Below are positions 1 through 64,000 of a stretch of DNA of 64,000 nucleotides, piece after piece. The notes beneath the pieces were generated by a model. It worked only from the letters and a program-made list of their open reading frames with translations. It did no database searches and had not been told where the DNA came from. Positions within the stretch are counted from its first letter, which is position 1. Every line of letters starts with the position of its first letter. Both the position numbers and the translations under genes were made by a program. Origin of the DNA: a virus; the IMG/VR virus record IMGVR_UViG_3300043399_000633, positions 32,887 to 96,886 of that record; one strand, written 5' to 3'.

Positions 1-2
1 TG

Positions 3-809
3 GTGGCCAGCCTAAAAGCCAATGGTAAAATCCTTCGTGAATTCAAGGATACTGTTTACTGCCCATTCGGAGCAGAATACTCAATCTTACTCAAGAACCT
101 AAATACAGTTCGTGCAGTTGTCAATGTTTACATTGATGGTGAAGATATGTTGCCAGGAGGTCTTGTTCTAAACGCAGGACAAGAAGTTGACCTAGAGCGT
201 TCGATTAAAAACGGTAACTTGATGGAGGGTAATCGTTTTAAGTTCATTGAGCGTACTAGTGCAATCGAACAATTCCGTGGTGTCAAACTAGAAGATGGTT
301 TGATTCGTATAGAATTTCAATTTGAAATGCCTAAGATAACAACATATATCAACGATACTTGGCAAAACAAAGAATGGATGCCAGGTCATTGGCGTGATAA
401 ACCATATTATGTAGGTGGAATATTGCGTAGTGTTGACTATAGTGCAGGGGAAAATACTAGAATCTCTGCAACTTCTGCAATGAATTCTACACTACAACTC
501 ATGAATCTTAGTGCTAAGGCAGAAGTTCATGATGGAATGGCTACTATGGATTGGTGTGCGAATGAAACTGGTATTACTGTACCGGGTAGCAAAAGTGAGC
601 AGAAGTTCCAAACAACTACGATCAGTGCTTTAGATCCACAAAAGTATAGTATAATTCTTAAGCTACTAGGTGAAACACCAAATAATGAACCGATACGCAC
701 ACCAATCACCACTAAATATAAACCTAAGTGCGTAACATGTGGTAAACAAAATAAAGCTAATGCTAAATTTTGTACTGAGTGCGGCACTGCACTAGAAATA
801 TTTGCGTAA
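3..809 (+). CDS. Hypothetical protein with C-terminal zinc ribbon (probably 5'-truncated)
   Basis: ORF from window edge; C-terminal CVTC...CTEC. Confidence 0.7.
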   Translation: MASLKANGKILREFKDTVYCPFGAEYSILLKNLNTVRAVVNVYIDGEDMLPGGLVLNAGQEVDLERSIKNGNLMEGNRFKFIERTSAIEQFRGVKLEDGLIRIEFQFEMPKITTYINDTWQNKEWMPGHWRDKPYYVGGILRSVDYSAGENTRISATSAMNSTLQLMNLSAKAEVHDGMATMDWCANETGITVPGSKSEQKFQTTTISALDPQKYSIILKLLGETPNNEPIRTPITTKYKPKCVTCGKQNKANAKFCTECGTALEIFA

Positions 810-864
810 AGATACACAAAGTAAATAATAGATCATTATATACACACAGAAAAGGAGCTTATAA

Positions 865-1431
865 ATGAAAACAGTTGGTAATAAATTAGAAGCATTTGTC
901 GTAACAGGCGTCAATCCCGGTAGCGATCAATTCTTTGACATTACGGAAAAGAGTTTTGAAGGTAAGTGGAAAGTAATTGTCTTTTACCCAAAAGATTTTA
1001 CTTTCGTATGTCCAACCGAAATTGTTGCATATGACAAGTTGTTCCAAGACTTTGCAGATCGTGATGCAGTACTGTTAACTGGTAGTACAGATAATGAATT
1101 CTGCAAGTTGGCTTGGCAAAGTGCTCATCCTGATTTAAAGAAGATTAGGCATATTCAATTTGCCGATACACAACGTGGTCATTGGAAAGGCGATACATTT
1201 GTAAACTTGAGCTTGTCAGAAAATTTAGGTATTTTCAGTCCCAAACACGGTGCGGTACTTCGTGCAACATTCATTGTTGATCCAGACAATGTGATTCAAC
1301 ATGTTACTGTTAATAACCTAGATGTTGGTCGTAGCCCAGAAGAAACATTGCGTGTTCTAGATGCTCTACAAACTGGGGAACTTTGTCCTTGCAGCCGTCC
1401 CGTTGGCGGAGACACTTTGAGAACCGCATAA
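865..1431 (+). CDS. ahpC: Peroxiredoxin (alkyl hydroperoxide reductase C)
   Basis: FYPKDFTFVCPTE motif, LRATFIVDP, GELCP; AAGGAG RBS. Confidence 0.95.
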   Translation: MKTVGNKLEAFVVTGVNPGSDQFFDITEKSFEGKWKVIVFYPKDFTFVCPTEIVAYDKLFQDFADRDAVLLTGSTDNEFCKLAWQSAHPDLKKIRHIQFADTQRGHWKGDTFVNLSLSENLGIFSPKHGAVLRATFIVDPDNVIQHVTVNNLDVGRSPEETLRVLDALQTGELCPCSRPVGGDTLRTA

Positions 1432-1439
1432 AATAGTAA

Positions 1440-2078
1440 ATGGCACATTTAATAGCAAATTTGCCACCTATACATTCTTTTGTTCGTCGTGAATTTTTGT
1501 ATGATTTTACTAAAGGTCATAACGAATATGAACCTTGTGTTTGGGTAAGTATCAAAAGTTTACGTGGTCAGGCATTTAGAATAGAGGCATATTTGCCGCA
1601 GTACGGCGCGTTATATGATAAATTGCCGTTGAACGCTTTTGTTAGTAGAAACAACAATCTAAATCCAGAAAATTTTCTGGATTTAGATGTATTACAAATC
1701 TGGGATTGTTTTAGTTATGATTTCACAATCATACAAAAAGCATTTCTTAGGAACTTGAGTTGCAAATTTTACGCAAAGGATAAAAATTTTTACATGGGAA
1801 ATTATTTGTTTACGGTAGATCACTGCGCCCCGGATTTAAATATAATCGATACTAGCTACGCTGAGTGGCCCGAAGATCATAAAAGTTTCAATTTTATCGA
1901 ACTAGACAACGGACAATATGCAGCACAGCCAAACAATCGTTGTATATTTTTAGATGCCTCGAGTAATCCAACAGAATTAAAATTTCCCGATTTTAAGGTA
2001 TGTACAAAAAAGTATGTCGTAGAGACTAATCCTAAATGGGCGCTCGGAGATACTGATACAGTCATGTACACTAAGTAA
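1440..2078 (+). CDS. Conserved phage hypothetical protein
   Basis: 212-aa ORF, colinear with neighbours. Confidence 0.7.
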   Translation: MAHLIANLPPIHSFVRREFLYDFTKGHNEYEPCVWVSIKSLRGQAFRIEAYLPQYGALYDKLPLNAFVSRNNNLNPENFLDLDVLQIWDCFSYDFTIIQKAFLRNLSCKFYAKDKNFYMGNYLFTVDHCAPDLNIIDTSYAEWPEDHKSFNFIELDNGQYAAQPNNRCIFLDASSNPTELKFPDFKVCTKKYVVETNPKWALGDTDTVMYTK

Positions 2079-2104
2079 CACATTATAAAATTTAAGGTAA
2101 TAAA

Positions 2105-2719
2105 ATGCTTGAAACAATTGGCGAGCTTTTTCAAGAAGCATATAAACGAAATTGGATTACTGCTAGAGATGGCAATGCTAGTATCCGCTGGCATGACCGT
2201 GATCATTTCTATGTAACACCAAGCGGCGTTCGCAAACAGATGTTACAACCGGAAATGTTCAAAAAAATGAGTTTAGATGGGCTTACCAGTATGTCATATA
2301 CTGAAATTAGCTCTAATCTAAGGCCTAGTGGTGAATTACCCATGCACATGGCACTTCAGAGCAAGATTGATACTGAGGTTAGAGTTGTATTGCACTTTCA
2401 TCCTACGTATACTGTGGCTGCTATGTATGCTGGAATTCAGCTTCCTGATCTATTAAAAGAGTTTCCAGAACTAAGCCGGTATACAACAGTGGCACCTAAT
2501 GTTCCATTGATCCCGCCGATTACTAAAGAGTTGGCCGATGCTTGTGTTAAAAATATTGGCTATCATCCAGTAACTGGTAAAGTCAAATACAACATTGTTG
2601 GTATGGATAGGCATGGAGTAGTAGCGGTTGACACTAGTCCGTGGAGAGCATTTGAACATATTGAACGATTAGAACATATTTGCAAAATAGTTTTAACTAG
2701 TGGAAAAGTAAATGTCTAA
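2105..2719 (+). CDS. Class II aldolase/adducin family protein
   Basis: DGNAS, TPSG, PSGE..MH, HFHP, HGVV metal-binding pattern. Confidence 0.9.
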   Translation: MLETIGELFQEAYKRNWITARDGNASIRWHDRDHFYVTPSGVRKQMLQPEMFKKMSLDGLTSMSYTEISSNLRPSGELPMHMALQSKIDTEVRVVLHFHPTYTVAAMYAGIQLPDLLKEFPELSRYTTVAPNVPLIPPITKELADACVKNIGYHPVTGKVKYNIVGMDRHGVVAVDTSPWRAFEHIERLEHICKIVLTSGKVNV

Positions 2720-3104
2720 AATTTTTGTCAACGGTACGTTCGATGTATTACATGTAGGTCACATTTATTTGTTAAACTTTGCAAAGAGTTTAGGAAAACA
2801 CTTGACAGTAGCAATTGACTCTGATGAACGTGTTACTAGATTGAAGGGGGCAAACAGGCCTATCAATAACGTGTATGAACGTAGCGTCATGCTACAAAAT
2901 TTAAAGGCTGTAGATGACGTTAAAGTTTTTGACACAGATGAAGATTTAATTGATATCATAAAAACCTGTGATATAATGGTCAAAGGTGGAGATTATAGTA
3001 ACCTACCTATTATAGGTAATGAACATATTGAAGTGATTTTGTTCGAAAGAATACATGGATATTCCAGCACACAAAAGATTCAAGATATTATTAATCGGGG
3101 ATAA
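2712..3104 (+). CDS. RfaE domain II-like adenylyl/cytidylyltransferase (HldC-like)
   Basis: NGTFDVLHVGH, KG.NRPIN, KGGDY, SSTQKI. Confidence 0.9.
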   Translation: MSKIFVNGTFDVLHVGHIYLLNFAKSLGKHLTVAIDSDERVTRLKGANRPINNVYERSVMLQNLKAVDDVKVFDTDEDLIDIIKTCDIMVKGGDYSNLPIIGNEHIEVILFERIHGYSSTQKIQDIINRG

Positions 3105-3822
3105 TTGTAAGGATACATATGTTTACGGAAACGTAAACCGTTTAAGTCCAGAAGCTCCTGTTCCGATATTTCAACCTAATTCAGAAATTGTGTTAGAGGG
3201 TATGGCTGGAAATGTCCGTAAGAACCTCGAAGCACTGCATTGTGAAGTAAGGTTTTATCACAGTGAAATTAGTGAAAAGAAAAGGTTAATCGACCAGCGC
3301 AGCAAACAGCATCTAATTAGAATAGACAATGATGCTAAATGTACTCCGATATTGGGTGCATTCATTGAAACTGCAGAGTTGAATACATATCAAGCAGTGG
3401 TTGTCAGTGATTATAATAAAGGTACGGTACCTACATCTCTTATTGAATGGCTGCGAAAAGAGTACAACGGTCCTATCTTTATAGATACTAAAAAAACAGA
3501 CTTACAACGATTTAACGGATGTTATATCAAAATTAATCAACTAGAAAGAAGTTTAGCAAAAACGTTACCTGATGATGAATGGTTGATAGTTACTAAAGGT
3601 GAAAAGGGCGCAGAATATTTAGGATATACCATTGCACCTGACGTAAGTGACGATGTTATTGATGTTTGTGGAGCCGGAGATACATTTCTAGCAGCATTAG
3701 TTTACAGGTATTTAGACACTAAAGACATTCGTAAATCTATTATTTTTGCTAATAAAGCAGCAGGCATTACAGTACAACACGTAGGAGTATATGCTCCTAA
3801 ACTAGAGGAATTAATACCATGA
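3055..3822 (+). CDS. RfaE domain I-like heptose kinase (PfkB family, HldA-like)
   Basis: RLSPEAPVP, SDYNKG, DVCGAGDTF. Confidence 0.9.
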   Translation: MDIPAHKRFKILLIGDNCKDTYVYGNVNRLSPEAPVPIFQPNSEIVLEGMAGNVRKNLEALHCEVRFYHSEISEKKRLIDQRSKQHLIRIDNDAKCTPILGAFIETAELNTYQAVVVSDYNKGTVPTSLIEWLRKEYNGPIFIDTKKTDLQRFNGCYIKINQLERSLAKTLPDDEWLIVTKGEKGAEYLGYTIAPDVSDDVIDVCGAGDTFLAALVYRYLDTKDIRKSIIFANKAAGITVQHVGVYAPKLEELIP

Positions 3823-4178
3823 GTAGATTAGAAGGTTATGTAGAAAAAGGCTGGGGTCATGAATTTATATTTGCAACTAATGACAAATATTGCGGAAAGA
3901 TTCTCAAGTTCAACAAAGACGCAAAGTTCAGTATGCATTTTCATGCAGAAAAAGACGAGACATGGTTTGTACTACATGGTAAATTTATTGTCAAATACAT
4001 AGACACTAATACAGCTACTGAACACCAACAAGAATTAAATCCAAATGATGTATGGAGAAATTTACCATTGTTCCCACACCAAGTTATTTGTTTAGAAGAA
4101 GGTGTTATAATTGAAGTATCTACACCGGATAGTGTAGAAGATAATTATAGGATAGCAAAAGGGGACAGTCAAAAATGA
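3819..4178 (+). CDS. Cupin, sugar-phosphate isomerase-like
   Basis: KGWG.E, SMHFH..KDETW, EVST...D.YR. Confidence 0.8.
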   Translation: MSRLEGYVEKGWGHEFIFATNDKYCGKILKFNKDAKFSMHFHAEKDETWFVLHGKFIVKYIDTNTATEHQQELNPNDVWRNLPLFPHQVICLEEGVIIEVSTPDSVEDNYRIAKGDSQK

Positions 4179-4471
4179 GTGTTTATATGGTTGATATAGA
4201 TAACACTATTTGTATTAGTAAAGGTAGTGATTATGCTAACAGTGAACCAATAACCAATCGGATTAAACAAGTCAATGAATTATATGATGCAGGGCATAAA
4301 ATAATATATTGGACAGCCAGAGGTGGTAACAGTGGTATAGATTGGACTGATACAACTCATAATCAATTAGCAGCTTGGGGCTGCAAATATAATGAAATAC
4401 GCATGGGCAAACCTGTGTATGATATTTGGATTGATGATAAAGCTATTAATTCTGACGATTTTTTTAAATGA
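4175..4471 (+). CDS. HAD-family phosphatase (capsule-biosynthesis type)
   Basis: DIDNTI, WTAR, GKP..D.WIDDK. Confidence 0.85.
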   Translation: MSVYMVDIDNTICISKGSDYANSEPITNRIKQVNELYDAGHKIIYWTARGGNSGIDWTDTTHNQLAAWGCKYNEIRMGKPVYDIWIDDKAINSDDFFK

Positions 4472-5259
4472 AAATTTTACTTACAGGTCACAGGGGTTTT
4501 ATTGGGTCAAACATGCTAAAGACTTTAGCAGGCCACGATGTAACTACATTTGAATGGGGAGACACATTGCCTAATGTTAGTGGGCACGATTGGGTAATTC
4601 ATATGGGAGCAAATAGTTCTACAGTTGAACGCAACATCGAAAAAATTATGATGCAAAATGTTGACTTCAGTGTATGGTTACTTAAACAATGCATAGAAAA
4701 TGGTATCGATTTTCAATATTCTAGCAGTGCTAGCGTATATGGACTACGTAAAAATAACTTCAAGGAAGACGCACCAGTAGATCCTAGAAATCCATATGCA
4801 TGGACTAAGTATCTATTTGAGCGGCACGTTAACAATATAACACCCAAAGCATTAAAAGGAATACGTGTACAGGGTTTTAGATATTTCAACGTATATGGAC
4901 CTAATGAAGATCATAAGCAAGATCAAGCAAGTCCATATCATAAGTTTACCAAGCAATTTCGTGAAACAGGTAAAATAAAACTATTTGAAAACAGCGACAA
5001 GTATTACAGAGATTTTGTACCCGTCGAGCAAGTATGTCAGACACATATTGATTTTTTTGATGTAAGAGAATCCGGTGTATGGAATGTCGGTACAGGAACC
5101 CCTAAAAGCTTTTTAGATGTTGCATTAAGCATAGCACCTGCAGACTGCATTGAGTACATTCCCATGCCTGATATATTACGCGATAACTATCAAGAATACA
5201 CATGTGCAGACATGACAAAAACACTAGAGAGTCTTAGAAACAAAGGAGAAAAATTATGA
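4468..5259 (+). CDS. hldD: ADP-L-glycero-D-manno-heptose 6-epimerase
   Basis: TG..GFIGS, H.GA.SST, SSASVYG, YxxxK, RYFNVYG, RDFV. Confidence 0.85.
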   Translation: MKILLTGHRGFIGSNMLKTLAGHDVTTFEWGDTLPNVSGHDWVIHMGANSSTVERNIEKIMMQNVDFSVWLLKQCIENGIDFQYSSSASVYGLRKNNFKEDAPVDPRNPYAWTKYLFERHVNNITPKALKGIRVQGFRYFNVYGPNEDHKQDQASPYHKFTKQFRETGKIKLFENSDKYYRDFVPVEQVCQTHIDFFDVRESGVWNVGTGTPKSFLDVALSIAPADCIEYIPMPDILRDNYQEYTCADMTKTLESLRNKGEKL

Positions 5260-5813
5260 CAACGGTAACAAGTATGCCACCTGTAACAATAGGTGGCAAT
5301 TGGCTAGAGCAGGTTAAGGCAAGTATTCCTGATCATGCTAAAGATATTAAGCTTAACTTAGATGCAGTTATTAATCGCAGTGGCCTAGATCCGGTAGATA
5401 CACATGCTATTGCATATGCGTCTGCAATTGCTGCGGGCAATGGTGGTTTGGCATTTGAAATCGAACACAATGGTCCACTATTTACTGCTGAAAAAGAACG
5501 CGAAGCAGCTAAAACAGCAGCAGCACTTATGGGTATGAATAATATATACTATCCATTTGTAGAAATGACACAAGATCCAGACTTAAAAGGACTACCACCC
5601 GGACTGCGTATGAATGCATATGCTACACACGGTGGAGTTTCAAAAAAGAAATTTGAAATGTATGCACTAGCTGCAAGTATTGTCGGTAAATGTCATTTCT
5701 GTGTTAAGAACCACTACGATGTTCTTAAGAAGGAAGGCATGACTGTGCAAGAATTACAGATGGTTGGTAAAATTGCTAGCGTTATTAATGCAGTCGGTAA
5801 AATTGCCATATAA
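5256..5813 (+). CDS. ahpD: Alkylhydroperoxidase AhpD
   Basis: PDHAKDIKLNL, MNNIYY, LRMN, CHFC..NH. Confidence 0.9.
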   Translation: MTTVTSMPPVTIGGNWLEQVKASIPDHAKDIKLNLDAVINRSGLDPVDTHAIAYASAIAAGNGGLAFEIEHNGPLFTAEKEREAAKTAAALMGMNNIYYPFVEMTQDPDLKGLPPGLRMNAYATHGGVSKKKFEMYALAASIVGKCHFCVKNHYDVLKKEGMTVQELQMVGKIASVINAVGKIAI

Positions 5814-6428
5814 ATGAATACTCAATACGCCGTGCAATTGCCCATTGTAATACAATGGATGAATGCATTACGAAAAATTCCTGCTGCTGATAGAGAAAGA
5901 GCACTAGAAGGATTTTGGGACACACAACTAACTAGTAAGTGTTGGATAATCAATACTATTCTAGAGCATAACTTAAACGCTAAGTGTGTTTATGTGTTTG
6001 GTGGCTGGACCGGCGTATTGAGTAGTTTACTTTTATCTAACGAAAATTTAAAAGTAGATAAAGCATATAGCATTGATATTGATCCGTGGTGCAGACCTAT
6101 AGCTAAAAATATGTGTGATAATAATATAAGATTTGCTGCTGTAACTGCTGACATGGGAACATATAAATACTCCACTAATCCTACATTAGTTATAAATACG
6201 AGTACTGAACATGTTAGTCAAGAAGTTTATGACCAGTGGTATGACAATATACCCGATTCTACTACAGTATTGATACAAGGTAACAATTTCTTTTCATGCC
6301 CCGAGCATGTTCGTTGTACAAACTCACTTGATGAATTTTTGAAAATAAATAAAGCATTCGATGTAGTGTATGCAGGCTCATTGGTTAATCCGCAGTACAC
6401 TAGATATATGTCAATATTTAAAAAGTAA
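5814..6428 (+). CDS. Class I SAM-dependent methyltransferase-like protein
   Basis: VFGGWTG, SIDID, INTSTEH. Confidence 0.7.
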   Translation: MNTQYAVQLPIVIQWMNALRKIPAADRERALEGFWDTQLTSKCWIINTILEHNLNAKCVYVFGGWTGVLSSLLLSNENLKVDKAYSIDIDPWCRPIAKNMCDNNIRFAAVTADMGTYKYSTNPTLVINTSTEHVSQEVYDQWYDNIPDSTTVLIQGNNFFSCPEHVRCTNSLDEFLKINKAFDVVYAGSLVNPQYTRYMSIFKK

Positions 6429-6430
6429 CT

Positions 6431-7279
6431 ATGACGGTGTGGAGTTTTTGTCCCGATCAAATTAAAGATACACTATCCAAAGTAATTCAAAAAAATAAAG
6501 GTGACTATGACGATTTAATCGCATATCGCAATAATTGGATTGATTGGATACATAACTTTAGTGGGTGTGAGAATAAAAAACAGTGGGCTGTATGCAATGG
6601 TATTCATGATGCGCTTATCAATCAAGTAAGCTATAAACATAAATCTGTTAACAAGTTTTATGCATTCATCACTGACTATAGATTTTATCACGCGATATTA
6701 CGACCCTATAATCATCAATTAATACTTCCACAACACATTAACAAAATTGAACCTAATAGTTATGTGTTGGTGAGTCAACCCAATCATGAGGGTAAAATTA
6801 CAGACTGGTTTCCACTACTAGTAGAACATTGCAAAAAGGTAAATACGTCTATATTTTTAGATTGCGCTTTTTATGGAACCACCTTTGACACACTCGACAC
6901 TAGTGATTATATTTTTGATTCAGTAGCATTTAGTCTCAGTAAGAATTTTTTACTAGGTGGATTGAGGGCAGGAATTGTGTTTAGTGATAGTCTAGCTGAA
7001 ACGCTTACGATACCTATTAGTACTCATTTTACTTATAACTATTTTAATAGTCAGGCTGTGCTTTCAGCAAATGCTATTTTACCTAAATATAAATCATCCT
7101 ATATTACTGAATTTGCTAAACCTAGACAATTACAATATTGCGCACAGAACAACTTAAAACCAGCAGACATCTGGATGTGGGCTTTTGATTGTAATGGTCG
7201 TAAAATATGTATTACTGAACATATCAAACAAGAAATTCAACTAGATTTAAACAATAGGTACCCGATCCTTATCGACTGA
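6431..7279 (+). CDS. PLP-dependent aminotransferase-like protein
   Basis: FLDCAF, FSLSK, GLRAG fold-type I pattern. Confidence 0.6.
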   Translation: MTVWSFCPDQIKDTLSKVIQKNKGDYDDLIAYRNNWIDWIHNFSGCENKKQWAVCNGIHDALINQVSYKHKSVNKFYAFITDYRFYHAILRPYNHQLILPQHINKIEPNSYVLVSQPNHEGKITDWFPLLVEHCKKVNTSIFLDCAFYGTTFDTLDTSDYIFDSVAFSLSKNFLLGGLRAGIVFSDSLAETLTIPISTHFTYNYFNSQAVLSANAILPKYKSSYITEFAKPRQLQYCAQNNLKPADIWMWAFDCNGRKICITEHIKQEIQLDLNNRYPILID

Positions 7280-7747
7280 TCCCATTAAATGTAGTCGATG
7301 TTCGTCAGAGCAATTCATAAAAGTGTGTTGTTTAGTAGTGTCAACATAATACACAAGACCTTTAGGTAAATGTTGTATGGTTCCGGCACGAAACACAAAA
7401 TAACATTCAGGATTGGTGATTATTGGTATGTGTATTCTAGGAGTAGAATCTCTATGCATACTATAACAAGACCACGGTGATACCATCATTAAACGAGTTC
7501 TTTTTAATTGAAATTTATCAATAAGGTTTTCAACGATAGTTCCGGTAAAAAATTCATTTAATATATTGAATTCTAAGTCAGATCCATAACCTTTGCCCAG
7601 CCCACTAGTGTTTTTATCGTCACCCAACTTGTATTGAATACTTACTTGTTTACCTTTACCGTAATCTACCCATATTAATTCATCTTTAACTGACTCATAA
7701 TATTTTAGTAACGTATCAACTTCTATTCTATCAATTATTTTGATCAT
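7247..7747 (-). CDS. Asp/Asn beta-hydroxylase-like 2OG-Fe(II) oxygenase
   Basis: HRD, RIHIPIITN, HTFMN, RLHL. Confidence 0.75.
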   Translation of the reverse strand: MIKIIDRIEVDTLLKYYESVKDELIWVDYGKGKQVSIQYKLGDDKNTSGLGKGYGSDLEFNILNEFFTGTIVENLIDKFQLKRTRLMMVSPWSCYSMHRDSTPRIHIPIITNPECYFVFRAGTIQHLPKGLVYYVDTTKQHTFMNCSDEHRLHLMGSVDKDRVPIV

Positions 7748-8369
7748 TTTTGTCTATCCTAAATCGTAAAGAAATACCTGTCTTTTCACCAGTGAAATTG
7801 GAGGTTGCATGTAATTTTCTACAATCAAATACTATGATGCTTCCGATTTCAAATGGGTATGCGTTTCCATTCAATCCAAACAATGTATGTTCTGGATATT
7901 GCGGCAAGTAACTACGTAGCTCTGGGTCTATCTGTTTGCCGGTTAATTTTTTTACTGGATACTCATAAGGGCATCCTTTTACTCCTATGTTTATTTCGAA
8001 ACTTTGAACACGATATTGCATACACCACGTTGTGCTATCAAGATGCCACTCTTGATCAAACACAATTAAATATGGCAAAGATTGTGTATACTCTAAAGGT
8101 ATAACAACATTTATTTCATTTTTTAAATGTGGTTTGTAGTCTGTATGAGGTAAGTAAGGAATCGAATGTTTGTAAAAATTTCCAGTGCAATAGGTAATGT
8201 TATAATCAAATAGACTCTGAACATAAGGAACTAACATTTTTAAACATTCGTTAGGTCCTGCTTTGTTCATTGTAACAGTGTCATATTTTTCTTTATTTTT
8301 ATACTCGATAAGGCATTGTTGTATGACATCATTTGGTATAAAATTATGTTTTTGAAAGCTGGGTATCAT
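7731..8369 (-). CDS. 2OG-Fe(II) oxygenase-like protein
   Basis: HTD...FD...LH pattern. Confidence 0.55.
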   Translation of the reverse strand: MIPSFQKHNFIPNDVIQQCLIEYKNKEKYDTVTMNKAGPNECLKMLVPYVQSLFDYNITYCTGNFYKHSIPYLPHTDYKPHLKNEINVVIPLEYTQSLPYLIVFDQEWHLDSTTWCMQYRVQSFEINIGVKGCPYEYPVKKLTGKQIDPELRSYLPQYPEHTLFGLNGNAYPFEIGSIIVFDCRKLHATSNFTGEKTGISLRFRIDKNDQNN

Positions 8370-8400
8370 AAATATTATTTATACACTAAACTTTACTCTA

Positions 8401-9417
8401 ATGAAATGTATCTGGATTGAAAATAGAATAAGTATCGAAACTGATGGGTACACAAGACCATGTTGTTTAGAAACCGATAATCTTGCACGTATCGACAAGA
8501 TAGATAATGGAATTCTGCATAGCTTCAACCACTCAAAATTATTATCGCTAAGAGAAAATTTAAAAGATGGTTATGGACCACTAACTAAACGTTATTGCCA
8601 TAGATGTGAAGATTTAGAAACAAAAGGACAACCTAGTCTAAGAACAATAAGCGGCAATGCAGAAGGTCCGAGAAAACTCAAATATATACAGTTTAAGTTA
8701 AGCAATCAATGTCAGTTGGCTTGTGTTCATTGTGCCAGTGGCCGTAGCAGCACATGGGCAAAACTTAATGGTGAATCGCCCCATGTTAAGAAGGCATTTC
8801 AAATTACCGATGCCTTCATTGATGAACTGAAAATGCTGTTACCTGATATCGAAACATTGAAATTTTCGGGTGGCGAACCTTTTCTTCAACCTGAACATTG
8901 GAAACTCTTAGAAGTATTAAAATCAGAGAATCGTAGTCATTGCAAGTTAGAGTACATAACTAACGGGATTAGTCCAATACGACCTGATCTTTGGGAAGGA
9001 TGGAAATCAATAGATTGTTCTATAAGTGCAGATGGATTTGAGGATACGTATGAATGGTTTAGACGAGGTAGTAGTTGGTCAGAGTTACTAAGTAATATTA
9101 AAATCATTGAGCAATACAGTAATGTGTCTATAAATTTTGCAGTCACACCCTACACTGTTAGCGACTATTTACAGTCTAAAGAATTTTGGTCTGATAAGTA
9201 TCACTTTAGTGAATTCCCTGTCGTCTATCCGGCATATTGCAGTATGCTCAAATTCCCAACAGAATATATACAACAGTTAGATAGGTATACTGAAATTCCA
9301 TTCACTAGTGGATGCAGTCCAACAGGTGATATAAATATTTTTCGAAATTGGGCTAACAAAATTGATACAATGTGGAATACTGTTGGAAAAGCAAAACAAT
9401 TATTTTGGTGGATGTAG
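8401..9417 (+). CDS. Radical SAM protein with N-terminal Twitch/SPASM-like domain
   Basis: CQLACVHC, SGGEP, N-terminal C...PCC. Confidence 0.85.
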   Translation: MKCIWIENRISIETDGYTRPCCLETDNLARIDKIDNGILHSFNHSKLLSLRENLKDGYGPLTKRYCHRCEDLETKGQPSLRTISGNAEGPRKLKYIQFKLSNQCQLACVHCASGRSSTWAKLNGESPHVKKAFQITDAFIDELKMLLPDIETLKFSGGEPFLQPEHWKLLEVLKSENRSHCKLEYITNGISPIRPDLWEGWKSIDCSISADGFEDTYEWFRRGSSWSELLSNIKIIEQYSNVSINFAVTPYTVSDYLQSKEFWSDKYHFSEFPVVYPAYCSMLKFPTEYIQQLDRYTEIPFTSGCSPTGDINIFRNWANKIDTMWNTVGKAKQLFWWM

Positions 9418-9424
9418 TAAAAAC

Positions 9425-10627
9425 ATGAATGAAACCTTTTGCATATTGCCCTGGTTACATCTCTATGTACACACCGATGGTAATGTTTTTCCTTGCTGTA
9501 CTAGTTGGGCAGGAAAAGATTCAGCAGTATTGGGTAGTATAAAATCAGAATCATTAGAACACATATTCAATACAGATAAAATAAAGCAGTTAAGGTTAGA
9601 TATGTTATCTAACAAACACCGCAATGATGTATGCTTTAAGTGCTATACTCAAGAAAAACATGGTTATAATAGTCCTAGAATCGCACATAATCAACGTTTT
9701 CAGCATCTAACGAAAAATTTAATTAGTAGTACAGCAACTAATGGAGAAGTTTCTCCTAACATAAAATCTATTGATATTAGACTTACCAATACATGCAACT
9801 TAAAATGCAGAAAGTGTAATCCACAATTGAGTTCAGCTATCGAGGCTGAGCAAAAAAATAAAACCATATTAATACAAGATGAAACATCTATCGAGATTTT
9901 AGAAGAACAATATCCTAACATAGAACACATATACTTTGCCGGCGGGGAACCTAGTCTAATGAAATATCAGTATGATATTTTAGTAAAATTAATAGATTTG
10001 GGCAGAGCCCACGAAGTATCTCTTGATTATAATATCAATGGAACAAACTTAAAATACAAATCTCTTGACCTATTGTCACTTTGGTCTAAATTTAAAAGAG
10101 TTAATGTACTAGTAAGTATTGATGGGATAGACGAACATGCAGAATACATTAGACATGGGTTCAAGTGGCAATTGATATTAAAAAATATTCATAAGTTAAT
10201 GGAATATCAAAAAACATCTAACAATTTTCATTTGGGATATTTTTGTACAGTTGATATACTAAATGTACACCATATCATTGATCTAACAGAGTACTTCAAA
10301 AATACTGGATTAATTACAGATGACATCAATATGTCATACCATATTTTGATGTTGCCTAGATATTACAACATAGATATATTACCGGCAAAAATTAAACTAG
10401 ATTTGGTTACCAAAATAAATACCTATGTTGATACTAACAAAACAACTAACAATTTAAGTTTTTTTGAAACACTAAAATTGCAGCTCATGAAAAATCATGA
10501 CAAAGATTTTAGTAATGAACTTAAAGAGTTCAAAAAAGTCACTATGAATTTAGACAGGATAAGAGGTGAGAATTTTTGCAATACGTTCCCGTATTATAAA
10601 GAGATGTGGGATAATATTACCATTTAA
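9425..10627 (+). CDS. Radical SAM protein with N-terminal Twitch/SPASM-like domain
   Basis: FCILPW, PCC, CNLKCRKC, AGGEP, SIDG. Confidence 0.9.
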   Translation: MNETFCILPWLHLYVHTDGNVFPCCTSWAGKDSAVLGSIKSESLEHIFNTDKIKQLRLDMLSNKHRNDVCFKCYTQEKHGYNSPRIAHNQRFQHLTKNLISSTATNGEVSPNIKSIDIRLTNTCNLKCRKCNPQLSSAIEAEQKNKTILIQDETSIEILEEQYPNIEHIYFAGGEPSLMKYQYDILVKLIDLGRAHEVSLDYNINGTNLKYKSLDLLSLWSKFKRVNVLVSIDGIDEHAEYIRHGFKWQLILKNIHKLMEYQKTSNNFHLGYFCTVDILNVHHIIDLTEYFKNTGLITDDINMSYHILMLPRYYNIDILPAKIKLDLVTKINTYVDTNKTTNNLSFFETLKLQLMKNHDKDFSNELKEFKKVTMNLDRIRGENFCNTFPYYKEMWDNITI

Positions 10628-10639
10628 TGTATATACCAA

Positions 10640-11206
10640 ATGAAATTTGCTTATTTAAACCTTCCTAAGTTACCAGAAGAATATGTTCAGTTGTGTCTAG
10701 ACAAAGTACCATTGGCCTGGTCTGATCCAAAATTGATAGAACTAAACAAAAAAGAAGGTATAAGTCATAGCATATCATATCTACCCAGTGAAGTAATAGT
10801 TTGGTTGATGCGCAACATTGTTCCTCTTATTGATCCCGTAAATGAACATCCTGAACTAAGATCAAAAATGATGTTACATATCAATGAATACATAGAGCAT
10901 GAAGAAGGCAACGGTGTGCACCCTATGCATTTGGATTATGGTAGAAAATACGCATTTAACTATGTACTAACTCCAGGCGCAGATATATTACCTACTACGA
11001 CATGGTACGAAAACGATAAGAAAACGATTATAGAACAACATCAAATTGAAGCAAAACGTTGGCATATTATCGCAGTTAATCCAGTATGGCATGGGGTAAA
11101 GGGGCAAGAAAAAGACAAATTGAGAACAATAGTTAGTTTATGTTATGATCCTATAGATTTAAATACGTTCGACATACGACAACATTTTGGACATTTAATT
11201 CAATGA
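10640..11206 (+). CDS. 2OG-Fe(II) oxygenase-like protein
   Basis: HLD...WHGV...R. Confidence 0.55.
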   Translation: MKFAYLNLPKLPEEYVQLCLDKVPLAWSDPKLIELNKKEGISHSISYLPSEVIVWLMRNIVPLIDPVNEHPELRSKMMLHINEYIEHEEGNGVHPMHLDYGRKYAFNYVLTPGADILPTTTWYENDKKTIIEQHQIEAKRWHIIAVNPVWHGVKGQEKDKLRTIVSLCYDPIDLNTFDIRQHFGHLIQ

Positions 11207-11718
11207 GATACTACAAATTGAATACAGTTTCAACTGTAAGTAATCTGTTACTAGAGTACACTATCCATTCTAAAGAATGGGAAAACAAAAACAGTTTTGA
11301 TCTTATCACAGTGCCCTACGAGTTGATTAAAACTGATATTACTCTAGACTACTTTTATCGTATATTAAAGGCATATCCAGTAATACTTAGGATGGAGCCA
11401 TATAGTTTCTATAGGTTTCATATTGACGAAAAGCGTAAATGTGCAATAAACATGTTACTAGATGGATTTGACAGTCACTGTTATTTTGCCGATCCCACAG
11501 ACTCTGAAGATGTGTTCAACAATGTTGAAGAATTAGTATATGAGCCTAATACGTATTACTTATTGAACACTACAAAGAAACATGCAGTGATGAATCGTAG
11601 TAAAACGAGATACATGTTTAGTATGGGTACTACTGCCCTCGATCATTCAATAGTTATGAATTTTTATGAAAAACTTCACTCTGCTTTAATTGACACCCAA
11701 TCGAAATCCCAATCGTAA
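11203..11718 (+). CDS. 2OG-Fe(II) oxygenase-like protein
   Basis: HID...NT..KHAV.N...R. Confidence 0.6.
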   Translation: MRYYKLNTVSTVSNLLLEYTIHSKEWENKNSFDLITVPYELIKTDITLDYFYRILKAYPVILRMEPYSFYRFHIDEKRKCAINMLLDGFDSHCYFADPTDSEDVFNNVEELVYEPNTYYLLNTTKKHAVMNRSKTRYMFSMGTTALDHSIVMNFYEKLHSALIDTQSKSQS

Positions 11719-12278
11719 AATTTTTCATAGATTCCCCATTGTTTCGTATGCTGTATAATTATAGGGAAATCAATTTCTAACAAACCGTTATAAAACAAAT
11801 GATGCGGTTGTCTGGTAGAAATGCGATCATACATTTCACCCAATCTTCTACGTTTAAATACTTGAATTAGATTTTTGTTGTAGTCATTGAATGACAACAT
11901 CATCAATTTCATTTGATTTTGTATAGCCCAACGTTTACATGAAGGTAGTAAACTTTCTCTGAGAATGGACAAATGTCTATACTTTTCGTCAGTCCATGTT
12001 CTCACTCCTCCTATTGCTACATAGTTATTAAACTCACTCCTATACACTCCACCGCATGCTATAATTTTTGAATCTTCGAATAAGATTTGGTATTCACCGT
12101 TGATTCCATTAAAACGATCAGTTTTTTCTAGTATATACGGCAATGTGTGCTTTTCTTTTGGCCAGTCATCGTTCCACATATTTTGATATGATAATCTATT
12201 AGACGATATTTCCTTAAGGTACTTGAAAAAAGTTACTCTTTCGGGCTCTGACAATAAATGATACGTTTTAAATTCCAT
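11676..12278 (-). CDS. GNAT-like acetyltransferase
   Basis: IIACGGV, RTW...YR segments. Confidence 0.45.
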   Translation of the reverse strand: MEFKTYHLLSEPERVTFFKYLKEISSNRLSYQNMWNDDWPKEKHTLPYILEKTDRFNGINGEYQILFEDSKIIACGGVYRSEFNNYVAIGGVRTWTDEKYRHLSILRESLLPSCKRWAIQNQMKLMMLSFNDYNKNLIQVFKRRRLGEMYDRISTRQPHHLFYNGLLEIDFPIIIQHTKQWGIYEKFYDWDFDWVSIKAE

Positions 12279-12799
12279 TATGAAATGTCGGTATTGAACA
12301 ACTTATTCTTAGAATGTAAATCCATTAGTTCAGTGTATGTATGTGTTTTTATCCCTATACTTAACATGATTCTATGTGAATTAGTAGTTTTATTCATTAC
12401 TGAGTGAGGTTCAGACACATTTAGAATAGTAAATTGATTTTTTACGTAGTTAACTACATGCTGGTTGAATTTTTTTTCTCGAAGATTTATTTCATATACT
12501 GACGTTATAAAGTTTTCATTTGGCTCAACCATTAACATGTTTAAAGCCACTATCCTAAAAGTATCTTTATGAGTAGGATATTGTGACTTGGGGAAATTTT
12601 TTAAGAATCCGGCATCCGATATCGGGACGTTGATAAATTTGGTAAAAAAACTTTTCAGAAAGGGACTTACGTCGCAACGAAATACCGGTGGCACTGCAGG
12701 GCTCCAATAGTAATTTTTTTCTACTTGCGATTCTAAGTACAGTTGATCCAATATTTTTTCAGGTTGGATTCCGGTATTGTAAAACAAATTGGAAGTCAT
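12278..12799 (-). CDS. 2OG-Fe(II) oxygenase-like protein
   Basis: HKD...PHSV.N...R. Confidence 0.6.
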   Translation of the reverse strand: MTSNLFYNTGIQPEKILDQLYLESQVEKNYYWSPAVPPVFRCDVSPFLKSFFTKFINVPISDAGFLKNFPKSQYPTHKDTFRIVALNMLMVEPNENFITSVYEINLREKKFNQHVVNYVKNQFTILNVSEPHSVMNKTTNSHRIMLSIGIKTHTYTELMDLHSKNKLFNTDIS

Positions 12800-12803
12800 C
12801 TTT

Positions 12804-12815
12804 TATTTATAAATA
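12804..12815. promoter_or_regulatory. Bidirectional T4-like late promoter
   Basis: Palindrome TATTTATAAATA gives TATAAATA on both strands between divergent genes; TAAATA also precedes many other genes. Confidence 0.6.
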
Positions 12816-12819
12816 CATA

Positions 12820-13371
12820 ATGATTTACTATCAAAAATTAGATATTGAAAATTTTGAAGTAATAATAGATGAAATTTTGAGATTTGCTGCTCCTAAGATT
12901 CCTCTGACTCAGAGGTATTTGGATGCAAATCCATTAGATATTTATAGATACACACCAAAATTATTTTGTTTTCTTCGTGAAAATTTTCACAAATTTCCTA
13001 TACTATTTAGGTTCTATAATAGCCCTCCGTATTACCAAATGCCACCTCATATTGACAATCATCCGGAAGCTGAGAATAAAATTGGGTTTAACATTCCATT
13101 GCTAGGTACAAAAGACACCACGATGAATTACTATTCAACCCCGGATGACAATTTAAGACTCACGTATACAGGATTTGCTAACATGCCAGCGCAAACGTTG
13201 AAAGACTATAGTAAACTAACCCTTTTAGCTAGCTTTGAACTTGATAAACCTACATTAGTCAGAACAGATATAATTCATGACATCGTTAATCAAAAAGATT
13301 CAAACAGACTGATTTTGGGTATGAAATGTTTAGGCACTACCTTCGAAGAAGTATATAAATTTAAATCATGA
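12820..13371 (+). CDS. 2OG-Fe(II) oxygenase-like protein
   Basis: HID...HDI.N...R; ATG just after late promoter. Confidence 0.6.
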   Translation: MIYYQKLDIENFEVIIDEILRFAAPKIPLTQRYLDANPLDIYRYTPKLFCFLRENFHKFPILFRFYNSPPYYQMPPHIDNHPEAENKIGFNIPLLGTKDTTMNYYSTPDDNLRLTYTGFANMPAQTLKDYSKLTLLASFELDKPTLVRTDIIHDIVNQKDSNRLILGMKCLGTTFEEVYKFKS

Positions 13372-14132
13372 ATAACTATTTTTCAGCCACTCCAAAGTCT
13401 TTATTTATCCTACAACTAGTTTCGATGATGATACTAGTATTAGGAACTCCCCATGTAGATTTAAATTGGGTATACGTTATTTTATCTGTCATATTTTTTT
13501 ATTTATACAGTATCATAGGCGTAAGTATGATGTTACACCGATATTATAGTCACAAAAGTTTTAATCTCAATTTTTATCTTAAATGGGTATTGACTATTTT
13601 TGCATTACTGGCGAGCCGTGGAAGTCCATTGGGTTGGGTATATATACATAGAATTCACCACGCTACTAGTGATACTGAAAAAGATCCACATAGCCCACAT
13701 TGTGACAATTTCAGGTTTATAGGGTTCAGCCCAAATTATGACGATACCAAAAAAATAAACTATTTTATCGTCAAAGACCTATTAACACCTGCGCACATAA
13801 ACATTGACAAATATTACATGTTAATCATAATTGGATTCTTGCTAATGTTGGGTTTGATAAACTACAATCTAGTAGTTTACATATGGGCATTGCCTGTGCT
13901 TATGGTTAGCATAAGTCAAACAGCATTTAATTATTTTGCACACATGCACGGTTATAGAAATTTTGAGACCAGAGATCGTAGTACAAACAATGTTTACTTG
14001 TGGCCATTTATACTAGGTGATGCCTGGCATAATAATCATCATGCTCATGCAGAAAAATTGTCTACTAAAGTAAAACCATATGAACTAGATCCATTGGCTA
14101 GTATAATTACTTGGTTCAAGCTTGATAAATAA
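13368..14132 (+). CDS. Membrane fatty-acid desaturase (delta-9-like)
   Basis: His boxes HRYYSH, HRIHH, WHNNHH; TM helices. Confidence 0.9.
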   Translation: MNNYFSATPKSLFILQLVSMMILVLGTPHVDLNWVYVILSVIFFYLYSIIGVSMMLHRYYSHKSFNLNFYLKWVLTIFALLASRGSPLGWVYIHRIHHATSDTEKDPHSPHCDNFRFIGFSPNYDDTKKINYFIVKDLLTPAHINIDKYYMLIIIGFLLMLGLINYNLVVYIWALPVLMVSISQTAFNYFAHMHGYRNFETRDRSTNNVYLWPFILGDAWHNNHHAHAEKLSTKVKPYELDPLASIITWFKLDK

Positions 14133-14136
14133 CATC

Positions 14137-14910
14137 ATGATAAAATATATGGCCAGCAGCACAAAAGGTGCACAACTGTTTCAAATTACTGCATTAGTGG
14201 GTACCCTTATAGCGATTGCATTATATGGGCTATCGATTCAGTCTATATTGCTAATACTATTGGGTTACTTCCTATACGGTTGTCTGGGAATAGTAATAAC
14301 ATTTCATCGATACTTAACTCACAGAAGTTATGAAACTCATCCATGGCTAATAAAGATTTTTAGCCTATTGGGTTGTTTTTCGGTTACCGGTAGTCCATTA
14401 GCTTGGGTAGCGATACATATCAATCATCATTTAAAGAGTGACAAACCCGATGATCCGCATAGCCCATTATACAAGGGTTGGAAAATTTTCACACTTGATT
14501 ATGTCACACAAGTAGATAAAGATACTAAATGGCGAATGCGTGGACTAGTAACTGACAAGTATCAACAGTTTTTGCACCGTTATTACTTTCTACTAAACCT
14601 GTTGTATAGTTTAATGTTGTTTTTGATAGGTGGATTTTATCTTATGGTTTTCCTACACTGGGCTCCTGCTATAGTTACTGCGTTAATGAGCAACGTTGTA
14701 AACTATGTAGGGCATAAACCAAATTGGATCGGTGGATTCAGAACTTACAATTTACAAGATCAAAGCTCCAACAACTGGATATGGGCGATTCCTAGTTGGG
14801 GCGAGTCATGGCACAACAATCATCATAGATATCCTAAACGTTCATTTTTTGGAGAAAAATGGTATCAATTAGATATATCTGGTCTAATAATCAAACTTAT
14901 TAAACAGTAA
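14137..14910 (+). CDS. Membrane fatty-acid desaturase (delta-9-like)
   Basis: HRYLTH, HINHH, GESWHNNHH. Confidence 0.9.
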   Translation: MIKYMASSTKGAQLFQITALVGTLIAIALYGLSIQSILLILLGYFLYGCLGIVITFHRYLTHRSYETHPWLIKIFSLLGCFSVTGSPLAWVAIHINHHLKSDKPDDPHSPLYKGWKIFTLDYVTQVDKDTKWRMRGLVTDKYQQFLHRYYFLLNLLYSLMLFLIGGFYLMVFLHWAPAIVTALMSNVVNYVGHKPNWIGGFRTYNLQDQSSNNWIWAIPSWGESWHNNHHRYPKRSFFGEKWYQLDISGLIIKLIKQ

Positions 14911-14934
14911 TACTGTAAAACAAAACTCAATTCT

Positions 14935-15750
14935 ATGTTTTTAGCTCATAAAAATTCCATTGGACAAAATTCTTATCATGTGTTGAATCAATATGATAAG
15001 AAAAAAGTCCTTGTCAAATCAGAAAACTTTTCTCTAGTATCAAACATATGTCCACACCAACAAAGTTTACTATCTGTAAAAAATGGAACAGGTAATCGAG
15101 TGTGTCCTTACCATAATTGGTCATTCACTATAGGTGGAAGTCCTATTACTAGCGGAAGAACTGGGTACTATTGTCAAAACAATACTGCATTAAAAACAGA
15201 ACAAGTTTATGAATGGAATAGTTTATTGTTTTCCACCGACGTCGATTTTAAATGTGACCACGATTTTAGTAAATTGATATTGATGGAACATAGGATCGAC
15301 AGTGTAAAAGCAGATTATAGAAACATTATGGACTTGTTTCTAGATGTAGATCATATTCCTACTGTACACGCAGGTGTTTATGATATGATAGGTATAACTG
15401 ATACTAACGTGAATTGGCAATTCTATCATAACGGTAGTATTCAAACTGTAGCCCAAGGCGCGTCTTGGATTGCATTGTATCCAAATACTATGATTGAATG
15501 GCAAAAGGGTTCACTTTTTGTTACCGTTGCATTACCGATTGACAATAATTTGTCAAAAGTTTGTGTCTATAAATATATGGATTACACCTATTCCACATTG
15601 TGGAATATAAACGAAAAAGTCTGGGAAACTGCTTGGGCTCAAGACAAAGCACAAGCCGAATTGATAACTAAGTTTTCAGAAAACTTAAGCAACTTAGAGC
15701 CCCAAAAAATACACTACAGAGATTTTTTACGATCACATGGAACTAATTAA
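14935..15750 (+). CDS. Rieske [2Fe-2S] oxygenase alpha subunit-like
   Basis: CPH...CPYH; D..HI..VH mononuclear Fe site. Confidence 0.85.
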   Translation: MFLAHKNSIGQNSYHVLNQYDKKKVLVKSENFSLVSNICPHQQSLLSVKNGTGNRVCPYHNWSFTIGGSPITSGRTGYYCQNNTALKTEQVYEWNSLLFSTDVDFKCDHDFSKLILMEHRIDSVKADYRNIMDLFLDVDHIPTVHAGVYDMIGITDTNVNWQFYHNGSIQTVAQGASWIALYPNTMIEWQKGSLFVTVALPIDNNLSKVCVYKYMDYTYSTLWNINEKVWETAWAQDKAQAELITKFSENLSNLEPQKIHYRDFLRSHGTN

Positions 15751-16645
15751 AGATAACTATTTATATGGTACTGGGCACGGTGATACGTGGCATGTAAATA
15801 TTGATCCACCAAAAAGACAAGTAAAAACCTATTTTGAAGAAACGCTAGAAGCAGTTGAATATGTATATGCTAATAAAACTGGAAAATTTCAAGTACTTTA
15901 CAGTGGTGGTATAGATAGTCAGTATGTCTGTGAAGTTTTGCTGCATTTGGGTATAGTGTTTGATCCTGTAATTATTGAATTGAAAAACTCAAATGGTGAG
16001 GTACTTAATATGCATGATATAAAATATGCATATGAGTTTTGCCAATCTAAAAATTTAACCCCGACAATTTATGATTTTGATTTTACTAAATTTTTGGATA
16101 GCGGAAAAAATGTTGAAATCGCTGAATCCGTGACATGTTGTTCATTTGCATTACCTGCAACTATGTATGTTGCTAGTCAATTAGACGGATTTACTTTGTT
16201 AGGAAATGATCCTCCCTACATGAGATTAGAACCAAACAATGTTTGGGTTTTAGAAGAATTAGAGTACATTCATAGTCTATTAAGATTTTATAAAAAATAT
16301 AAAGTTAACGGATGTCCGTTTTTACTATCATATACCCCCGAAATGATGTTATCGTTTCTGATGGACCCCAGTATTGTTGCATTGGGTACTGGTAAGATGC
16401 CAGGCAAGAAAGGCACAAACTCTACGAAGGCACAAGTTTTTAACAATGGCTCTAATTTTAATATACCTTCGTATGATTTTGTATCTAAAACACGTGTTAA
16501 ACAAACCGGGTATGAACAAATCTATCATTCAGAATTGCGCGAACATCCTAATATGAAAATATTTGAGGAGTTCAAAACTAAATGGAACGGAGAATATCTA
16601 GAACCATATGTTGATGTAGTGAAACGTTTATCGGTAAACCAATGA
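15737..16645 (+). CDS. PP-loop (adenine nucleotide alpha hydrolase) protein
   Basis: LYSGGIDS. Confidence 0.7.
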   Translation: MELIKDNYLYGTGHGDTWHVNIDPPKRQVKTYFEETLEAVEYVYANKTGKFQVLYSGGIDSQYVCEVLLHLGIVFDPVIIELKNSNGEVLNMHDIKYAYEFCQSKNLTPTIYDFDFTKFLDSGKNVEIAESVTCCSFALPATMYVASQLDGFTLLGNDPPYMRLEPNNVWVLEELEYIHSLLRFYKKYKVNGCPFLLSYTPEMMLSFLMDPSIVALGTGKMPGKKGTNSTKAQVFNNGSNFNIPSYDFVSKTRVKQTGYEQIYHSELREHPNMKIFEEFKTKWNGEYLEPYVDVVKRLSVNQ

Positions 16646-17079
16646 ATCATTTAGAAATCTTAGACACATACAAAAATTATCAATACGTGTACATGGACAA
16701 TTGCGAAGAATTGTCTAAAGAATATGACAGAATGTATGGTATCATTAAAGCTAGTGGTCATGCATTGGCTTCAGACGCATGGCCACTAGATGGTGGAATC
16801 TTATTGAAAAATGACAACGAAGTCATTGCCGGCGCATTCTTTAACTTATCTAAAAGTCGTGGATCACTATTAATACATATTATCTTTGTTGAAGAACAAC
16901 ATAGAAAACAAGGTATATACATTAAAATGCATTCTTTGATAGACCAAATTGGTAAAAAATTGGATCGTTCATCTATCTATTCATATATACACGCAGATAA
17001 TGAAGTTATGCAAAACCATATCATTACAAAAGTAGGATACAAAACAGTTATGCAATTGGTAAAAAGAGAAATCAAATGA
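16642..17079 (+). CDS. GNAT acetyltransferase
   Basis: FV...HRKQGIY motif A. Confidence 0.75.
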   Translation: MNHLEILDTYKNYQYVYMDNCEELSKEYDRMYGIIKASGHALASDAWPLDGGILLKNDNEVIAGAFFNLSKSRGSLLIHIIFVEEQHRKQGIYIKMHSLIDQIGKKLDRSSIYSYIHADNEVMQNHIITKVGYKTVMQLVKREIK

Positions 17080-17588
17080 CTGATGAACTATTTTATAAAA
17101 TAGAGCAAGATGTAATTTTCTTAGACAAAGTGCGAGAATTTGCATCTACTGCTGAGTGGAAATGGGTACCATTCATGCATATCTCTCCCAACTTTCAAAA
17201 AACTTTGGGATTAGAATTGACCAAGCAAGATTCTTTATTAAGCAAATTGCAAAACAAATTTAACAGTACATTGCGTTTATATATGTTTCCTAGCATGACA
17301 GTATATAATTGGCACAGAGATGCTGAAATGGGATGCTCATTAAATCTAGTTATGGAAGACTATGACTCACATACCTTGTTTAACCCAAGCGACAACAAAG
17401 AAATTATAGATAATGTGATTGAATTAAAATATGAAAAAAACAAATGGCATTTATTCAACTCGCAGATTTTACATACTGTTTTGAATTTGGGATCTAATAA
17501 TAGAATATTATTGACTGTTACGTTCCCCAAACAAGTTAAATATCAAGAAGTACTTGAATATCTTAAAATAGAAGGATTAGTACCATGA
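17076..17588 (+). CDS. 2OG-Fe(II) oxygenase-like protein
   Basis: WHRD...HTV.N...R. Confidence 0.6.
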   Translation: MTDELFYKIEQDVIFLDKVREFASTAEWKWVPFMHISPNFQKTLGLELTKQDSLLSKLQNKFNSTLRLYMFPSMTVYNWHRDAEMGCSLNLVMEDYDSHTLFNPSDNKEIIDNVIELKYEKNKWHLFNSQILHTVLNLGSNNRILLTVTFPKQVKYQEVLEYLKIEGLVP

Positions 17589-18811
17589 ATACTAAATTAG
17601 GTTATTACAAAGTAGGTCACCATGTATTCTACAACAAGCTACAAGCTATATTGTACGCCAATCCTAGTAAAGCAGACATCACCTGGCATTTTAACAATGA
17701 AATATTCGACAGTTATGATTGGACTAATGAACCTCCTATGTCTTTAGACATTATTTACGCAGAACGTGCTAAACAGATAAGAGAACAGTTTGACTACCTT
17801 ATAATTATGGCTAGCGGCGGCGCGGATAGTACTAATGTCATCTACAGTTTTTTAAACAATAATATTATTGTTGATGAAATTATTGCAGCCGCGCCAATGA
17901 GCGGTTTAAAAAATTGGCATATTGATCTATCCGACAAGTCTGCAAATAATACTGTTACAGAAACACTAGTAACGCAGCTTCCTTTAATGGATAAAATATC
18001 CAAAACACATCCCGGCATAAAATTAACACTGCATGATTATTTTGATGACATTCTTAAGATGAAAACTGATGAATGGATTTATGAATCATCTGCACATTGG
18101 ATTCATTTTTCAGGATCAACACGACATTCACTAGATAAGTTTTCACATATTAAAGATATGGCTGAGGCAGGTAAAAGGATAGGTGTTATATATGGAATAG
18201 ACAAGCCCATTATATGCAGAGCAGAATCAGGTAACTTGTATACGGTAGTAATGGATCCGGTTGTCAACGTAGTGACACCGCATTTTAAAGATAGATACCC
18301 CAATGTCGAATCTGTGTTGTTTTATTATTCTCCCGACATGCCAGAACTGATGATCAAACAGGCTCATGAAGTATGCAGGTGGATATATCGACCTGAAAAC
18401 TCCTACGCCAAATCTGTGTTATGGGATAAATCAAAATCATTCGAATTCAATACTAATATCGAGAGAGGAAGTAACTGGCAACGTGCTATAATTCCTTGTA
18501 TTTACCCTTCTATCAGAAGTCAACACGGTGTTTGGCAAGCAGCAAAACAGGGATTAGGATTTAGAGGTGGGTTTCAATTAGATCAATGGATATTAAAATT
18601 ATATGGACAGGAAAAATTTGTACAAATGGTTGAAAGCGACTTGAAACTGTTTATTAAAAAAATAGATATGAAATATATAATTAGCGACAACAAAGCGGAC
18701 GGATTTATTCGCTTTTACCACTATTGGAAAATTGGTCATGAGCGTGAATTTTATCCCACATCGATAGACGATATAAATATCAACTATGCTAACTTTAAGG
18801 AAAAGATATGA
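17585..18811 (+). CDS. PP-loop (adenine nucleotide alpha hydrolase) protein
   Basis: SGGADS, GIDKP. Confidence 0.75.
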   Translation: MNTKLGYYKVGHHVFYNKLQAILYANPSKADITWHFNNEIFDSYDWTNEPPMSLDIIYAERAKQIREQFDYLIIMASGGADSTNVIYSFLNNNIIVDEIIAAAPMSGLKNWHIDLSDKSANNTVTETLVTQLPLMDKISKTHPGIKLTLHDYFDDILKMKTDEWIYESSAHWIHFSGSTRHSLDKFSHIKDMAEAGKRIGVIYGIDKPIICRAESGNLYTVVMDPVVNVVTPHFKDRYPNVESVLFYYSPDMPELMIKQAHEVCRWIYRPENSYAKSVLWDKSKSFEFNTNIERGSNWQRAIIPCIYPSIRSQHGVWQAAKQGLGFRGGFQLDQWILKLYGQEKFVQMVESDLKLFIKKIDMKYIISDNKADGFIRFYHYWKIGHEREFYPTSIDDININYANFKEKI

Positions 18812-19701
18812 AAAAAATATTGGCACTAATGGCTTTGATGATAGGATCTATTGCTAATGCAGGAATAACTGTTCCAGTATACTGGCCGTTTGCGGCCGGC
18901 AGCTCGCAAGCAAACATGGTTAGATCAATGATCGATAACGCAAATACACAGCAAAATAAATATCAGTTTATATTTGTACACAAACCCGGTGCAGGAGGCT
19001 CAGTAGCAGCTAACTCTGTTTTGGAATCAAAAGATTTAGCTATTCTAGCGTCTACCAGTAGTTTCTATATTAGACCAATGTTGTTTAAAGAAAGTCACAA
19101 CATAGATGATTTTAATATGGTTTCTTTAGTTTGTACTGCTCAACCGTTGGCTATATACTCTAAGAAGATTAGTCGCCTTTCAGATGTTCAGGGCAGAGAA
19201 ATTTCGTTAGGTGTCATTCCCGGCTCTATCACTACATTAGTTACGAGAGCAATCAAACGAGAGAATCCAGACATTAGAATATTAGAGGTGCCATACAAAG
19301 GAACACCAGAAGCTACAAGTGACATGTTGGGAGGACATATCGACGGAAGTGTTGATTTTATTGGTACTTCAGTGACTGCACGATTTAGTAATGATATTAA
19401 AGTTTTAGGCATTACGGGTAGAAGAAACATAAACAATTATCCTACCTTTCAGTCATTAAAAGTTAATGGACTAGAAAATATTACGAATGACTATTTTTAT
19501 TTTGTTAGTAAATCAATAGATAGGTCAACTAGACAGGAATTAAATAGAATTTTAAACAATGCTTACACTGAAAGAACAAAGTTTTTATGTGAAGATGATT
19601 TCGGGGAACTAGTTAAATCCCCGTTCAATCAAATAGACATCATACATCAGGCTAATAAGTCCCGTTGGGAAAAGTTAACAGATGGGTTCAATAAAGAGTA
19701 A
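18808..19701 (+). CDS. Bug/TctC solute-binding protein
   Basis: Signal peptide, PFAAG, KPGAGG, VPYKG. Confidence 0.85.
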   Translation: MKKILALMALMIGSIANAGITVPVYWPFAAGSSQANMVRSMIDNANTQQNKYQFIFVHKPGAGGSVAANSVLESKDLAILASTSSFYIRPMLFKESHNIDDFNMVSLVCTAQPLAIYSKKISRLSDVQGREISLGVIPGSITTLVTRAIKRENPDIRILEVPYKGTPEATSDMLGGHIDGSVDFIGTSVTARFSNDIKVLGITGRRNINNYPTFQSLKVNGLENITNDYFYFVSKSIDRSTRQELNRILNNAYTERTKFLCEDDFGELVKSPFNQIDIIHQANKSRWEKLTDGFNKE

Positions 19702-19734
19702 TAAATACTACAATAACCTAGAGGAGTAAAGAAA

Positions 19735-20019
19735 ATGCCAATAGAAATAACATTAGTTTTTATTAGACCTTCTGCGGCAGTGCCGTGGTTTCATGAAACA
19801 TGGCCCCCTTCGCATGCAGAGTACATTAAAACTCATTATAAAGATACTGGAAAATTTGAAGGGTCAAGTGAACAAATCGGCGAAACAACACTAATTAACA
19901 CTTTTCGTTTTGCTAGTCCGGAAGCTATGGAAGAATTCATCAGTGATCCTTATTTAGTATCGATGAAAGAAGCTAGAGATATCTATAACCGTACTAATAA
20001 TATAGAACTATTGGGGTAA
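19735..20019 (+). CDS. Small hypothetical protein
   Basis: GAGGAG RBS, upstream TAAATA. Confidence 0.7.
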   Translation: MPIEITLVFIRPSAAVPWFHETWPPSHAEYIKTHYKDTGKFEGSSEQIGETTLINTFRFASPEAMEEFISDPYLVSMKEARDIYNRTNNIELLG

Positions 20020-20041
20020 TATGGACGTCATTTTGAGTTGA

Positions 20042-21670
20042 TTAAATACTACTATATAGTTCCGTATTGACAAATTCTAAATTTTTTTTAGTCCACTCAT
20101 ATACCGAAATTAATCTATTTGATTCTAACATACCTATACTACTAAACTTTTGATAGTATAAGTAACTACAATCGATTAAGTTTTGTACTTTATGTTTATT
20201 TTTAAATAGATTTCTTTCAGTGTTGTATGTGACCTGGTATGAATTTCTACTGTTGTAGATGTAAAATAATATCATTCCTTCATACCATTCACGTTCATTC
20301 ATTGAATATGTGCTCACTACAGCTTTGGGTATTACCCAATTTTTTTGAATTTGATTATTAAATGCTTCTCCATGTCCTACGATTTCTATTTTTTTAATTA
20401 CTAATTTAAATTTGTCAATATAAGACTGATTTGCGGCAGGGGTATTAGGTAAAATTTCAAATGGCAAATGGTGAGCAAACATGTCCAACGTACCTGCTTC
20501 TGCCATATTATTCTCTAAATTTTTCAATGTTTGTCCTGGTAACCCCCAAATAAAAGTAAGTCTATTGGTATATTTTATGTGTGAAATATTCCCATACTTG
20601 TTTTTAATATTAATAATTAACTGTTTGTGGTCTGGCCACGGTACCTCTGGTCTGTTGATATTTTCGAGTACAGTTTTATCTAAATCTTGAAGATCAAATT
20701 TATATCCTTTAGTGACTTCGGCTTCTATCATCTTATCAAGTAAATAGAATACTTTTTGCTTATTCAATTTACTCCACTGGGGATTGAAAATCTCAGGACC
20801 TTTATTGTTATTATTTATTTTTTTCTCGCACCAATACTCTATGATGTGTTCGTCTTGAGGCGTTAATCCAACGTTTGGATTAGTCCAATACACAAAAGAT
20901 AAATTCCATTCAAAAAAAAGGTCTATTTCTTTTCTCCATAATGGTTCTAATTCATCCTTACCCCATATTCTTACTTTGTTGTGTAACCCGGAACTCCAAT
21001 CACAAAAACTACATGCATATGGGCATCCTTTTGTCGTTTCCCAAACTATTAGTAATTTGTGATCAATATTATCTACGGGAAAATAGGTTTTAAAATACTC
21101 TTTAATATCTTCCAAAAAAGAGAAAATTTCATTCTTATATTCAATATAAGGACTCTTACTAAGTGTTTTTTTATTAACGAACACCTCATGAGGGTAAACT
21201 GTTGTACTATCAGCCGCATTTATAAGTTTTACATCATGCCCGGCTAAAAAATCTAGTATTTTAGTAAATGCATCTTCACCGTCACCGTATACGGCAAAAT
21301 CTATGTAATAGTTATCTACAAAAAAACTTGAATTTTTATGAGCATCTATCTCGGGTCCTCCCACAATGATTATTAAATTCTCAAATAGTGACTTTAACTG
21401 TTTTGCTAGACTAAAGAAAAATTCACGATTCCATACATAAACACTAAATGCTAAAATGTCAATTTTTTCTTTGATAATCAGATCAGTTAGTATTTTTAAA
21501 TTGTCTTCAATATGATTCAGTAAAAACAATGGAGAAGTCCAAATATATTGATTTTTAGATAACCCCGTTGTTTGATGATTTATTTTCAAAAACCAATGTA
21601 TTGGTGACACATAATACTGAAGCGTCGCCGGACATGAGCTTGTAATTGTTTTTATTTTTTTCATGATCAA
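20042..21670 (-). CDS. Cobalamin-binding radical SAM protein
   Basis: FSVYVWN, GGPE, GDGE, KGCPYACSFC, GLPG. Confidence 0.9.
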   Translation of the reverse strand: MIMKKIKTITSSCPATLQYYVSPIHWFLKINHQTTGLSKNQYIWTSPLFLLNHIEDNLKILTDLIIKEKIDILAFSVYVWNREFFFSLAKQLKSLFENLIIIVGGPEIDAHKNSSFFVDNYYIDFAVYGDGEDAFTKILDFLAGHDVKLINAADSTTVYPHEVFVNKKTLSKSPYIEYKNEIFSFLEDIKEYFKTYFPVDNIDHKLLIVWETTKGCPYACSFCDWSSGLHNKVRIWGKDELEPLWRKEIDLFFEWNLSFVYWTNPNVGLTPQDEHIIEYWCEKKINNNNKGPEIFNPQWSKLNKQKVFYLLDKMIEAEVTKGYKFDLQDLDKTVLENINRPEVPWPDHKQLIINIKNKYGNISHIKYTNRLTFIWGLPGQTLKNLENNMAEAGTLDMFAHHLPFEILPNTPAANQSYIDKFKLVIKKIEIVGHGEAFNNQIQKNWVIPKAVVSTYSMNEREWYEGMILFYIYNSRNSYQVTYNTERNLFKNKHKVQNLIDCSYLYYQKFSSIGMLESNRLISVYEWTKKNLEFVNTELYSSI

Positions 21671-22263
21671 GTAAGCAAGTGTGGGTATTTTTTAACGAAG
21701 TCATGAAAAGTCAAATTAAAGAAAGAAAGAGTAAAGATTATTCGTGTATTTTCAATATTTTCAATGCTGTGTGCCTGCCTAACACTCAAAGCATACCATT
21801 TATTGATTTCTAAATGATACTCTTTGTCTACTGTCAAATCTTCATATTTAAATACATTTCCTGTACCTGGCCCGGATTTAAAATCTCCATGTGTAGTGTA
21901 CATTACAGTTTTAACATCTTTCCCTCCATCTTTGATATAAAAATTCAATGCAAAAATCCTTACCCGATCTGCATGCGGAGGCCAACATGCATATTGAAAT
22001 TCTTCTTCTCTTATGTTTTTAATTACACCGACTGCTGCTTTGAAATCCTCTTCGAAGAAATTTTCAAATTCTTTCTTTGCTAAGTAATTTAACTCCATGT
22101 CATCTTCAACAAATTTTCTAGAAACACTGTTTTTTTTGTAATCTTGTATTTTGTCATGCATTGCCTTTAACTCTAACTCTAATGGAGCAGAGTTAGCGAT
22201 TCGGTACGCTGCATTTATAATATCCTCTGAGGGCATTGGAATATTTTTTAATTCTATAATCAT
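21667..22263 (-). CDS. 2OG-Fe(II) oxygenase-like protein
   Basis: PHAD...HSI.N...R. Confidence 0.6.
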   Translation of the reverse strand: MIIELKNIPMPSEDIINAAYRIANSAPLELELKAMHDKIQDYKKNSVSRKFVEDDMELNYLAKKEFENFFEEDFKAAVGVIKNIREEEFQYACWPPHADRVRIFALNFYIKDGGKDVKTVMYTTHGDFKSGPGTGNVFKYEDLTVDKEYHLEINKWYALSVRQAHSIENIENTRIIFTLSFFNLTFHDFVKKYPHLLT

Positions 22264-22271
22264 GTCAATAT

Positions 22272-23474
22272 TTATGTCATCGGGATAGGCTTACTATGCA
22301 TTTCTATAAATTTTAATGGTTTGCCGGTCGAATCGTAGTTAATAAATTTGGGGTTAATGCCATGGATCATCTCCATTACCTGTCCATAATGAAAATCTCT
22401 TTCTTTTTGTGATACCAGTGGGCTTTTGAAAAACCAATTACTATGCTCTTGGAAAAAATATCCTGATGGTTTTTCAGCTTGGAAAATAAATTCTGACCAT
22501 TGTTCGTATAATATTTTTTTAAAGAATATGTCATGGACGAGAAAAGCATCTGCTCCGCTAGGAGTTTTGACCGTAATTTTGTCATAAAAATCACATTTAA
22601 TTTCTCGATTACATATAGGTTCCATTATCCTTTTTAAAATAAAACACTGCTTTTGCCACAATTCCGGCATGTCTACTGTATAATAAAAATGCTCTGTTTT
22701 TGGCTTAAATCCAGCAAAAGCAGCACTGTTGTAATTTCCCCAAACAGTAGTGACGTCATCAAAATATACATAGAATTTTTTATTACCTGGATAAAAAGCC
22801 ATCCTTGGTTTATCACACCCTGTTAATAATGCGGTACTACCTTTATCATTATATTTTCTCAGTAGTTCTCCTATCAAGTTGTGACCTGCCAAGCTGGGGG
22901 ATGCTCCTAGTCCTGAAACCGGAAGTGTATGTAATTTGTTTTGCAGAATTAAATCAATAGCATGGGTAGTGTGATCTAAACATGATATTTTAATTTTTGG
23001 AAATTTGTTGGCAATTTCTTTAAGTTTAGGTTCGGCGGCCTCGCTGTATTCAAATATCAAATTAGATGCTTTTCTATTAGTTCTATCAAAATAAGGTTTT
23101 AATTTTTCTATGGCCTGTATGGGATAGGTCGTTACAATCTCATCAATGTGAATACCATTGTCTAAAAAACTATCTATAACATTGTTACTATCAGCTCCGC
23201 CGCTGTACGCAACGACAATGAAATCATACTTACTTCTTAACTGCTCTGCTCTATCTTTATACAATGTTTTTAGTGATAGCGGGCTTTCATTTTTCCAATT
23301 TAAAGAAGAATAAAAAGAGTCAAAATAATGGTATTTGACTTCTATACTATTACAAGAAGATGCATATCGCAAACATTCAGCTTTATCGAAAAAGTAGTGG
23401 TTATTGGAGCTCCAATAACCACTACTAGTTTGTAAAGCAATATTTTCTGCTTCGAAAACGTTCGTCAGCATCAT
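22272..23474 (-). CDS. PP-loop protein, paralog of 17585..18811
   Basis: SGGADS, GCDKP. Confidence 0.75.
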   Translation of the reverse strand: MMLTNVFEAENIALQTSSGYWSSNNHYFFDKAECLRYASSCNSIEVKYHYFDSFYSSLNWKNESPLSLKTLYKDRAEQLRSKYDFIVVAYSGGADSNNVIDSFLDNGIHIDEIVTTYPIQAIEKLKPYFDRTNRKASNLIFEYSEAAEPKLKEIANKFPKIKISCLDHTTHAIDLILQNKLHTLPVSGLGASPSLAGHNLIGELLRKYNDKGSTALLTGCDKPRMAFYPGNKKFYVYFDDVTTVWGNYNSAAFAGFKPKTEHFYYTVDMPELWQKQCFILKRIMEPICNREIKCDFYDKITVKTPSGADAFLVHDIFFKKILYEQWSEFIFQAEKPSGYFFQEHSNWFFKSPLVSQKERDFHYGQVMEMIHGINPKFINYDSTGKPLKFIEMHSKPIPMT

Positions 23475-24307
23475 AGACCGTATTTTTTCATTGTTTCGAC
23501 ATACAATTCCAAAGCCTCTTCTTTTTCTTTTCCTTGCAATTGAACTGGACCAGCACCCATGGCTTTTAGTTCTTCAGTCCAACCTGAATGTTTAATTGCA
23601 GTTTCTAAGCAACTAATTGCTTTTTGTTTTTGTTCCGGTGTTGCATTTTTGTGTATAAATGCTCCATTGAAACTTACGCTTTGTAATTTTACATTTCCTC
23701 TTACGTAAGGTTTGTTAAATTCAACTCTAAACAGTTCTTTGATTTCTTTAAATTGATTTAACCAATTTAAACCACTAGTGGCACTAATAAAATATACATC
23801 TAAATCTCCATTCATGATTAAAGGTAATGCTTTAGCATCACCTCCAGTGGGAATAATTTGTATGTTAGGGTTTTGTTCTTTTAATTGAAGGGCCATGATA
23901 TGATGTGAAGTTCCTAATCCCGGAATTCCTATATTAATTTTTTGTGTTAATAACGCATCCCAGTCTATAGCCTCCTTCTTTGCTAATGCAAGAACAGGCG
24001 CAGCTATCAAAATCTTATATAGTTCAATCGGTGGATTTTTTACTGGGCTTTTGTTACCAAATAAAACAGGTGAGCCCAAATATATCATGTTAGGAAAATC
24101 TCCTATAAAATTGACAGCAGGCACTGACATTCCTCCTGGTCTATAGAATACTTGAAATTCAGAATTATATTTTTGTAATAATCTTGCATATCTATCAGAT
24201 GTGCCTCCGGGAGGGAAATCTATAACGACACCGCATCCATGTGTTTGTTGTGCATGACTGCTCATAGTTGCCCATAACAATACAAAAATTGCTAAAATTT
24301 TCTTCAT
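23471..24307 (-). CDS. Bug/TctC solute-binding protein
   Basis: Signal peptide, FPPGGTSD..AR, G.GTSHH. Confidence 0.8.
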   Translation of the reverse strand: MKKILAIFVLLWATMSSHAQQTHGCGVVIDFPPGGTSDRYARLLQKYNSEFQVFYRPGGMSVPAVNFIGDFPNMIYLGSPVLFGNKSPVKNPPIELYKILIAAPVLALAKKEAIDWDALLTQKINIGIPGLGTSHHIMALQLKEQNPNIQIIPTGGDAKALPLIMNGDLDVYFISATSGLNWLNQFKEIKELFRVEFNKPYVRGNVKLQSVSFNGAFIHKNATPEQKQKAISCLETAIKHSGWTEELKAMGAGPVQLQGKEKEEALELYVETMKKYGL

Positions 24308-24377
24308 AAAAACTTCCTTTAAAACTTTATTTATTTGGTACCAACAGTTGAATTAAAAAAAACGGGTAAACAAAAAG

Positions 24378-24406
24378 TTGACAAATATCGAAAACAATGC
24401 TATTGT
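24378..24406 (+). promoter_or_regulatory. Sigma70-type promoter
   Basis: TTGACA-17 nt-TATTGT with extended TG. Confidence 0.55.
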
Positions 24407-24444
24407 TTCAACGTAATTTTTTACCAGGACTAAATAAAGATACT

Positions 24445-24585
24445 ATGAATAACTTTACTTGTAACAATATACTAAAACATGAAGGATTATGGTTTATTGC
24501 AGCCATGACAACCTTTGCGCCGGTATATCCTACAAGTATCCGTGGCTCAGAGGATAACCAAAGAGGTAGCCCGGGGACTAGGTAA
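24445..24585 (+). CDS. Putative 46-aa leader peptide containing all 20 amino acids
   Basis: ATG after TAAATA; stop 25 nt before a terminator; no clear SD. Confidence 0.45.
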   Translation: MNNFTCNNILKHEGLWFIAAMTTFAPVYPTSIRGSEDNQRGSPGTR

Positions 24586-24610
24586 AGTCTAACATAGAAA
24601 AGATTTATCT

Positions 24611-24645
24611 AACCCCTGGGAAACTAAAAAGTCCCAGGGGTTTTT
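24611..24645 (+). terminator. Intrinsic terminator (possible attenuator)
   Basis: AACCCCTGGGA/TCCCAGGGGTT stem followed by T-run. Confidence 0.75.
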
Positions 24646-24653
24646 AGTTTGTG

Positions 24654-24851
24654 TTGACAATAAATGGAGAATAGACTAGAATATGGAAAGTTGACAGTCA
24701 CACTTAAGTGTGAATGGCAAAAAGGTAAAAAGAAAAATTTGACAATAAATGGAGAACAGAATAGAATATGGATCGTTGACAGATACAAATTCGAATCTGT
24801 TCAAAAAGATAGAAAAAAACTCTTGACAAAAAATGGAGAAAAGATTAGAAT
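24654..24851 (+). promoter_or_regulatory. Three tandem sigma70-type promoters
   Basis: TTGACAA(T/A)AAATGGAGAA.AGA.TAGAAT at 24654, 24739, 24823. Confidence 0.7.
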
Positions 24852-25130
24852 ACAAAACTTACAAATTTACAGATTGGTCCAAGCATCTATATCTAACGGA
24901 ACAGCAACGCAAGCAATTGATCGCTGAGAAGTTAGAAAGAGCAAGGATTCAATATCTCGCTACGCAAAGGTCACCTCATAAAGTGGCTCAGTAGCAAAGT
25001 GTGAATGGGAAACGTGGTCCCGAGGCGCACTTAAAACATGTCTCAAACGGGCGGACTGTAGGATGAAGCCTCTTGTGTGAGGTGAAAAATTACAGGCTAG
25101 GGTATAACCCTAGCATAGCGTAGAAATACG

Positions 25131-25207
25131 CTATTCTATAGTGTACTGAACGAACAATGCCCCATGCTTTTGGCGCATGGATCGGCCCTCAGTGTACTAT
25201 AGAATAG
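25131..25207 (+). repeat. Long-stem hairpin family member
   Basis: 19-bp stem with G.U pairs. Confidence 0.7.
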
Positions 25208-25214
25208 TGTATAT

Positions 25215-25289
25215 AGGGGGTTCGCCAAGTGGTAAGGCATCTGATTTTGATTCAGACATTCGGTGGTTCGATCCCATCACCCTCTGCCA
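25215..25289 (+). tRNA. tRNA-Gln(TTG)
   Basis: Cloverleaf, CCA. Confidence 0.9.
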
Positions 25290-25290
25290 A

Positions 25291-25430
25291 TCTAATATAT
25301 TCTAGCACTTAGAGAATGACTGCACGGGACTGTGGAGCAAAGCAGGAACCCGGCGGCAATAATTGGGTGGTAGCTTGAACCCTACTTCTTGATTCTCATT
25401 CTGGTTCACTGAGTGCTAGAATATATTAGA
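25291..25430 (+). repeat. Long-stem hairpin family member
   Basis: 21-bp stem enclosing about 98 nt. Confidence 0.7.
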
Positions 25431-25435
25431 TACAA

Positions 25436-25510
25436 GCCTGGTTAGCTCAGCGGTAGAGCAGCGTCTTGATAAGGCGTTGGTCGGTGGTTCGACCCCACCA
25501 CTAGGCACCA
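25436..25510 (+). tRNA. tRNA-Ile(GAT)
   Basis: Cloverleaf, CCA. Confidence 0.9.
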
Positions 25511-25518
25511 CAAATTAT

Positions 25519-25595
25519 GGGCCATTAGTTCAGTTGGTAGAACGCCTGCCTTGCAAGTAGGATGTCGTGGGTTCGATTCCCACATGTGTCCACCA
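25519..25595 (+). tRNA. tRNA-Ala(TGC), bulged acceptor
   Basis: Cloverleaf, G3.U70, CCA. Confidence 0.85.
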
Positions 25596-25604
25596 AAAAC
25601 AAAC

Positions 25605-25645
25605 TGGGATTATTGTCAGTCAGGTCAGACGGCTCAGTTCGAAGT
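25605..25645 (+). pseudogene. Truncated tRNA 5' half upstream of HNH gene
   Basis: D arm GTC-AGTCAGGTCA-GAC; no T arm or 3' acceptor strand. Confidence 0.5.
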
Positions 25646-25694
25646 AACCGTTCAACATTCTTCGTTTGTGATAAATACATCAAGGAGAATAAGT

Positions 25695-26159
25695 ATGTTA
25701 CTTCAATCATCTAAAATCAAGTGCAGGCACTGTGAGAAATTAATTTTTCCGCATAGTGTCACCAGGCACGATGCGGTGTGTCATCTTCACCCGGACAATA
25801 TAAGACTATGTAAGATATGTAACGAGCCAATTTTTAATTGGCGAGAATCAAAGGGAACATGTTCACATGCATGTGCTAATAAGCTGTTCAGAACAGGTGA
25901 AAATCATGGGAATTGGAAACCAGAACGGTATCAAACTACTTGTTTTGAACACCATGAAAGAAAATGTGTAGTATGTGGGGAAGATAAAGTAGTTGCGGTC
26001 CATCATCTAGACCATAGCAAGAAAAATAATCACCCTTCAAACCTGATTCCAATGTGCCCGACGCATCACCAATATTGGCATAGTAAGTATAGAACATTAA
26101 TTGAGGATAAGGTTCTATCTTACATAGAATCTTGGAAGAAAAAGAATAACTCTCTATAG
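25695..26159 (+). CDS. HNH endonuclease with zinc fingers
   Basis: CVVC...VHHLD...N...NLIPMCPTHH; AGGAG RBS; stop inside tRNA-Pro. Confidence 0.85.
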   Translation: MLLQSSKIKCRHCEKLIFPHSVTRHDAVCHLHPDNIRLCKICNEPIFNWRESKGTCSHACANKLFRTGENHGNWKPERYQTTCFEHHERKCVVCGEDKVVAVHHLDHSKKNNHPSNLIPMCPTHHQYWHSKYRTLIEDKVLSYIESWKKKNNSL

Positions 26160-26225
26160 CGTAACCAGGTAGCGTTCCTGATTTGGGGTCAGGAGGTCGG
26201 GGTTCGAATCCTCGTAGGGAGACCA
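26150..26225 (+). tRNA. tRNA-Pro(TGG)
   Basis: Cloverleaf, CCA. Confidence 0.9.
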
Positions 26226-26231
26226 AACATT

Positions 26232-26326
26232 GGAAAGTAATGCAGGCATATTGGTGTGCCGACTAGTTTCGAAAGCTAGGTTCCCATGTGACATGGGATG
26301 GGGTTCGATTCCTCTGCTTTCCGCCA
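26232..26326 (+). tRNA. tRNA-Ser(CGA), 8/4-type fold
   Basis: 8-bp acceptor, 4-bp T stem, 6-bp D stem, long variable arm, GCCA. Confidence 0.75.
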
Positions 26327-26330
26327 GTTT

Positions 26331-26392
26331 TAGGATGCTAACAGCAAATTTTAACATCAAACTGCTAATTTGAAACGTTAAAACGCATCCTG
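26331..26392 (+). ncRNA. ACAGCAA-stem (Y-RNA-like) RNA with anticodon-loop cargo (GCT)
   Basis: TAGGATGC/GCATCCTG stem, TAACAGCAA, TCAAA-CTGCTAA-TTTGA. Confidence 0.65.
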
Positions 26393-26404
26393 TGATATAT
26401 CTGT

Positions 26405-26481
26405 TGGGGTGACATACGACGGGAAGTATACTGGGCTTTGAACTCAGGTCTTAGTCGGTTCGAATCCGACCACCCTTGCCA
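26405..26481 (+). tRNA. tRNA-Gln(TTG), atypical D arm
   Basis: Cloverleaf, CCA. Confidence 0.8.
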
Positions 26482-26518
26482 AATTTTTTGTCAGCATAGT
26501 TTGTCACTAAATAGTGAT

Positions 26519-27343
26519 ATGAATATTTCCTATGCTGATAATGGATGGACTGTGTTCATCAACGATGATCTAACCACATTGTCTAACGACGAAATAAAGC
26601 AAGTTGCTAAATTCGTTGTTACAAATATGGTTGTTGTGTTCAAAAAACAAAACCTTACTCCAGAACAGGAATTAAAATTCTGTAGAGTGATAGGCAATCA
26701 CCAGTACTACCCTGCTTCGTATGAACGAGGAAAGCATATCAGATTGAATGACGGTATACTTAGGGTGACTGGTAAAAAAAATGAATATGGCGAACCTGGA
26801 CTTTTTGGCCATACTTCTGCACTTGATTGGCATGCCAATCAACCTAGTAACAAAGAACGTAAGCCATTGATTTGGTTGTACGGTGCAGAAGGGACTAAGG
26901 GTTCAAGAACAAGCTGGCTCAACAATATTGCTAGCTATCAGGATTTGCCCACTGATCTCAAAAATGAAATTGATAGTCTACAAGTTTTTTGTGGATACGC
27001 AAAAGGCAAGTATTCTAATAGTTCTTATTTTGTAGAACATGTCAATGAGTCTAATCCCATTGATCTTGTTCAAACAAACAAAGAAGGTAAGAAGGGATTG
27101 TTTTTTCCATTCTTACAAATATTCGGCTTTAAAGATAAAGACGAACAGTATTTCAACAAAATAATGCAACAATTGATCGATCATGTCGTTCAAGAAAAGT
27201 ACATGTATCATCATGATTGGGATGACGGAGATGTTGTCATTTCAGAACAAATATTAAGCATCCACAAACGTTGGGCTTTTGATGATATGGAAAATCGTGT
27301 GTTGCATAGAATTGCGTTTGACTATTCAAACGTATACAAATAA
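26519..27343 (+). CDS. TauD/TfdA-family dioxygenase
   Basis: VVVFK.Q.L, WHAN, W..GDVVI...HKR, R.L.R. Confidence 0.85.
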   Translation: MNISYADNGWTVFINDDLTTLSNDEIKQVAKFVVTNMVVVFKKQNLTPEQELKFCRVIGNHQYYPASYERGKHIRLNDGILRVTGKKNEYGEPGLFGHTSALDWHANQPSNKERKPLIWLYGAEGTKGSRTSWLNNIASYQDLPTDLKNEIDSLQVFCGYAKGKYSNSSYFVEHVNESNPIDLVQTNKEGKKGLFFPFLQIFGFKDKDEQYFNKIMQQLIDHVVQEKYMYHHDWDDGDVVISEQILSIHKRWAFDDMENRVLHRIAFDYSNVYK

Positions 27344-27348
27344 TCATT

Positions 27349-27423
27349 GCTCGGTTCGTCTATCGGTTAGGACGCTGGCCTTTCACGCCGGAAAGAGGGG
27401 TTCGACTCCCCTACCGAGTACCA
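27349..27423 (+). tRNA. tRNA-Glu(TTC)
   Basis: Cloverleaf, CCA. Confidence 0.9.
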
Positions 27424-27432
27424 AACAATTTT

Positions 27433-27508
27433 GCCGCTTTAGCTGATGTGGTCATAGCAACGGTTTGAAGCATCGTGGAACTAGGTTCGATCCCTAGAGG
27501 CGGCACCA
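27433..27508 (+). tRNA. tRNA-Phe(GAA)
   Basis: Cloverleaf, CCA. Confidence 0.85.
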
Positions 27509-27514
27509 AACATT

Positions 27515-27590
27515 GCCCGCGAAGTATTAGCTGGTGGTATGCCGCCTTCGTAACGCGGAGGATTCAGTTCGAGGCTGAACGCGGGCACCA
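27515..27590 (+). tRNA. tRNA-Thr(CGT)
   Basis: Cloverleaf with 31-39 mismatch, CCA. Confidence 0.75.
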
Positions 27591-27592
27591 AT

Positions 27593-27681
27593 AGTGAGAT
27601 GCCAGAGTTGGTCTATTGGCACTGATTGGAAATCAGTTGGTCGGAAACGGCACAAGGGTTCGAATCCCTTTCTCACTGCCA
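27593..27681 (+). tRNA. tRNA-Ser(GGA)
   Basis: Long variable arm, CCA. Confidence 0.9.
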
Positions 27682-27684
27682 AAT

Positions 27685-27752
27685 TTGACAACAAATGCAC
27701 TTGGTGATATACTATGTGCATACGCTGAGAAATCAGCGACGATCTTTAAAAA
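27685..27752 (+). promoter_or_regulatory. Promoter plus boxB/boxA-like antitermination leader
   Basis: TTGACA..TATACT, GCTGA-GAAA-TCAGC, GATCTTTAAAAA; similar at 28337, 31556, 36747, 40181. Confidence 0.6.
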
Positions 27753-27754
27753 GT

Positions 27755-27939
27755 TGTGTTCTTAAGGCTGATGACGGCAATCGTCAGAAGGCTTTAATCC
27801 AACCCCGAGCAGAGTAGCTTTGCCGAGCGAAGTGTTAGGGAGTCTCTATCATTTAGCGGATAGGATACCGGCTCATCGAGCGGGTCACGGTGGGTTCGAA
27901 TCCCCCTAGAGTTTATTGGACGTCAGCCTTAAGAACATA
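27755..27939 (+). ncRNA. Unknown structured RNA enclosed by 19-bp stem
   Basis: TGTGTTCTTAAGGCTGATG/CGTCAGCCTTAAGAACATA; internal GGTTCGAATCC T-loop. Confidence 0.55.
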
Positions 27940-27945
27940 TAGTAT

Positions 27946-28020
27946 ACACCGTGAGGCAGCTGGAGTGGCCGATAGTCCTTCAAACTATTGAGATGGGATC
28001 AAAACCCATACGGTGTACCA
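27946..28020 (+). tRNA. tRNA-Glu(TTC), atypical (C33, ATCAAAA T loop)
   Basis: All four stems pair, CCA. Confidence 0.7.
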
Positions 28021-28027
28021 ATCACAT

Positions 28028-28103
28028 GCCGTAGAGTCCACCTGGGGGTGATACTTCACTGTCTATGAAGCAGCGGCGGGTTCGATTCCCGTCTACGGCG
28101 CCA
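28028..28103 (+). tRNA. tRNA-Asp(GTC), atypical
   Basis: Cloverleaf, CCA. Confidence 0.8.
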
Positions 28104-28175
28104 AAATTGAGAACTTCAATGAACACGAGGAGTTTAATTCATGAAGCGTCCTTCATGGTCTCATTCAATTTCTAT

Positions 28176-28254
28176 TCCGCGGAATCCGAGCGTGGTGCAC
28201 GGACTTGACTGTTAATCAATGACTAGCTGGGATCGTCACCCAGACGCGGAGCCA
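28176..28254 (+). tRNA. tRNA-Asn(GTT), atypical
   Basis: CTGTTAA loop, ATCGTCA T loop, GCCA. Confidence 0.7.
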
Positions 28255-28433
28255 AACATTAAGACTTTAAATAATCATACTTAAAGTCTGACTAATGGTT
28301 GACAATAATTCGTGCAGGTGCTACAATACATGCATGAGTTGAGAAATCAACTAGTTCTTTATACAATTTAACGGTTTCAAGGTATTACGTTAAAGAGACA
28401 CTGGGTTTTCACTAGTGTTCGTTGACGTAACGT

Positions 28434-28538
28434 GATACCATATTTCAACGCATTAGTGGAGGTTTGCTCAGTAATAGCAACCTTTAAATGAGATGGCTCT
28501 GATCTTATCACGCCAATAGTGTGTTGAAATATGGTATC
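28434..28538 (+). repeat. Long-stem hairpin family member
   Basis: GATACCATATTTCAACGCATTA/TAGTGTGTTGAAATATGGTATC. Confidence 0.75.
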
Positions 28539-28539
28539 G

Positions 28540-28623
28540 GGAGGTTTGGCAGAGCGGTCGATTGCGCCTGACTGTAAATCAGGTCTTAACAGCACGGTGG
28601 TTCGAATCCATCAGCCTCCACCA
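28540..28623 (+). tRNA. tRNA-Tyr(GTA)
   Basis: Cloverleaf, CCA. Confidence 0.9.
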
Positions 28624-28629
28624 ATTATC

Positions 28630-28728
28630 GGGCACGTAAGCATCTAGCGGAAGATGCTACTCGCTGTGTTGCCATGAATACAGCAAATAAGGAGGAGAGT
28701 GCAGGTTCGAGTCCTGTCGTGTCCACCA
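28630..28728 (+). ncRNA. tRNA-like RNA with elongated anticodon arm
   Basis: Acceptor with G3.U70, D and T arms, ACCA; about 38-nt central arm. Confidence 0.65.
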
Positions 28729-28941
28729 AAACAATCCTTGAGTTTGACTGGTCTGCGCGCGGCTTGTTAATAGTTGGGAATGTCACTTTCGACAGTGACC
28801 TCAAGGGCCCCAAGTTATGGAGATAGAAACTGACAGATTGAATTAAGTCCTCGTGGAGGCGGATACTGGTTCAATGGTCAGCGGATAACGTGGACGGCGT
28901 ATGGGTCATGCCTATACGCAGGCGGTCTCCACCAAGATATA

Positions 28942-29010
28942 GGCTTTAGAGTGATTGGAAATCCTATCTCTTTCATGAGGAGATGTTGCGAGGTTTGAAT
29001 CCTCGATAGC
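28942..29010 (+). pseudogene. Degenerate tRNA(CAT)-like sequence
   Basis: ATCTCT-TTCATGA-GGAGAT arm, T arm; poor acceptor, no CCA. Confidence 0.4.
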
Positions 29011-29102
29011 CCACACAAGTATCCCACACACATCGAATGGTGCGGTAAGGAATCAAGAGATTCTGTCGTGGGAAGTCTAGCAAAAAGCCGTGACGGCTAG
29101 AC

Positions 29103-29179
29103 ACCATAGTTCAGCACATTTTGAAGAAACCCGAGGTCTTCTACGACGGGACGGGGCTCTTAGTGTGCTGAACTATGGT
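29103..29179 (+). repeat. Long-stem hairpin family member
   Basis: ACCATAGTTCAGCACATT/AGTGTGCTGAACTATGGT. Confidence 0.75.
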
Positions 29180-29226
29180 AAAGGAGTAATTAACCTCAAC
29201 CATACTCGGAAGTCATGACTCCGAGG

Positions 29227-29353
29227 ACCCGTGGTAGTTTAATGGCAAAATGAGAGAGATGATGGGTTCGTGACCCATCCGTCCTTAGTCGGGGCGTAGG
29301 TTAAGTGTAAACCGCAGACAGATGAGGGTTTCGAAACCCCTCCCACAATGGGT
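29227..29353 (+). ncRNA. Anticodon-less double tRNA-elbow RNA
   Basis: D arm, T arm, hairpin, D arm, T arm, closed by terminal stem. Confidence 0.55.
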
Positions 29354-29434
29354 TAATATTCAAATTGCTAAAGTAAAATGCTAAAAACCTCAAGTAAATG
29401 ATAAATAGTTACACAACTACTATAGCATTTTACT

Positions 29435-30139
29435 ATGAATTACAAGAACATTTACCATACTCTGATTACTAGAGGCAAAGAAAGAAAGATTGAATCTGAA
29501 TATAAGGAAATACACCATATTATTCCTCGTTGTTTGGGTGGATCAGATGAGATAGAGAATCTGGTCGAACTAACTCCAGAAGAACATTATGTTGCCCATC
29601 AACTCTTGATAAAAATCTATCCAGATAATCATTCTTTAATTTACGCAGCAAGGATGATGATTGTCAATCGTCCATCAAATAAATTGTATGGCTGGCTTAG
29701 AAGAAAATACGCCGAAGCGGTGTCAATAAATCAAACTGCCGAAGGGAATTCTCAACACGGAACTAAATGGATAACAAATTTACAGGGCGAACAAAAGAAA
29801 ATAGAAAAAAGTTTGGTAATTCCCGAAGGATGGGTTGCAGGTAGAAAAAAATTGAGCACTTGTAAATATTGTAACGCATCGTATCTAAAAATTACTAATA
29901 CAATATTTTGTTCAGTGATTTGTAAATCATCTTATACTCAGGAAATATTGAGTACTCGGATGAGTAGTAATAACCCAATGAAGGACCCATCTGTTGCTAA
30001 AAAGCAAGCAGATAAGGTAAGAGGTAAGAAAAAGAGCCCACACAAGAGAAAACGAACAGAGGATCACAATCAAAAATTATCGGTTGCGTCGAAGTTGGTC
30101 TGGGAAAAAAGAAAACAATCTAAAGTGGCGGTAGACTAA
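29435..30139 (+). CDS. HNH homing endonuclease
   Basis: EIHHIIPRCLGG.D...NLV.LT.EEHY.AH.LL; upstream 12-bp inverted repeat around ATAAATA. Confidence 0.9.
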   Translation: MNYKNIYHTLITRGKERKIESEYKEIHHIIPRCLGGSDEIENLVELTPEEHYVAHQLLIKIYPDNHSLIYAARMMIVNRPSNKLYGWLRRKYAEAVSINQTAEGNSQHGTKWITNLQGEQKKIEKSLVIPEGWVAGRKKLSTCKYCNASYLKITNTIFCSVICKSSYTQEILSTRMSSNNPMKDPSVAKKQADKVRGKKKSPHKRKRTEDHNQKLSVASKLVWEKRKQSKVAVD

Positions 30140-30191
30140 TTGGATAAGTCGCGGCGAAATGGTGGTTTCGAAGTCCACCCCACAATGGGTT

Positions 30192-31515
30192 ATTATATTT
30201 CAGCGCATTAGCACTGGCTGCTACCACAGTCAGACGTATTGGTAGATATGCTGGGCAACAACGCCGCCCGGGTAGTGTGCTGAAATATGGTAAGCCTTAA
30301 TCCAACTGAGGAACAAAAGATCGTCAGAGTCGCGTCTGGTAAAGATCAAGTAGTTCCAATTAGGTGACTCAAGGCTGGTTCCCGGCGGGGAGCCATATTG
30401 AAGCACATTTCTTGGCTAGTAGCGGAAAGAATACTTAATCGGGTCAACGAGCCTTTACTCCTCCCGAAGAACGGTATCGTAAAGATATAAGGACCGTCTA
30501 TGTATTGTGAAGTGTGTTTCAATATGGTATGAGAGCCTCTTCAACGACCAGAGTGTCTATTATTGTTGTGGAGATAAAATAGTAGACCGATCTAGATTGG
30601 GCAGTGTCCACTACTCATAATTTGCTCATACCATTTACCATATTAAAACACATTAGCCTACCTCCACCGAGAGGTAGTTAAAGATAATGACAAGCAACAG
30701 CCAGTGTGTTTCATCGAGACATGGTCTTACTCAAGGATCGCGGTGTTGGGAAGAACGGGAATACATAACCGTCTGTAAGCAATCCTGCACATTGAGAGGG
30801 GGTGGAATTCCCCCACCATATTAAAACACATTAGCCTACCCAAGGGCTTGTAGACAGTGGTTGGAAGGATCTACACAAGTGCTATCGCAAGAGGCAGGAA
30901 CCATCCAGGTGGTGCTGGACCCTGCGGGGGCTTCGAAATCCTCAGATAAGCCGTAGTGTGTTTTAATATGATAAGGATACATATGTTGTATGATATTTGA
31001 TGGAACACCATGCTTTCTCATGTCATATAGCAAAAGTGGCAGGTTTGTAGCGTACCTGTTGTATAAAAACGCTATGATCATATTGAAACACATTGATCCT
31101 AACGATTGTTTAGGAAGACTGGCGATTGTTCAGCAGTGTGTTTCAATATGGTAAATGCGTAGGCTGATACGCAACTTTGAGTTCGGTGCGGCAAGCCACA
31201 CAGGTAAAGCTGGTGGCATGGCTCTTCAAAAATCCAGCATGCGGGAGATCAGCACCCGCTACCATAGTTCAACACATTTCTAATGTACAAACAACTACCC
31301 GGGTTAAGTTGGGAAGTGTGTTGAACTATGGTGAATAGGGCCTCGCTCACTAAGGTCCGTTAAGAGCGAGCAATGCCAGCAGGACGGATCTGAGATAGCG
31401 AAGGAAAGTGGGCAGAGGCTGGCTTCCATAGTTCAACACATTCTACCCTACCTCGGCTGGAACGGCTGTGCGAGGATAGGCGAACAGACCCGTTTGAGTG
31501 TGTTGAACTATGGAA
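30192..31515 (+). repeat. Array of 7 long-stem hairpins alternating with 89-108 nt structured spacers
   Basis: Starts at 30192, 30393, 30637, 30815, 31077, 31261, 31424; arms ACCATA(T/G)T.AA.CACATT and AGTGTG.TT.AA(T/C)ATGGT. Confidence 0.8.
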
Positions 31516-31601
31516 CTTGACACAAATTAGTAAGAGTGCTATACTGTGTATCTGTTGTTGAGTGATCAGCACAAATTCTTTAAAAACTTAATTACAATAC
31601 T

Positions 31602-31715
31602 TCTTAGTATTGTTGAGCATACTAGGCTATATCGGTATACTTAATTGGAACCGTACTCCTATGTTAGCATGACGGCTAGGCATCATGTGCTATAGTGTGT
31701 TCAACAATGTTAAGA
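31602..31715 (+). repeat. Long-stem hairpin family member
   Basis: About 23-bp stem; right arm nearly identical to that at 40285. Confidence 0.7.
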
Positions 31716-31720
31716 TTTTT

Positions 31721-31809
31721 GGGTGTTGCTCCCTGTTGCCGGCTGTAACCCGGTAGGCGTTGTTAAGCAGGGCGGTTGCCAAATGGTTCGACTCCTTCAA
31801 CACCCACCA
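31721..31809 (+). tRNA. tRNA-Tyr(GTA)-like, rewired/pseudoknotted D domain
   Basis: 8-bp acceptor, CTGTAAC loop, T loop, ACCA; no D hairpin. Confidence 0.65.
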
Positions 31810-31819
31810 AAAATTTAAT

Positions 31820-31939
31820 GGGGCCTTAGTGTAATGGTAGCATGTTTAAAGACGGTTATCCTGATAGGATACGGACAGCAAACTTTCTCAATTCCACGAT
31901 AAGGAAAAGGTCCAGGTTCGAATCCTGGGGGCTCCACCA
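31820..31939 (+). ncRNA. CCA-ended tRNA body with permuted ACAGCAA stem replacing the anticodon arm
   Basis: GGGGCCT/GGGCTCC acceptor, D and T arms, TATCCT-GAT-AGGATA-CGGACAGCAA. Confidence 0.65.
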
Positions 31940-31947
31940 AAGTTATT

Positions 31948-32023
31948 GCCCTCTTGGAGCAGCGGAGTGCTCGTCGCCCTGTCACGGCGAAGGCCACGGG
32001 TTCGAATCCCGTAGGGGGCGCCA
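31948..32023 (+). tRNA. tRNA-Asp(GTC)
   Basis: Cloverleaf, CCA. Confidence 0.9.
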
Positions 32024-32027
32024 AATT

Positions 32028-32084
32028 TAGGATGCTAACAGCAAATTTTACTCAACTTTCAATTGGTGAAAAAAATGCATCCTG
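32028..32084 (+). ncRNA. ACAGCAA-stem RNA with anticodon-loop cargo (TTC)
   Basis: TAGGATGC/GCATCCTG, CAA-CTTTCAA-TTG. Confidence 0.65.
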
Positions 32085-32095
32085 TCATTTTTAAT

Positions 32096-32169
32096 GGTGT
32101 CTTTAGTGTAGTGGAAGCAAAACTGACTGTGAATCAGTAGGCGAGGGTTCGATTCCCCAAGACACCCCA
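32096..32169 (+). tRNA. tRNA-His(GTG)
   Basis: G-1:C73, CCA. Confidence 0.85.
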
Positions 32170-32177
32170 AACAATTT

Positions 32178-32217
32178 GCCCCAGTAACTCAGTGGACTAG
32201 AGTACTGTGCTACGAAC
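32178..32217 (+). pseudogene. tRNA-Arg(ACG) 5' half truncated after the anticodon loop
   Basis: Acceptor 5' strand, D arm, CTACGAA; followed by HNH gene. Confidence 0.7.
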
Positions 32218-32252
32218 GTTGGAACTTTTGTTCGCAAATGATAAATAAGTAT

Positions 32253-32966
32253 ATGAATTACATAAAACATTATAATATACTTATTAATCGGGCAAAAATC
32301 AGATCATTGACAGAAGATTACGAAACGCACCATATTGTGCCCAAATGTTTGGGTGGAACTGATGATTTTGATAATCTTGTTAGATTGACTCCTGAGGAGC
32401 ATTATACTGCTCATCTATTGTTGGTAAAAATCTATAATAGCCCACCATTAGTATACGCCGCACAAATGATGGCGGTGAGTAGTAAACATCACCGAAGGAA
32501 TAACAAAATGTATGGCTGGCTAAAACGCCGGTACATTGAAATATGCCGCCAACGGATAGGAAATAAAAACGGTAGCTTTGGTAGACATTGGTATACCAAT
32601 CCTTCAACATTAGAAAGCGGTAAATTTGAGGATAGTAAAGTACCTGCAGGGTGGATAAAGGGCCGCAGAATTAAAAAAGAATTAAAACCTAGAAAAACTA
32701 CTACATGCGGATCATGTGGTAAGAATACAAATTCTCACAAGGCCAAATTGTGTAGTGATTGTAAACCGCTTAGTTCGGTGAGACAAGAAAAACAAAAAAT
32801 GTTTTTTTCAGATGAAGAAAAAATAAATGCTTTAAAACTTTTTGACGGAAAAATACGCCCTGCTCTGTTTCATTTAGGATTAAATGACAGTGGGGTACAT
32901 TACAGATGCATGAAAAAATTAAAAGCGTCTTTATACCCTCTGGCTACGAACCAGTTGAAAGGTTAA
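32253..32966 (+). CDS. HNH homing endonuclease
   Basis: ETHHIVPKCLGG.D...NLVRLTPEEHY.AH; paralog of 29435 gene. Confidence 0.9.
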   Translation: MNYIKHYNILINRAKIRSLTEDYETHHIVPKCLGGTDDFDNLVRLTPEEHYTAHLLLVKIYNSPPLVYAAQMMAVSSKHHRRNNKMYGWLKRRYIEICRQRIGNKNGSFGRHWYTNPSTLESGKFEDSKVPAGWIKGRRIKKELKPRKTTTCGSCGKNTNSHKAKLCSDCKPLSSVRQEKQKMFFSDEEKINALKLFDGKIRPALFHLGLNDSGVHYRCMKKLKASLYPLATNQLKG

Positions 32967-33004
32967 CTGGATACATAGAGGTTCGAATCCTCTAAGACGC
33001 GCCA
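32925..33004 (+). tRNA. tRNA-Arg(ACG)-like with D-loop element 3' of the anticodon arm
   Basis: GCGTCTT/AAGACGC-GCCA, CTGG-CTACGAA-CCAG, perfect T arm. Confidence 0.6.
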
Positions 33005-33155
33005 AATTTAAGGATAGACGGTAGATTAGAGTCCCGAGCAATCTAACATATCAGGGGATATGTGAAGAACAACGTGATTGTAAGGTCGTTAAACTCATCT
33101 ATACGAGACAATCCATCGAGGTCGGGTAACGCCGAATAGGTGGGCGCCAAATATT

Positions 33156-33230
33156 GCTGATATAACACAGAGGTAGTGTACTTTCTTGGTAAGAAAGAGG
33201 TCACTGGTTCGAATCCAGTTATCAGCACCA
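33156..33230 (+). tRNA. tRNA-Thr(GGT)
   Basis: Cloverleaf, CCA. Confidence 0.9.
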
Positions 33231-33234
33231 GTTA

Positions 33235-33346
33235 GGGGATACTTACAGCAACATCTATCAAACGATAGGTAGTTGGTTCGATTCCAACTTTTTCCACATG
33301 GGAAAATAGCTCATTAGGTAGAGCATTCGTCAAGAAATGTATCCCG
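33235..33346 (+). ncRNA. YrlA-like RNA (circularly permuted tRNA domain on ACAGCAA stem)
   Basis: GGGATAC/GTATCCC stem; order T arm, closed acceptor hairpin, D arm. Confidence 0.75.
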
Positions 33347-33459
33347 TTTTATTAGCAAGAATTCTTGCAAGAAGAAACCACTGCGACCTTAGCCTGGGCG
33401 GGCGGTATGTCAGTTACGAAACAGTTGGGTAAGAGTCCTTATGCCTAGGCACAAATTTT

Positions 33460-33587
33460 GGAGATGTGATGTAATGGTAGCATAGCACAGCAAAAACCGT
33501 ATTCTGTTTTAGCATACGTGCAGCAACATCTTAGCTATCCCTCTGTGAAAGGGCTTGACCGTGGTTCGATTCCCGGCGTCTCCACCA
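33460..33587 (+). ncRNA. CCA-ended tRNA body with permuted (G)CAGCAA stem and His-like anticodon hairpin
   Basis: GGAGATG/CGTCTCC-ACCA; CGTATTCT..AGCATACG-TGCAGCAA; CCCT-CTGTGAA-AGGG. Confidence 0.65.
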
Positions 33588-33593
33588 AACATA

Positions 33594-33669
33594 GTCCAGT
33601 TAGTTCAGCGGTATGAACGCTACCCTGACACGGTAGAGGTCACTGGTTCGATCCCAGTACTGGACACCA
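33594..33669 (+). tRNA. tRNA-Val(GAC)
   Basis: Cloverleaf, CCA. Confidence 0.9.
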
Positions 33670-33719
33670 GTAGTTGACGATAATTCCGCAGTGTAGTATA
33701 CTGCATATATCGTTTTTTA

Positions 33720-33813
33720 AAGGAGATTGACATGAAACGAGGTAAACTGTAGTGTCATCTTGAGACTCCGTATGGTCCAGGATGGCACGTTAAAGAAAAC
33801 AAAAATACGACCA
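33720..33813 (+). other. SD plus 6-codon mini-ORF (MKRGKL) plus hairpin/pseudoknot
   Basis: AAGGAG, ATG 33732, TAG 33750, 11-bp stem starting at the stop codon. Confidence 0.5.
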
Positions 33814-33814
33814 T

Positions 33815-33889
33815 CCCAGAGAAACTTTGAAGGTGAAGTCCGGCCTCTTAAGCCGAGAGAACTGAGTTCGATTCTCAGCCCTGGGACCA
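33815..33889 (+). tRNA. tRNA-Lys(CTT), atypical
   Basis: CTCTTAA loop, CCA. Confidence 0.7.
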
Positions 33890-33892
33890 TTA

Positions 33893-33968
33893 CGGAGTAT
33901 AGTGAAACGGTTATCACAGCAGACTTTTAATCTGCCAATTTTGGGTTCGAATCCCAGTGCTCCGACCA
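33893..33968 (+). tRNA. tRNA-Lys(TTT)
   Basis: Cloverleaf, CCA. Confidence 0.9.
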
Positions 33969-33976
33969 AAATATAT

Positions 33977-34052
33977 GCGGGTATAGCTCAGTCGGTAGAG
34001 CAGTAGACTTTTAATCTATTGGTCGTGGGTTCGAATCCCCCTGCCCGTACCA
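33977..34052 (+). tRNA. tRNA-Lys(TTT)
   Basis: Cloverleaf, CCA. Confidence 0.9.
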
Positions 34053-34154
34053 TATAAAAGCACATTAGTTACGTTGGGCCGAAAGCTGGAAAGGACAAGT
34101 AACCGCCAGGTTAAAACGGGAGACCCAAAGTGTGATAGTGTGCTTCTATATGGT
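34049..34154 (+). repeat. Long-stem hairpin family member overlapping both flanking tRNA ends
   Basis: ACCATATAAAAGCACATTA/TAGTGTGCTTCTATATGGT. Confidence 0.75.
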
Positions 34155-34226
34155 GATGTAGCATTAAGGTAATGTACCACCCTCATAAGGTGTCCTAAGG
34201 CGGTTCGATTCCGCCCATCACTACCA
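34152..34226 (+). tRNA. tRNA-Met/Ile2(CAT)
   Basis: Cloverleaf, CCA. Confidence 0.85.
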
Positions 34227-34241
34227 AATAAGGAGAATATC

Positions 34242-34424
34242 ATGAAAACTGTATACTTTGAGAATTATAGAAATCATGAAAAATTTGAATGTCACGACTT
34301 GAAAGATATTCGTGTCATCGACGGTATTGAATACCTCAGAGTTTTTAGATTTGGTACGCAACGAGATTGTCTTGTGCGCAAAGACCAACTTAGGAAACTC
34401 AGTAAGAATGAAAAGCCGATGTAG
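34242..34424 (+). CDS. Small hypothetical protein
   Basis: AAGGAG RBS; stop inside tRNA-Phe. Confidence 0.7.
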   Translation: MKTVYFENYRNHEKFECHDLKDIRVIDGIEYLRVFRFGTQRDCLVRKDQLRKLSKNEKPM

Positions 34425-34490
34425 CTCAGTTGGTAGAGCAGCGGACTGAAAATCCGTGTGTCACTGGTTCGAACCCGGTCTTCGGCACCA
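34415..34490 (+). tRNA. tRNA-Phe(GAA)
   Basis: Cloverleaf, CCA. Confidence 0.9.
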
Positions 34491-34497
34491 TATTAAT

Positions 34498-34583
34498 GCC
34501 CCGGTGCAGGGAATTGGCAGACCGGCAGTGTTGAGAACGCTGTGACGCAGGACGTGTGGGTTCGAATCCCACTCGGGGCACCA
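34498..34583 (+). tRNA. tRNA-Leu(GAG)
   Basis: Long variable arm, CCA. Confidence 0.85.
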
Positions 34584-34588
34584 GTTTA

Positions 34589-34690
34589 GGGATGACTACA
34601 GCAACACAAATTTCTGCAGCCATATTTTGCAGGCCAGCCCAGTAGGGGTGTGTCGTGGGTTCGACTCTCGGCTTTAGACACATCATCCAG
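34589..34690 (+). ncRNA. ACAGCAA-stem RNA with three-hairpin cargo including a T-arm-like hairpin
   Basis: GGATGA/TCATCC, CTACAGCAA, GGGTTCGACTC. Confidence 0.6.
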
Positions 34691-34698
34691 TTTTACAT

Positions 34699-34773
34699 AT
34701 CTCTGTAGTTCAATGGACAGAATGATTCTCTCCTAAAGAATAGATATCGGTTCGATTCCGGTCAGAGGTACCA
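34699..34773 (+). tRNA. tRNA-Arg(CCT)
   Basis: Cloverleaf, CCA. Confidence 0.9.
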
Positions 34774-35019
34774 AAAATCAACATCCGACCTAACGCAGGC
34801 AACTGAGGAAGTTCGGGACTTGTGGCAAGTGCGTGTGGGAGGGATGTTCATAGCATGCCGTTAATACCACCGTGATATAACAAGCAACACAAACAGAACT
34901 AGGTAACACTTGCACTATTAGTTCGGGTTGTGGCGAAGATGAATGTTAGGATAAAACAGAATCCCGGCTATGGGATGTTGATTTGACAGAAAAGAATAAA
35001 TGATTTATAATAAGAATAT

Positions 35020-35094
35020 GGGACATTAACTCAGCGGAAGAGTCTTGGTCTTCGAAACCAATGGTCGGGGGTTCGAATCCTCTATGTCCCTCCA
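35020..35094 (+). tRNA. tRNA-Arg(TCG)
   Basis: Cloverleaf, CCA. Confidence 0.85.
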
Positions 35095-35146
35095 ATGATA
35101 CATTAAATAATGTAACAGGCATTTAGCACAAGGAAAGGAGTTAAAA

Positions 35147-35707
35147 ATGGCTGTTCTAGCACTAGATATTTCAGGCACTCCGCGGCAATGGATTTCGTAT
35201 GATGACGCAATTTCATACCATGCTACAAAGAGTGTAGCGTGGAGCATGGGTGATATTGTTGCAAAATACCGCGGCGGTATCCAAAATGACGGTACAGAAA
35301 GCTATATCGAAACTCCAAGTATTATTGCAATTAAGGGACATGGGTTCAATCCTCACAAGCATTCGAGGGTTGCTCTAAGTAACCGTACACTGTTCGGTCG
35401 TGACCGATATGTGTGTGCGTACTGCGGTGGACATTTCCCGAACTTCAATAATCTTAGTCGTGATCACATTGTTCCTAAGTTTCATGGCGGAGAAAACACG
35501 TGGATGAACGTAGTTACCGCTTGCAAGGAATGTAATAGCAAGAAGGGTCACAAGACATTGAAGGAAGCTCGTATGGAATTGTTGTACGTGCCGTACGAAC
35601 CCAATCACTATGAAAACATGATTCTGCAAAATCGCACGATCCTTGCAGATCAAATGGAATACTTGCTTGCAGGTGTTCCAAAACATAGTAGGATCCTATT
35701 GTCATAG
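35147..35707 (+). CDS. HNH endonuclease (McrA-like)
   Basis: RD...CAYCG...DHIVP...GG...W.N.VTAC..CN..K; AAGGAG RBS. Confidence 0.9.
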   Translation: MAVLALDISGTPRQWISYDDAISYHATKSVAWSMGDIVAKYRGGIQNDGTESYIETPSIIAIKGHGFNPHKHSRVALSNRTLFGRDRYVCAYCGGHFPNFNNLSRDHIVPKFHGGENTWMNVVTACKECNSKKGHKTLKEARMELLYVPYEPNHYENMILQNRTILADQMEYLLAGVPKHSRILLS

Positions 35708-35773
35708 GAAGAGGTCATGCAAGGTGTTGACAAAATATCTTGCATGACTTACAATGAGTAAATATTGAATAAC

Positions 35774-35848
35774 GCCGAATTAGCACAGGGGTAGTGCAAT
35801 CGCCTTGTAAGCGATAGGTCGTCTGTTCGAATCAGACATTCGGCACCA
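35774..35848 (+). tRNA. tRNA-Thr(TGT)
   Basis: Cloverleaf, CCA. Confidence 0.9.
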
Positions 35849-35854
35849 AATTTT

Positions 35855-35931
35855 CGGAGTATAGCGCAGTCTGGTAGCGCAACTGCTTTGGGAGCAGTGG
35901 GTCGGGAGTTCGAATCTCTCTACTCCGACCA
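35855..35931 (+). tRNA. tRNA-Pro(TGG)
   Basis: Cloverleaf, CCA. Confidence 0.9.
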
Positions 35932-35940
35932 AGTTTTTAT

Positions 35941-36015
35941 TCCGGTGTAGCACAGCGGTAGTGCAGTTGACTGTTAATCAATTGGTCGTTGGTTCGAACC
36001 CAGCCACCGGAGCCA
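35941..36015 (+). tRNA. tRNA-Asn(GTT)
   Basis: Cloverleaf, CCA. Confidence 0.9.
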
Positions 36016-36023
36016 AGTTTTAT

Positions 36024-36100
36024 ACGGCTGTAGTTCAGTGGACCAGAACAATTGCCTTCTAAGCAATGGGTCGCAGGTTCGAATCCTGCCAGCCGTGCCA
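36024..36100 (+). tRNA. tRNA-Arg(TCT)
   Basis: Cloverleaf, CCA. Confidence 0.9.
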
Positions 36101-36117
36101 ATAATAAAAGAGTCTTT

Positions 36118-36483
36118 ATGAAAGAGTTTACGATACCCGAAGAGTATATAACTGAAGTTGTTGTTAGGACTGAACATGATTTCATAAAGGATCGAAAAAA
36201 TCCTACTTACGAAGACCTAATAAAAATCCTTAGAGGATATGATATAGGTGTTAGCATAAGTAATGAAGATCACGATGAATTTGCAAAATTGCGTGACCAA
36301 CTTGAAAGTGAAGGTTACATAGAATGTCAGCGTGGTTGGTGGAATGGTGATCGTGTATTAAAGCCATTTAAATTGAATGAGTGGAAGTTTAAAAAGAATC
36401 ATAAATTTCCTTGCGCCGCAGCTATGAAAGCTAGTATAGAGTGTGCTAGGAAATATGGTTGGAAAAGTATTTCGCATCTTTGA
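36118..36483 (+). CDS. Hypothetical phage protein
   Basis: ORF between tRNAs; start moved downstream of tRNA-Arg. Confidence 0.7.
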   Translation: MKEFTIPEEYITEVVVRTEHDFIKDRKNPTYEDLIKILRGYDIGVSISNEDHDEFAKLRDQLESEGYIECQRGWWNGDRVLKPFKLNEWKFKKNHKFPCAAAMKASIECARKYGWKSISHL

Positions 36484-36484
36484 T

Positions 36485-36559
36485 ATCTCCCTGGTGTCAA
36501 CGGCAGCATGACGGTCTCCAAAACCGTGGGTGGGGGTTCGAATCCCTCGGGGGATGCCA
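36485..36559 (+). tRNA. tRNA-Trp(CCA)
   Basis: Cloverleaf, CCA. Confidence 0.9.
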
Positions 36560-36773
36560 AAAAAATATTGACAAATAATCGTAGGTGTTATATACTGTGT
36601 ATCTTGATTGAGAAGTTGATGCAAGTAAGCCCTAAGCGAAAGCAGGCATTGAATAAAGTTCTTGACAAGAAATAGCAGGTGTTGTATACTTGCACAGTAG
36701 CCTGAGAACTTACAGGCACAACGTTTCCCGATAACGTAAATCGGAAGCTCTTTAAAAATCATAAAAGCATTTT

Positions 36774-36863
36774 GCCCGGGTGGTGAAATTGGTAGACACA
36801 AGGGACTTAAAATCCCTCGCTTCCGAAAGGGGCGTGCCGGTTCGATTCCGGCTCCGGGCACCA
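36774..36863 (+). tRNA. tRNA-Leu(TAA)
   Basis: Long variable arm, CCA. Confidence 0.9.
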
Positions 36864-37067
36864 TACTATAATGCATCTTTGTCTATATTTTATATATTGA
36901 GGGGACATAGCCTGCCCTAGCGAAGCTAAAGAACCCGAGGATACACATCATATCGTATTAGAAAATTAGACATTCTAATACATTATTTAATATTGATGAT
37001 TGTAACTTTGACTCGGCAACACGGTACATCGAACTAGACACTCGGTGGAGGTGCATTATAGTATGGT
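36860..37067 (+). repeat. Long-stem hairpin family member
   Basis: 20-bp stem starting in tRNA-Leu ACCA; about 168-nt interior. Confidence 0.7.
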
Positions 37068-37076
37068 GAATTAAAT

Positions 37077-37153
37077 GCCTCTGTAGCTCAATTGGTCAGA
37101 GCAGTGGACTCATAATCCATTGGTTACAGGTTCGAGTCCTGTCGGAGGCACCA
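37077..37153 (+). tRNA. tRNA-Met/Ile2(CAT)
   Basis: Cloverleaf, CCA. Confidence 0.9.
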
Positions 37154-37250
37154 AACATAGAAGGGGAGAGTGAGCGGAAACGGCAAGTCTACGACCGCCT
37201 ACTCTTAAACGACAGAACAGGACCGCGTCCCGTAGATTTTAGATATTAAT

Positions 37251-37342
37251 GGAAGGTTGCCCGAGAGGCCTAAGGGAGCGGTTTGCTAAACCGTCGATTC
37301 ACGAAAGTGGGTCCGTGGGTTCGAATCCCACACCTTCCACCA
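37251..37342 (+). tRNA. tRNA-Ser(GCT)
   Basis: Long variable arm, CCA. Confidence 0.9.
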
Positions 37343-37352
37343 AGCATACTAT

Positions 37353-37430
37353 GCACCGGTACCAGAGAGGCTTAATGGCTCGGATTGCAAACCCGTTGAT
37401 TCGTAGGTTCAAATCCTACCCGGTGCTCCA
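37353..37430 (+). tRNA. tRNA-Cys(GCA)
   Basis: U73, CCA. Confidence 0.85.
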
Positions 37431-37435
37431 GATAA

Positions 37436-37527
37436 GGTGAGTTGGCAGAGTTGGTTTATTGCAACAGTCTTGAAAACTGTCGATTCTGAATAAGGGTCCG
37501 TGAGTTCGAATCTCACACTCACCACCA
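37436..37527 (+). tRNA. tRNA-Ser(TGA)
   Basis: Long variable arm, CCA. Confidence 0.9.
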
Positions 37528-37534
37528 ATTAATT

Positions 37535-37624
37535 GGGGGTTGTTCTCTACGGCGGACTGTAAATCCGTTGCCTTGAATATGTAGAGTGGTTGGCGATTAG
37601 GTTCGATTCCTTCAGCCCCCACCA
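37535..37624 (+). tRNA. tRNA-Tyr(GTA)-like, rewired/pseudoknotted D domain
   Basis: Same topology as 31721 with covarying helices. Confidence 0.65.
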
Positions 37625-37630
37625 ATTTAT

Positions 37631-37707
37631 GGTGCGTTAGTTCAGTTGGTTAGAATACCGCCCTGTCACGGCGGTGGTCACCGGTTCGAGCCCGGTACGC
37701 ATCGCCA
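37631..37707 (+). tRNA. tRNA-Asp(GTC)
   Basis: Cloverleaf, CCA. Confidence 0.9.
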
Positions 37708-37969
37708 AGTTTTGTTAAGTGTGTCTCTAATAGAAAGCACTATGTCTAAGCTGGCCAGCAGAAGCATAGTAAAAGGTGACGGTTCGAGGACGCATCATGG
37801 TACCCTCCCGCTGACTATTATTGTGACGTACCCTAGGAGAAGAAATTCTCATAACCGCAGGGCCCATAATTTGCGGATAATGCTGTCTATGTATGTGGTG
37901 ACAGATACTTAACAAATTCAATATCGCCTTTACTGACGGCGTACAATGTGATAAATTGTCAGTACACTT

Positions 37970-38046
37970 GCCCCGATGACGGAATCGGTATACGTGTTGG
38001 ATTCAAAATCCAAATTTTGAGGGTTCGAATCCCTCTTGGGGCACCA
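37970..38046 (+). tRNA. tRNA-Leu(CAA), short variable loop
   Basis: Cloverleaf, CCA. Confidence 0.85.
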
Positions 38047-38133
38047 TATTATAGTACATACTGTTTCGCTGGTGGATACCCAGAGATAGTCAGATCCAGA
38101 CTGAAGAACGGTTTAAGTGTACTATAATATGGT
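38043..38133 (+). repeat. Long-stem hairpin family member
   Basis: ACCATATTATAGTACAT/GTGTACTATAATATGGT. Confidence 0.7.
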
Positions 38134-38149
38134 TAAAGATAAATAACTG

Positions 38150-38776
38150 ATGCGCTATAAAGAATTTTTAATTGAAAGAGTACTGAATCTTCATACACCT
38201 GAAGAAAAGATGCCATACGCAGAAATTGTATGGGATATGCTTCAGCGTAGTTATAAAAAGATAGGTGGCTTCAAAAGTGTTGCTAACATGGAAGAGTTGG
38301 TCAATGAGCCAGGTTATTGGAAGTTGGTCAAACGTGATGGAAAAATTACATCCGTTAACATCTATAAAAAATCACCGAAAACTAAAAATTTCAAAGTTAT
38401 TGCTAGTGCAACAGAAACCGACTACGATCCGGAAAAAGACAAGTATAAAGCAACACCTAAAGGTCTTAGTGACTACGAGATGATTAAAAAAAGTGATATT
38501 AAAATGAAGCGTAGTTGGGCAGAGGTAAGTGGTCCCGCAGAAATCTTGATGAAAAGAAGCGGTGCAACTCCTATACCAAACGAGTATGCAGAGTTATTGA
38601 CTGGTAAAAATATACTAGATTTCAATGATGATGGATATCATTACACTAGGTTAATTCACGGCGAACCTCATGAAAAAGTAATATATGGCTTTGTCAAATT
38701 AAGTGACGAAGGACGAGAAGAATTAGAATCTAGGGGTATCAATATCAAAAAACTTCCTAAAAACATAGAAATTTGA
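38150..38776 (+). CDS. Hypothetical phage protein
   Basis: 208-aa ORF after ATAAATA. Confidence 0.75.
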   Translation: MRYKEFLIERVLNLHTPEEKMPYAEIVWDMLQRSYKKIGGFKSVANMEELVNEPGYWKLVKRDGKITSVNIYKKSPKTKNFKVIASATETDYDPEKDKYKATPKGLSDYEMIKKSDIKMKRSWAEVSGPAEILMKRSGATPIPNEYAELLTGKNILDFNDDGYHYTRLIHGEPHEKVIYGFVKLSDEGREELESRGINIKKLPKNIEI

Positions 38777-38832
38777 CGATAAATCCAAACTGTGATATAG
38801 TGTCATTAAGTTATGAAAAGATTGGGGGTTTT

Positions 38833-39414
38833 ATGATTGTTTATCTACATGGATTTGCAAGTTCAGGTTCTAGTCCAAAGGTCGGTGCATTGCGCGCCCG
38901 GTTTGGTACTGACTCTGTAGTAGCGCCTGATCTACCCTTTGATCCAGCATTAGTTAGGCAATTAGGTTTTGATTTGGTCAACCGGTATGTTAAAACACGA
39001 GCAGCAAATGAAAAATTAATCTTCGTTGGAACTAGTCTAGGTGCATTCTATGCAAGTTATTTTGGTCACGTATATGACTGTCCAATTGTTATTGTAAATC
39101 CTAGTGGTAAGCCTAGCGAAACATTAAAGGCAAAACTAGGCACTAATGTAAATTACGTGACTGGTGATGAGTTTATGGTTTCTTTAGCGCACTTGGATGA
39201 GTTGGCAAATATGCGTAAGTATGTTGCTGAGAATTATTCAGGTTCGTTGGTAAGTTTGTTTGTAGCACGTGATGACGAGGTTATCCCCTTCGAATCTATG
39301 ATCGAAAGTTTTCCGTATACCAGCAAGATGGTTATAATGGATGACGGTGGTCACCGATTCACAAAACACTGGGATCTAGTTGTTGATCGTGTGGCAGAAA
39401 TAATGAACTATTGA
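38833..39414 (+). CDS. YqiA/UPF0227-like alpha/beta esterase
   Basis: YLHGFASS, GTSLG, DEVI, GGH.F. Confidence 0.85.
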   Translation: MIVYLHGFASSGSSPKVGALRARFGTDSVVAPDLPFDPALVRQLGFDLVNRYVKTRAANEKLIFVGTSLGAFYASYFGHVYDCPIVIVNPSGKPSETLKAKLGTNVNYVTGDEFMVSLAHLDELANMRKYVAENYSGSLVSLFVARDDEVIPFESMIESFPYTSKMVIMDDGGHRFTKHWDLVVDRVAEIMNY

Positions 39415-39419
39415 TAGGC

Positions 39420-40007
39420 ATGGATCAGTCTGCAAGAATAAAAAAATATTTATCACAAATACCCAAAAATTTAAATTGGGTAGATGTAGCTTGCGGAAAT
39501 GGGTGCCTATCAAAAATTTTAGTAGATCACGCTGATGCAAATGTTTTGGCTATCGACGCCAGAGATTATTTTCAGTTTAAAACTTATGCTAGGATAAACT
39601 TCATAACAAAAAATATAGAAGATGCCGATTTCTTCGACATAATTAAAACATACGATGCTATTCTATATTTAGGGCATTTTTATCATACTATCAAAAATGA
39701 AGAAATCGTAAAAATCTTTAGCGAGTCAACAGCAAAATATCTATTATTAGAAAGTAAGGTGCATAATTTTAACTCTGCTACCTCCAAAAAAGAAACTGTA
39801 AATTTTTACGTAGAGTCAACCTCTAACAACTATCAGCCTTACTCTGACTCTAATAAAGAGTTATCTATATGTCAACCCAATTTACCATGGACTTTATCTA
39901 TATTAAATAAATATGGTTGGACTATAAATGATTATGATTGTGTAATAGCAAAGTCATCTATAGATGGAAAAATTTTCCAAAGTTACTTGATATTTGCTCA
40001 AAGATGA
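39420..40007 (+). CDS. Class I SAM-dependent methyltransferase
   Basis: DVACGNG, AIDAR, LGHFYH. Confidence 0.75.
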   Translation: MDQSARIKKYLSQIPKNLNWVDVACGNGCLSKILVDHADANVLAIDARDYFQFKTYARINFITKNIEDADFFDIIKTYDAILYLGHFYHTIKNEEIVKIFSESTAKYLLLESKVHNFNSATSKKETVNFYVESTSNNYQPYSDSNKELSICQPNLPWTLSILNKYGWTINDYDCVIAKSSIDGKIFQSYLIFAQR

Positions 40008-40030
40008 TGTATAATGAAACAAATTTGAAT

Positions 40031-40108
40031 GCGGGTATAGTGTTTAACGGCTAGCACGTAAGTCTTCCAAACTTGAAGTGAGGAGTTCGAATCTCCCTAC
40101 CCGCTCCA
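40031..40108 (+). tRNA. tRNA-Gly(TCC)
   Basis: Cloverleaf, U73, CCA. Confidence 0.85.
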
Positions 40109-40222
40109 ATAAGAAAATGGTCAACAATTCTAAAAAAGTTGTTGACAAATAAATCGAAAGCATGTAGAATGCTTGCATACGCTGAGAAATCAGCAACGTT
40201 CTTTAAAAAGTAAATGCAATGT

Positions 40223-40308
40223 TTCTTAACATTGTTGAATACATTGCTCACGGTGCGTACAACGGGCTACGGGTGAGGTAACAACAGTGTGTTCAACAAT
40301 GTTAAGAA
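40223..40308 (+). repeat. Long-stem hairpin family member (5' flank of giant ncRNA)
   Basis: 24-bp stem. Confidence 0.75.
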
Positions 40309-40310
40309 TT

Positions 40311-41201
40311 CAAGGGCAGCTTAATGTCCTACACGGTATGGTTCGCCCAGCTGTGTGAAGAATAAGTCAGGTGACTGACCCAAAGGAGGTAAGCCTACAT
40401 AACTCCGCTAGTAATAGTTCATTTAAGCAAGCCTGCTCACACCCGCGAGGGTGCGTTCACTGAGAAGACCGGTGGATGTAACAATGAAGCAAGTGTGTTG
40501 GAAAGAATGTCTGTTTAAGTCCCCGCAAGGGTAAGACAGGCAGACAGAGAGTAACAGGTGGTGCTGACCTCAACACAAAACCAACTTGCGAATTGGTATG
40601 AGAAAGGGTAGTATTATGATCCGAAGGGTCGCACCTAAGGGTTGTAGTGCAGTATGAGTGGTTAGTGGGCATGTAGTAATACATGTACACCGATCGCAAA
40701 ATACGACTGAGTAGTCCGCGAGACAAAAGGTACGTGGTGTGTTGTATTGAGTAGAGCAAAACTTTATTCAGCAACTGAGGCAGCACATCATAGTAGGTCA
40801 AATGTAGATCAATGGTAGATCGTCTGTATGATGAACAGAATGCTGTCGGTTCAAGTCCGATCATTTTAACAAAAACGCAAAGACTGCCTCGGTTGTATGT
40901 GAAAAACATCTAATACTTGACTCTTCGGAGAATCAAGTCTGACGTAACTCGCAAGGTGAAATCAGTTTATGCAGGATATTTCGTAGCCCGCAAGGCTTAA
41001 TGGACCGCAAGTTCAACGGAATGGAAAGCGTAGAATAGCATACAATGTCAAGTCTACTGCCTGACTCTAAACGGCGATGTTGGTAACAGACTAGGTTACT
41101 GTGTAATAACAGGGCTTAGTGGATATCTAGAGAAGGTTGGCTCGCAAGGCTAACTATAATGCTAGAGGTGTTACTCGGTAAGGATGTAATCTCAGTCCTC
41201 C
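40311..41201 (+). ncRNA. GOLLD-like giant ncRNA with embedded tRNA-like domain (40797..40870)
   Basis: About 890 nt without a plus-strand ORF, many GNRA hairpins (CGCAAG/CGCGAG), embedded cloverleaf, phage tRNA-cluster context; recognised by eye. Confidence 0.7.
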
Positions 41202-41243
41202 ACTATTCTAAAGCGCATTAATATTAGTGTGTTTCAGAATAGT
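41202..41243 (+). repeat. Empty long-stem hairpin family member (3' flank of giant ncRNA)
   Basis: ACTATTCTAAAGCGCATTA/TAGTGTGTTTCAGAATAGT, 4-nt loop. Confidence 0.7.
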
Positions 41244-41262
41244 AGCATAAATAAAATTTATT

Positions 41263-41339
41263 GCCCCGGTGACGGAATTGGTATACGTGTTGGTCTTAGA
41301 AGCCAAATTTTAGGAGTTCGACTCTCCTCTGGGGCACCA
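41263..41339 (+). tRNA. tRNA-Leu(TAG), short variable loop
   Basis: Cloverleaf, CCA. Confidence 0.85.
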
Positions 41340-41354
41340 ATTAAGTTAGCAATT

Positions 41355-41762
41355 ATGATAAAAATAAATAGCGATAGGTCTTGTGGTGAATGTACTATGT
41401 GCTGTCAAGGTCACTTGACAGGATCTGCACATGGATTTGAATTCGGTCCTAACAAACCATGTCATTGGATAAGAGACAGTGGCTGCGGGATCTATCCTTA
41501 CAGACCTGATACACCTTGCAAATCGTTTAAATGTGAATGGAAAGTCAATAAAGAAATTCCTGAAGAATTTAGACCTGACAAATGTAAGGCTATTTTTGTC
41601 AAAAGGCCTATATCTGAAACAGAATACAGATTAGATGTAGTAGAATCAGGCGGCACACTAAGCGCCGATATATTGCATTTAATTATGATTTTATTTCAAA
41701 GTCATAAATACGATCATGTTCAATATCAGCGAAATGGTGCTTGGTATGAATTAAAAAGATAA
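41355..41762 (+). CDS. YkgJ-like cysteine-cluster protein
   Basis: CGECTMCC, C.IY..RP..C..F.C. Confidence 0.75.
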   Translation: MIKINSDRSCGECTMCCQGHLTGSAHGFEFGPNKPCHWIRDSGCGIYPYRPDTPCKSFKCEWKVNKEIPEEFRPDKCKAIFVKRPISETEYRLDVVESGGTLSADILHLIMILFQSHKYDHVQYQRNGAWYELKR

Positions 41763-41764
41763 TT

Positions 41765-41840
41765 GGGGGATTAGCTCATCTGGGAGAGCGACGGTTTTGC
41801 AAGCCGTAGGTGATCGGTTCGAGTCCGATATCTTCCACCA
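41765..41840 (+). tRNA. tRNA-Ala(TGC)
   Basis: G3.U70, CCA. Confidence 0.9.
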
Positions 41841-41846
41841 GACAAT

Positions 41847-41922
41847 TGCGGCGTGGAGAAATGGTATCTCATCAGTCTCATAAGCTGAAGGTAGTTGGTT
41901 CGATTCCAACCGTTCGCAACCA
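41847..41922 (+). tRNA. tRNA-Met(CAT), initiator-like body
   Basis: TGCGGCGTGGAG start, AACCA end; bulged acceptor. Confidence 0.8.
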
Positions 41923-41968
41923 AATAAATAAAATTTTATATGTTAACTAATTTAGCCTGGAGCAAAAA

Positions 41969-42100
41969 ATGGCAAAAAGCGTAAGTGAACGAAAGATTGT
42001 AATGAAGCGTACTAGTCAAGGTGGAAATAAACCCAAAACTAGTTCAATGACTAAAAGCCAAAAGAACTCTCATAAAAAGTATAGGGGCCAAGGAAAATGA
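41969..42100 (+). CDS. Small basic protein (43 aa, ends KKYRGQGK)
   Basis: GGAG RBS; TGA overlaps next ATG; below ORF-track cutoff. Confidence 0.7.
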   Translation: MAKSVSERKIVMKRTSQGGNKPKTSSMTKSQKNSHKKYRGQGK

Positions 42101-42282
42101 GTGGCAAAGGTAGCAGACCGCGCCCATTTAGTGTTTCGCAAGAAGAATACGAAAAACGATGGGATGCTATTTTTGGTCGAGATTTGGAAAATGAAACGGT
42201 CAATGAATACGAAGATGAAGCATTAAAAGATGCTTTCAAGCAGTCAAAATTACAGCAAGAAATTAATTCAAAAAATAAATAA
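42097..42282 (+). CDS. Small hypothetical phage protein
   Basis: Translationally coupled; GKGSRPRP...WDAIF. Confidence 0.7.
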   Translation: MSGKGSRPRPFSVSQEEYEKRWDAIFGRDLENETVNEYEDEALKDAFKQSKLQQEINSKNK

Positions 42283-42286
42283 ATTT

Positions 42287-42362
42287 GGGTAGTTGAGCAG
42301 AGAGGTTATGCACCTCCCTTACAAGGAGGACGATGTTGGTTCGAGTCCAACACTACCCACCA
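42287..42362 (+). tRNA. tRNA-Val(TAC)
   Basis: Cloverleaf, CCA. Confidence 0.85.
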
Positions 42363-42408
42363 AACATATATGTTAGCAGAGAATAATGTCTGCTTAACAT
42401 TGCACAAT

Positions 42409-42482
42409 GCGGGATTAGTTTATCGGTAAAACGAAACCTTGCCAAGGTTTAGTGACCAGTTCGATTCTGGTATCCCGCTCCA
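42409..42482 (+). tRNA. tRNA-Gly(GCC)
   Basis: Cloverleaf, CCA. Confidence 0.9.
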
Positions 42483-42505
42483 AAATTATCAACTAAGGAA
42501 ATGTA

Positions 42506-42721
42506 ATGACCGAAAGTCGAGCAAGATATTCAAACGAAAAAGCCAGTGACATGATTGGTAACAAGTTTGATTTAGTGCTTATCGCAGCCCTCAGAATACG
42601 AGAATTGAAAAAGGGCGTTAAACCTAAAATTCAATGTAATGATGGTCCAACAGTGACCGCACTTAAAGAGATAGAACAAGGCCTAGTAGGTCGAGATTAT
42701 CTGAAAAGAATTCGAAAATAA
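42506..42721 (+). CDS. rpoZ: RNA polymerase omega subunit homolog
   Basis: IGNKFDLVLIAA.R.REL, PTV.AL.EI..G. Confidence 0.9.
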   Translation: MTESRARYSNEKASDMIGNKFDLVLIAALRIRELKKGVKPKIQCNDGPTVTALKEIEQGLVGRDYLKRIRK

Positions 42722-42784
42722 CTTTACCCAAAATGATTGATTGCAATACGTGTGTAGTGTATACTTCATGTATTGAATGATTTA

Positions 42785-42942
42785 AGGATCGGTACAGCAA
42801 CATTCTGCTATTATAGTGAATGGTCTGGATACGGTATGGTGTTAGCTGGAGGGGTCACCCTGTGAAGGCTAACATTGAAATACTACCGGACGAACTCAGA
42901 GTGATGGCCTGAGTATAATAAAAGCAGTCGAAAACGATCCTG
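42785..42942 (+). ncRNA. ACAGCAA-stem RNA with large multibranch cargo
   Basis: AGGATCG/CGATCCT, GTACAGCAA. Confidence 0.7.
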
Positions 42943-42954
42943 TTGTTTTTGTTT

Positions 42955-43188
42955 TAGGATGATTACAGCAAACTAAAAAAAATATCTACTCCAGTTAATG
43001 CAGTAGAAGATGGCCCGGAAGGCAAGTGGAAACACTTCTAGTAGAAATACTAGCGTTAAAGGAACTGATGACCTTGGAAAGACAAGTATGCGCCATCGCA
43101 GACGCAAGGATGGATAGGCTTGAGGAACTGAACCGATGTACTGGGGATGAGGTCAAGCAGAAAATAAAAACCAGTTCCGTTCATCCTG
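42955..43188 (+). ncRNA. ACAGCAA-stem RNA with large multi-hairpin cargo
   Basis: TAGGATGA/TCATCCTG, TTACAGCAA. Confidence 0.7.
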
Positions 43189-43197
43189 TTAGATTAA

Positions 43198-43259
43198 TTG
43201 AATGCTAACAGCAATTTTTAAAAACTCAAATCGCAACTTTGATCTAAAAACGCATTCAG
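43198..43259 (+). ncRNA. ACAGCAA-stem RNA abutting the RBS of the Ro60-like gene
   Basis: TTGAATGC/GCATTCAG, TAACAGCAA, TCAAA-TCGCAAC-TTTGA. Confidence 0.7.
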
Positions 43260-43272
43260 AAAGGAAAATAAA

Positions 43273-44688
43273 ATGAACGCATTTGTTAACGCAGTAGCAA
43301 ACCAAGAAGCACGTACCGCTAACGGTATGAAGGCTCGTAAGTCTAGTGCTAACGCACTGGTCGATCTGTTCTACAACATCGGTGCAAGCCGTGGTAAGAA
43401 CATTGTTCCGGCATTCACTGCTGCCTATGTCCAAGATAAGGACTTGGCATTGCGTATCGCATTGTGGGCGCGTGATGCCCGTAGTGGTGCAGGTGAACGT
43501 CAACTGTTCCGTGATATCTTGACTCATCTTGAAAAGACTGATCCCGATGCGGCAGTTCGTTTGATGAACAAGATTCCTGAACTTGGTCGTTTTGATGACC
43601 TGTTGGTCTTCAAGTCTAAGGACATGAAGGCTAAGGCTTACACGCTGCTTGGTGACAACCTTCGTGCTAAGAATGGACTTGCGGCAAAGTGGACTCCTCG
43701 TAAGGGTGAAGTCGCACGTGAAATCCGTGAATTCTTTGGCATGACTCCAAAGCAATACCGTAAGACTTTGGTTGGAATGACCAGTGTCGTTGAATCGCGA
43801 ATGTGTGCCAACGACTGGGATAACATCAACTTCAGCCACGTTCCTTCACAGGCTGCACGTATTTACAAGAAGGCGTTCAACCGTCATTCTGTAAAGTTTG
43901 CAGAATACGTACAGAAGTTGGTCAGCGGCGATAAGACCGTTAAGGTCAATGCCGGTGCAGTTTTCCCGCACGAAGTTTTGAAGGACATCGTTACCCCTTA
44001 TGGTCGTACGACCTTGGGTAAGACTGAGTTGGATCACTTGACCGCTCAGTGGGATGCGCTTCCTAACTACATGAACGATGCGAACATTCTGCCTATGGTA
44101 GACGTTTCGGGTTCTATGACCTGCCCTGCAGGCAAGGACACTAGCGTTACCTGCTTGAATGTTGCAGTATCGTTGGGTCTGTATCTTGCTGATAAGAACA
44201 AGGGTGCCTTCAAGGATACTTTCTTGACTTTCAGCGGCTCACCTGAACTGTTGACCCTAAAGGGCAACATTGTTCAAAAGGTTGATCAAATGATCAAGTC
44301 TAAGTGGGCAATGGATACTAACCTGCACAAGGCTTTCGACAAGATCCTAAGCGTGGCTGTTGCGAACAATGTTCCTGACACTGACATGCCTAAGATGGTG
44401 TTGATCCTTTCGGACATGCAGTTCAACCAATGTGTTGATCACGATGATTCTGCTATGCAGATGATCGAACGCAAGTACCGTAACGCAGGTTACACTGTGC
44501 CTAGCGTGGTCTTCTGGAACCTAAACTCAAGTGGTAACGTTCCAGTCAAGAGTGACAAGTCTGGTGCGGCTCTAGTCTCTGGCTTCAGCCCAAGCATCAT
44601 GGCAAGCATTCTTGGTGCAGACCCTCAGGAGTTCACTCCTGAAGGCATGATGTTGAAGACCATCATGGCAGATCGCTACAACTGCTAA
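43273..44688 (+). CDS. Ro60/TROVE-like RNA-binding protein (DUF2828-type) with C-terminal vWA domain
   Basis: RD.R.G.GER..F, AKW.PR, Y+K.L, DVSGSM MIDAS, FLTFS..P, ILSDMQF, FWNL, SGFSP. Confidence 0.8.
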   Translation: MNAFVNAVANQEARTANGMKARKSSANALVDLFYNIGASRGKNIVPAFTAAYVQDKDLALRIALWARDARSGAGERQLFRDILTHLEKTDPDAAVRLMNKIPELGRFDDLLVFKSKDMKAKAYTLLGDNLRAKNGLAAKWTPRKGEVAREIREFFGMTPKQYRKTLVGMTSVVESRMCANDWDNINFSHVPSQAARIYKKAFNRHSVKFAEYVQKLVSGDKTVKVNAGAVFPHEVLKDIVTPYGRTTLGKTELDHLTAQWDALPNYMNDANILPMVDVSGSMTCPAGKDTSVTCLNVAVSLGLYLADKNKGAFKDTFLTFSGSPELLTLKGNIVQKVDQMIKSKWAMDTNLHKAFDKILSVAVANNVPDTDMPKMVLILSDMQFNQCVDHDDSAMQMIERKYRNAGYTVPSVVFWNLNSSGNVPVKSDKSGAALVSGFSPSIMASILGADPQEFTPEGMMLKTIMADRYNC

Positions 44689-44703
44689 GGCAGTTTGACG
44701 ACG

Positions 44704-44727
44704 AAATAGGGGCTTCGGCCCCTATTT
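44704..44727 (+). terminator. Hairpin terminator
   Basis: AAATAGGGGC-TTCG-GCCCCTATTT. Confidence 0.75.
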
Positions 44728-44768
44728 CCATATGTTGACAATAAATGGATATTGTGCTATCATAACAA

Positions 44769-44987
44769 ATGATGTACAAGATAAATGAATTAGAATTTTT
44801 AGACTTAGAGTCCGCAATGGACTATGCTAAGTCATTGAACGAATTTGTTACCATTGTGGGTGACGGGTTCGAAGTTTGTGGTCGATTCGGAGTAGATTCA
44901 GTACGTGACGGTAAGTGCCCAGATGGCATTGCATATGACTGGAACAAGGCTAGTCGAATCGGCCGTGTAAGAAAGGAGAGAGTATAA
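44769..44987 (+). CDS. Hypothetical protein
   Basis: Follows promoter; coupled to next gene. Confidence 0.7.
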   Translation: MMYKINELEFLDLESAMDYAKSLNEFVTIVGDGFEVCGRFGVDSVRDGKCPDGIAYDWNKASRIGRVRKERV

Positions 44988-45571
44988 TGCCTAGCGTTTT
45001 CTTAGTAAGCGACACTCACTTTGGTCATCTCGGGGTCTGCAAGTTCATGGGGCCCGACGGTGTGACTAAGCTCCGTCCTTGGGATACTCCTGAGGATATG
45101 GACGAAGAAATGATCAAGCGTTGGAATGAAACCGTAAAGCCCAACGACAAAGTTTATCACCTCGGTGATGTTGTAATCAATCGTAAAGCCCTCAAGACTC
45201 TTGCGAGGCTGAACGGTGATAAGATCCTGATCAAGGGCAACCATGATATCTTTAAACTTGAGGAATACCTTCCTTACTTTAGGGATATTCGTGCATATCA
45301 TGTGATGAATGGATGCATCCTCAGTCATATTCCTATGCACACTGACAACCTTGGTCGTTTCGGTACTAACATTCATGGACATACTCATGCACACCGTGTC
45401 ATGCGTGACAATGGATACCGTGGTCAAGAGATTGATCCTAGGTTTCATTGTGTCTGTGTAGAACAAACTGACTTTAGACCTATCCTCTTTGAAGATGTTG
45501 TAAAGAGGATCAAAGAAGAAGGTGGACAAGTTAGCATGAAAAGTCGAGAAGAGGTCTATGGACCAGGATAA
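44987..45571 (+). CDS. Calcineurin-like metallophosphoesterase
   Basis: DTHFGH, LGD, GNHD, SHIP, HGHTH. Confidence 0.9.
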   Translation: MPSVFLVSDTHFGHLGVCKFMGPDGVTKLRPWDTPEDMDEEMIKRWNETVKPNDKVYHLGDVVINRKALKTLARLNGDKILIKGNHDIFKLEEYLPYFRDIRAYHVMNGCILSHIPMHTDNLGRFGTNIHGHTHAHRVMRDNGYRGQEIDPRFHCVCVEQTDFRPILFEDVVKRIKEEGGQVSMKSREEVYGPG

Positions 45572-45597
45572 AAAAGGGGGCTTCGGCCCCTTTTTTT
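45570..45597. terminator. Bidirectional intrinsic terminator
   Basis: A-run, GGGGC-TTCG-GCCCC, T-run. Confidence 0.85.
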
Positions 45598-45613
45598 GTG
45601 GCTAAATAAATCT

Positions 45614-46042
45614 ATGATTAGATTTATTTACGAAACAGACAAATACAACAAAGACAGAGAAATTGTCGCAATCAATGTTTTTAGGATAGCCAAAACATTA
45701 TTGACACTTCCTACGGAGATAGAAGTAGAGTTTTGTCAGCTAGAGTATATCTATGGGGAATTGTTACTTGATTACAGGTTCAGTAAAAGAATAAGACTAG
45801 ACGAAAATTTATCTAGCAAAGAAATTATCATACCTTTTTTACATGAACTTATACACCTAGATCAAGTGCAAACTAATAGATTGAAGCCTGCAAGGCATGG
45901 AGTTATATGGGACAACAAATTTCATGATGAAAAAATGATTAGTTTGGATCGTCATATTTGGTCCAAACTTCCCTGGGAAGTTGATGTACGTGAAAGACAA
46001 CCCAGGCTACTTCAAAAATTGCTGGAAGCTGGTTTATCCTAA
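45614..46042 (+). CDS. Zincin-like metallopeptidase domain protein
   Basis: HELIH..Q, PWE. Confidence 0.65.
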   Translation: MIRFIYETDKYNKDREIVAINVFRIAKTLLTLPTEIEVEFCQLEYIYGELLLDYRFSKRIRLDENLSSKEIIIPFLHELIHLDQVQTNRLKPARHGVIWDNKFHDEKMISLDRHIWSKLPWEVDVRERQPRLLQKLLEAGLS

Positions 46043-46103
46043 GGTTGACAATAAATGGGTTTGGGCATACAATATGCGTATTGATTGATTGACGGAGCTT
46101 GAA

Positions 46104-46412
46104 ATGACCAAATTCGTGAAAGAGCAGTTTACGTCGGGTGAGTATGCTATGTACAACGGCAGGTTTGTCGCCCGATTCAAGCGCGGTGGTCGAGCTAGTT
46201 TTCTGAGCTTCCTCGTCAAAAACTTCACGGTCGAAGAATACTTCCAAAAACTGGAAGGTGAGAAGATGGCTCCCCTGACGATTCTGGAATCCAAGGGTTA
46301 CCTTCTGCCCCATATCAAAAAGTGGCTCAAGGAAGGTGGGTACGAAGTTACCCCGGCTGGTTTCCGAAAGATGATCGAAGACCAAATTTCGGCTCGTCAG
46401 GCCAAGGCTTGA
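46104..46412 (+). CDS. Hypothetical early protein
   Basis: Promoter plus GGAG RBS. Confidence 0.7.
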   Translation: MTKFVKEQFTSGEYAMYNGRFVARFKRGGRASFLSFLVKNFTVEEYFQKLEGEKMAPLTILESKGYLLPHIKKWLKEGGYEVTPAGFRKMIEDQISARQAKA

Positions 46413-46443
46413 CAATAAATGGGTTTGGGTATATAATACATGC

Positions 46444-46782
46444 ATGGACTCGAAAAACACCCGTAAGCGCAGGACCGATCGTAATCAGGTCATCTACTTC
46501 ATTCAGGATGTAGTGACCCATGAGTATTACATCGGCCTTACGGCTATGTGTTTCAAAGGCAATGTGCGTAAAACCCTGACTCGTCGCATGCAAAAGCATA
46601 TGCAACGGGCTATGACTGAGAACAAGGACTGGGGTCTGTCGCGTGCCTTGCGCGCCCGTGGCGCTGAACGTTTCATTTTCGGTGTTATTGAGATTGTTCG
46701 TGGTAAGCGTCCTGCTCATGCACGTGAAACCGAACTGATCAACACCCTGCAACCCAGTCTCAATACGTTTGGTGTCAAGTGA
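46444..46782 (+). CDS. GIY-YIG nuclease
   Basis: VIY...YYIG.T, R...H, E..LI, N. Confidence 0.8.
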   Translation: MDSKNTRKRRTDRNQVIYFIQDVVTHEYYIGLTAMCFKGNVRKTLTRRMQKHMQRAMTENKDWGLSRALRARGAERFIFGVIEIVRGKRPAHARETELINTLQPSLNTFGVK

Positions 46783-46979
46783 CTAACACTAGCTATCAAC
46801 CTACCCGTAGCCAACACTTAATGTTGGCTGCAGCAGTAGCAGAAAAGTATGGTAAGCGTTCACCCTACGAACGTATTATTGTACACTATGTACTTAAGGA
46901 TACTACATTGGTATTGCATCTTCAAATTGAGAGGCAGTGTCCTGAATTTGGTATTCATTTTGAACGTCTTTATCTATGA
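46779..46979 (+). CDS. Hypothetical protein
   Basis: GTGA overlap with previous stop. Confidence 0.5.
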   Translation: MTNTSYQPTRSQHLMLAAAVAEKYGKRSPYERIIVHYVLKDTTLVLHLQIERQCPEFGIHFERLYL

Positions 46980-46988
46980 AGGTAAATA

Positions 46989-47204
46989 ATGAAAAACATT
47001 AATACAAAGCTTCCCCCGCCAGAGGCTCTTATGGCATTGGATCATCCAACTGCTCGTAAGTTTGAGAAATTTTGGAATACGTATCTGAATGACCATCAAG
47101 GAATGAATGCCTGGATACAAGATAACCCCGAGGAAGCACAAGAACTTCGGGATTTTGTACAGGAATTTCAAGGTCAATATAACCAAATTAAAAACAATGA
47201 ATAG
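46989..47204 (+). CDS. Hypothetical protein
   Basis: AAGGT RBS. Confidence 0.6.
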   Translation: MKNINTKLPPPEALMALDHPTARKFEKFWNTYLNDHQGMNAWIQDNPEEAQELRDFVQEFQGQYNQIKNNE

Positions 47205-47463
47205 CCAACAAATTCAACTTTCAGTGTATTCATACCTCGCTGCCCGTGGGAATGAATTTGATGCACCTTATGGTATTCTTCAAGGTGAACACACCAACAA
47301 GAAGGGTGTTAAGTACAAGTCCGTGACATTTGGTCGCGCCCGTACACTGGATGCAACGGTGGAAATCTATAACAGAAATTTCATGATCTTGCGTACTAGT
47401 CGGCATGGTAGCCAGGTATATAAGAATTATGATGAACTGAAGGAATTTTTGAATTCACTATAA
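47197..47463 (+). CDS. Hypothetical protein
   Basis: ATG overlapping end of previous gene. Confidence 0.6.
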   Translation: MNSQQIQLSVYSYLAARGNEFDAPYGILQGEHTNKKGVKYKSVTFGRARTLDATVEIYNRNFMILRTSRHGSQVYKNYDELKEFLNSL

Positions 47464-47561
47464 CAGGAACAGACTAAAATACGGGCTCAGGTTCCGTATT
47501 TTTGACAATAAATCCGTTTGGTGTTATACTATATTCAAGTTAGAAAACAGGAGTAGATGAA

Positions 47562-47696
47562 ATGAACAAGGGCATTAAGAAGGGTCGTTACGCAAAGGCT
47601 CGGGCCGAGTTTGCCCAGTATGGTCTTCCCTTGCGAATGGTCATGTGCGGCAAAGTTGTCAACGGTCGTTTCTATCTCACCAACCGTACCAAGTAA
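47562..47696 (+). CDS. 44-aa basic protein, copy 1
   Basis: AGGAG RBS; duplicated at 48373. Confidence 0.7.
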   Translation: MNKGIKKGRYAKARAEFAQYGLPLRMVMCGKVVNGRFYLTNRTK

Positions 47697-47708
47697 GGAG
47701 TAGACGAA

Positions 47709-47918
47709 ATGAGCGACATGACCCTTGAAACCCGCCAAGACCTTGTTAGCAGACTCACTGGCGCACTGTTCATAATCAAGGATTGTGCTTCACTGGATCA
47801 ACGATTGACTCACGCCGCTCATCAATCGGACTATTACCGCGATCTGATCCAGCGTGTTGAAGATCTCTTGGCAGCAGAACGGGCACTGCTCAAGCGCCAG
47901 CAAACAATCGGGCGATAG
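47709..47918 (+). CDS. Hypothetical protein
   Basis: AAGGAG RBS. Confidence 0.65.
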   Translation: MSDMTLETRQDLVSRLTGALFIIKDCASLDQRLTHAAHQSDYYRDLIQRVEDLLAAERALLKRQQTIGR

Positions 47919-47984
47919 CCTACCACTTGACAGGGTCTTTGCGGGATGCTATACTGCAAGAACAATAGTAAACAGGAGTAAACG

Positions 47985-48311
47985 ATGTTTTTTCACTTCA
48001 ATCAAAACAATTACGGCGGAAGTTTTGACATCGATGAAAACGTGGCACACCATGTGATCATCGAGGCCTTCGGTGCCCATGATGCCAACCTAAGGGCTGA
48101 GAGTATCGGCATTTATTTCGACGGTGTCAACGACGGTTGGGATTGTCCCTGCTGTGGTGATCGGTGGCACAGTGCTTGGAGCAAGGGAGATGCTGAACCT
48201 TTGATCTACGGCGAGCCCCCTGAGCAGTATGTGGATATGTTTACCCGCAAGGGTGAGCCCTTCTGCCATATCTATTACTTGGATGGCCGAAAGGTCACCT
48301 ACCGAAAGTAA
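47985..48311 (+). CDS. Conserved phage hypothetical protein
   Basis: QNN.GG.F, GIYFDG...DC.CCGDRW. Confidence 0.75.
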   Translation: MFFHFNQNNYGGSFDIDENVAHHVIIEAFGAHDANLRAESIGIYFDGVNDGWDCPCCGDRWHSAWSKGDAEPLIYGEPPEQYVDMFTRKGEPFCHIYYLDGRKVTYRK

Positions 48312-48372
48312 TAACCCACCCCTTGACAGGGTCTTTGCGGGGTGCTATACTGCAAGAACAGGAGCAGAAGAA

Positions 48373-48507
48373 ATGAAGAAGGGCATCAAGAAGGGTCGTT
48401 ACGCAAAGGCTCGGGCCGAGTTTGCCCAGTATGGTCTTCCCTTGCGAATGGTCATGTGCGGCAAAGTTGTCAACGGTCGTTTCTATCTCACTAACCGTAC
48501 CAAGTAA
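48373..48507 (+). CDS. 44-aa basic protein, copy 2
   Basis: Within a 144-nt direct repeat with 3 mismatches. Confidence 0.7.
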   Translation: MKKGIKKGRYAKARAEFAQYGLPLRMVMCGKVVNGRFYLTNRTK

Positions 48508-48945
48508 GGAGTAAGTGATGACTACTGTAGCAAAAATGAAATTTACTCAACGAGTTCGTAACGATAAAATATATGTTACTGTTCGCGGGGACTTTGATTA
48601 CAACACTTTGGTTCGTGCCTTGTCTGAAAGATTTCCCGGTGTTCGTGTAACTTCTGGCGGAGCCTACACTTCAGTTACTGGAGTGTTGGTATGATCAATC
48701 GGATTGATGATTTGGTTTTACGGGCAGCAATGTATTTAGAGGGTGGTGGTGATCCATTCTCTGACAACTTCCTGTCTGAAAATAAGGTTACTTTATCAGA
48801 AGCAATGACGATGGCTGAATATATAGCAAAAGCAATATATTATTATCATAAAAATAAGTCCTGACAGAACACTTAAAAATCATCAATTGACAGGAATCCT
48901 TGTTTGGTGTTGTAATACATACATCGCAGAAAAAAGGACAGTACA

Positions 48946-49176
48946 GTGATTCCAACCTATATCAAAGTTTTCCTGGTTGTCATGGTCTCTATTGGGCTAA
49001 TTGGGATCTTTCGACATCACTATCTGATGTGGACTGGTCGAGTGAATCGCTGGTCCTACGACTGGGGATGGAATAATTTGAGTCGTTTTGATCGGTGGTT
49101 GAGCATCATTGCTGTTGTGTGTGTATTGGGTTTGATTCCAGGAGTGGCTGCGGTCAGCCTGTTGTTTGGTAAATGA
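48946..49176 (+). CDS. Small membrane protein
   Basis: Two hydrophobic helices, AAGGA RBS. Confidence 0.6.
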   Translation: MIPTYIKVFLVVMVSIGLIGIFRHHYLMWTGRVNRWSYDWGWNNLSRFDRWLSIIAVVCVLGLIPGVAAVSLLFGK

Positions 49177-49192
49177 TATTGAGGAGCAAGTC

Positions 49193-49546
49193 ATGAGTAT
49201 GAACATCATGATTACCGCAAGTCGTAAGATCACCTTCAAGAAGAAGAACGGTAAGCGTGGCGGTGAGATTCAAACGGTCAAGTTCAATGAATGGCAAACT
49301 CCTACCCGTGTAACGAAAGAGATCCTCGCCAGTAAGGATCCTGCTCAAACCTACATTGATTGGATCCTTGCTGAATGTAGCATTGATATCGAGACACCTG
49401 TGTTTGCAGAAGATGACATTTTTCAAGAAGGTCCTCCGATCAGTACAGAAGTCTTCAATGCCGGCAAGGAGCATGTGGAAGAGTTCCGTACTTGGATCAA
49501 GGATGTGGAAGAGAACGGTTTCATTGTTAAATTTGAGATGATTTGA
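49193..49546 (+). CDS. Hypothetical protein
   Basis: GAGGAG RBS. Confidence 0.7.
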   Translation: MSMNIMITASRKITFKKKNGKRGGEIQTVKFNEWQTPTRVTKEILASKDPAQTYIDWILAECSIDIETPVFAEDDIFQEGPPISTEVFNAGKEHVEEFRTWIKDVEENGFIVKFEMI

Positions 49547-49593
49547 CAATAAATCCGTTTAGTGTTATACTGTATTCAAGTTAGAAAACAGGA

Positions 49594-49959
49594 ATGAACG
49601 AAATGGCAAGTAAGTTTGTTATCCGCGAGAAAACTACTAATACTTTTTGCACAAGCCAAAAGTTTGAACACTTCTCTCGGGACTTGCAGGATGCGGCACT
49701 ATTCGCCAGCCGTAACAATGCAGAAAAGGCTGTTCGCGGTATGCAGCCTAAGGAGATGAATCCCTACGGTGGGCACACTTGGAGCATCATGAATGAAAAT
49801 GATCGAGTTCAGGTTTTTCACAAAGCCTTTCTTAAAGAGTACATTGAGGAACTGGAGAAGCATCCTCATGCTGTTAAAAATGCCGACTACCTTAAAAAGC
49901 ATGGTGTCGAATTGGCGCAGGATCTAGAGGTTGTTGAAGTTAAACTGGTGATTGTGTAA
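49594..49959 (+). CDS. Hypothetical protein
   Basis: Follows promoter. Confidence 0.65.
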   Translation: MNEMASKFVIREKTTNTFCTSQKFEHFSRDLQDAALFASRNNAEKAVRGMQPKEMNPYGGHTWSIMNENDRVQVFHKAFLKEYIEELEKHPHAVKNADYLKKHGVELAQDLEVVEVKLVIV

Positions 49960-49960
49960 A

Positions 49961-50170
49961 ATGTTTTACGTTTTTGGCATCAATGTTTTTGCAATGTTGT
50001 TTGCACTCAGTGCGGCTTGTTGTTTCCTTTATGTCTACGATGTTATTCAAGGTCGTATGACAATGGGAACTAAGTGGCGGGATCTTACTGTGGAACAGTG
50101 GGTTTTCTCCATCGGCGTTTTTACAGCACCTATCTGGATCGTGGCTATGATGCTTACGGTTGACAAATAA
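49961..50170 (+). CDS. Small membrane protein
   Basis: Two hydrophobic helices. Confidence 0.55.
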   Translation: MFYVFGINVFAMLFALSAACCFLYVYDVIQGRMTMGTKWRDLTVEQWVFSIGVFTAPIWIVAMMLTVDK

Positions 50171-50343
50171 TCCTAACTCTGTTATACTGTATTTCTAGTG
50201 AGCAATAAGGAACGTGTCGTGAAGTTCATCACCAATCGCATTCGTGTGTTTATGTTCGGAATTGCGGTCGCCTTTATCGGGCTGTATGATCCTAGTCTGG
50301 CACTGCGTAGTGCTCACAAGGTTCTTGACGTTTAAGGAGTATA

Positions 50344-50633
50344 TGATGAAGGGAAAGTACAGTCCTACCGTATATGGTAGCGAGGTTGACGGTCCGTATG
50401 ACCGCAATGCCAAGGGTGAAACTCCTGCTCCTTGGGACGGTGATAACTATGACTCAGAGACCATGTTTCCCGGCTATGATGAACATGGTTATGATAGGTA
50501 TGGCTACAGTGCCTATGATGCCAAGGGAAAGTATGTAGGGTTGGGCGGATCAGGTGTAGATCGCAACGGTCTTACAGAATGGGACTATGCAATGATGTCC
50601 GACGAAGAATTTGACTCTTATCTTTGGCAATAA
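50344..50633 (+). CDS. Hypothetical acidic protein (YD..GYD repeats); start approximate
   Basis: AAGGAG RBS before MMKGKY. Confidence 0.6.
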
Positions 50634-50687
50634 ATCCCAACTCTGTTATACTGCATTCAAGTTAGAAATTAACAGTAAGGAGCGCAT

Positions 50688-50942
50688 ATGGAAGATATCA
50701 TCCAAATTCTGCGGAATCGCTTGCAACCCATGGGTACTGCTCCCGTTGTTCTGCTTCGTCCCATCCACAGTGTGGGTATTGAAATGCATGTTGACTTCGT
50801 CCAGAAGTGTGTTGACGAATTGGAGCTGATGCCAATGCGAGTAGAGTTGGGACAGCCTCCCACGAACCTTGAAAAGCTGGCCTATCAACTGCTCCTGGAT
50901 AGTGCCTACATCGTGCCAAAGACAGGCGATGCAAATCAATAA
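50688..50942 (+). CDS. Hypothetical protein
   Basis: AAGGAG RBS. Confidence 0.6.
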   Translation: MEDIIQILRNRLQPMGTAPVVLLRPIHSVGIEMHVDFVQKCVDELELMPMRVELGQPPTNLEKLAYQLLLDSAYIVPKTGDANQ

Positions 50943-51001
50943 TTGACAATAAATCCCAACTTTGTTATACTGTATTTCTACTGAACGAACTGGAGCAAAA
51001 C

Positions 51002-51301
51002 ATGTACGCAAAGTTTTTCAATACTGAATCTGACGCACGTTCGGCCTGCCAGGCTTGGGTCGATCGGACTCGTGGTGACTGGTATATCAGTGATATTCAG
51101 GAGGTTATTCGCAATAAGCAAGACCTTGAAATCTTTGGTCCTTGGATGAGCCGGGATTGTGTTGCTCCTGCCGATCGTCATGAAATTCCCAATGTGCCTG
51201 TTCGCAGGTTGTATGTACGTGCATCCGGCGATTTTAGTCGGTATAGCGAAGACTATGGTGGAACGTCAAGTTCTAGTTTTACGGCAGTGTTTCCTGCCTA
51301 A
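51002..51301 (+). CDS. Hypothetical protein
   Basis: GGAG RBS after promoter. Confidence 0.65.
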   Translation: MYAKFFNTESDARSACQAWVDRTRGDWYISDIQEVIRNKQDLEIFGPWMSRDCVAPADRHEIPNVPVRRLYVRASGDFSRYSEDYGGTSSSSFTAVFPA

Positions 51302-51339
51302 ACATATTTTATTTCTACTGAACGAAAAGGAACAGACAA

Positions 51340-51804
51340 ATGGCTACTCGCTCAACAATCGCCCTTGAATTCGCAGACGGTACTGTCCAGCAGGTCTACT
51401 GCCACTGGGATGGCTATCTAAGTAACAACGGTAAGATTCTGCAAGAACACTATTCGGATCCGTTCAAACTTCGCAGTCTCATTGACCTGGGCGATATGAG
51501 TTCGCTGGGTCCGGAACTTGGCGAAAAGCATGATTTCGATAATCCGCACAAGTACGGCACTGATGAGTTTTTTGCTGAACAGGTTCGTCGTCGTAATTTC
51601 ACTACTTTTTACGGTCGTGATCGTGGTGAAACTGGTTGCGAAGCACGCCTCTTCCGTAATTATAAAGACTATCGTCAAAGTGCCCAATTTGAGGAATATA
51701 ACTACATTCTGCGCACTGACGGTAAGTGGTATGTTAAGTATGACGATATCACTGTGCCGCTGACCGAAGCCTTTGCTATCGAAGCACAAGGGGAAGAAGA
51801 ATGA
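51340..51804 (+). CDS. Conserved phage hypothetical protein
   Basis: MATRSTI...YCHWDGY, YGRDRGE. Confidence 0.75.
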   Translation: MATRSTIALEFADGTVQQVYCHWDGYLSNNGKILQEHYSDPFKLRSLIDLGDMSSLGPELGEKHDFDNPHKYGTDEFFAEQVRRRNFTTFYGRDRGETGCEARLFRNYKDYRQSAQFEEYNYILRTDGKWYVKYDDITVPLTEAFAIEAQGEEE

Positions 51805-51986
51805 TCAAGGTTATTACTAACAGCCTGGGCAGTGGCGATTGGATCCATATTAAGGACGGCGATCACACTATTTTTGAGGGTCATCGTCTAGGGGTACAGG
51901 ATTTGGTATTCGTCCTCGGACGCTTTGCTAATGCTAAACTAATCGAACTCACAGATGAAGAAATGGAAGAAGGGTGGGGTCTATGA
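51801..51986 (+). CDS. Hypothetical protein
   Basis: ATGA overlap. Confidence 0.55.
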   Translation: MIKVITNSLGSGDWIHIKDGDHTIFEGHRLGVQDLVFVLGRFANAKLIELTDEEMEEGWGL

Positions 51987-52204
51987 AGCAAGATTGGTGT
52001 TTTGTTTGGGATAATGAAAAATCCGAACTAACGCTTCATGATAAAACCAAAGAAGAAGCATTTGAAATTGCTCGATATTTTGGCTGGAGGCCGCGAGTTT
52101 GGTATCGTCCCAGTACATGGGGAAACGTGTTTCGTTCCTGGATTTGACAATAAATCGGTACAGTGCTATACTGTATTTCTAGTGAACAGCAACAAGGAAA
52201 AATC

Positions 52205-52654
52205 ATGGGTTTCAAGGAATATAAGGTCAAGGTGTATTCGAATGGGGACAAAGAATGGTCCCTCAATGGTCTACGTCATCGAGAAGGTGGGCCTGCTCTT
52301 GAATATGCCAATGGGGACAAACTTTGGTGGATCGATGGCAACCGTCATCGTGAGGATGGTCCTGCCATTGAATTTGCTAATGGAGACAAACATTGGTTTC
52401 TCAATGGCAACCGTCATCGTGAGGATGGTCCTGCCATTGAATATGCTAGTGGGATCAAACATTGGTTCCTCAATGACAAACGTCACCGTGAAGATGGTCC
52501 TGCTGTTGAATATCCTAATGGGAACAAACGTTGGTGGATCGATGACAAGGAGTTGACAGAAGAGGAATTTCTTAGCCGCAAACGGGGGAATTCATGTGAT
52601 GGTAAGATTGTCGAAATCGATGGTGTTCGATATCAACTGAAGGTGGTGGAGTAA
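52205..52654 (+). CDS. HREDGPA (MORN-like) repeat protein
   Basis: Four 23-aa repeats NG.RHREDGPA.EYANG.K.W. Confidence 0.8.
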   Translation: MGFKEYKVKVYSNGDKEWSLNGLRHREGGPALEYANGDKLWWIDGNRHREDGPAIEFANGDKHWFLNGNRHREDGPAIEYASGIKHWFLNDKRHREDGPAVEYPNGNKRWWIDDKELTEEEFLSRKRGNSCDGKIVEIDGVRYQLKVVE

Positions 52655-52657
52655 ATC

Positions 52658-53041
52658 ATGAGTTTCAAGGAATATACAGTCAAAGTTTTTAAGAATGGGG
52701 GCAAAGAATGGTTTCTCAATGGAAAACGTCATCGAGAGGATGGGCCTGCTGTTGAATATGCTGATGGATACAACAAGGAATGGTGGATCAATGGCAAGCG
52801 TCATCGTGAGGATGGGCCTGCCATTGATTATGCTAATGGACACAAGGAATGGTATATCGAAGGAGTTCCCCATCGTGAAGATGGGCCTGCTGTTGAATAT
52901 GCTAATGGCTACAAGGAATGGTATCTCAATGGCAAAAAGTTGACAGAAGAGGAATTCCTTAGTCGCAAGAGAGGGAATTCATGTAGTGGTAAGATCGTTG
53001 AAATCGATGGTGTTCGATATCAACTGAAGGAAGTGGAGTAA
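52658..53041 (+). CDS. HREDGPA (MORN-like) repeat protein, tandem paralog
   Basis: Three repeats; near-identical C-terminus. Confidence 0.8.
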   Translation: MSFKEYTVKVFKNGGKEWFLNGKRHREDGPAVEYADGYNKEWWINGKRHREDGPAIDYANGHKEWYIEGVPHREDGPAVEYANGYKEWYLNGKKLTEEEFLSRKRGNSCSGKIVEIDGVRYQLKEVE

Positions 53042-53044
53042 ATC

Positions 53045-53257
53045 ATGAATATTCGCAAGTGGTTCAACCAACGTTTTTGCCGACATGATACAGTTGCCAT
53101 TGTTCGCTGGCATCCTAGTGCCCTGATTCCTGAAAACAAGGATAAGGTGGCATGGGTTGATACGCTTGGAGTGGCTAATCTGCTTCGTTGTGAGAAGTGC
53201 GGCAAGTGGTTGACGCCTTTTCGAATCGAGCATCTTCACGGTGAACGTGAACAATAA
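53045..53257 (+). CDS. Small zinc-binding hypothetical protein
   Basis: FCRH...CEKCGK. Confidence 0.6.
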   Translation: MNIRKWFNQRFCRHDTVAIVRWHPSALIPENKDKVAWVDTLGVANLLRCEKCGKWLTPFRIEHLHGEREQ

Positions 53258-53268
53258 AGAGTTTGAAA

Positions 53269-53574
53269 ATGGACAAAATTCTAGTAGATAAGAGCGTGTT
53301 AGAGCAGGCGCTGATGGCCTTGACATGGATGTCGGACTGCTATGTTGGCGATGACGATGATTCAGGCGAATGCGCGTCCTGCCACGAACGTAGCTACATG
53401 CCGCATGCGCCAACCTGCAAGAAGCAGAACGCCATCAATACCCTCCAGTCTGTTCTGGCGCAGCAAGTGGCCGATCCCACAGACCCAGGCCACGATGTTG
53501 AGGTGTTGCGCGAACAGGTGAGGCACTTGGAGCGTCGCGTTCGCGAACTGCACGCGCCGTCGAGGCGGCGCTGA
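53269..53574 (+). CDS. Hypothetical protein (GC-rich segment)
   Basis: CASC...H...C. Confidence 0.55.
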   Translation: MDKILVDKSVLEQALMALTWMSDCYVGDDDDSGECASCHERSYMPHAPTCKKQNAINTLQSVLAQQVADPTDPGHDVEVLREQVRHLERRVRELHAPSRRR

Positions 53575-53586
53575 AGGAGAAGAACC

Positions 53587-53838
53587 ATGACTGACCAACC
53601 CGAAGCCTTGCGGCTGGCTGATGCGCTTGGATCGCACTATGCGCACCTTACGGAAGTGCCCAGAATCAATAGAGAAGCCGCAGCCGAACTGCGCCGACTA
53701 CATAAGATGAATCAGGAACTGCTGGATACGTTGAAGCAGATAGCCGCCACAAAAGATTTTGCCAAAAACTTGAGGCTGAATGGTGCCCCGCTGCCACCGG
53801 CATGGTTCGGATGGCCCGTACTACCATCGCCGAAGTAG
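53587..53838 (+). CDS. Hypothetical protein (GC-rich segment)
   Basis: QPEALRLAD...AAAELRRLH; AAGGAG RBS. Confidence 0.65.
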   Translation: MTDQPEALRLADALGSHYAHLTEVPRINREAAAELRRLHKMNQELLDTLKQIAATKDFAKNLRLNGAPLPPAWFGWPVLPSPK

Positions 53839-53851
53839 AGGGAGAAGAACA

Positions 53852-54265
53852 ATGAATGAGCGAGAACGCGCCGCGATACAGCAGGCGCTAGAGGTGTTAG
53901 AACAACTGCCTGTGGCTGAAGGTTATGTAGCTGATGTAGACGACGCCATCATCGCCCTCCGTGCCGCGCTGGAGCAGCCTTTAGATGATGTGACATCAAT
54001 CATGCTGGATGTGGTACCCGGCGCCGACGGTGAAGGCGTTGAGGTCTTCGCGAAGACCGTGGATGACGTAGTGCGCAAGCTGACCGAGATGGGTCAGCGC
54101 ATCGAAGAACTTGAATTGGGTCACTCACCCCGCCGTGAATGGCGGTCATTGAGTGAGCCGGATATTGAGGCATGCCTGCGCATACCAGCAGGGAGAGACG
54201 AACTATCTCGACTGGAGTTCGCCCGAGCTGTTGAGGCCAAGCTGAAGGAGAAGAATAATCGATAA
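53852..54265 (+). CDS. Hypothetical protein (GC-rich segment)
   Basis: GGAG RBS; FARAVEAKLKEKN end. Confidence 0.65.
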   Translation: MNERERAAIQQALEVLEQLPVAEGYVADVDDAIIALRAALEQPLDDVTSIMLDVVPGADGEGVEVFAKTVDDVVRKLTEMGQRIEELELGHSPRREWRSLSEPDIEACLRIPAGRDELSRLEFARAVEAKLKEKNNR

Positions 54266-54345
54266 CTCGATGCACACAAAGGTTGACGTTTATTCGGCCT
54301 AGTGCTATACTGTGTTGCTAGTGAGCAGCAACCAGGATCTGAGAA

Positions 54346-54594
54346 ATGTGGAAAGCTAAGTACATCATTCACGCTGAAAAGATTCCCATCGTGTTCCCCG
54401 AAATCATCAGCCATGCCGATATGGTTCGAAACATGAGGTGGAAGGGGGAAGATATCGTCGGAGCAGGATTCGTCTATGTTGATGATGATTCCTATAACTG
54501 CTACGGCGAAAGCGTCAGTCTCCATGTCAAGAGTCGTGGTGTAGAGGATGTAAAGATCCTCAACCGTTATCTCGGCGGTCGGGAGGATATTTAA
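54346..54594 (+). CDS. Hypothetical protein
   Basis: Follows promoter; GAGF, CYGES.SL. Confidence 0.65.
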   Translation: MWKAKYIIHAEKIPIVFPEIISHADMVRNMRWKGEDIVGAGFVYVDDDSYNCYGESVSLHVKSRGVEDVKILNRYLGGREDI

Positions 54595-54596
54595 TC

Positions 54597-54779
54597 ATGA
54601 ATACCATGTTCGTACTAATTCTCTTCGCCCATGTTGGTGTGCTGGGTAACGGCAATTCCAACGCACTGACCGTGGCAGAGTTTACCAGCAAAGAGAGGTG
54701 CGAAGCCGCCGGAGTGGCAGCAAAAAAGCTGGCCACTGGCAGCGTCAAGAGCATTGAGTGGGTCTGTGTAGCCAAATAA
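54597..54779 (+). CDS. Small exported protein
   Basis: Hydrophobic N-terminus, two Cys. Confidence 0.6.
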   Translation: MNTMFVLILFAHVGVLGNGNSNALTVAEFTSKERCEAAGVAAKKLATGSVKSIEWVCVAK

Positions 54780-54845
54780 CCAACCAATTGACAAATAATC
54801 CATTCTGTCGTACACTAACGGCACAGTAGATAAACGTAGCGAAAT

Positions 54846-55100
54846 ATGAAAATTAAGTTTTATTCTGATCCGGGTCATGGTTGGGGTGCAGTCAAGCGCC
54901 AAGTTTTGTTTGACCTGGGTATTGCCGACAAGATTTCTCTGTACAGTTACCAAAAGGGTGACACTGTTTACCTCGAGGAAGACTGTGACCTCGCAGAACT
55001 TGTCCGCGCCCTCAAACTCAAGGGTGAAACCGTCGAATGGGATGAACGGACCACTAACGACTATAGCCCTATTCGAAATTACGCTCGGTTCGTGGCTTGA
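54846..55100 (+). CDS. Conserved phage hypothetical protein
   Basis: DPGHGW, YLEEDCD. Confidence 0.7.
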   Translation: MKIKFYSDPGHGWGAVKRQVLFDLGIADKISLYSYQKGDTVYLEEDCDLAELVRALKLKGETVEWDERTTNDYSPIRNYARFVA

Positions 55101-55154
55101 CAATAAATCCTCTTGGGTGTATACTGTAGTTACAGTAGATAGAAGGAGCAAAAA

Positions 55155-55598
55155 ATGAGAAAAGGCGAAATGCTAGGCAAGATGATTGTTCTAGTAACCA
55201 ATGCTCATGCTGGTCAATTTGACAAAGGCGGCAATCCTTATATCTTGCACCCACTCAAGGTTATGCACTACCTCAAGACTGACGACGAGGAGTTGATGTG
55301 CATGGCTCTAGGGCACGATGTTATTGAAGACACCAATGTCACTTACAAAGACTTGCGTGATGTTGGCATCAGTGAGCGTGTCATTGCCGGTATCAAGGCA
55401 TTGACTAAGGTTCCTGGTCAGACCTACGAAGAATATAAGGAAGGGGTGTTTGCGAACGAAGATGCTATGCGAGTAAAGATGGCAGACCTCCGACATAACA
55501 CTGACATTCGCCGACTAAAGGGAGTGACCGAAAAAGATATCGCCCGTATGGCAAAGTATCATCAATTTTACATGGAAATCAAGTCTAGACTTGGTTGA
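55155..55598 (+). CDS. HD-domain protein, small alarmone hydrolase (SpoT/Mesh1)-like
   Basis: H.GQ, PYI.HP, HDVIEDT, VK.AD..HN. Confidence 0.85.
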   Translation: MRKGEMLGKMIVLVTNAHAGQFDKGGNPYILHPLKVMHYLKTDDEELMCMALGHDVIEDTNVTYKDLRDVGISERVIAGIKALTKVPGQTYEEYKEGVFANEDAMRVKMADLRHNTDIRRLKGVTEKDIARMAKYHQFYMEIKSRLG

Positions 55599-55654
55599 CA
55601 ATAAATCCAAATTGTCATATAATATCGGTATAGTCTGAAACAACGGAGTGATAA

Positions 55655-56290
55655 ATGGCTCGCTATCAACGTCCCGATCTGAATCTCAATGCTTCCGATG
55701 TGTGGGGTGCCGCTTGCGCAGCCCAACGTATTAACGGTGCTTACCTCAAGACGATTGAGGAAGGTGTGAACACAGAGACCAATCGTCAAATCATTAACAA
55801 TTTCCTTGCTAACACGGACCTCATCACCGAGGCTGATCGTGAGCAAGGTGAAACCATTCGGACGTATTACAAAGGCTTTACTTTCAAGATCCTGCAAGGC
55901 AAGAAACTGAACGAATTTGATAACACCGCAATGGTAATTGCCAATCGTGATGTCATCCAAACCAACTATGACCTTGCAGTGATCGCAAGTCTGCCCAGTT
56001 GCTATGAACGTGCAGCCAAGCGTGACGACGCTAACCGTAAGCTTCAGCATGCCCGCGGCGGCTTTGTAGGTAGCATCGGCTCCAAGGTCAAGATCAACGT
56101 CGAGGTAGTGCGTAGTGTGTTTAGCCAGCAATGGGGTGTCTTTTTTGTCAGTGGTGTGACCCCCGAAGATCAGGCAGTTTTCTTCAGCTATCGTGAGTCG
56201 ATCCCGGTTGGTAAGTTGATTATCGCTCAGGGAACTGTCAAGGCTCATCGTGACAACAACACCCAACTTACCCGTGTGAAGGTAATCTAA
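55655..56290 (+). CDS. Hypothetical protein, probable C-terminal OB fold
   Basis: GTVKAH...TQL.RVK. Confidence 0.65.
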   Translation: MARYQRPDLNLNASDVWGAACAAQRINGAYLKTIEEGVNTETNRQIINNFLANTDLITEADREQGETIRTYYKGFTFKILQGKKLNEFDNTAMVIANRDVIQTNYDLAVIASLPSCYERAAKRDDANRKLQHARGGFVGSIGSKVKINVEVVRSVFSQQWGVFFVSGVTPEDQAVFFSYRESIPVGKLIIAQGTVKAHRDNNTQLTRVKVI

Positions 56291-56526
56291 TGATCACTGC
56301 AGATACTATACGTCGGTGCGCTTATCTCAGCACTGACCAACTGGAAAATATCCTTCGCAAGAGTTATCCGGAGGATAAAATTCTTCTAAGCACCTTTCTT
56401 GGGATAAACAATAGCGGAGAGTTTACATATGAGTGTATGTATTTCAACGATATCGAAGGTAAATACCAAGTCTGTAAGGTTTTTGTGCACGTTGACAACA
56501 CCAATACTATGATTGCGGATTACTGA
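56290..56526 (+). CDS. Hypothetical protein
   Basis: Coupled start. Confidence 0.6.
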   Translation: MITADTIRRCAYLSTDQLENILRKSYPEDKILLSTFLGINNSGEFTYECMYFNDIEGKYQVCKVFVHVDNTNTMIADY

Positions 56527-56527
56527 C

Positions 56528-56737
56528 ATGAAACTAAATCTTACGAGTAAACATCATCATTTAATTGCAGACCTGCTTTGGCAGGCTGAATCATTGCAAC
56601 AAGCCCAAACTATTACTAAAAGGTTTGGTGTCGATGGGCATATCGTATTTCATTTGATGATGGCTCATGTTTATGATGAAGTCAATGATACTGATTTGGC
56701 TGAGGAAGTTCTGAATAGGATTAAAAATGGGACTTGA
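56528..56737 (+). CDS. Hypothetical protein
   Basis: Colinear small ORF. Confidence 0.55.
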   Translation: MKLNLTSKHHHLIADLLWQAESLQQAQTITKRFGVDGHIVFHLMMAHVYDEVNDTDLAEEVLNRIKNGT

Positions 56738-57116
56738 TCAATACGCATATATTGCTAGTAAGGCAGGTGCTGCATATGATGATCCTAGTAGGCAAGAAAT
56801 TGCTTACTGGCGTAAACATCCAAACTTGCAAGGTTGGATGGAACGGCTGTGGTTATCCAAAGTAGGCAACGATACAGACACGTTTGGTATCTATGACGAT
56901 CCCTTCAATGGTGTAGAGTTGGAACTAGTTTGGGAAGATATCAGTAAACTTGAAGCTGATATTAAGTCTGGTGAAATGGCTAAGCTAGGAACTACAGGAT
57001 TTTTCTTCGGTAAACCTAGCGATGATCATTACTACGAGTATGACCTAGAATTTTGTGCTACGGCTAAGTCGGATCTTTTCTTAGGCCGCAAAGTGTTTTA
57101 TAATTCAAGTTGGTGA
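56727..57116 (+). CDS. Conserved phage hypothetical protein
   Basis: MGLDQY, YWRKHP.L.GWM, GFFFG, Y.SSW. Confidence 0.75.
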   Translation: MGLDQYAYIASKAGAAYDDPSRQEIAYWRKHPNLQGWMERLWLSKVGNDTDTFGIYDDPFNGVELELVWEDISKLEADIKSGEMAKLGTTGFFFGKPSDDHYYEYDLEFCATAKSDLFLGRKVFYNSSW

Positions 57117-57307
57117 AGGAATAAAATGATGAGTAAATTTTCTGAATGGTTTGGCCGCAATCGCAAACCTATTGGGTATACGATTGGTGTATTGAATCTG
57201 CTAGTCGCAGCCAATTATCTATTTACCGGCAATCCGGGCTTAGCCCTAGTGTGGTTTATATTAAGTATAACTATTCTGTTTGACACCTATGAATTTAAGT
57301 GATACAA

Positions 57308-57667
57308 ATGAGTGGATATAGTCTAATATTGCAAATTCGCAGGCTTGAAGAAGAATGTGATAAGCTTGGCTTCATGATGTGCCACAGTAAGCACGGACAT
57401 CACCGTGAATTCGGTGATGTAGTCGCAATAAAGCCCAAGGATGCCGGTAGCCTTCCAATCTTTTCACGTGATTCTGAACTTTTTGTAGGCACTATCAATG
57501 AACTTTCAAAATGGCTTGAAGGTGTCAAATGGGCCCGCAATTATGATCGTATGCTGTTCGGCAAGGGCAATGATGCCAAGCGTGAACGCAAAGAACAAGA
57601 TTGGCGTAATAAACAGTTGATCAATATCCTCAAATCAACAGATGTAAACGACAACGAGGATAAATAA
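57308..57667 (+). CDS. Hypothetical protein
   Basis: Colinear ORF. Confidence 0.65.
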   Translation: MSGYSLILQIRRLEEECDKLGFMMCHSKHGHHREFGDVVAIKPKDAGSLPIFSRDSELFVGTINELSKWLEGVKWARNYDRMLFGKGNDAKRERKEQDWRNKQLINILKSTDVNDNEDK

Positions 57668-57726
57668 AGTTGACAAAATAATCTTATTCTGCGATAATAA
57701 AGTTCAATAACTACTGTGAGAAACAT

Positions 57727-59067
57727 ATGGGTGCTAGTTGGATTCGTAAACTAAATGAAAGTGATAGTCGCCTGCATAAGGAAGATGTTGTTCGCCAAGC
57801 CCTCGCGGCTAGTGTTCTAGGTAGCACTAGTGCTCAAATCTTTTTGGGTTTGACAAAAGCTTGTTACAATCCTTACGTTACCTTCAATGTTCGCCAAGTG
57901 CCCGATACTGTCGGCGTAACGGATGCAGAAAACCCATGGCAAGATTTCAATGAATTGTTGACTAAGCTCAGCAAACGCCAACTCACGGGTAACGCCGCAC
58001 GTGATGCTATCGAAGAAATGGCATATCGGTTTACTAGTGAAGAATGGAATACATTCTGTGCCCCTGTGATTAGGCGTGACCTTCGTGCAGGTATCAGTGA
58101 CAAGACCATTAATAAAATCTGTAAGAAAACTGAATACGAGATTCCAATCTTTGGTTGTCAACTTGCAACTAACAGCGAAGGTCGCCCTGAAATGAAGGGC
58201 ATCAAACGACTTGAGCCTAAGCTGGATGGTGTGCGTGTGTTGATGGTAGCGGTTTGGAGTGATGTCACCGAGGTTACTGTCACAAGTTATAGTCGCAACG
58301 GTAAGGTGTTTGAAAACTTTACTCACATCGAAGACCAGATCCGTACTGACTTTCTGAAACTAATTCGCAAAACCAAGATTGCCCAGCAACTTAGCTATGG
58401 CGTTGTGTTTGACGGCGAAGTGATTGGTAATAGTTTTCAGGAGCTGATGCGTCAAGCCCGACGCAAAGAAAATGTCCAAGCAGAGGACAGTGTGTTTAAT
58501 ATTTTTGACATTCTTCCGTTGCACGATTTCCGTCGAGGTCATTGGAATAGTCAACTTAGCAAACGTATTGAAGCACTTGAAGCAATGCGCCCTGTAATTG
58601 ATCACATGCCTAATGTTGAACTATTGCCCCACATTATGGTGGACCTTGACACCGCAGCCGGGCGTGACCAACTAGATCGATATGCTAAGGACCAAGTTAA
58701 CGCTGGATTCGAAGGCATCATGATCAAGGATGTGAACGCTCCTTACGAATGCAAACGCAATACGTTTTGGATGAAGTGGAAGCCCACGATTACTGTTGAC
58801 TTGACTGTGGTTGGTCTTGAAGAAGGCACAGGTCGTAATCAAGGTCGCCTCGGTGCTCTTGTGTGTGAGGGTACCGACGATGGTAAATTCATTCAAGTAA
58901 ATGTTGGTAGTGGTTATAGTGACGAGGATCGTGATAGCTATTGGGCTAATAGCAATCTGATTGTTGGTCGCACTGCTGAAGTACTGTGTGATGTTATCAC
59001 ACAAAATCAAGACGGTAGCTATAGCCTTCGTTTCCCTCGCTTTGTAAGGTTCCGTGATGACAAATAA
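57727..59067 (+). CDS. ATP-dependent DNA ligase
   Basis: KLDG.R, DGE, FD, EGIMIK, K.K, VGSG, LRFPRF.R.R.DK. Confidence 0.95.
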   Translation: MGASWIRKLNESDSRLHKEDVVRQALAASVLGSTSAQIFLGLTKACYNPYVTFNVRQVPDTVGVTDAENPWQDFNELLTKLSKRQLTGNAARDAIEEMAYRFTSEEWNTFCAPVIRRDLRAGISDKTINKICKKTEYEIPIFGCQLATNSEGRPEMKGIKRLEPKLDGVRVLMVAVWSDVTEVTVTSYSRNGKVFENFTHIEDQIRTDFLKLIRKTKIAQQLSYGVVFDGEVIGNSFQELMRQARRKENVQAEDSVFNIFDILPLHDFRRGHWNSQLSKRIEALEAMRPVIDHMPNVELLPHIMVDLDTAAGRDQLDRYAKDQVNAGFEGIMIKDVNAPYECKRNTFWMKWKPTITVDLTVVGLEEGTGRNQGRLGALVCEGTDDGKFIQVNVGSGYSDEDRDSYWANSNLIVGRTAEVLCDVITQNQDGSYSLRFPRFVRFRDDK

Positions 59068-59323
59068 AAGAATTGCTGAGTTGCGAGAACAGGCATTTGA
59101 ATTATGTAAAAAGTATGATGATGACTGTGGCTCGGACTTAGTAAAGACTGATGAAGTATTTCAGAAGTTCGCCGAGTTGATTGTCAAAGAAATGTGCGGA
59201 ATGATGGAGCAGACAGAAGATGATTTATATGCTATGGATCCTAGCGAACGACCAACTGAATACATCGAATGGTTATATTATTGGCGAACAAGATTTGAAC
59301 AACATTTCGGAGTTAAAGAATGA
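59054..59323 (+). CDS. Hypothetical protein (KFAELI...HFGVKE family)
   Basis: Paralog of 59672 ORF. Confidence 0.65.
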   Translation: MMTNKRIAELREQAFELCKKYDDDCGSDLVKTDEVFQKFAELIVKEMCGMMEQTEDDLYAMDPSERPTEYIEWLYYWRTRFEQHFGVKE

Positions 59324-59492
59324 ACGAAGAATATAAACTTACTACAGACGTTGACGTTGATATGAACACTGTCCCAGAACATGCTACAGTGGATGATATT
59401 CGTTATTTTGAGGATAAAGTAAAACGAAATCCTTGGGATAATAAGGCTATACTACAATTAGCTATGATTAAGAAACATTTCGGAGTAAAAGA

Positions 59493-59675
59493 ATGATTTT
59501 GTATTTTATTTTATTTCTTATCTTATGGACAGTTGTTAGTGTTTGGTGGTTCTTCTATAATCTACCAAACAAAAACAAACCTGGTCGTTGGTATCAGTGG
59601 ATATTTGTGCCGCCTGGTCTGGCAATCGCATTTATAGTTGGAAAGGTCATAAAGTTCAGGAGTAAATTAAAATGA
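59493..59675 (+). CDS. Small membrane protein
   Basis: Two hydrophobic helices. Confidence 0.55.
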   Translation: MILYFILFLILWTVVSVWWFFYNLPNKNKPGRWYQWIFVPPGLAIAFIVGKVIKFRSKLK

Positions 59676-59917
59676 ACGAACGAATTAGAGAACTTTGGAC
59701 TAGTGTCTGTCAAAATGAAATGCCTGAATTAGATGAAACTTGTATGACTCTATCAAGACAAAGAAAGTTCGCCGAGTTGATTTTCCAGGAATGTATTCGA
59801 TGCTGTGAGGGTAATAGTGAATACAAAAACCACACTGATACGGAATGGGGAAAGGGTCTTGCTTCTGGTATCGGTTTGTGTAAAGAAGCAATGAAAACAC
59901 ATTTCGGAGTCAAATGA
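59672..59917 (+). CDS. Hypothetical protein (MNERIREL...KFAELI family)
   Basis: Paralog of 59054 ORF. Confidence 0.65.
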   Translation: MNERIRELWTSVCQNEMPELDETCMTLSRQRKFAELIFQECIRCCEGNSEYKNHTDTEWGKGLASGIGLCKEAMKTHFGVK

Positions 59918-60082
59918 TGAAAACGTTTATTTTACTTGTTGGATGTGTGTTTATGCCGTTCATTTACCTTGGATTCATCTTAGGTGGTGTATATACCCCA
60001 TTAGGATATTTGTATAAAAGTCTTTTTGAACATTACAAATTCACGGAGCCTTTTGGTTATTTTGACAAGAGTTAGATGTAAT

Positions 60083-60292
60083 ATGAACATCGCAGAAGAA
60101 AATACAGCAAGAGCATTGAAGGATCAACCATTATTTGCTACCCGTCAATGGTGGTGTAAATTAGGAATCCATACTTGGTTGATGTGGGCTACACCAGAAA
60201 TAAACAAAAGAGGTGCCTATACTTTTGTTGAGCAATATCGTTCTTGCGGGTGCTGTGGCAAATTTGAAAGAAAAGTGTTGAGTAGGGATTAA
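60083..60292 (+). CDS. Small zinc-binding hypothetical protein
   Basis: C..GIH...C..C. Confidence 0.55.
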   Translation: MNIAEENTARALKDQPLFATRQWWCKLGIHTWLMWATPEINKRGAYTFVEQYRSCGCCGKFERKVLSRD

Positions 60293-60293
60293 T

Positions 60294-60572
60294 ATGGCAA
60301 GTTTAGCAGAATATTTTGAAAAGAACAGATACAAACCTAAATACTTCATCGGTGATAGAGTACGTGGCTTATGGAACGGAATACCATTCTCAGGTACTGT
60401 GGGCAACGATAGTGTAGTCATCGAATCAGAAGGTCCAAGAATCAGCGTATTCTTGGACTTGCCTATTAAGTATGACGGAAAATTTCATAATCTTATTTTT
60501 GTCAAGCACAAGGACATAAATAAAAATGGAAAATTACTCAATTATGAGTTAGGTAATACTTCTGATGCGTAA
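60294..60572 (+). CDS. Hypothetical protein (SH3-like)
   Basis: IGDRV. Confidence 0.65.
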   Translation: MASLAEYFEKNRYKPKYFIGDRVRGLWNGIPFSGTVGNDSVVIESEGPRISVFLDLPIKYDGKFHNLIFVKHKDINKNGKLLNYELGNTSDA

Positions 60573-60786
60573 TTTAATAGGTAAATCTCACACATTTGAG
60601 GATGGTGATAGTATAACCATTATACAAGTAAAGGTCCGTGACGGTAATGAAAATTGGATAACTTATCACGTTCAACAAGGGCCCGGGGTGCCAAGAAAAT
60701 TAGTCATGCGAGAAGAAGAATTCGTTGACACCTACGGTCATTTGTTTGGTTTACTACCAGATGATAACGTGGAAAGGAAAGAATAA
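60565..60786 (+). CDS. Hypothetical protein
   Basis: Coupled start. Confidence 0.6.
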   Translation: MRNLIGKSHTFEDGDSITIIQVKVRDGNENWITYHVQQGPGVPRKLVMREEEFVDTYGHLFGLLPDDNVERKE

Positions 60787-60794
60787 ATATATAC

Positions 60795-62258
60795 ATGAAA
60801 ACACTTTTCAGTCTTACCAACCTAACTTTATTGGTGGCGCTTTCATTAAGCGCCGTTGCTGCCTATTACAGTATCATTGGCTTAACTGCTATATTTGCAG
60901 GTGCAATAATACCCATAATTATTATGGGTACAATCCTTGAAATAGGTAAAATAACAACTACCGTATGGTTGCGAAAGTACTGGAAAAAATGCAGTTTTGC
61001 TTTAAAGCTATATCTAGTCCCAGCAGTAGTATTGTTGGCTGTACTAACAAGTATGGGTATTTTTGGATTTTTGTCTAAAGCACACACCGAAGTTGGTTTA
61101 ATATCTGGTGATTCTCAAGCGAGACTTGCAATAATTGACGAAAAAATAAAAACTCAAAGAGAGAATATAGAACTAGCACGTAAAGCGTTGCAACAACTAG
61201 ATGCTCAGGTAGACACTAGATTAGCTAGAGGAAACAACGAACAAAGTGTAGAACGTGCAGTTACTATACGTAGACAGCAAGCAACAGAACGGATTAAACT
61301 ACAAAAAGAAATTAGTGATTCCCAAGAAATAATAGCAAAGTTAAATGAAGAACGAGCACCAATAGCGGCTGAGGCAAGAAAAATAGAGGCTGAAGTAGGT
61401 CCTATAAAATACATCGCGGCTCTGATTTACGAAGATAATCCCAGTGCCGAGTTATTAGAACGTGCTGTTCGTTGGGTAATTATATTATTAGTTATTGTTT
61501 TTGATCCATTGGCCATTGCACTTGTACTAGCAGCTAATGCAAGTAAAGAATGGGACAAACAAGAAGCAAAAGATAATATAACAAAATCTTTTGTTGAAGA
61601 AACTAATAATGCGCATCCAGAAGTAAAAATTGAAGATACTCAAATAGCCGATAAAAAAGAACCTAGCATATTAGAACAAAATCCATATTTGGCTACCGGG
61701 TTTAAATATCCTGAAAATTATGAAAGAGTTCATCCATTGGTTTATAAATCTGAGCCCGTTGCTCAATCTAAAAGCGAAAACTCAGAAATAGAAGTTAAGT
61801 CAATACCGGAAGAAGAATTGATTACTTCAACTATGCCTCATTCCACGCCTTCAACTACAAAAATTAATTCTTCTAATGCTTACAAAGAAGTTGCAGATGG
61901 GTATGTCATCTATGATGATAAAATGATATCAAAAGACGCACTCAAAGAAATCAAACCAGAATTATTCTTAGAAGTAGATAATGTTGCAAAAACATCTACT
62001 AATTTTGGAACGCATTTTCCAAAATTTGCAAATAAAGGAGATGTATTTGTTCGTGTGGATGTATTACCAAATAAGGTATTTAAGTTCGATGGTGCTAGAT
62101 GGTTTGAATTAAACAAAAACAATACAAGTTCGTATTTAACGAATGATGAGTACGTAAAATTTCTAATTTCAAAAATAGAAGATGGTCAATATGATGTTGA
62201 TCATTTGACAGATGCTGAAAAAGAACAAATAGAATCTTACCTTAAGTCTAGGAAATAA
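60795..62258 (+). CDS. Membrane-anchored coiled-coil protein
   Basis: Three N-terminal TM helices, coiled coil, EVGPIKY, VFDPLA. Confidence 0.75.
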   Translation: MKTLFSLTNLTLLVALSLSAVAAYYSIIGLTAIFAGAIIPIIIMGTILEIGKITTTVWLRKYWKKCSFALKLYLVPAVVLLAVLTSMGIFGFLSKAHTEVGLISGDSQARLAIIDEKIKTQRENIELARKALQQLDAQVDTRLARGNNEQSVERAVTIRRQQATERIKLQKEISDSQEIIAKLNEERAPIAAEARKIEAEVGPIKYIAALIYEDNPSAELLERAVRWVIILLVIVFDPLAIALVLAANASKEWDKQEAKDNITKSFVEETNNAHPEVKIEDTQIADKKEPSILEQNPYLATGFKYPENYERVHPLVYKSEPVAQSKSENSEIEVKSIPEEELITSTMPHSTPSTTKINSSNAYKEVADGYVIYDDKMISKDALKEIKPELFLEVDNVAKTSTNFGTHFPKFANKGDVFVRVDVLPNKVFKFDGARWFELNKNNTSSYLTNDEYVKFLISKIEDGQYDVDHLTDAEKEQIESYLKSRK

Positions 62259-62307
62259 GTAAGTACTATAGTATTATTCGAACACTCGTTTTTAACATAT
62301 ATAATAA

Positions 62308-63510
62308 ATGACACAGGAAAATAAAATTAATCATTGTTCTTTTTGTGGATCACATAAAGATTCAGTTAAAAAATTGATCGTATCAGAAACAGTCGCTATA
62401 TGTAGTGATTGTATTGACTTATGCAATCAACTGGTTTCCGATGATTCTACTATAGATCAAATAGAAAAATCTACAACAACAGAATACGATCCGATAGAAA
62501 TAAAAAACTATTTAGACAAATATGTAATCGGACAAGATAATGCAAAAATGGTTTTAAGCGTTGCAATTACTAATCATTATAAACGAATAGACAATCCACC
62601 TAAAGACTTAGAACTTGCTAAAAGTAATATTTTATTCATTGGCCCCACGGGTAGCGGTAAAACATTGTTGGCTAAAACAGTAGCGAAGTATTTAAACGTT
62701 CCTTTTGTTGTTGCTGATGCTACTTCATTAACTGAAGCAGGTTATGTAGGTGATGATGTTGAATCAATGATTAGTATGTTGGTTAATGCTGCCGGGGGTG
62801 ACGTAAAGCTTGCCGAACGAGGAATAGTTTTCATTGATGAAATTGATAAAATTGCACGTAAGGGTGAAAGTACCAGCATCACACGTGATGTCTCAGGCGA
62901 GGGAGTTCAGCAAGCATTACTTAAATTAGTTGAAGGTACTGTATGTCGTATTCCTGCTAGCGGAGGTAGAAAACATCCCGGCGGAGATATGCATGAAGTA
63001 AATACCAAAAACATACTTTTTATTAGTGGCGGCGCATTCGTAGGTTTAACAGAAATTATTAAGGCTCGTGTAAAGGGCACTACGATAGGATTCAGTGCTG
63101 AGGTAGAATCTAAAAATAATAACGTCGACCTTAGCCATGTGTCCCCGGACGACCTGACTAAATTCGGTATGATTCCAGAATTTATTGGACGTTTCACAAC
63201 TGCAGTAACACTGAAAGATTTGGATAAAAATGAACTTCTTAGAGTGTTAACCGAGGTGAAGAGCAATTATATAGAACAGTATCAATATCTATTTTCAGTA
63301 GACAACATAGAATTACATTTCGATAAAAAATCATTAGAACAAATTGTCGATAATTGCCTATCACTAAAGACTGGTGCTAGAGGACTGCATACTGAAATAG
63401 AAAAAGTGTTAATGCCTCATATGTACAATTTAAAAAACTATGAGAAAACTGGTATAAAAAAGATAAATATAACTCAAGAATTAGTTTTGAATCCTAGACC
63501 CATTATATGA
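62308..63510 (+). CDS. clpX: ATP-dependent Clp protease ATP-binding subunit
   Basis: CSFCG zinc finger, GPTGSGKT, TEAGYVG, RDVSGEGVQQALLK, RKH, IGF loop. Confidence 0.97.
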   Translation: MTQENKINHCSFCGSHKDSVKKLIVSETVAICSDCIDLCNQLVSDDSTIDQIEKSTTTEYDPIEIKNYLDKYVIGQDNAKMVLSVAITNHYKRIDNPPKDLELAKSNILFIGPTGSGKTLLAKTVAKYLNVPFVVADATSLTEAGYVGDDVESMISMLVNAAGGDVKLAERGIVFIDEIDKIARKGESTSITRDVSGEGVQQALLKLVEGTVCRIPASGGRKHPGGDMHEVNTKNILFISGGAFVGLTEIIKARVKGTTIGFSAEVESKNNNVDLSHVSPDDLTKFGMIPEFIGRFTTAVTLKDLDKNELLRVLTEVKSNYIEQYQYLFSVDNIELHFDKKSLEQIVDNCLSLKTGARGLHTEIEKVLMPHMYNLKNYEKTGIKKINITQELVLNPRPII

Positions 63511-63728
63511 ATACAAACGGAAGAAAAGTTATCGTACAAGACGGTAATGTAGATAAAGCCTTACGTAAATTCAAAAAGAAAATTAGTGAGGACGGTTTAC
63601 TTGTGGAGTTACAGGAAAGACAGTTTTATACCAAACCAACTGTCAAGCGAAAGTTAGCCAAGTCACAAGCTAAACGCCGATGGAAAAAATGGCTAGCTAG
63701 TCAAGAGCTACCAAAGAAACTTTTTTAA
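63507..63728 (+). CDS. rpsU: Ribosomal protein bS21
   Basis: DKALRKFKKK...G...E..ERQFY.KP. Confidence 0.9.
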   Translation: MNTNGRKVIVQDGNVDKALRKFKKKISEDGLLVELQERQFYTKPTVKRKLAKSQAKRRWKKWLASQELPKKLF

Positions 63729-63775
63729 CCTAATTACTAGATTTTTTTACGTATTTTTTCTAAAATAAATACGTA

Positions 63776-63840
63776 TGTAGATGCCGATGGTCGGGTCTAC
63801 ACTGTCATTCTTGCTTATAGAAAGGAGAAATGAAATGACA
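63776..63840 (+). promoter_or_regulatory. ROSE-like RNA thermometer
   Basis: TTCTTGCT pairs with SD AGGAGAA upstream of the small heat-shock gene. Confidence 0.6.
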
Positions 63841-64000
63841 AACCTATCTCTACGTTCCTTAGATATCCCATCAATTCATAAATTTGCAGTTGGTTTTGAC
63901 AATGTGTTAGATGAACTCATGCGTCATACTAATTCGCAATCTGGAACAAACTATCCTCCATACAATGTTGTGAAACATAGTGACGACAAGTTTTCAATTG
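63835..64000 (+). CDS. Small heat shock protein Hsp20/IbpA (3'-truncated by window)
   Basis: VGFD...NYPPYNV. Confidence 0.9.
   Translation, partial: MTNLSLRSLDIPSIHKFAVGFDNVLDELMRHTNSQSGTNYPPYNVVKHSDDKFSI

Follow-up and report, generated by a model that had tools for sequence, protein, structure and literature searches.

To our knowledge, the way in which giant phages regulate large sets of tRNA genes is not known, and we know of no description of tRNA genes under leader-peptide attenuation. A search of the literature found no description of an attenuator placed before phage tRNA genes. The question is raised by a short open reading frame (ORF) at the head of a tRNA array in a 64,000-nucleotide stretch of virus DNA (the window, to which all coordinates refer). 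The window belongs to an IMG/VR contig of 96.9 kb, which is present in freshwater metagenome runs and is estimated to represent ~27% of the genome of a giant phage. According to ARAGORN, 41 tRNA genes lie on the + strand at 25215-42482; together they cover all 20 amino acids and, by simple wobble rules, all codons of the leader but four. The genes to the left of the leader (20042-24307) lie on the minus strand, and the leader thus lies in intergenic DNA between divergently oriented genes, where the RNA island begins on the left (Table 1). The original prediction, made from the letters of the DNA, took the ORF and the terminator behind it for an attenuator that would raise transcription of the island when almost any tRNA was scarce or cleaved. 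Is this small ORF a sensor of decoding capacity acting on the genes behind it, and is its all-amino-acid content part of that function?

The island itself holds several further elements. A GOLLD RNA (226 bits) lies inside it at 40734-41198, with a tRNA-Ile gene (40798-40870) within the GOLLD span, and three HNH endonuclease ORFs and a TauD-family dioxygenase are found among the tRNA genes (25551-26159, 29435-30139, 32238-32966, 26438-27343). The stretch between the second small ORF (ORF2) and the first tRNA gene, 24995-25215, is kept in relatives and includes the island's first long inverted-repeat hairpin (~25131-25210); this stretch had no match in Rfam, and 24999-25186 is well represented among RNA-library contigs from the relatives.

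Table 1. Features of the leader region and the start of the tRNA array
Feature	Position	Strand	Description
Upstream promoter	24378-24406	+	promoter of the leader unit: TTGACA and TATTGT hexamers 17 nt apart, TG preceding the -10
5'UTR motif	24424-24438	+	near-invariant CCAGGACTAAATAAA with far-spaced Shine-Dalgarno-like AGGA; (nearly) invariant columns in two alignments
Leader ORF	24445-24585	+	46 sense codons, 37 distinct, all 20 amino acids; stop TAA 24583-24585
Hairpin B	24487-24508	+	inside the ORF; tip of a long folded domain, 24455-24540 (-24 kcal/mol, z = -4.1)
Candidate segment 1	24540-24547	+	CCGTGGCT; can pair with AGCCCGG, 24568-24574
Segment 2	24570-24576	+	last ORF codons CCCGGGG (codons 42-44); pairs with terminator 5' arm, 24614-24620
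Hairpin D	24581-24609	+	stop codon in 5' arm; brings segments 2 and 3 together
Intrinsic terminator	24611-24646	+	GC-rich stem of 11 bp with a 10-nt loop, then the U tract; segment 3 is the 5' arm, 24614-24620
Tandem promoters	24654-24851	+	three, near-consensus (TTGACA, 17 nt, TAGAAT), ~85-nt period
ORF2	24833-24994	+	53 aa; ATG 10 nt after the start of the third promoter's -35
First tRNA gene	25215-25289	+	tRNA-Gln; first of 41 genes, array end at 42482

The leader ORF and its relatives

The ORF had been described as 46 codons long, with 37 distinct codons and all 20 amino acids, and as using CGT, AGA and AGG besides every Gly and every Ile codon; this description holds for 24445-24585, where GGA/GGC/GGT/GGG, ATA/ATT/ATC and CGT/AGA/AGG all occur in the codons for the leader peptide (MNNFTC...SPGTR). 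No one amino acid is enriched, the commonest accounting for at most 5 of the 46 residues. The codon diversity, which the original prediction had proposed to compare with simulated counts, lies above expectation: at least 37 distinct codons have P = 7e-4 under the phage's own codon usage and P = 0.012 against random sequence matched to the base composition of the ORF, which is more balanced, and the corresponding probabilities of finding all 20 amino acids by chance are 0.02 and 0.03. None of the 101 other ORFs of 40-55 codons in the contig reached the leader's codon diversity. Synonymous resampling with the peptide fixed gave an expectation of 31.6 ± 1.8 distinct codons (P = 0.0025), and the family-wide excess under this resampling had a mean z of +1.9. 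The high codon diversity may in part be a by-product of GC-rich RNA helices that force the use of rare codons.

Protein searches returned homologous short ORFs of 43-59 residues with 48-87% identity, and alignment-driven scans added 17 + 38 viral loci and 12 metagenome loci. The family so defined has ~50 distinct DNA loci and 68 unique peptides, several of them on contigs of 350-525 kb. The leader element marks the head of a tRNA array: among loci with at least 700 nt of downstream flank, a same-strand tRNA gene was present within 1.5 kb downstream in 44 of 44 (median distance 486 nt), and none of 49 loci had a tRNA gene in the 1.2 kb upstream. The family shares a layout of promoter, 5'UTR with the near-invariant motif, ORF, 22-32 nt of spacer, terminator, a second, near-consensus promoter after a gap of 15-35 nt, and then ~450 nt to the first tRNA gene. 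Two leader copies, L040 and L047, lie ~290 kb apart on one 524,565-base IMG/VR contig, each followed by a tRNA-Arg gene, which may reflect two tRNA arrays in one phage or a chimeric assembly. A bacterial genome collection gave two short partial matches only, probably due to chance, and no convincing copy of the leader. Viral contigs held no relatives of the 278-aa upstream neighbour and no match to the exact triple-promoter pattern, and a phage GenBank search with the region matched the tRNA-Gln only. Against Rfam the leader gave nothing above noise (His_leader, 17.3 bits with a gathering score of 49, E = 4.9; Trp_leader_2, 19.3 bits, below the gathering score of 100), and the leader peptide had no match in Pfam, PHROGs or the ESM Atlas.

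The leader ORF is conserved across the ~50 loci and carries a coding signature there. Its frame is open in all loci; indels within the ORF are all multiples of three, whereas those in the 5'UTR and the spacer are not; and synonymous changes make up 52% of the single-base codon differences when these are read in the ORF frame, as against 23% and 18% in the other two frames. The C-terminal half is strongly conserved at the amino-acid level, and the block F24-G34 (FAPVYPTSIRG) is conserved position by position, with codon positions 1 and 2 fixed save for an Ala/Val exchange and the third position variable in 7 of 11 codons. We take these patterns as strong indirect evidence that the leader ORF is translated. 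The Shine-Dalgarno sequence is weak, as the original prediction had cautioned (AGGA 15 nt 5' of the ATG, as against 6-9 nt for similar motifs elsewhere in the phage).

Is the presence of every amino acid itself maintained? Homologous leaders have drifted to ~50% identity and still use 34-38 distinct codons, most of them with all 20 amino acids, so that the codon diversity is kept despite drift. All 20 amino acids are present in 57 of the 68 unique peptides, and the remaining 11 are without one to three of C, D, V and H. The nulls with which this count was compared are crude (the tree comes from 45 residues, with an F81-like substitution model) and all point in the same direction: column shuffles gave 22.7 ± 3.3 complete peptides (maximum 34 in 5000 shuffles), an independent-site tree simulation that kept the composition and number of changes of each column and started from a complete root gave 24.5 ± 6.6 (maximum 45 in 400 runs), and shuffles within clusters of ~78% identity gave 52.7 ± 1.5 (P = 0.0013). 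The family exceeds these nulls because the single-copy residues E, D, V, C and H sit in different columns in different clades. Relocated Cys and His residues alone were no commoner than a rough chance estimate, and the statistical case for completeness therefore rests on the whole-peptide tests. Pan-amino-acid sensing would be a function supported statistically, not one that is proven. A pure sensor that needs each amino acid once does not need the conservation of the FAPVYPTSIRG block.

Predicted folds at the end of the leader

The intrinsic terminator starts 26 nt after the leader stop codon. With its U tract (24611-24642) it has a predicted energy of -19.6 kcal/mol (z = -3.1), and across 50 loci 98.8% of the cells in its stem are paired, with three covarying pairs. 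The original prediction held that CCCGGGG at the end of the ORF can pair with the 5' arm of this terminator. The pairing was confirmed and is kept in 50 of 51 loci, the exception being L059, which has a one-base insertion and a moved stop codon. Segment 2, hairpin D stacked on top and the terminator 5' arm together make one hairpin (the 2:3 hairpin, 24566-24622) of -21.5 kcal/mol (z = -3.2). It is the fold predicted for nascent RNA ending at 24622 or 24631, and the terminator is predicted in the full RNA only. The minimum-energy fold joins the ORF end to the terminator arm by 5-11 bp in 50 of 51 loci, and the mean energies over the loci are -20.2 kcal/mol for the 2:3 fold versus -17.3 kcal/mol for the terminator. 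In the same proportion of loci (50 of 51), no stretch of the 5'UTR, ORF or spacer pairs better with the terminator arm than one that starts 14-18 nt before the stop codon.

The 2:3 helix was 93.7% paired in a 50-sequence alignment, and one of its pairs is C-G in 45 sequences and U-A in 4, the latter from three lineages (L003; L011/L013; L065). The amino acids encoded by segment 2 vary (SP, VS, YS, IQ, DQ, YR) while third positions and pairing are kept, a reversal of the coding pattern that shows selection on the RNA. RNAalifold on 20 sequences returned hairpin B, a hairpin over the conserved block, hairpin D and the terminator, with compensatory pairs in B, D and the terminator. Changes in hairpin B compensate at three pairs (CG 32 / UA 9; AU 19 / UA 11 / UG 10); in hairpin D, compensatory pairs in the consensus were CG 12 / UA 6 and UA 14 / GC 2, and its base pair reads GC 39 / AU 7.

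Two further sequence relationships within the leader were considered. As the original prediction stated, the window's terminator has a loop (24621-24630) complementary to the terminator tail (24641-24650), and the match is exact; among relatives, complementarity of at least 8 nt occurs in only 5 of 50, and it was dropped as a feature. The 5'UTR motif CCAGGACTAAATAAAG (24424-24438) resembles the ORF end GGGGACTAGGTAAAG (24573-24587), and the terminator loop also has ACTAAAAAG. The three may be a common binding site or have a common partner, and no covariation explaining their resemblance was seen. Pairing of the 5'UTR CCAGG with the ORF end showed no covariation and was not specific in register, and the 5'UTR was dropped as an alternative partner of the ORF end.

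We consider it probable that the leader attenuates transcription through the ribosomes that translate it, and that it samples every amino acid in doing so. The reading of the locus as an attenuator is well supported by comparative evidence. We infer that the leader is translated and that its translation is coupled to the polymerase, and likewise in which direction the switch responds and how this benefits the phage physiologically. The host-type upstream promoter would start a short RNA with the 46-codon leader, in which the last codons, the stop-codon hairpin and the terminator arm would fold into the 2:3 hairpin and block the terminator. By established footprint sizes, a ribosome whose A site holds the stop codon would protect roughly 15 nt on the 5' side and 12 nt on the 3' side. 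Segment 2, which lies 7-13 nt before the stop codon (for the 2:3 helix of the family, 4-8 nt), would fall within the expected footprint of such a terminating ribosome, which would mask segment 2 and the 5' arm of hairpin D and leave the terminator exposed. A ribosome keeping pace with the polymerase would then allow the terminator to form and the RNA to end at ~24646, and one lagging at any slow codon would allow the 2:3 hairpin to form, with read-through past the downstream promoters, across ORF2 and into the tRNA array. Because every amino acid and ~37 codons are present, the leader would report general decoding capacity and not the supply of one amino acid; the slow decoding could stem from amino-acid or tRNA shortage, tRNA cleavage or ribosome inhibition.

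An attenuator could also work by position. A candidate segment 1 can pair with segment 2, and this 1:2 helix appears in the minimum-energy folds of the RNA to 24600 and of the full RNA; 85% of its cells are paired and its five inner pairs are kept, with some covariation (8 cells, a value reached by 1 of 500 shuffles). If untranslated RNA formed the 1:2 helix and hence the terminator, only a stall at about codons 27-37 (VYPTSIRGSED) would mask segment 1 and free segment 2, so that the leader would sense several amino acids, not all, and the rest of its 20-amino-acid content would be irrelevant to regulation. The FAPVYPTSIRG block suits this alternative, resembling known regulatory codons in that identity is kept and third positions vary. 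We nevertheless hold it to be unlikely: of the seven pairs, the two outer ones fail to form in 20 of 50 loci, the 2:3 hairpin is far stronger, and completeness maintained through relocated single-copy residues outside the block is left unaccounted for. Since the 2:3 hairpin is much stronger than the 1:2 helix, we lean towards predicted read-through, not termination, of untranslated RNA; with read-through as the default, a delay at any codon would count, which fits an all-amino-acid leader. Of the classic antiterminator geometry claimed in the original prediction, the 2:3 pairing stands (50 of 51 loci), and the classic four-segment layout is unclear, with segment 1 weak.

Selection on the RNA of segment 2 also bears on whether the ORF could be an independent micropeptide gene, transcribed from a promoter of its own up to an ordinary terminator and lying beside the array by synteny. 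Its peptide would act, for example, on the ribosome, tRNA metabolism or host defence, and the pairing would only shape the 3' end of the mRNA. The unit does have its own promoter and terminator, the array is served by a separate promoter, and the C-terminal half of the peptide is strongly conserved at the amino-acid level. A plain terminator would, however, be defeated by the alternative hairpin, which exceeds it in stability and takes up its 5' arm; segment 2 keeps its nucleotides while its amino acids change; a functional 45-residue peptide has no obvious reason to retain the full set of 20 amino acids; and no known family was matched. We judge the micropeptide gene to be quite unlikely.

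Very unlikely, in our view, is that the terminated ~235-nt RNA, possibly with the peptide, acts in trans and that the switch mainly sets the amount of RNA released. The whole leader RNA is unusually structured (z = -3.6), hairpins B and D covary, and attenuator RNAs and leader peptides with functions of their own have a precedent in rnTrpL / peTrpL of Sinorhizobium (PMC6614838, PMC7968998). An RNA of this kind would be putative and without a known target; its action would be compatible with attenuation in cis, and it does not account for completeness.

Nascent peptides such as SecM and TnaC stall the ribosome, and SecM's ...PVW...GIRAGP is a motif that we take to resemble the FAPVYPTSIRG block, as a lead only. 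A nascent-peptide arrest sensor, in which W16 ... FAPVYPTSIRG, lying in the exit tunnel, would stall the ribosome when a specific ligand or factor is present and the RNA fold would depend on where the stall occurs, is consistent with position-specific amino-acid conservation amid synonymous variation and with a geometry in which a stall at ~G34 would free segment 2, but its spacing is unlike SecM's and completeness is again not accounted for, so that we rate it as highly improbable.

Promoters, ORF2 and the expected effect of read-through

An upstream promoter matching at least 10 of 12 positions was present within 200 nt of the ORF in 52 of 52 related loci, its -10 ending ~36-41 or ~62-77 nt before the ATG. 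In about half of the relatives (L003-L005, L006, L031 and others) the promoter lies ~65-77 nt upstream, and the longer 5'UTR there has an extra A-run, hairpin and U-run (-9 to -14 kcal/mol) resembling a small terminator, which is absent or vestigial in the window.

The three promoters behind the terminator, a caveat of the original prediction, are borne out: they lie at 24654, 24739 and 24823, and each matches 11 of 12 consensus positions. A promoter of this kind behind the terminator is a trait of the family, seen in ~45 of 51 relatives at a distance of +77 to +97 counted from the stop codon. The unit of promoter plus ORF2 start occurs in three copies in the window (24654-24860), in two in L002 and L021 and in one in most others; the first two copies in the window open other frames (24664-24927, 24749-24826), which are probably meaningless. 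The ATG of ORF2 is embedded in the promoter spacer in 35 loci, with TTG there in six more, and in the window the -10 hexamer of the third promoter encodes residues 5-7 of ORF2. The product has the motif '...FTDW..LTxEQxxQLIxEKxERAxIxxxA' and a moderate coding signature, synonymous changes making up 41% of single-base codon differences, and had no match in Pfam, PHROG or the ESM Atlas.

With its ATG inside the promoter, ORF2 has a start codon located 5' of the point at which that promoter would begin its transcript. Relatives with one promoter could therefore translate full-length ORF2 only from RNA that has read through the attenuator, and the duplicated or triplicated promoter of the window and its two nearest relatives, L002 and L021, would uncouple ORF2 from the switch. 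In the relatives, the clearest output that would depend on read-through is ORF2. Read-through would add only part of the transcription of the array, since almost every locus has a strong promoter behind the terminator, and the size of the switch's effect on tRNA output in the window's own phage is doubtful because of the three promoters downstream. RNA-library contigs from relatives (85-93% identity) cover 24425-24466 and 24739-25186, and one of them begins within the terminator U tract of a relative and extends across the promoter; as metatranscriptome contigs, all from relatives, they can neither show RNA ends nor exclude DNA, and they are a hint at most.

A wider proposal, which we put forward tentatively and at somewhat less than even chances, is that in a clade of freshwater giant phages a leader selected for completeness acts as a 'ribosome speedometer' gating read-through into the tRNA array and ORF2. 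If true, the virus would measure the speed of host translation directly and couple the result to its own supply of translation parts, giving feedback control of phage decoding capacity, and the same device could also be an alarm for host attacks on tRNAs or ribosomes. It would be the first case known to us in which the completeness of a peptide, rather than its sequence, is selected. The leader element is small and self-contained, and later use as a compact general sensor of translation stress would be possible.

Comparison with known attenuators

Of the features that define an attenuator, the locus has a leader ORF, judged by sequence evolution, a terminator just 3' of it and an antiterminator that a ribosome at the ORF end could mask. 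Enrichment for a regulatory codon was not found, and a promoter lies between the attenuator and the genes. With the classic leaders (trpL, hisL, leuL, thrL, pheL; PMC1183508) the locus shares a short leader ORF, here with a coding signature, and an intrinsic terminator, as well as an upstream pairing at the leader's end that cannot coexist with the terminator and, as predicted here, control by ribosome position. Unlike them, it has no run of codons for one amino acid and a 1:2 element that is weak or doubtful; tRNAs, not biosynthetic enzymes, lie downstream, and an independent promoter intervenes.

A multipurpose translation-stress uORF, as proposed here, is described for toiL of E. coli topAI-yjhQ, where one uORF responds to many translation stresses and stalls at different positions remodel the RNA, unmasking a ribosome-binding site and relieving Rho-dependent termination (PMC12121999). 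The output differs, an intrinsic terminator and antiterminator here taking the place of Rho and the ribosome-binding site, and toiL is much shorter, unrelated in sequence and directed at another target.

The closest known mechanism would be, by analogy, the uORF attenuator of mycobacterial whiB7, in which good translation leads to termination and translation stress to an antiterminator and read-through; read-through has also been proposed for the untranslated leader (bioRxiv 10.1101/2023.06.02.543512). The starvation response of whiB7 needs the amino acid in question in the uORF: that of M. smegmatis holds 19 of the 20 amino acids, and removal of its Trp codons abolished the response to Trp (bioRxiv 10.1101/2023.06.02.543512). 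The two systems differ in several respects. They have no sequence relationship; whiB7 is a transcription factor, whereas here a phage element would gate a tRNA array and a small ORF; alanine makes up 25-40% of the whiB7 uORF but 3 of 46 residues here; and a promoter follows the terminator here. The whiB7 uORF is variable between species (bioRxiv 10.1101/2023.06.02.543512), whereas here half of the peptide is conserved and completeness is apparently selected. Both have a rho-independent terminator preceded by a rather long uORF whose peptide is varied in composition, and in its amino-acid content the phage leader has what pan-amino-acid sensing, predicted for it, would call for, with 20 of 20 amino acids in 46 codons and the full set in 57 of 68 homologues.

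What the first reader, a model, noticed from the sequence alone, without database searches (positions are those of the whole stretch)
25131..41243. The same hairpin family punctuates the whole RNA island and pairs with tRNA CCA ends
Seen: further copies at 25131, 25291, 28434, 29103, 31602, 34049, 36860, 38043, 40223, 41202 (27755 has the same architecture), all in one orientation and none noticed outside the island. At 34049, 36860 and 38043 the stem's ACCA is the 3' end of the upstream tRNA; at 34152 its GGT is the start of the next tRNA. The giant ncRNA is bracketed by two copies, one with an empty loop. Inference: the stem is a processing signal, and it may gate tRNA 3' maturation.
Basis: partly seen in the sequence, partly recalled or inferred. 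Interest (0 to 1): 0.7.

Follow-up and report, generated by a model that had tools for sequence, protein, structure and literature searches.

The report
Constant-stem hairpins locking phage tRNA ends
A large uncultured freshwater phage scatters through its tRNA gene island 17 copies of an RNA hairpin with a nearly constant 18-base-pair stem and unrelated interiors. The stem often starts exactly on the CCA tail of the tRNA before it. The same apparently undescribed hairpin occurs in the tRNA islands of at least 100 other phage contigs and one cultured phage, and its function is still unproven.

Summary
A covariance model built from 14 copies finds 17 copies on the + strand between 25127 and 41246. 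It finds none elsewhere on the 96.9-kb contig. The stem covaries (98% paired, 12 of 18 pairs with double changes). G.U pairs outnumber A.C mismatches 388 to 69 on the tRNA-sense strand, so it acts as RNA. The CCA overlaps at 34049, 36860 and 38043 and the GGT overlap at 34152 are exact.

The family is not private to this phage and does not depend on GOLLD. One capped scan gave 100 viral contigs with 233 distinct copies, 98 of them in tRNA arrays. In 91 copies stem position 1 is the tRNA discriminator base. Preferred tRNAs are Lys(UUU), Glu(UUC) and Gln(UUG). Interiors are swapped like cassettes between identical arms.

Rfam and the literature searched have nothing like it. A cultured carrier exists: Synechococcus phage BUCT-ZZ01.

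Best reading (about 0.4): a double-strand processing stem cut by a host RNase III-type enzyme, which frees the tRNA end and a small RNA. A protein-binding handle is the main rival. Earlier reports of this scan describe the same family on other genomes.

The parts
25124..25214 (+). Divergent copy. The stem ends 1 nt before tRNA-Gln (25215).
   Evidence: R1 29.8 bits, E 1.8e-4; 25/26 pairs
25290..25431 (+). Divergent copy. It starts on the base after the CCA of tRNA-Gln (25289) and ends 4 nt before tRNA-Ile (25436).
   Evidence: R1 29.6 bits; 28/30 pairs; tRNAs
27755..27939 (+). Long closing stem of the same architecture but a different sequence, around a 139-149 nt interior that contains a T-arm-like hairpin. 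It sits 3 nt after a boxA-like leader.
   Evidence: 21/23 pairs; not matched by R1; leader
28431..28541 (+). Family copy whose extended stem abuts tRNA-Tyr (28540).
   Evidence: R1 67.8 bits
29103..29179 (+). Family copy with 18/18 pairs. It is preceded by a small helix followed by ACCA.
   Evidence: R1 63.3 bits; sequence
30185..30298 (+). Family copy, first of the tRNA-free array.
   Evidence: R1 54.4 bits
30390..30530 (+). Family copy.
   Evidence: R1 56.0 bits
30634..30728 (+). Copy with an intact 5' arm and a degenerate 3' arm.
   Evidence: R1 23.0 bits, E 0.0075; orphan 5' arm scoring 26.1
30815..30972 (+). Family copy, preceded by a T-arm-like hairpin followed by ACCA.
   Evidence: R1 57.6 bits; sequence
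31075..31154 (+). Family copy.
   Evidence: R1 58.6 bits
31260..31333 (+). Family copy and the best-scoring one. It is preceded by a 5-bp helix, a T, then ACCA.
   Evidence: R1 70.9 bits
31418..31521 (+). Family copy, last of the array.
   Evidence: R1 66.9 bits
31602..31715 (+). Promoter-proximal variant whose base reads UCUUAGUAUUG instead of ACCAUA. It lies 16 nt after a boxA-like leader.
   Evidence: R1 58.4 bits
34048..34155 (+). Copy docked on both sides. Its ACCA (34049-34052) is the 3' end of tRNA-Lys(UUU). Its GGT (34152-34154) is the start of tRNA-Met. It has an A.C mismatch at stem position 9.
   Evidence: R1 63.3 bits; tRNAs; fold
36859..37068 (+). Copy whose ACCA (36860-36863) is the 3' end of tRNA-Leu(UAA). 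Its interior is 156-172 nt and A/T-rich. tRNA-Met follows 9 nt later.
   Evidence: R1 53.6 bits
38043..38133 (+). Copy whose ACCA (38043-38046) is the 3' end of tRNA-Leu(CAA).
   Evidence: R1 61.3 bits
40221..40310 (+). Promoter-proximal variant, 12 nt after a boxA-like leader and upstream of the GOLLD 5' half.
   Evidence: R1 51.5 bits
41200..41245 (+). Minimal copy with a 4-6 nt loop. It starts 2 nt after the Rfam end of GOLLD (41198), and tRNA-Leu follows at 41263.
   Evidence: R1 42.3 bits
40734..41198 (+). Conserved 3' half of GOLLD RNA, enclosing tRNA-Ile (40798-40870). It is a neighbour of the family, not a member.
   Evidence: Rfam RF02032, 226.4 bits
27687..27752 (+). One of five promoter-plus-leader units: TTGACA...TATACT, a small hairpin GCTGAGAAATCAGC, then TCTTTAAAAA. 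The others end at 28365, 31586, 36758 and 40209. They start the transcripts that carry the hairpins.
   Evidence: Pattern TCTTTAWAMA: 9 matches against 1.9 expected, 5 of them on the + strand in the island; sequences. Reading it as an rrn-type boxB/boxA rests on my own knowledge of the E. coli boxA sequence.

Best explanation
The hairpins are RNA elements carried on long precursor transcripts of the tRNA island. These transcripts start at sigma-70-like promoters followed by a small hairpin and a boxA-like leader. Each element is an A/U-rich stem of 18 to about 25 bp. Two nearly constant 6-bp boxes (ACCAUA/UAUGGU at the base, CACAUU/AGUGUG at the top) flank a freely covarying middle, and the stem closes an interior of 4 to 190 nt.

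The 5' strand begins on the discriminator-CCA of the RNA upstream, which is a tRNA or a tRNA-like helix. That 3' end is therefore held in a duplex.

Most likely working (inferred, not shown): the stem is cut by a double-strand-specific host endonuclease of the RNase III family. The cut does three things at once. It frees the upstream tRNA, whose end is then finished by exonucleases or CCA repair. It leaves a short leader on the downstream RNA for RNase P. It releases the interior, on a shortened stem, as a small RNA.

Shown here: RNA-level pairing, confinement to tRNA islands, the exact CCA register, and spread across many phages. Inferred: which enzyme cuts, where it cuts, and whether the released small RNAs do anything.
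For: The structure is under selection as RNA on the tRNA strand. In the window 98.4% of cells are paired, 12 of 18 pairs covary, and 0 of 500 shuffles reach the observed values. Across the family there are 388 G.U pairs against 69 A.C mismatches in 4194 cells.

The copies share orientation with tRNAs in 223 of 242 cases. In five fuller genomes (four at least 94% complete, one 80%) all hits lie within one stretch of 10 kb or less.

The register is exact: offset -4 in 91 copies and no more than 2 at any other nearby offset. Copies without a called tRNA are preceded by a helix of 6 bp or more ending right before position 1 in 49% of cases, against 21% in controls.

A perfect 18-bp stem directly after the CCA blocks single-strand nucleases, so a double-strand cut is the simplest way to a chargeable tRNA (inference).

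The base ACCA/UGGU is a WSSW core, with A-U at the fourth pair. Altuvia et al. 2018 (PMC6212723) report this preference for the two pairs between E. coli RNase III cuts and for their position D. They also note the ACC^U site of Mini-III.

The transcripts begin with leaders like those of rRNA operons, where RNase III stems follow the leader (my own knowledge).

No phage-encoded RNase III, CCA-adding enzyme or other universal neighbour was found, so a host enzyme is the candidate.
Against: No RNA ends have been mapped.

Twelve of 18 stem positions are held at 82-100% identity across phages whose neighbouring proteins are only 42-66% identical. That is more than RNase III specificity requires.

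Eighteen copies overlap the next tRNA by 3 nt. A cut at UGG^U would fall inside that tRNA.

Eighteen bp is at the short end for RNase III substrates.

Only about 7% of tRNAs carry the hairpin.

Conserved interiors and cassette swaps suggest that the whole hairpin, not its fragments, may be the product.

Hosts are unknown except for one isolate.
Confidence: 0.4

Rival explanations
1. The constant stem is a handle for a sequence-specific RNA-binding protein or RNP, as the Ro60-binding stem is for Y RNAs. The hairpins would be stable small RNAs that present different interiors on a common adapter. Docking on tRNA ends would only serve to get precise ends from the tRNA-processing enzymes.
For: Two constant boxes lie about one helical turn apart, separated by a freely covarying hexamer with 65 different middle pairs. 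A U.G wobble is kept at position 17 in 76-82% of copies. The stem is more conserved than neighbouring proteins. Interiors are exchanged between identical arms. Some interiors are conserved structured RNAs with a T-arm. T-loop motifs occur in 26 of 233 interiors against about 4 expected. A second stem-plus-cargo family and a Ro60-like protein (DUF2828/DUF7788, 43273-44688) lie in the same island.
Against: No candidate binder travels with the family. DUF2828 is in 2 of 11 records and DUF458 in 2 of 11. The commonest neighbour is present in only 30 of 100 loci. Rfam YrlA does not match any copy. Most interiors fold no better than shuffled sequence, with z from -1.75 to +0.5.
Confidence: 0.25
2. 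The stem is a passive clamp. It would be a stable duplex that stops exonucleases, shields the CCA end of the upstream RNA, and keeps neighbouring RNAs from misfolding. It would not be cut itself.
For: Both ends of the interior and the upstream CCA are buried in a duplex of -18 to -70 kcal/mol. RNase P at the downstream tRNA would define the 3' side (39 copies lie 0-10 nt before a tRNA). The hairpins fill the long gaps of the arrays: 36 of 104 gaps of 81-130 nt hold one, and none of 571 gaps under 41 nt does.
Against: A clamp needs pairing, not a constant sequence. An uncut clamp would leave the tRNA permanently extended and unchargeable. Five hundred and seventeen tRNA junctions do without one.
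Confidence: 0.15
3. The inverted arms act on DNA as recombination sites, comparable to integron attC sites. They would move or swap cassettes within phage tRNA islands, and the RNA hairpin would be a by-product.
For: The interior is replaced between arms and flanks that are 85-100% identical (L110:200 against L121:1794; L012:9190 against L051:993). The layout matches attC in outline: conserved inverted ends, a variable centre of variable length, all copies in one orientation. HNH endonuclease genes lie in the island.
Against: Wobble pairs favour the transcribed strand 388 to 69. The register with the tRNA CCA is exact to the nucleotide. The conserved boxes do not carry the attC core sequence. 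No recombinase is among the common neighbours. Swaps are equally explained by ordinary homologous recombination between constant arms.
Confidence: 0.07

Closest known systems
RNase III processing stems: the stems flanking 16S and 23S rRNA in rRNA operons, and the inter-gene hairpins of phage T7 early and late transcripts (R1.1 and sister sites)
   Same: They are long perfect or near-perfect duplexes placed between mature RNAs on a polycistronic precursor. All copies lie in one orientation. Like the rRNA stems, they enclose a cargo. The precursor starts with a boxA-like leader, as in rRNA operons. The base ACCA/UGGU fits the WSSW preference reported for E. coli RNase III (PMC6212723).
   Different: Cleavage is untested. 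The stem sequence is far more constant than in known RNase III sites. The interiors are small, unrelated and swappable. The 5' strand starts exactly on a tRNA CCA end, which has no counterpart in those systems.
Small stable RNAs of phage T4's tRNA cluster (rnaC and rnaD, species 1 and 2)
   Same: They are non-tRNA RNAs of unknown function embedded in a phage tRNA cluster, abutting tRNAs, and one has a T-arm.
   Different: They are not members: the best R1 match in the T4 tRNA region has E = 0.12 and lies elsewhere. They have no constant closing stem and do not pair with a CCA.
Y RNAs and bacterial YrlA, with Ro60 (Rsr)
   Same: A stem formed by the two ends carries a constant protein-binding sequence and a variable module that is sometimes tRNA-like. 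A Ro60-like gene lies next to the island.
   Different: Rfam YrlA matches none of the copies. The stem has no conserved bulge. The Ro60-like gene is absent from 9 of 11 carrier records.
T-box riboswitch discriminator (UGGN pairing with the tRNA NCCA end)
   Same: The same four-base pairing occurs, UGGU with ACCA, stacked on a helix.
   Different: Here the pairing is in cis with the precursor's own trailer. There is no specifier loop, terminator or downstream gene.
Integron attC sites
   Same: Both have conserved inverted ends, a variable centre, one orientation, and evidence of cassette exchange.
   Different: This family shows an RNA-strand wobble bias. It has no attC core sequence, no integrase nearby, and no ORF cassettes.

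Membership tests
RNase III processing stem | Continuous duplex of about two helical turns placed between mature RNAs | tested here: met
   18 bp constant, extended to 21-31 bp in several copies. The copies are flanked by tRNAs or other RNAs.
RNase III processing stem | Staggered double cut leaving 2-nt 3' overhangs and dependent on RNase III | not testable with these tools
   No RNA run was listed for this sequence.
RNase III processing stem | Base-pair preferences near the cut (WSSW between the cuts, A-U at position D) | tested here: inconclusive
   ACCA/UGGU and A-U at stem position 6 fit the rule quoted from PMC6212723. However, ACCA is there anyway as the tRNA end, and promoter-proximal copies lack it.
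Y RNA / YrlA | Match to the Rfam model RF02553 | tested here: not met
   No hairpin is matched at E up to 1. The only YrlA-like hit, at 33268-33324, is a different element.
Y RNA / YrlA | Co-occurrence with a Ro60 (TROVE-like) protein | tested here: not met
   DUF2828 is in 2 of 11 carrier records and 1 of 4 near-complete ones.
Integron attC | Core sites RYYYAAC / GTTRRRY at the ends, and an integrase | tested here: not met
   The constant boxes are ACCATA/TATGGT and CACATT/AGTGTG. No recombinase is among the common neighbours. The wobble bias points to RNA.
Intrinsic terminator | G+C-rich stem followed by a run of U | tested here: not met
   The stem is A/U-rich. The positions after the 3' arm are A-rich (57% and 48% A).
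Miniature inverted-repeat transposable element | Copies share their interior and show target-site duplications | tested here: not met
   231 interiors fall into 164 clusters, 124 of them singletons.
T4 rnaC/rnaD | Sequence or structure likeness to the T4 RNAs | tested here: not met
   R1 finds nothing at rnaC or rnaD. Their folds lack the closing stem.
Any Rfam 15 family | Covariance-model match at the hairpin positions | tested here: not met
   Gathering and E<=1 scans of 24500-43500 give only tRNA, GOLLD and weak tRNA-like hits. Thirteen related loci give only tRNAs and group I introns among the 150 highest-scoring of 191 matches.

The most novel reading that the evidence does not exclude
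The constant stem is a phage-specific 'CCA lock'. It would be a checkpoint that keeps selected tRNAs unchargeable until a dedicated factor opens or cuts it. The tRNAs concerned are above all Lys(UUU), Glu(UUC) and Gln(UUG), which in E. coli need thiolated U34. The freed hairpin would keep a 3' UGGU tail and could re-bind the CCA ends of uncharged tRNAs in trans, as a T-box does, with its interior as an effector.
Probability: 0.1. Interest if true: 0.9.

Novelty: new variant of a known kind. Interest (0 to 1): 0.75.

Why it matters
Phage tRNA islands are usually read as lists of tRNA genes. This family shows that they also hold a widespread, strongly conserved RNA element that no database or paper searched describes. 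It is physically coupled to the CCA end, the one part of a tRNA that must be free for charging.

If the stem is a processing site, it is a new rule for how phages mature tRNAs and release dozens of small RNAs from one transcript. If it is a protein handle, it is a natural plug-in scaffold for small RNAs.

The bias towards tRNA-Lys(UUU), Glu(UUC) and Gln(UUG) links it to current work on phage tRNAs as counter-defence. My own knowledge is that tRNA-Lys(UUU) in particular is a target of bacterial anticodon nucleases.

A cultured carrier with a tractable host (BUCT-ZZ01 on Synechococcus elongatus PCC 7942) makes these questions directly testable.

Tried and rejected
- Sequencing runs: no RNA holder was listed for window 28401-38400. 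Only freshwater and lake DNA runs kept as contigs were found, so no ends could be mapped and read laying was not used.
- blastn against the 50,697 isolate phage records: the GOLLD region gave no match. One hairpin gave only three weak partial hits.
- Rfam: nothing at the hairpins.
- Literature: five topical full-text searches found no description of the family. A sixth search, for BUCT-ZZ01 by name, found one review, which I did not read.
- Phage-encoded partner: RNase III PF00636 in 0 of 11 records. CCA-adding enzyme PF01743 in 0 of 12. Ro60-like DUF2828 in 2 of 11. DUF458 in 2 of 11. PHROGs on the common small neighbours gave nothing informative.
- Host clue: psbA in 0 of 12 records, so the carriers cannot be called cyanophages from this marker.
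- Eleven isolates with tRNA arrays, plus the tRNA region of T4, do not carry the family. The eleven are CcrPW, Bambus, vB_EliS-L02, Cr30, DLP6, X1, RHph_I1_18, DSS3P8, VH1_2019, Va1 and Astolliot.
- Prokaryote genomes: only 3 of 119 pattern hits are real hairpins. Two of these lie on short tRNA-rich contigs that look like mis-binned phage DNA.
- Rejected readings: terminator, MITE, attC and self-cleaving ribozyme. The last is rejected because no constant core exists beyond the stem. The orphan arm at 21841 is a chance match.
- The MFE fold of tRNA-Lys + hairpin + tRNA-Met keeps the hairpin but mispredicts the tRNAs, so it says nothing about the competition at the base.

Full report
WHAT IS IN THE WINDOW

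The window is part of a 96,886-bp virus record that CheckV rates 27% complete, so the phage is probably very large. It comes from a freshwater metagenome. Between 25215 and 42482 lie 41 tRNA genes, all on the + strand. A GOLLD RNA lies at 40734-41198.

Their stems read roughly ACCATA-N6-CACATT ... AGTGTG-N6'-TATGGT.

IS IT MORE THAN CHANCE?

I aligned 14 copies (A1) and counted pairs for an 18-bp stem.
- 98.4% of cells are paired, against 82.7% in shuffles.
- 12 of 18 pairs change on both sides.
- None of 500 shuffles reaches any measure.
- Sliding the partner strand by 1-3 columns drops pairing to 28-49%.

A covariance model (R1) was run with filters off over the whole contig.
- It recovers the 14 training copies and three more: 25127-25211, 25291-25430 and 30634-30728.
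- All are on the + strand, and each scores higher there than on the - strand.
- Outside 25127-41246 the best match has E = 1.7.
- The element at 27755-27939 has a comparable closing stem but a different sequence and is not matched.

The three CCA overlaps (34049, 36860, 38043) and the GGT overlap at 34152 agree to the base with ARAGORN.

THE FAMILY IS WIDESPREAD AND PHAGE-SPECIFIC

- R1 finds full hairpins in nearly all of the 80 loci searched.
- My own arm-matrix-plus-pairing scan finds 244 hairpins (233 distinct) in 100 of the 120 loci.
- Ninety-eight of those 100 loci hold tRNA arrays, with up to 33 tRNAs in 14 kb.
- Eighteen of the 20 loci without a hairpin hold no tRNA at all, so most look like chance matches of the pattern.

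The same pattern in 596 Gb of prokaryote genomes gave 119 stretches. Only 3 are real hairpins, and two of those sit on short tRNA-rich contigs.

In five fuller carrier genomes (four at least 94% complete, one 80%), all hits fall within one stretch of 10 kb or less.

Neighbouring proteins of different loci are only 42-66% identical at the median. Even so, 12 of the 18 stem positions are 82-100% constant.

Rfam 15 has no match. Five topical full-text searches found no description. A sixth, for BUCT-ZZ01 by name, found one review that I did not read.

Earlier reports of this scan describe what is clearly the same family on other genomes. I reached the points above from my own calls.

IT ACTS AS RNA

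Over 4194 stem cells there are 3683 Watson-Crick pairs, 388 G.U pairs and 69 A.C mismatches on the tRNA-sense strand. On the opposite strand these last two numbers would swap.
- Position 17 is U.G in 178 of 233 copies.
- Position 9 is an A.C mismatch in 37 of 233 copies.
- Hairpins share the orientation of the tRNAs in 223 of 242 cases. Most of the rest are nearly perfect palindromes that dock correctly when read on the tRNA strand.

THE LINK TO tRNA ENDS IS GENERAL AND EXACT

In the related loci, stem position 1 is the discriminator base of an upstream tRNA in 91 copies. No other offset within 20 nt has more than 2.

Among the 138 copies without a called tRNA, 91 still begin with NCCA. A helix of 6 bp or more ends exactly before position 1 in 49% of them, against 21-22% in shuffled and offset controls. 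Many therefore follow tRNA-like RNAs that ARAGORN does not call.

The downstream side is looser. Eighteen copies overlap the next tRNA by 3 nt, as at 34152. A broad group lies 2-12 nt before it.

The hairpins occupy the long gaps of the arrays.
- None of 571 gaps under 41 nt holds one.
- 36 of 104 gaps of 81-130 nt hold one, and 32 of those start on the CCA.
- Some further gaps hold long stems of other sequence that also start at ACCA.

A new point is a strong preference for certain tRNAs.
- Lys(UUU): 20 of 46 carry the hairpin, with 19 different interiors.
- Glu(UUC): 23 of 65, with 18 different interiors.
- Gln(UUG): 7 of 45.
- Leu(UAG), Leu(UAA), Thr(UGU) and Ile(GAU): 6-7 of about 46 each.
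- Met: 2 of 113.
- Arg, Asp, Cys, Ala, Trp and His: none.

The window fits this pattern: Lys(UUU) at 34049, Leu at 36860 and 38043, and Gln flanked by the two divergent copies. Shared descent has not been corrected for.

THE INTERIORS

Interiors are 6-193 nt long, with a median of 56. The 231 interiors of at least 25 nt fall into 164 similarity clusters, 124 of them singletons. In the window they fold little better than shuffled sequence.

They are not junk throughout.
- One class is conserved in six loci. It has covarying hairpins and a T-arm, and the family stem is continued by about seven more pairs.
- A second class is conserved in five loci.
- T-loop motifs occur in 26 of 233 interiors against about 4 expected.

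Between loci whose flanks and arms are 85-100% identical, the interior can be replaced outright. Examples are 45 against 100 nt in L110 and L121, and 48 against 92 nt in L012 and L051. The arms thus behave as constant adapters and the interiors as exchangeable cassettes.

CONTEXT IN THE WINDOW

Five units lie on the + strand of the island. Each consists of a TTGACA-type promoter, a small hairpin and TCTTTA(A/T)A(A/C)A. Four of them are followed within 3-75 nt by a long hairpin, at 27755, 28431, 31602 and 40221. Those at 31602 and 40221 have a different base sequence, as expected where no CCA-ended RNA lies upstream. From my own knowledge, the leader resembles the boxB-boxA leader of rRNA operons, which precedes the RNase III stem of 16S rRNA.

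GOLLD is flanked by two copies here. However, 13 hairpin-rich loci elsewhere hold no GOLLD, so the family is tied to tRNA arrays and not to GOLLD.

MECHANISM

A perfect duplex starting on the CCA makes the tRNA unchargeable. It also shields the junction from single-strand nucleases, so something must cut or open it.

The simplest candidate is a host enzyme of the RNase III family.
- The stem has the required form.
- It sits where rRNA-operon and T7 processing stems sit.
- Its base, ACCA/UGGU followed by A-U, fits the in vivo preference reported for E. coli RNase III and the ACC^U site of Mini-III (PMC6212723).

No carrier record encodes its own RNase III or CCA-adding enzyme. No neighbour gene is universal.

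Several facts count against this reading.
- The constant boxes exceed what RNase III needs.
- A cut at UGG^U would damage the 18 downstream tRNAs that overlap the arm.
- Only about 7% of tRNAs have the element.
- Conserved and swapped interiors point to the hairpin itself as a product.

I therefore give the RNase III reading about 0.4. A sequence-specific protein handle gets 0.25, a passive clamp 0.15 and a DNA-level recombination site 0.07.

WHERE IT CAN BE TESTED

Of the twelve whole isolate genomes searched with R1, only Synechococcus phage BUCT-ZZ01 (Kyanoviridae) carries the family. Its host, as written in the record, is S. elongatus PCC 7942. It has four copies in a 25-tRNA island, and one starts on the CCA of tRNA-Lys(UUU). 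Eleven other isolates with tRNA arrays, and the tRNA region of T4, do not carry it. T4 rnaC and rnaD are positional analogues, not members.

VERDICT

The thing is a real, widespread and apparently undescribed phage RNA element coupled to tRNA CCA ends. Its enzyme or partner, and the use of its interiors, remain open.

Noticed in passing
window 27687-27752, 28300-28365, 31518-31586, 36663-36758, 40146-40209: Five promoter-like sites are each followed by a small hairpin (e.g. GCTGAGAAATCAGC) and by TCTTTA(A/T)A(A/C)A. The arrangement resembles the boxB-boxA antitermination leader of rRNA operons. The pattern is enriched: 9 matches against 1.9 expected.
   Followed up: partly
related loci, e.g. 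L015:2973-3629 (-): A DUF458 / RNase H-like protein (PF04308, phrog_11311) is the commonest neighbour of hairpin-bearing tRNA arrays (30 of 100 loci). It also lies beside tRNA genes in isolates such as Stenotrophomonas phage DLP6 and Xanthomonas phage X1. It may be a tRNA-island nuclease of unknown role.
   Followed up: partly
related loci; window 34049, 25290: The hairpin docks preferentially on tRNA-Lys(UUU), Glu(UUC) and Gln(UUG), the three tRNAs that carry thiolated U34 in E. coli. It almost never docks on Met, Arg, Asp, Cys, Ala, Trp or His.
   Followed up: partly
It co-occurs with the hairpin family in some phages.
   Followed up: partly
window 43273-44688 (+): An ORF with DUF2828 and DUF7788 domains lies directly after the tRNA island. 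The family is present in only 2 of 11 carrier records.
   Followed up: partly
window 42506-42721 (+): A 71-aa ORF matches the RNA polymerase omega / Rpb6 family (PF01192, E 1.4e-11). It is conserved next to tRNA islands in 12 loci.
   Followed up: no
window 40798-40870 inside 40734-41198: A tRNA-Ile(GAU) gene sits inside the GOLLD RNA. Papers on GOLLD have noted such cases.
   Followed up: no
window 26232-26322, 28625-28730, 27944-28023, 31720-31806, 37534-37621: Several CCA-ended tRNA-like RNAs are missed or only weakly scored by tRNA finders, with sub-threshold tRNA-Sec-like Rfam hits. Similar helix-plus-NCCA RNAs precede many hairpins in other phages.
   Followed up: partly
L091:4552-4748, L091:5921-6130, L037:13185-13378: Group I introns lie inside the tRNA arrays of related phages.
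   Followed up: no
L251:2862-3280 (-) in phage BUCT-ZZ01: ARAGORN calls a permuted tmRNA that overlaps a hairpin copy (3244-3374). It may be a false call or a real phage tmRNA.
   Followed up: no
window 25696-26150, 29435-30139, 32238-32966, 35147-35707: ORFs are interspersed among the tRNAs. The ORF at 35147-35707 matches HNH endonuclease families (PF14279 and PF01844). I read the other three as HNH-like only from their translations and did not scan them. T4's segB likewise lies in its tRNA cluster.
   Followed up: no

What the first reader, a model, noticed from the sequence alone, without database searches (positions are those of the whole stretch)
26331..26392. Minimal handle RNAs that display isolated anticodon stem-loops
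Seen: the three shortest members carry one hairpin with a 7-nt loop. At 26331 it is CT-GCT-AA (Ser-like) and at 32028 CT-TTC-AA (Glu-like), both matching the canonical C32 U33 NNN A37 A38 loop; at 43198 it is TC-GCA-AC (imperfect, Cys-like). Inference: protein-stabilised anticodon decoys for host anticodon nucleases or tRNA-modifying enzymes.
Basis: partly seen in the sequence, partly recalled or inferred. Interest (0 to 1): 0.8.

Follow-up and report, generated by a model that had tools for sequence, protein, structure and literature searches.

The report
Anticodon-arm mimics on Ro60-like handle RNAs
Two of the three tiny RNAs in this freshwater phage are a conserved protein-binding "handle" carrying a look-alike of a tRNA anticodon arm, probably forming particles with a phage Ro60-like ring protein, while the third looks like a control element for that protein's own gene.

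Summary
The three elements exist as described at 26331-26392, 32028-32084 and 43198-43259. Each has a 7-8 bp closing stem, two nucleotides, then ACAGCAA, around a small hairpin with a 7-nt loop.

The handle marks a family of at least seven closed RNAs in the window. Three lie in tandem before a 471-aa DUF2828 gene whose model folds like Ro60. The same handle lies near DUF2828 genes in Felix O1-like phage wV8, KVP40, S13, A511, DLP_6 and a cyanophage.

The anticodon reading holds for the two minis inside the tRNA array:
- Of 105 unique array minis from relatives, 76 have a stem of at least 4 bp and a 7-nt YU-NNN-RN loop (shuffles: mean 3.1, max 11).
- 61 are exactly CU-NNN-AA (shuffles: 0.4).
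- Eight stem scaffolds each carry 2-4 different triplets.

It fails for 43198. Gene-proximal orthologs mostly have 9-nt loops or no hairpin, and all end 14-17 nt before the ATG, so an autoregulatory operator is more likely.

A decoy or tether role for anticodon-binding enzymes is plausible but untested. The handle signature matches Dictyostelium Class I RNAs (below Rfam threshold). I found no paper describing the phage family. This scan has noted the same system in at least 106 other genomes.

The parts
26331..26392 (+). Minimal handle RNA M1: closing stem AGGAUGC/GCAUCCU, UA-ACAGCAA, a 7-bp inner helix, and the anticodon-arm-like hairpin UCAAA-CUGCUAA-UUUGA (triplet GCU, Ser-like). It has a 3' CUG tail.
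   Evidence: Orthologs with the same loop are L026:1328-1389 and L185. The same stem also carries CUUGUAA. It lies between two tRNA-like genes, 26232-26322 and 26405-26478.
32028..32084 (+). Minimal handle RNA M2: the same handle, with hairpin UCAA-CUUUCAA-UUGG (triplet UUC, Glu-like; 4 bp including one G.U).
   Evidence: Orthologs are L053:2045-2103, L123 and L152. The same loop sits on a GC-containing stem in Stenotrophomonas phage DLP_6, L205:30891-30979. It starts 4 nt after tRNA-Asp (31948-32023) and ends 11 nt before tRNA-His (32096-32168).
43198..43259 (+). Gene-proximal minimal handle RNA M3: handle UGAAUGC/GCAUUCA, hairpin UCAAA-UCGCAAC-UUUGA. It ends 14 nt before the ATG of the Ro60-like gene, next to the Shine-Dalgarno AAGGA. 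It is a likely operator or leader element, not an anticodon display.
   Evidence: The KVP40 counterpart (L082:5966-6005) holds the RBS in its loop and the ATG in its 3' arm.
43273..44688 (+). 471-aa DUF2828 + DUF7788 protein (phrog_850 'RNA-binding protein'), predicted as a Ro60-like HEAT ring plus a vWA domain with a MIDAS motif. It is the presumed partner of the handle.
42785..42941 (+). First of the three tandem handle RNAs upstream of the gene (157 nt, structured cargo).
   Evidence: conserved synteny in the relatives.
42955..43188 (+). Second tandem handle RNA (about 232 nt of cargo).
33235..33346 (+). Handle RNA with a YrlA-type permuted tRNA body (T arm, closed acceptor-like hairpin, D arm).
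   Evidence: z = -4.2. One search gives a partial Rfam YrlA hit at 33268-33324 of 29.9 bits, below the gathering score of 69.
34590..34688 (+). Handle RNA of 99 nt (GGAUGA/UCAUCC) with a hairpin and a T-arm-like element.

Best explanation
M1 (26331-26392) and M2 (32028-32084) are the smallest members of a phage family of Y-RNA-like small RNAs. All members share one handle: a 7-8 bp covarying stem joining the 5' and 3' ends, two nucleotides, a single-stranded ACAGCAA, and a 3' CUG tail. The handle most likely binds the phage's Ro60-like ring protein (ORF 43273-44688).

Their cargo is a 4-5 bp stem with a 7-nt loop, C32 U33 NNN A37 A38. This is a structural copy of a tRNA anticodon arm without the tRNA body.

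They lie as spacers between tRNA genes. They are probably cut out of the tRNA precursor transcript by the tRNA-processing enzymes and trimmed back to the protein-protected handle (inferred).

The particle would then present an anticodon arm to proteins that read anticodon loops. I think the most likely use is to bind or soak up host anticodon-loop nucleases, and less likely tRNA-modifying enzymes, during infection. This would parallel Y RNAs tethering Ro60 to partner proteins (inferred, not shown).

M3 (43198-43259) shares the handle but not the cargo. It most likely lets the protein bind its own mRNA leader and limit its own translation (inferred from position).
For: Family and partner:
- Seven closed handles lie on the + strand of the window, three of them in tandem before the gene.
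- The trio-plus-gene layout is conserved in relatives with 73-89% protein identity, with covarying arms such as AGGATGC, AGAATGT, AGGATAG, AGGTTAG, AGGATCG and AGGATGA.
- The same motif, with other arm sequences, lies near the DUF2828 gene in wV8, KVP40, BUCT-ZZ01, S13, DLP_6 and A511.
- Three of five contigs found through the handle alone hold the gene, including both that are at least 90% complete.

Protein:
- The AF2 model has pLDDT 90.
- The 12 best Foldseek matches (all 13 E <= 0.001 counted) in PDB are Ro60, including phage phiLo Ro60 (E 4e-9 to 2.5e-5, TM 0.45-0.66).
- The MIDAS D277/S279/S281 residues are invariant.
- A preprint reports the Bas63 homolog as Ro60-like by structure and as a counter-defence gene (PMC11482910).

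Anticodon-arm cargo:
- 76/105 unique array minis match YU-NNN-RN on a stem of at least 4 bp, and 61/105 match CU-NNN-AA. Shuffles give means of 3.1 and 0.4.
- Stem pairs 29-41 and 30-40 covary through four or five pair types.
- Eight stem scaffolds carry 2-4 different triplets each with the frame fixed.
- Sixteen triplets occur and none is a stop anticodon. A is rare at positions 34 and 35.
- The frame CU..AA is also the commonest one in the 955 tRNAs of the same phages, at 49%.
- Anticodon-arm cargos also occur in S13 (CUUAAAC) and DLP_6 (CUUUCAA plus a T arm).

Context:
- 69/105 array minis start within 15 nt after a same-strand tRNA, and 56/105 end within 15 nt before the next one.

Feasibility of the proposed use:
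- Isolated anticodon stem-loops are cleaved by an activated Cas13b (PMC13692257).
- Lys(UUU) and Thr(UGU), the prime targets of the PARIS nuclease AriB with motif U36AAUC, are the first- and third-commonest triplets here, and 22/76 mimics carry UAAUC at positions 36-40 (PMC12409363).

M3 as operator:
- All 54 unique gene-proximal minis end 14-17 nt before the ATG and have variable cargo, or none, down to 34 nt in total.
- In KVP40 the RBS and ATG lie inside the element.
Against: - No RNA data: no RNA run holds this DNA. Expression, RNA ends and protein binding are therefore all inferred.
- The mimic stems are A/U-rich and do not resemble the cognate phage tRNA stems.
- The frame stays CU..AA even where the cognate tRNAs differ: Glu tRNAs have CUUUCAC, and most Ser(GCU) and Cys tRNAs start UU. 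So this is a generic anticodon-loop architecture rather than faithful copies of particular tRNAs.
- Pair 27-43 is often mismatched.
- Some nucleases need more than the arm. AriB also reads the D loop (PMC12409363).
- Minis of wV8 and A511 carry other cargos, so anticodon display is not universal in the family.
- The homolog sequences are related, so the counts are not independent events.
- No RNA ligase or RtcB was found in this 97-kb fragment, which is only 27% complete and therefore uninformative.
Confidence: 0.6

Rival explanations
1. The hairpins are U-turn 'kissing' loops that pair with another RNA, such as a codon-like triplet in an mRNA or a complementary tRNA anticodon, in the way antisense RNAs use anticodon-like loops for fast pairing. 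On this reading the Ro60-like particle is guided to RNA targets rather than to proteins.
For: A 7-nt loop with a conserved U33 and a variable centre is the geometry used for rapid RNA-RNA recognition (general knowledge of YUNR loops). Variation is concentrated at positions 34-35 while the frame stays fixed.
Against: Only three variable nucleotides give very little specificity. Most loops do not fit YUNR: CUUUUAA has U at the R position. No complementary partner was sought or found.
Confidence: 0.12
2. The minis are passive spacer or processing hairpins of the tRNA operon, or decayed remnants of handle-bearing tRNA mimics. On this reading the anticodon-like loop is an inherited leftover with no function of its own.
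For: They lie within 15 nt of tRNAs. Larger family members carry whole tRNA bodies, so loss of parts could leave arms behind. Fold z-scores are modest, -2.5 and -1.7.
Against: The loop frame and stem pairing are kept across 38 distinct arm sequences with compensatory changes. Remnants should decay. Gene-proximal minis of the same size show that without constraint the cargo drifts to 9-nt loops or nothing. No terminator-like site coincides with them.
Confidence: 0.13
3. The arms recruit tRNA anticodon-loop modification enzymes (t6A37, i6A37, wobble-U or queuosine enzymes). The purpose would be either to sequester them or to have the RNAs modified so that they pass as tRNA.
For: Every N36 = U or A mimic has A37, and most also have A38. 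These are the U36-A37 and A36-A37-A38 contexts used by the t6A and i6A enzymes (enzyme determinants from general knowledge). Bacterial YrlA RNAs are modified by tRNA enzymes (PMC4201824).
Against: There is no modification data. The same features are expected of any anticodon-loop mimic, so they do not separate this reading from the nuclease-decoy reading.
Confidence: 0.15

Closest known systems
Ro60 (Rsr) with Y RNAs, especially bacterial and phage YrlA (Rfam RF02553; Chen et al. 2014, PMC4201824; Thermus phage phiLo Ro60 with Yrl1/Yrl2, PMC12135203)
   Same: A ring protein with the Ro60 fold plus a vWA domain. Small RNAs closed by a 5'/3' stem are encoded beside the gene. The cargo is modular and mimics tRNA parts. 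One window member (33235-33346) has the YrlA order of T arm, acceptor-like hairpin and D arm.
   Different: The protein matches DUF2828/DUF7788, with no Pfam TROVE match and no sequence hit to any PDB chain. The handle is ACAGCAA next to the stem, not the bulged helix or CGAA motif. There is no Rfam YrlA match at threshold. The minis carry an anticodon arm, the one tRNA part that YrlA lacks. Copies are scattered through a tRNA array.
Class I RNAs of dictyostelid social amoebae (Rfam RF01414; Kjellin et al. 2021, PMC7919456)
   Same: Length of 42-65 nt. A 6-bp covarying terminal stem. An adjacent motif whose Rfam consensus reads CUUACAGCAA (window: CUAACAGCAA). A 3' CUG(U) tail whose C pairs with the 5' G. 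A variable interior. M2 aligns end to end with the model.
   Different: Scores are 22.2 and 15.9 bits against a gathering score of 41.5. Class I RNAs are eukaryotic, have their own promoter element, and their known binder is an RRM protein. The paper reports them as absent outside Dictyostelia. No anticodon-like cargo is described for them.
Phage-encoded tRNAs that defeat anticodon-targeting defences (for example T5 tRNA-Lys/Thr/Asn against PARIS AriB, PMC12409363)
   Same: They lie in phage tRNA arrays. Lys(UUU), Thr(UGU) and Asn(GUU) arms are all represented, and 22 of 76 mimics carry the UAAUC 36-40 motif of AriB targets.
   Different: Those are complete, functional tRNAs that replace cleaved host tRNAs. 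The minis lack acceptor, D and T arms and cannot be charged, so any protective effect would have to come from binding or decoy action.

Membership tests
Ro60/Y RNA particle (YrlA type, RF02553) | The partner protein is Ro60 (TROVE HEAT ring plus vWA) | tested here: inconclusive
   The fold matches Ro60 over the whole length. Pfam gives DUF2828/DUF7788 and not TROVE, and phmmer finds no PDB chain.
Ro60/Y RNA particle (YrlA type, RF02553) | The RNA matches the YrlA covariance model, or carries the conserved Ro-binding helix/CGAA motif | tested here: not met
   No YrlA hit on M1, M2 or M3. The only hit is a partial 29.9-bit match at 33268-33324 against a gathering score of 69. The handle motif is ACAGCAA.
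Ro60/Y RNA particle (YrlA type, RF02553) | The RNA is encoded next to the protein gene | tested here: met
   Three handle RNAs lie directly upstream, in the window and in the relatives. M1 and M2 lie 17 and 11 kb upstream in the tRNA array.
Ro60/Y RNA particle (YrlA type, RF02553) | The RNA is physically bound by the protein | not testable with these tools
   Needs RIP, CLIP or EMSA. The complex tool does not take RNA.
Dictyostelium Class I RNA (RF01414) | Short terminal stem, adjacent 11-nt motif (T3, C6, C9, A10, A11), 3' CUGU, length of about 60 nt | tested here: met
   GCUAACAGCAA fits all five conserved positions. M1 and M2 end in CCUGU, while M3 ends in CAGA. Lengths are 57-62 nt.
Dictyostelium Class I RNA (RF01414) | Score at or above the Rfam gathering threshold | tested here: not met
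   22.2 bits (M2) and 15.9 bits (M1) against 41.5.
tRNA anticodon stem-loop (structural mimic, not a tRNA) | 5-bp stem, 7-nt loop, Y32, U33, purine 37 | tested here: met
   M1 meets it fully. M2 has a 4-bp stem. Among homologs, 76/105 array minis meet it. M3 fails U33 and its orthologs fail on loop length.
tRNA (RF00005) | Cloverleaf with acceptor, D and T arms | tested here: not met
   Neither ARAGORN nor Rfam calls a tRNA at the three elements.
Intrinsic terminator | G+C-rich hairpin followed by a U run | tested here: not met
   No terminator-like site at M1, M2 or M3.

The most novel reading that the evidence does not exclude
Phages carry a swappable library of anticodon arms mounted on a Ro60-like particle. 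By point changes at positions 34-35 on a fixed scaffold, the phage retargets an RNA-protein decoy against whichever anticodon-specific nuclease its hosts deploy. This would be an RNA-based, programmable counter-defence. The same handle would be the long-missing link that explains Dictyostelium Class I RNAs as Y-RNA-like partners of a Ro60-like protein.
Probability: 0.25. Interest if true: 0.9.

Novelty: new variant of a known kind. Interest (0 to 1): 0.72.

Why it matters
tRNA cleavage is a major bacterial defence against phages. The known phage answers are replacement tRNAs and RNA repair.

A protein-held anticodon arm would be a third answer: a decoy or adaptor. It would also give Ro60-like proteins of phages a concrete RNA partner and a testable job.

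The family is widespread. Homologs of the protein occur in 711 phage records, among them phages that can be grown in the laboratory such as Felix O1 relatives, KVP40, S13 and A511. I found the family in no RNA catalogue (Rfam) and in no paper.

The shared signature with Dictyostelium Class I RNAs suggests that this handle is an ancient protein-recognition module.

Tried and rejected
- Rfam at gathering thresholds gave nothing on the three elements. At permissive thresholds only the weak Dicty Class I match appeared.
- Megablast of the locus against the phage collection found no match.
- Literature searches on 'DUF2828' plus 'RNA', on 'Ro-like' RNA-binding protein plus phage plus tRNA, and on anticodon stem-loop decoys in phages found no description of this RNA family.
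- Sequencing runs: no RNA holder is listed.
- Test of whether the arms are copies of the phage's own cognate tRNAs: rejected. Stem identity to same-anticodon tRNAs is no better than to other tRNAs. The exception is a Lys-like arm of relatives that shares 15 nt with the window's tRNA-Lys at 33977.
- My first 'best hairpin' heuristic mis-assigned loops because the inner helix is often longer than the arm. I replaced it with a pattern test with shuffles.
- MAFFT does not keep all arms in register, so pair counts were made on extracted 17-mers rather than with the count of structure pairs. No covariance model was built.
- RtcB, Rnl2 and Rnl1 were sought in the 97-kb contig and not found, which is uninformative at 27% completeness.
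- Terminator or promoter reading of the minis: rejected.
- Complex prediction was not used because it cannot take RNA.

Full report
**Setting.** The window is part of a 96.9-kb contig of an uncultivated freshwater phage, about 27% complete. It holds 41 ARAGORN tRNA genes between 25.2 and 42.5 kb, all on the + strand. It also holds a GOLLD RNA at 40734-41198 and several HNH endonuclease ORFs.

**Observation.** The three elements are present as described.
- Each begins with (A/U)G(G/A)AUGC, then UA, then ACAGCAA, and ends with GCAU(C/U)C(U/A).
- Two of them continue with GU after the stem.
- The MFE folds give the closing stem, a single-stranded UAACAGCAA, an inner A/U helix and a terminal hairpin with a 7-nt loop.
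- The loops are CUGCUAA (5-bp stem, z = -2.5), CUUUCAA (stem of 3 bp plus a bulge in the MFE fold, 4 bp by direct pairing; z = -1.7) and UCGCAAC (5 bp, z = -0.7).
- The 13-mer ATGCTAACAGCAA occurs three times exactly.

**The family.** A scan for a stem, two nucleotides and ACAGCAA finds seven closed members on the + strand: 26332, 32029, 33236, 34590, 42785, 42956 and 43199.
- The member at 33235-33346 has a permuted tRNA body (T arm, closed acceptor-like hairpin, D arm; z = -4.2). It gives a partial sub-threshold match to Rfam YrlA.
- Three members lie in tandem directly before ORF 43273-44688.

**The protein.** The ORF matches Pfam DUF2828 and DUF7788 and phrog_850 'RNA-binding protein'. It has no sequence match in the PDB.
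- An AlphaFold2 model built from 64 diverse homologs has mean pLDDT 90.
- Its 12 best Foldseek matches (all 13 E <= 0.001 counted) in the PDB are Ro60 from Thermus phage phiLo, Xenopus, human and Deinococcus (E 4e-9 to 2.5e-5, TM 0.45-0.66). vWA domains follow.
- The MIDAS residues D277, S279 and S281 are invariant.
- Homologs occur in 711 phage records. Mycobacteriophage ones are annotated 'Ro-like RNA binding protein'.
- A preprint reports that the Bas63 homolog gp130 is Ro60-like by structure and counters a defence system. Its authors guess that neighbouring 'tRNAs' are Y RNAs (PMC11482910).

**Link between handle and gene.** In 80 IMG/VR loci with 73-89% protein identity, the trio of handle RNAs before the gene is conserved. 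The arms differ but stay paired. The motif recurs with unrelated arm sequences near the gene in:
- Escherichia phage wV8, with four copies between tRNAs;
- Vibrio phage KVP40;
- Synechococcus phage BUCT-ZZ01;
- Cronobacter phage S13;
- Stenotrophomonas phage DLP_6;
- Listeria phage A511.

None of these RNAs is annotated in the records I read. Of five large contigs retrieved through the handle sequence alone, three encode the protein. These include both that are at least 90% complete.

**The anticodon test.** I collected every handle RNA of 75 nt or less from 197 loci. These were the 80 loci above plus contigs found with AGGATRYTAACAGCAA, a pattern that does not touch the cargo. I then split them by position.

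*Array minis (105 unique):*
- 99 have some hairpin of at least 4 bp with a 7-nt loop.
- 76 fit YU-NNN-RN (200 composition-preserving shuffles: mean 3.1, max 11).
- 61 are exactly CU-NNN-AA (shuffles: mean 0.4, max 2).
- Among the 38 distinct arm sequences, C32 occurs in 31, A37 in 36 and A38 in 31.
- The 29-41 and 30-40 pairs covary through four or five pair types. Pair 27-43 is often mismatched.
- Sixteen triplets occur: UUU 23, UGA 8, UGU 7, GUA 5; GCA, UUC, UUG, UCU and GGU 4 each; GCU and GUU 3 each; others fewer. None is a stop anticodon.
- Eight stem scaffolds each carry two to four different triplets with the frame unchanged. For example, CUAGA/UCUAA carries UUU, UGU, UCU and AUU, and CUUUU/AAAAG carries GUA, UGA and CGA.

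*The window's own array minis:* M1's scaffold carries GCU or UGU in relatives. M2's CUUUCAA is constant in its orthologs and reappears on a different stem in DLP_6, next to a T arm.

*Gene-proximal minis (54 unique, the class of 43198):*
- Only 3 fit YU-NNN-RN and only 1 fits CU-NNN-AA, which is chance level.
- Thirty-seven have 9-nt loops and five have no hairpin. The shortest elements are 34 nt.
- All end 14-17 nt before the start codon.
- In KVP40 the element's loop contains the GAGGAA ribosome-binding site and its 3' arm contains the ATG.

The 7-nt loop at 43198 is therefore a coincidence. This element is better read as a binding site in the gene's own leader, which suggests translational autoregulation (inference).

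**Limits of the mimicry.**
- The mimic stems are A/U-rich and are not copies of the cognate tRNAs of the same phages.
- The frame stays CU..AA even where the cognate tRNAs use another frame, for example Glu tRNAs with CUUUCAC.
- CU..AA is also the commonest frame in the 955 tRNAs of these loci, at 49%.

So the arms copy the general anticodon-loop architecture rather than individual tRNAs.

**Context and biogenesis.**
- 69 of 105 array minis start within 15 nt after a same-strand tRNA. 56 end within 15 nt before the next one.
- M2 lies 4 nt after tRNA-Asp and 11 nt before tRNA-His.
- No terminator-like or promoter-like site coincides with M1 or M2. Near-consensus promoters lie upstream in the array, for example at 31517-31545. 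A weaker one at 42737-42765 precedes the tandem trio.
- Release by RNase P and 3'-end processing of the flanking tRNAs, followed by trimming, is the simplest route. This is inferred.

**Function.** Nothing here shows function.

*In favour of a decoy or tether for anticodon-loop readers:*
- Y RNAs are known to tether Ro60 to partner proteins (PMC4201824, PMC12135203).
- Isolated anticodon stem-loops are sufficient substrates for at least one defence nuclease (PMC13692257).
- The commonest triplet is Lys(UUU). Lys(UUU), Thr(UGU) and Asn(GUU) are the AriB targets, whose U36AAUC motif is present in 22 of 76 mimics (PMC12409363).
- Triplets turn over on fixed scaffolds, as expected in an arms race.

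*Against:*
- AriB also needs the D loop.
- The same loop features would equally attract modification enzymes.
- Minis of wV8 and A511 carry other cargos.

**Comparison with known families.**
- By architecture and partner, this is a variant of the Ro60/Y RNA particle. It fails the sequence-level membership tests, with no TROVE match, no YrlA match and a different binding motif.
- By RNA signature, the nearest catalogued family is the Dictyostelium Class I RNA. The Rfam consensus GaUcuC-CUUACAGCAAU...GagAuC-UG aligns end to end with M2 at 22.2 bits and with M1 at 15.9 bits, against a gathering score of 41.5.
- The paper's five invariant motif positions and the 3' CUGU all fit.

**Prior notes and literature.** The scan has recorded the same ACAGCAA/DUF2828 system in at least 106 other genomes. 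Those notes are not independent evidence. I found no published description of the phage RNA family.

Noticed in passing
window 40734-41198: A GOLLD RNA (Rfam 226 bits) with a tRNA-Ile(GAU) called inside it at 40798-40870.
   Followed up: no
window 26232-26322 and 26405-26478: Two tRNA-like genes flank M1 and ARAGORN does not call either. The first gives only a sub-threshold tRNA-Sec match (32.6 bits against 47). The second is a weak tRNA match (34.5 bits).
   Followed up: no
window 31820-31939 and 33460-33587: CCA-ended tRNA bodies whose anticodon region holds a permuted, loop-closed copy of the handle, followed by a 7-nt-loop hairpin (ACGAUAA; CUGUGAA). Rfam calls the second a tRNA at 30.8 bits.
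   Followed up: partly
L082 5966-6005 (Vibrio phage KVP40): A gene-proximal handle element of 40 nt. Its loop contains the ribosome-binding site and its 3' arm contains the start codon of the DUF2828 gene.
   Followed up: partly
L081 7719-8496 (Escherichia phage wV8): Four unannotated handle RNAs lie between annotated tRNAs just downstream of the DUF2828 gene. One uses UCAGCAA and one has a YrlA-type tRNA body. The record lists several 'tRNA-OTHER' pseudo-tRNAs nearby.
   Followed up: partly
L205 30891-30979 (Stenotrophomonas phage DLP_6); L204 9671-9734 (Cronobacter phage S13): The DLP_6 handle RNA carries a Glu-like arm (UUUGC-CUUUCAA-GCAAA) plus a T arm. The S13 mini carries a Leu(UAA)-like arm (CAAAU-CUUAAAC-AUUUG). 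A kinase and a metallophosphoesterase gene lie just downstream of the DLP_6 DUF2828 gene.
   Followed up: partly
window 44987-45571: A calcineurin-like phosphoesterase (Pfam Metallophos_2) lies two genes after the Ro60-like gene. It may be an RNA end-healing enzyme.
   Followed up: no
window 26438-27343: A TauD/TfdA-family dioxygenase ORF sits inside the tRNA array, directly after M1 and the weak tRNA.
   Followed up: no
window 24654-24851: Three near-consensus promoter-like sites (TTGACA-17-TAGAAT) spaced about 85 nt apart at the head of the tRNA island.
   Followed up: no
genome contig, 2232-2306 bases before the window start: ARAGORN calls a tRNA with anticodon CUA (amber suppressor type), far from the main tRNA array.
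   Followed up: no
L026 1579-1633: A mini handle RNA whose cargo is a T-arm-like hairpin (UAGG-UUCAACU-CCUA) instead of an anticodon arm.
   Followed up: no
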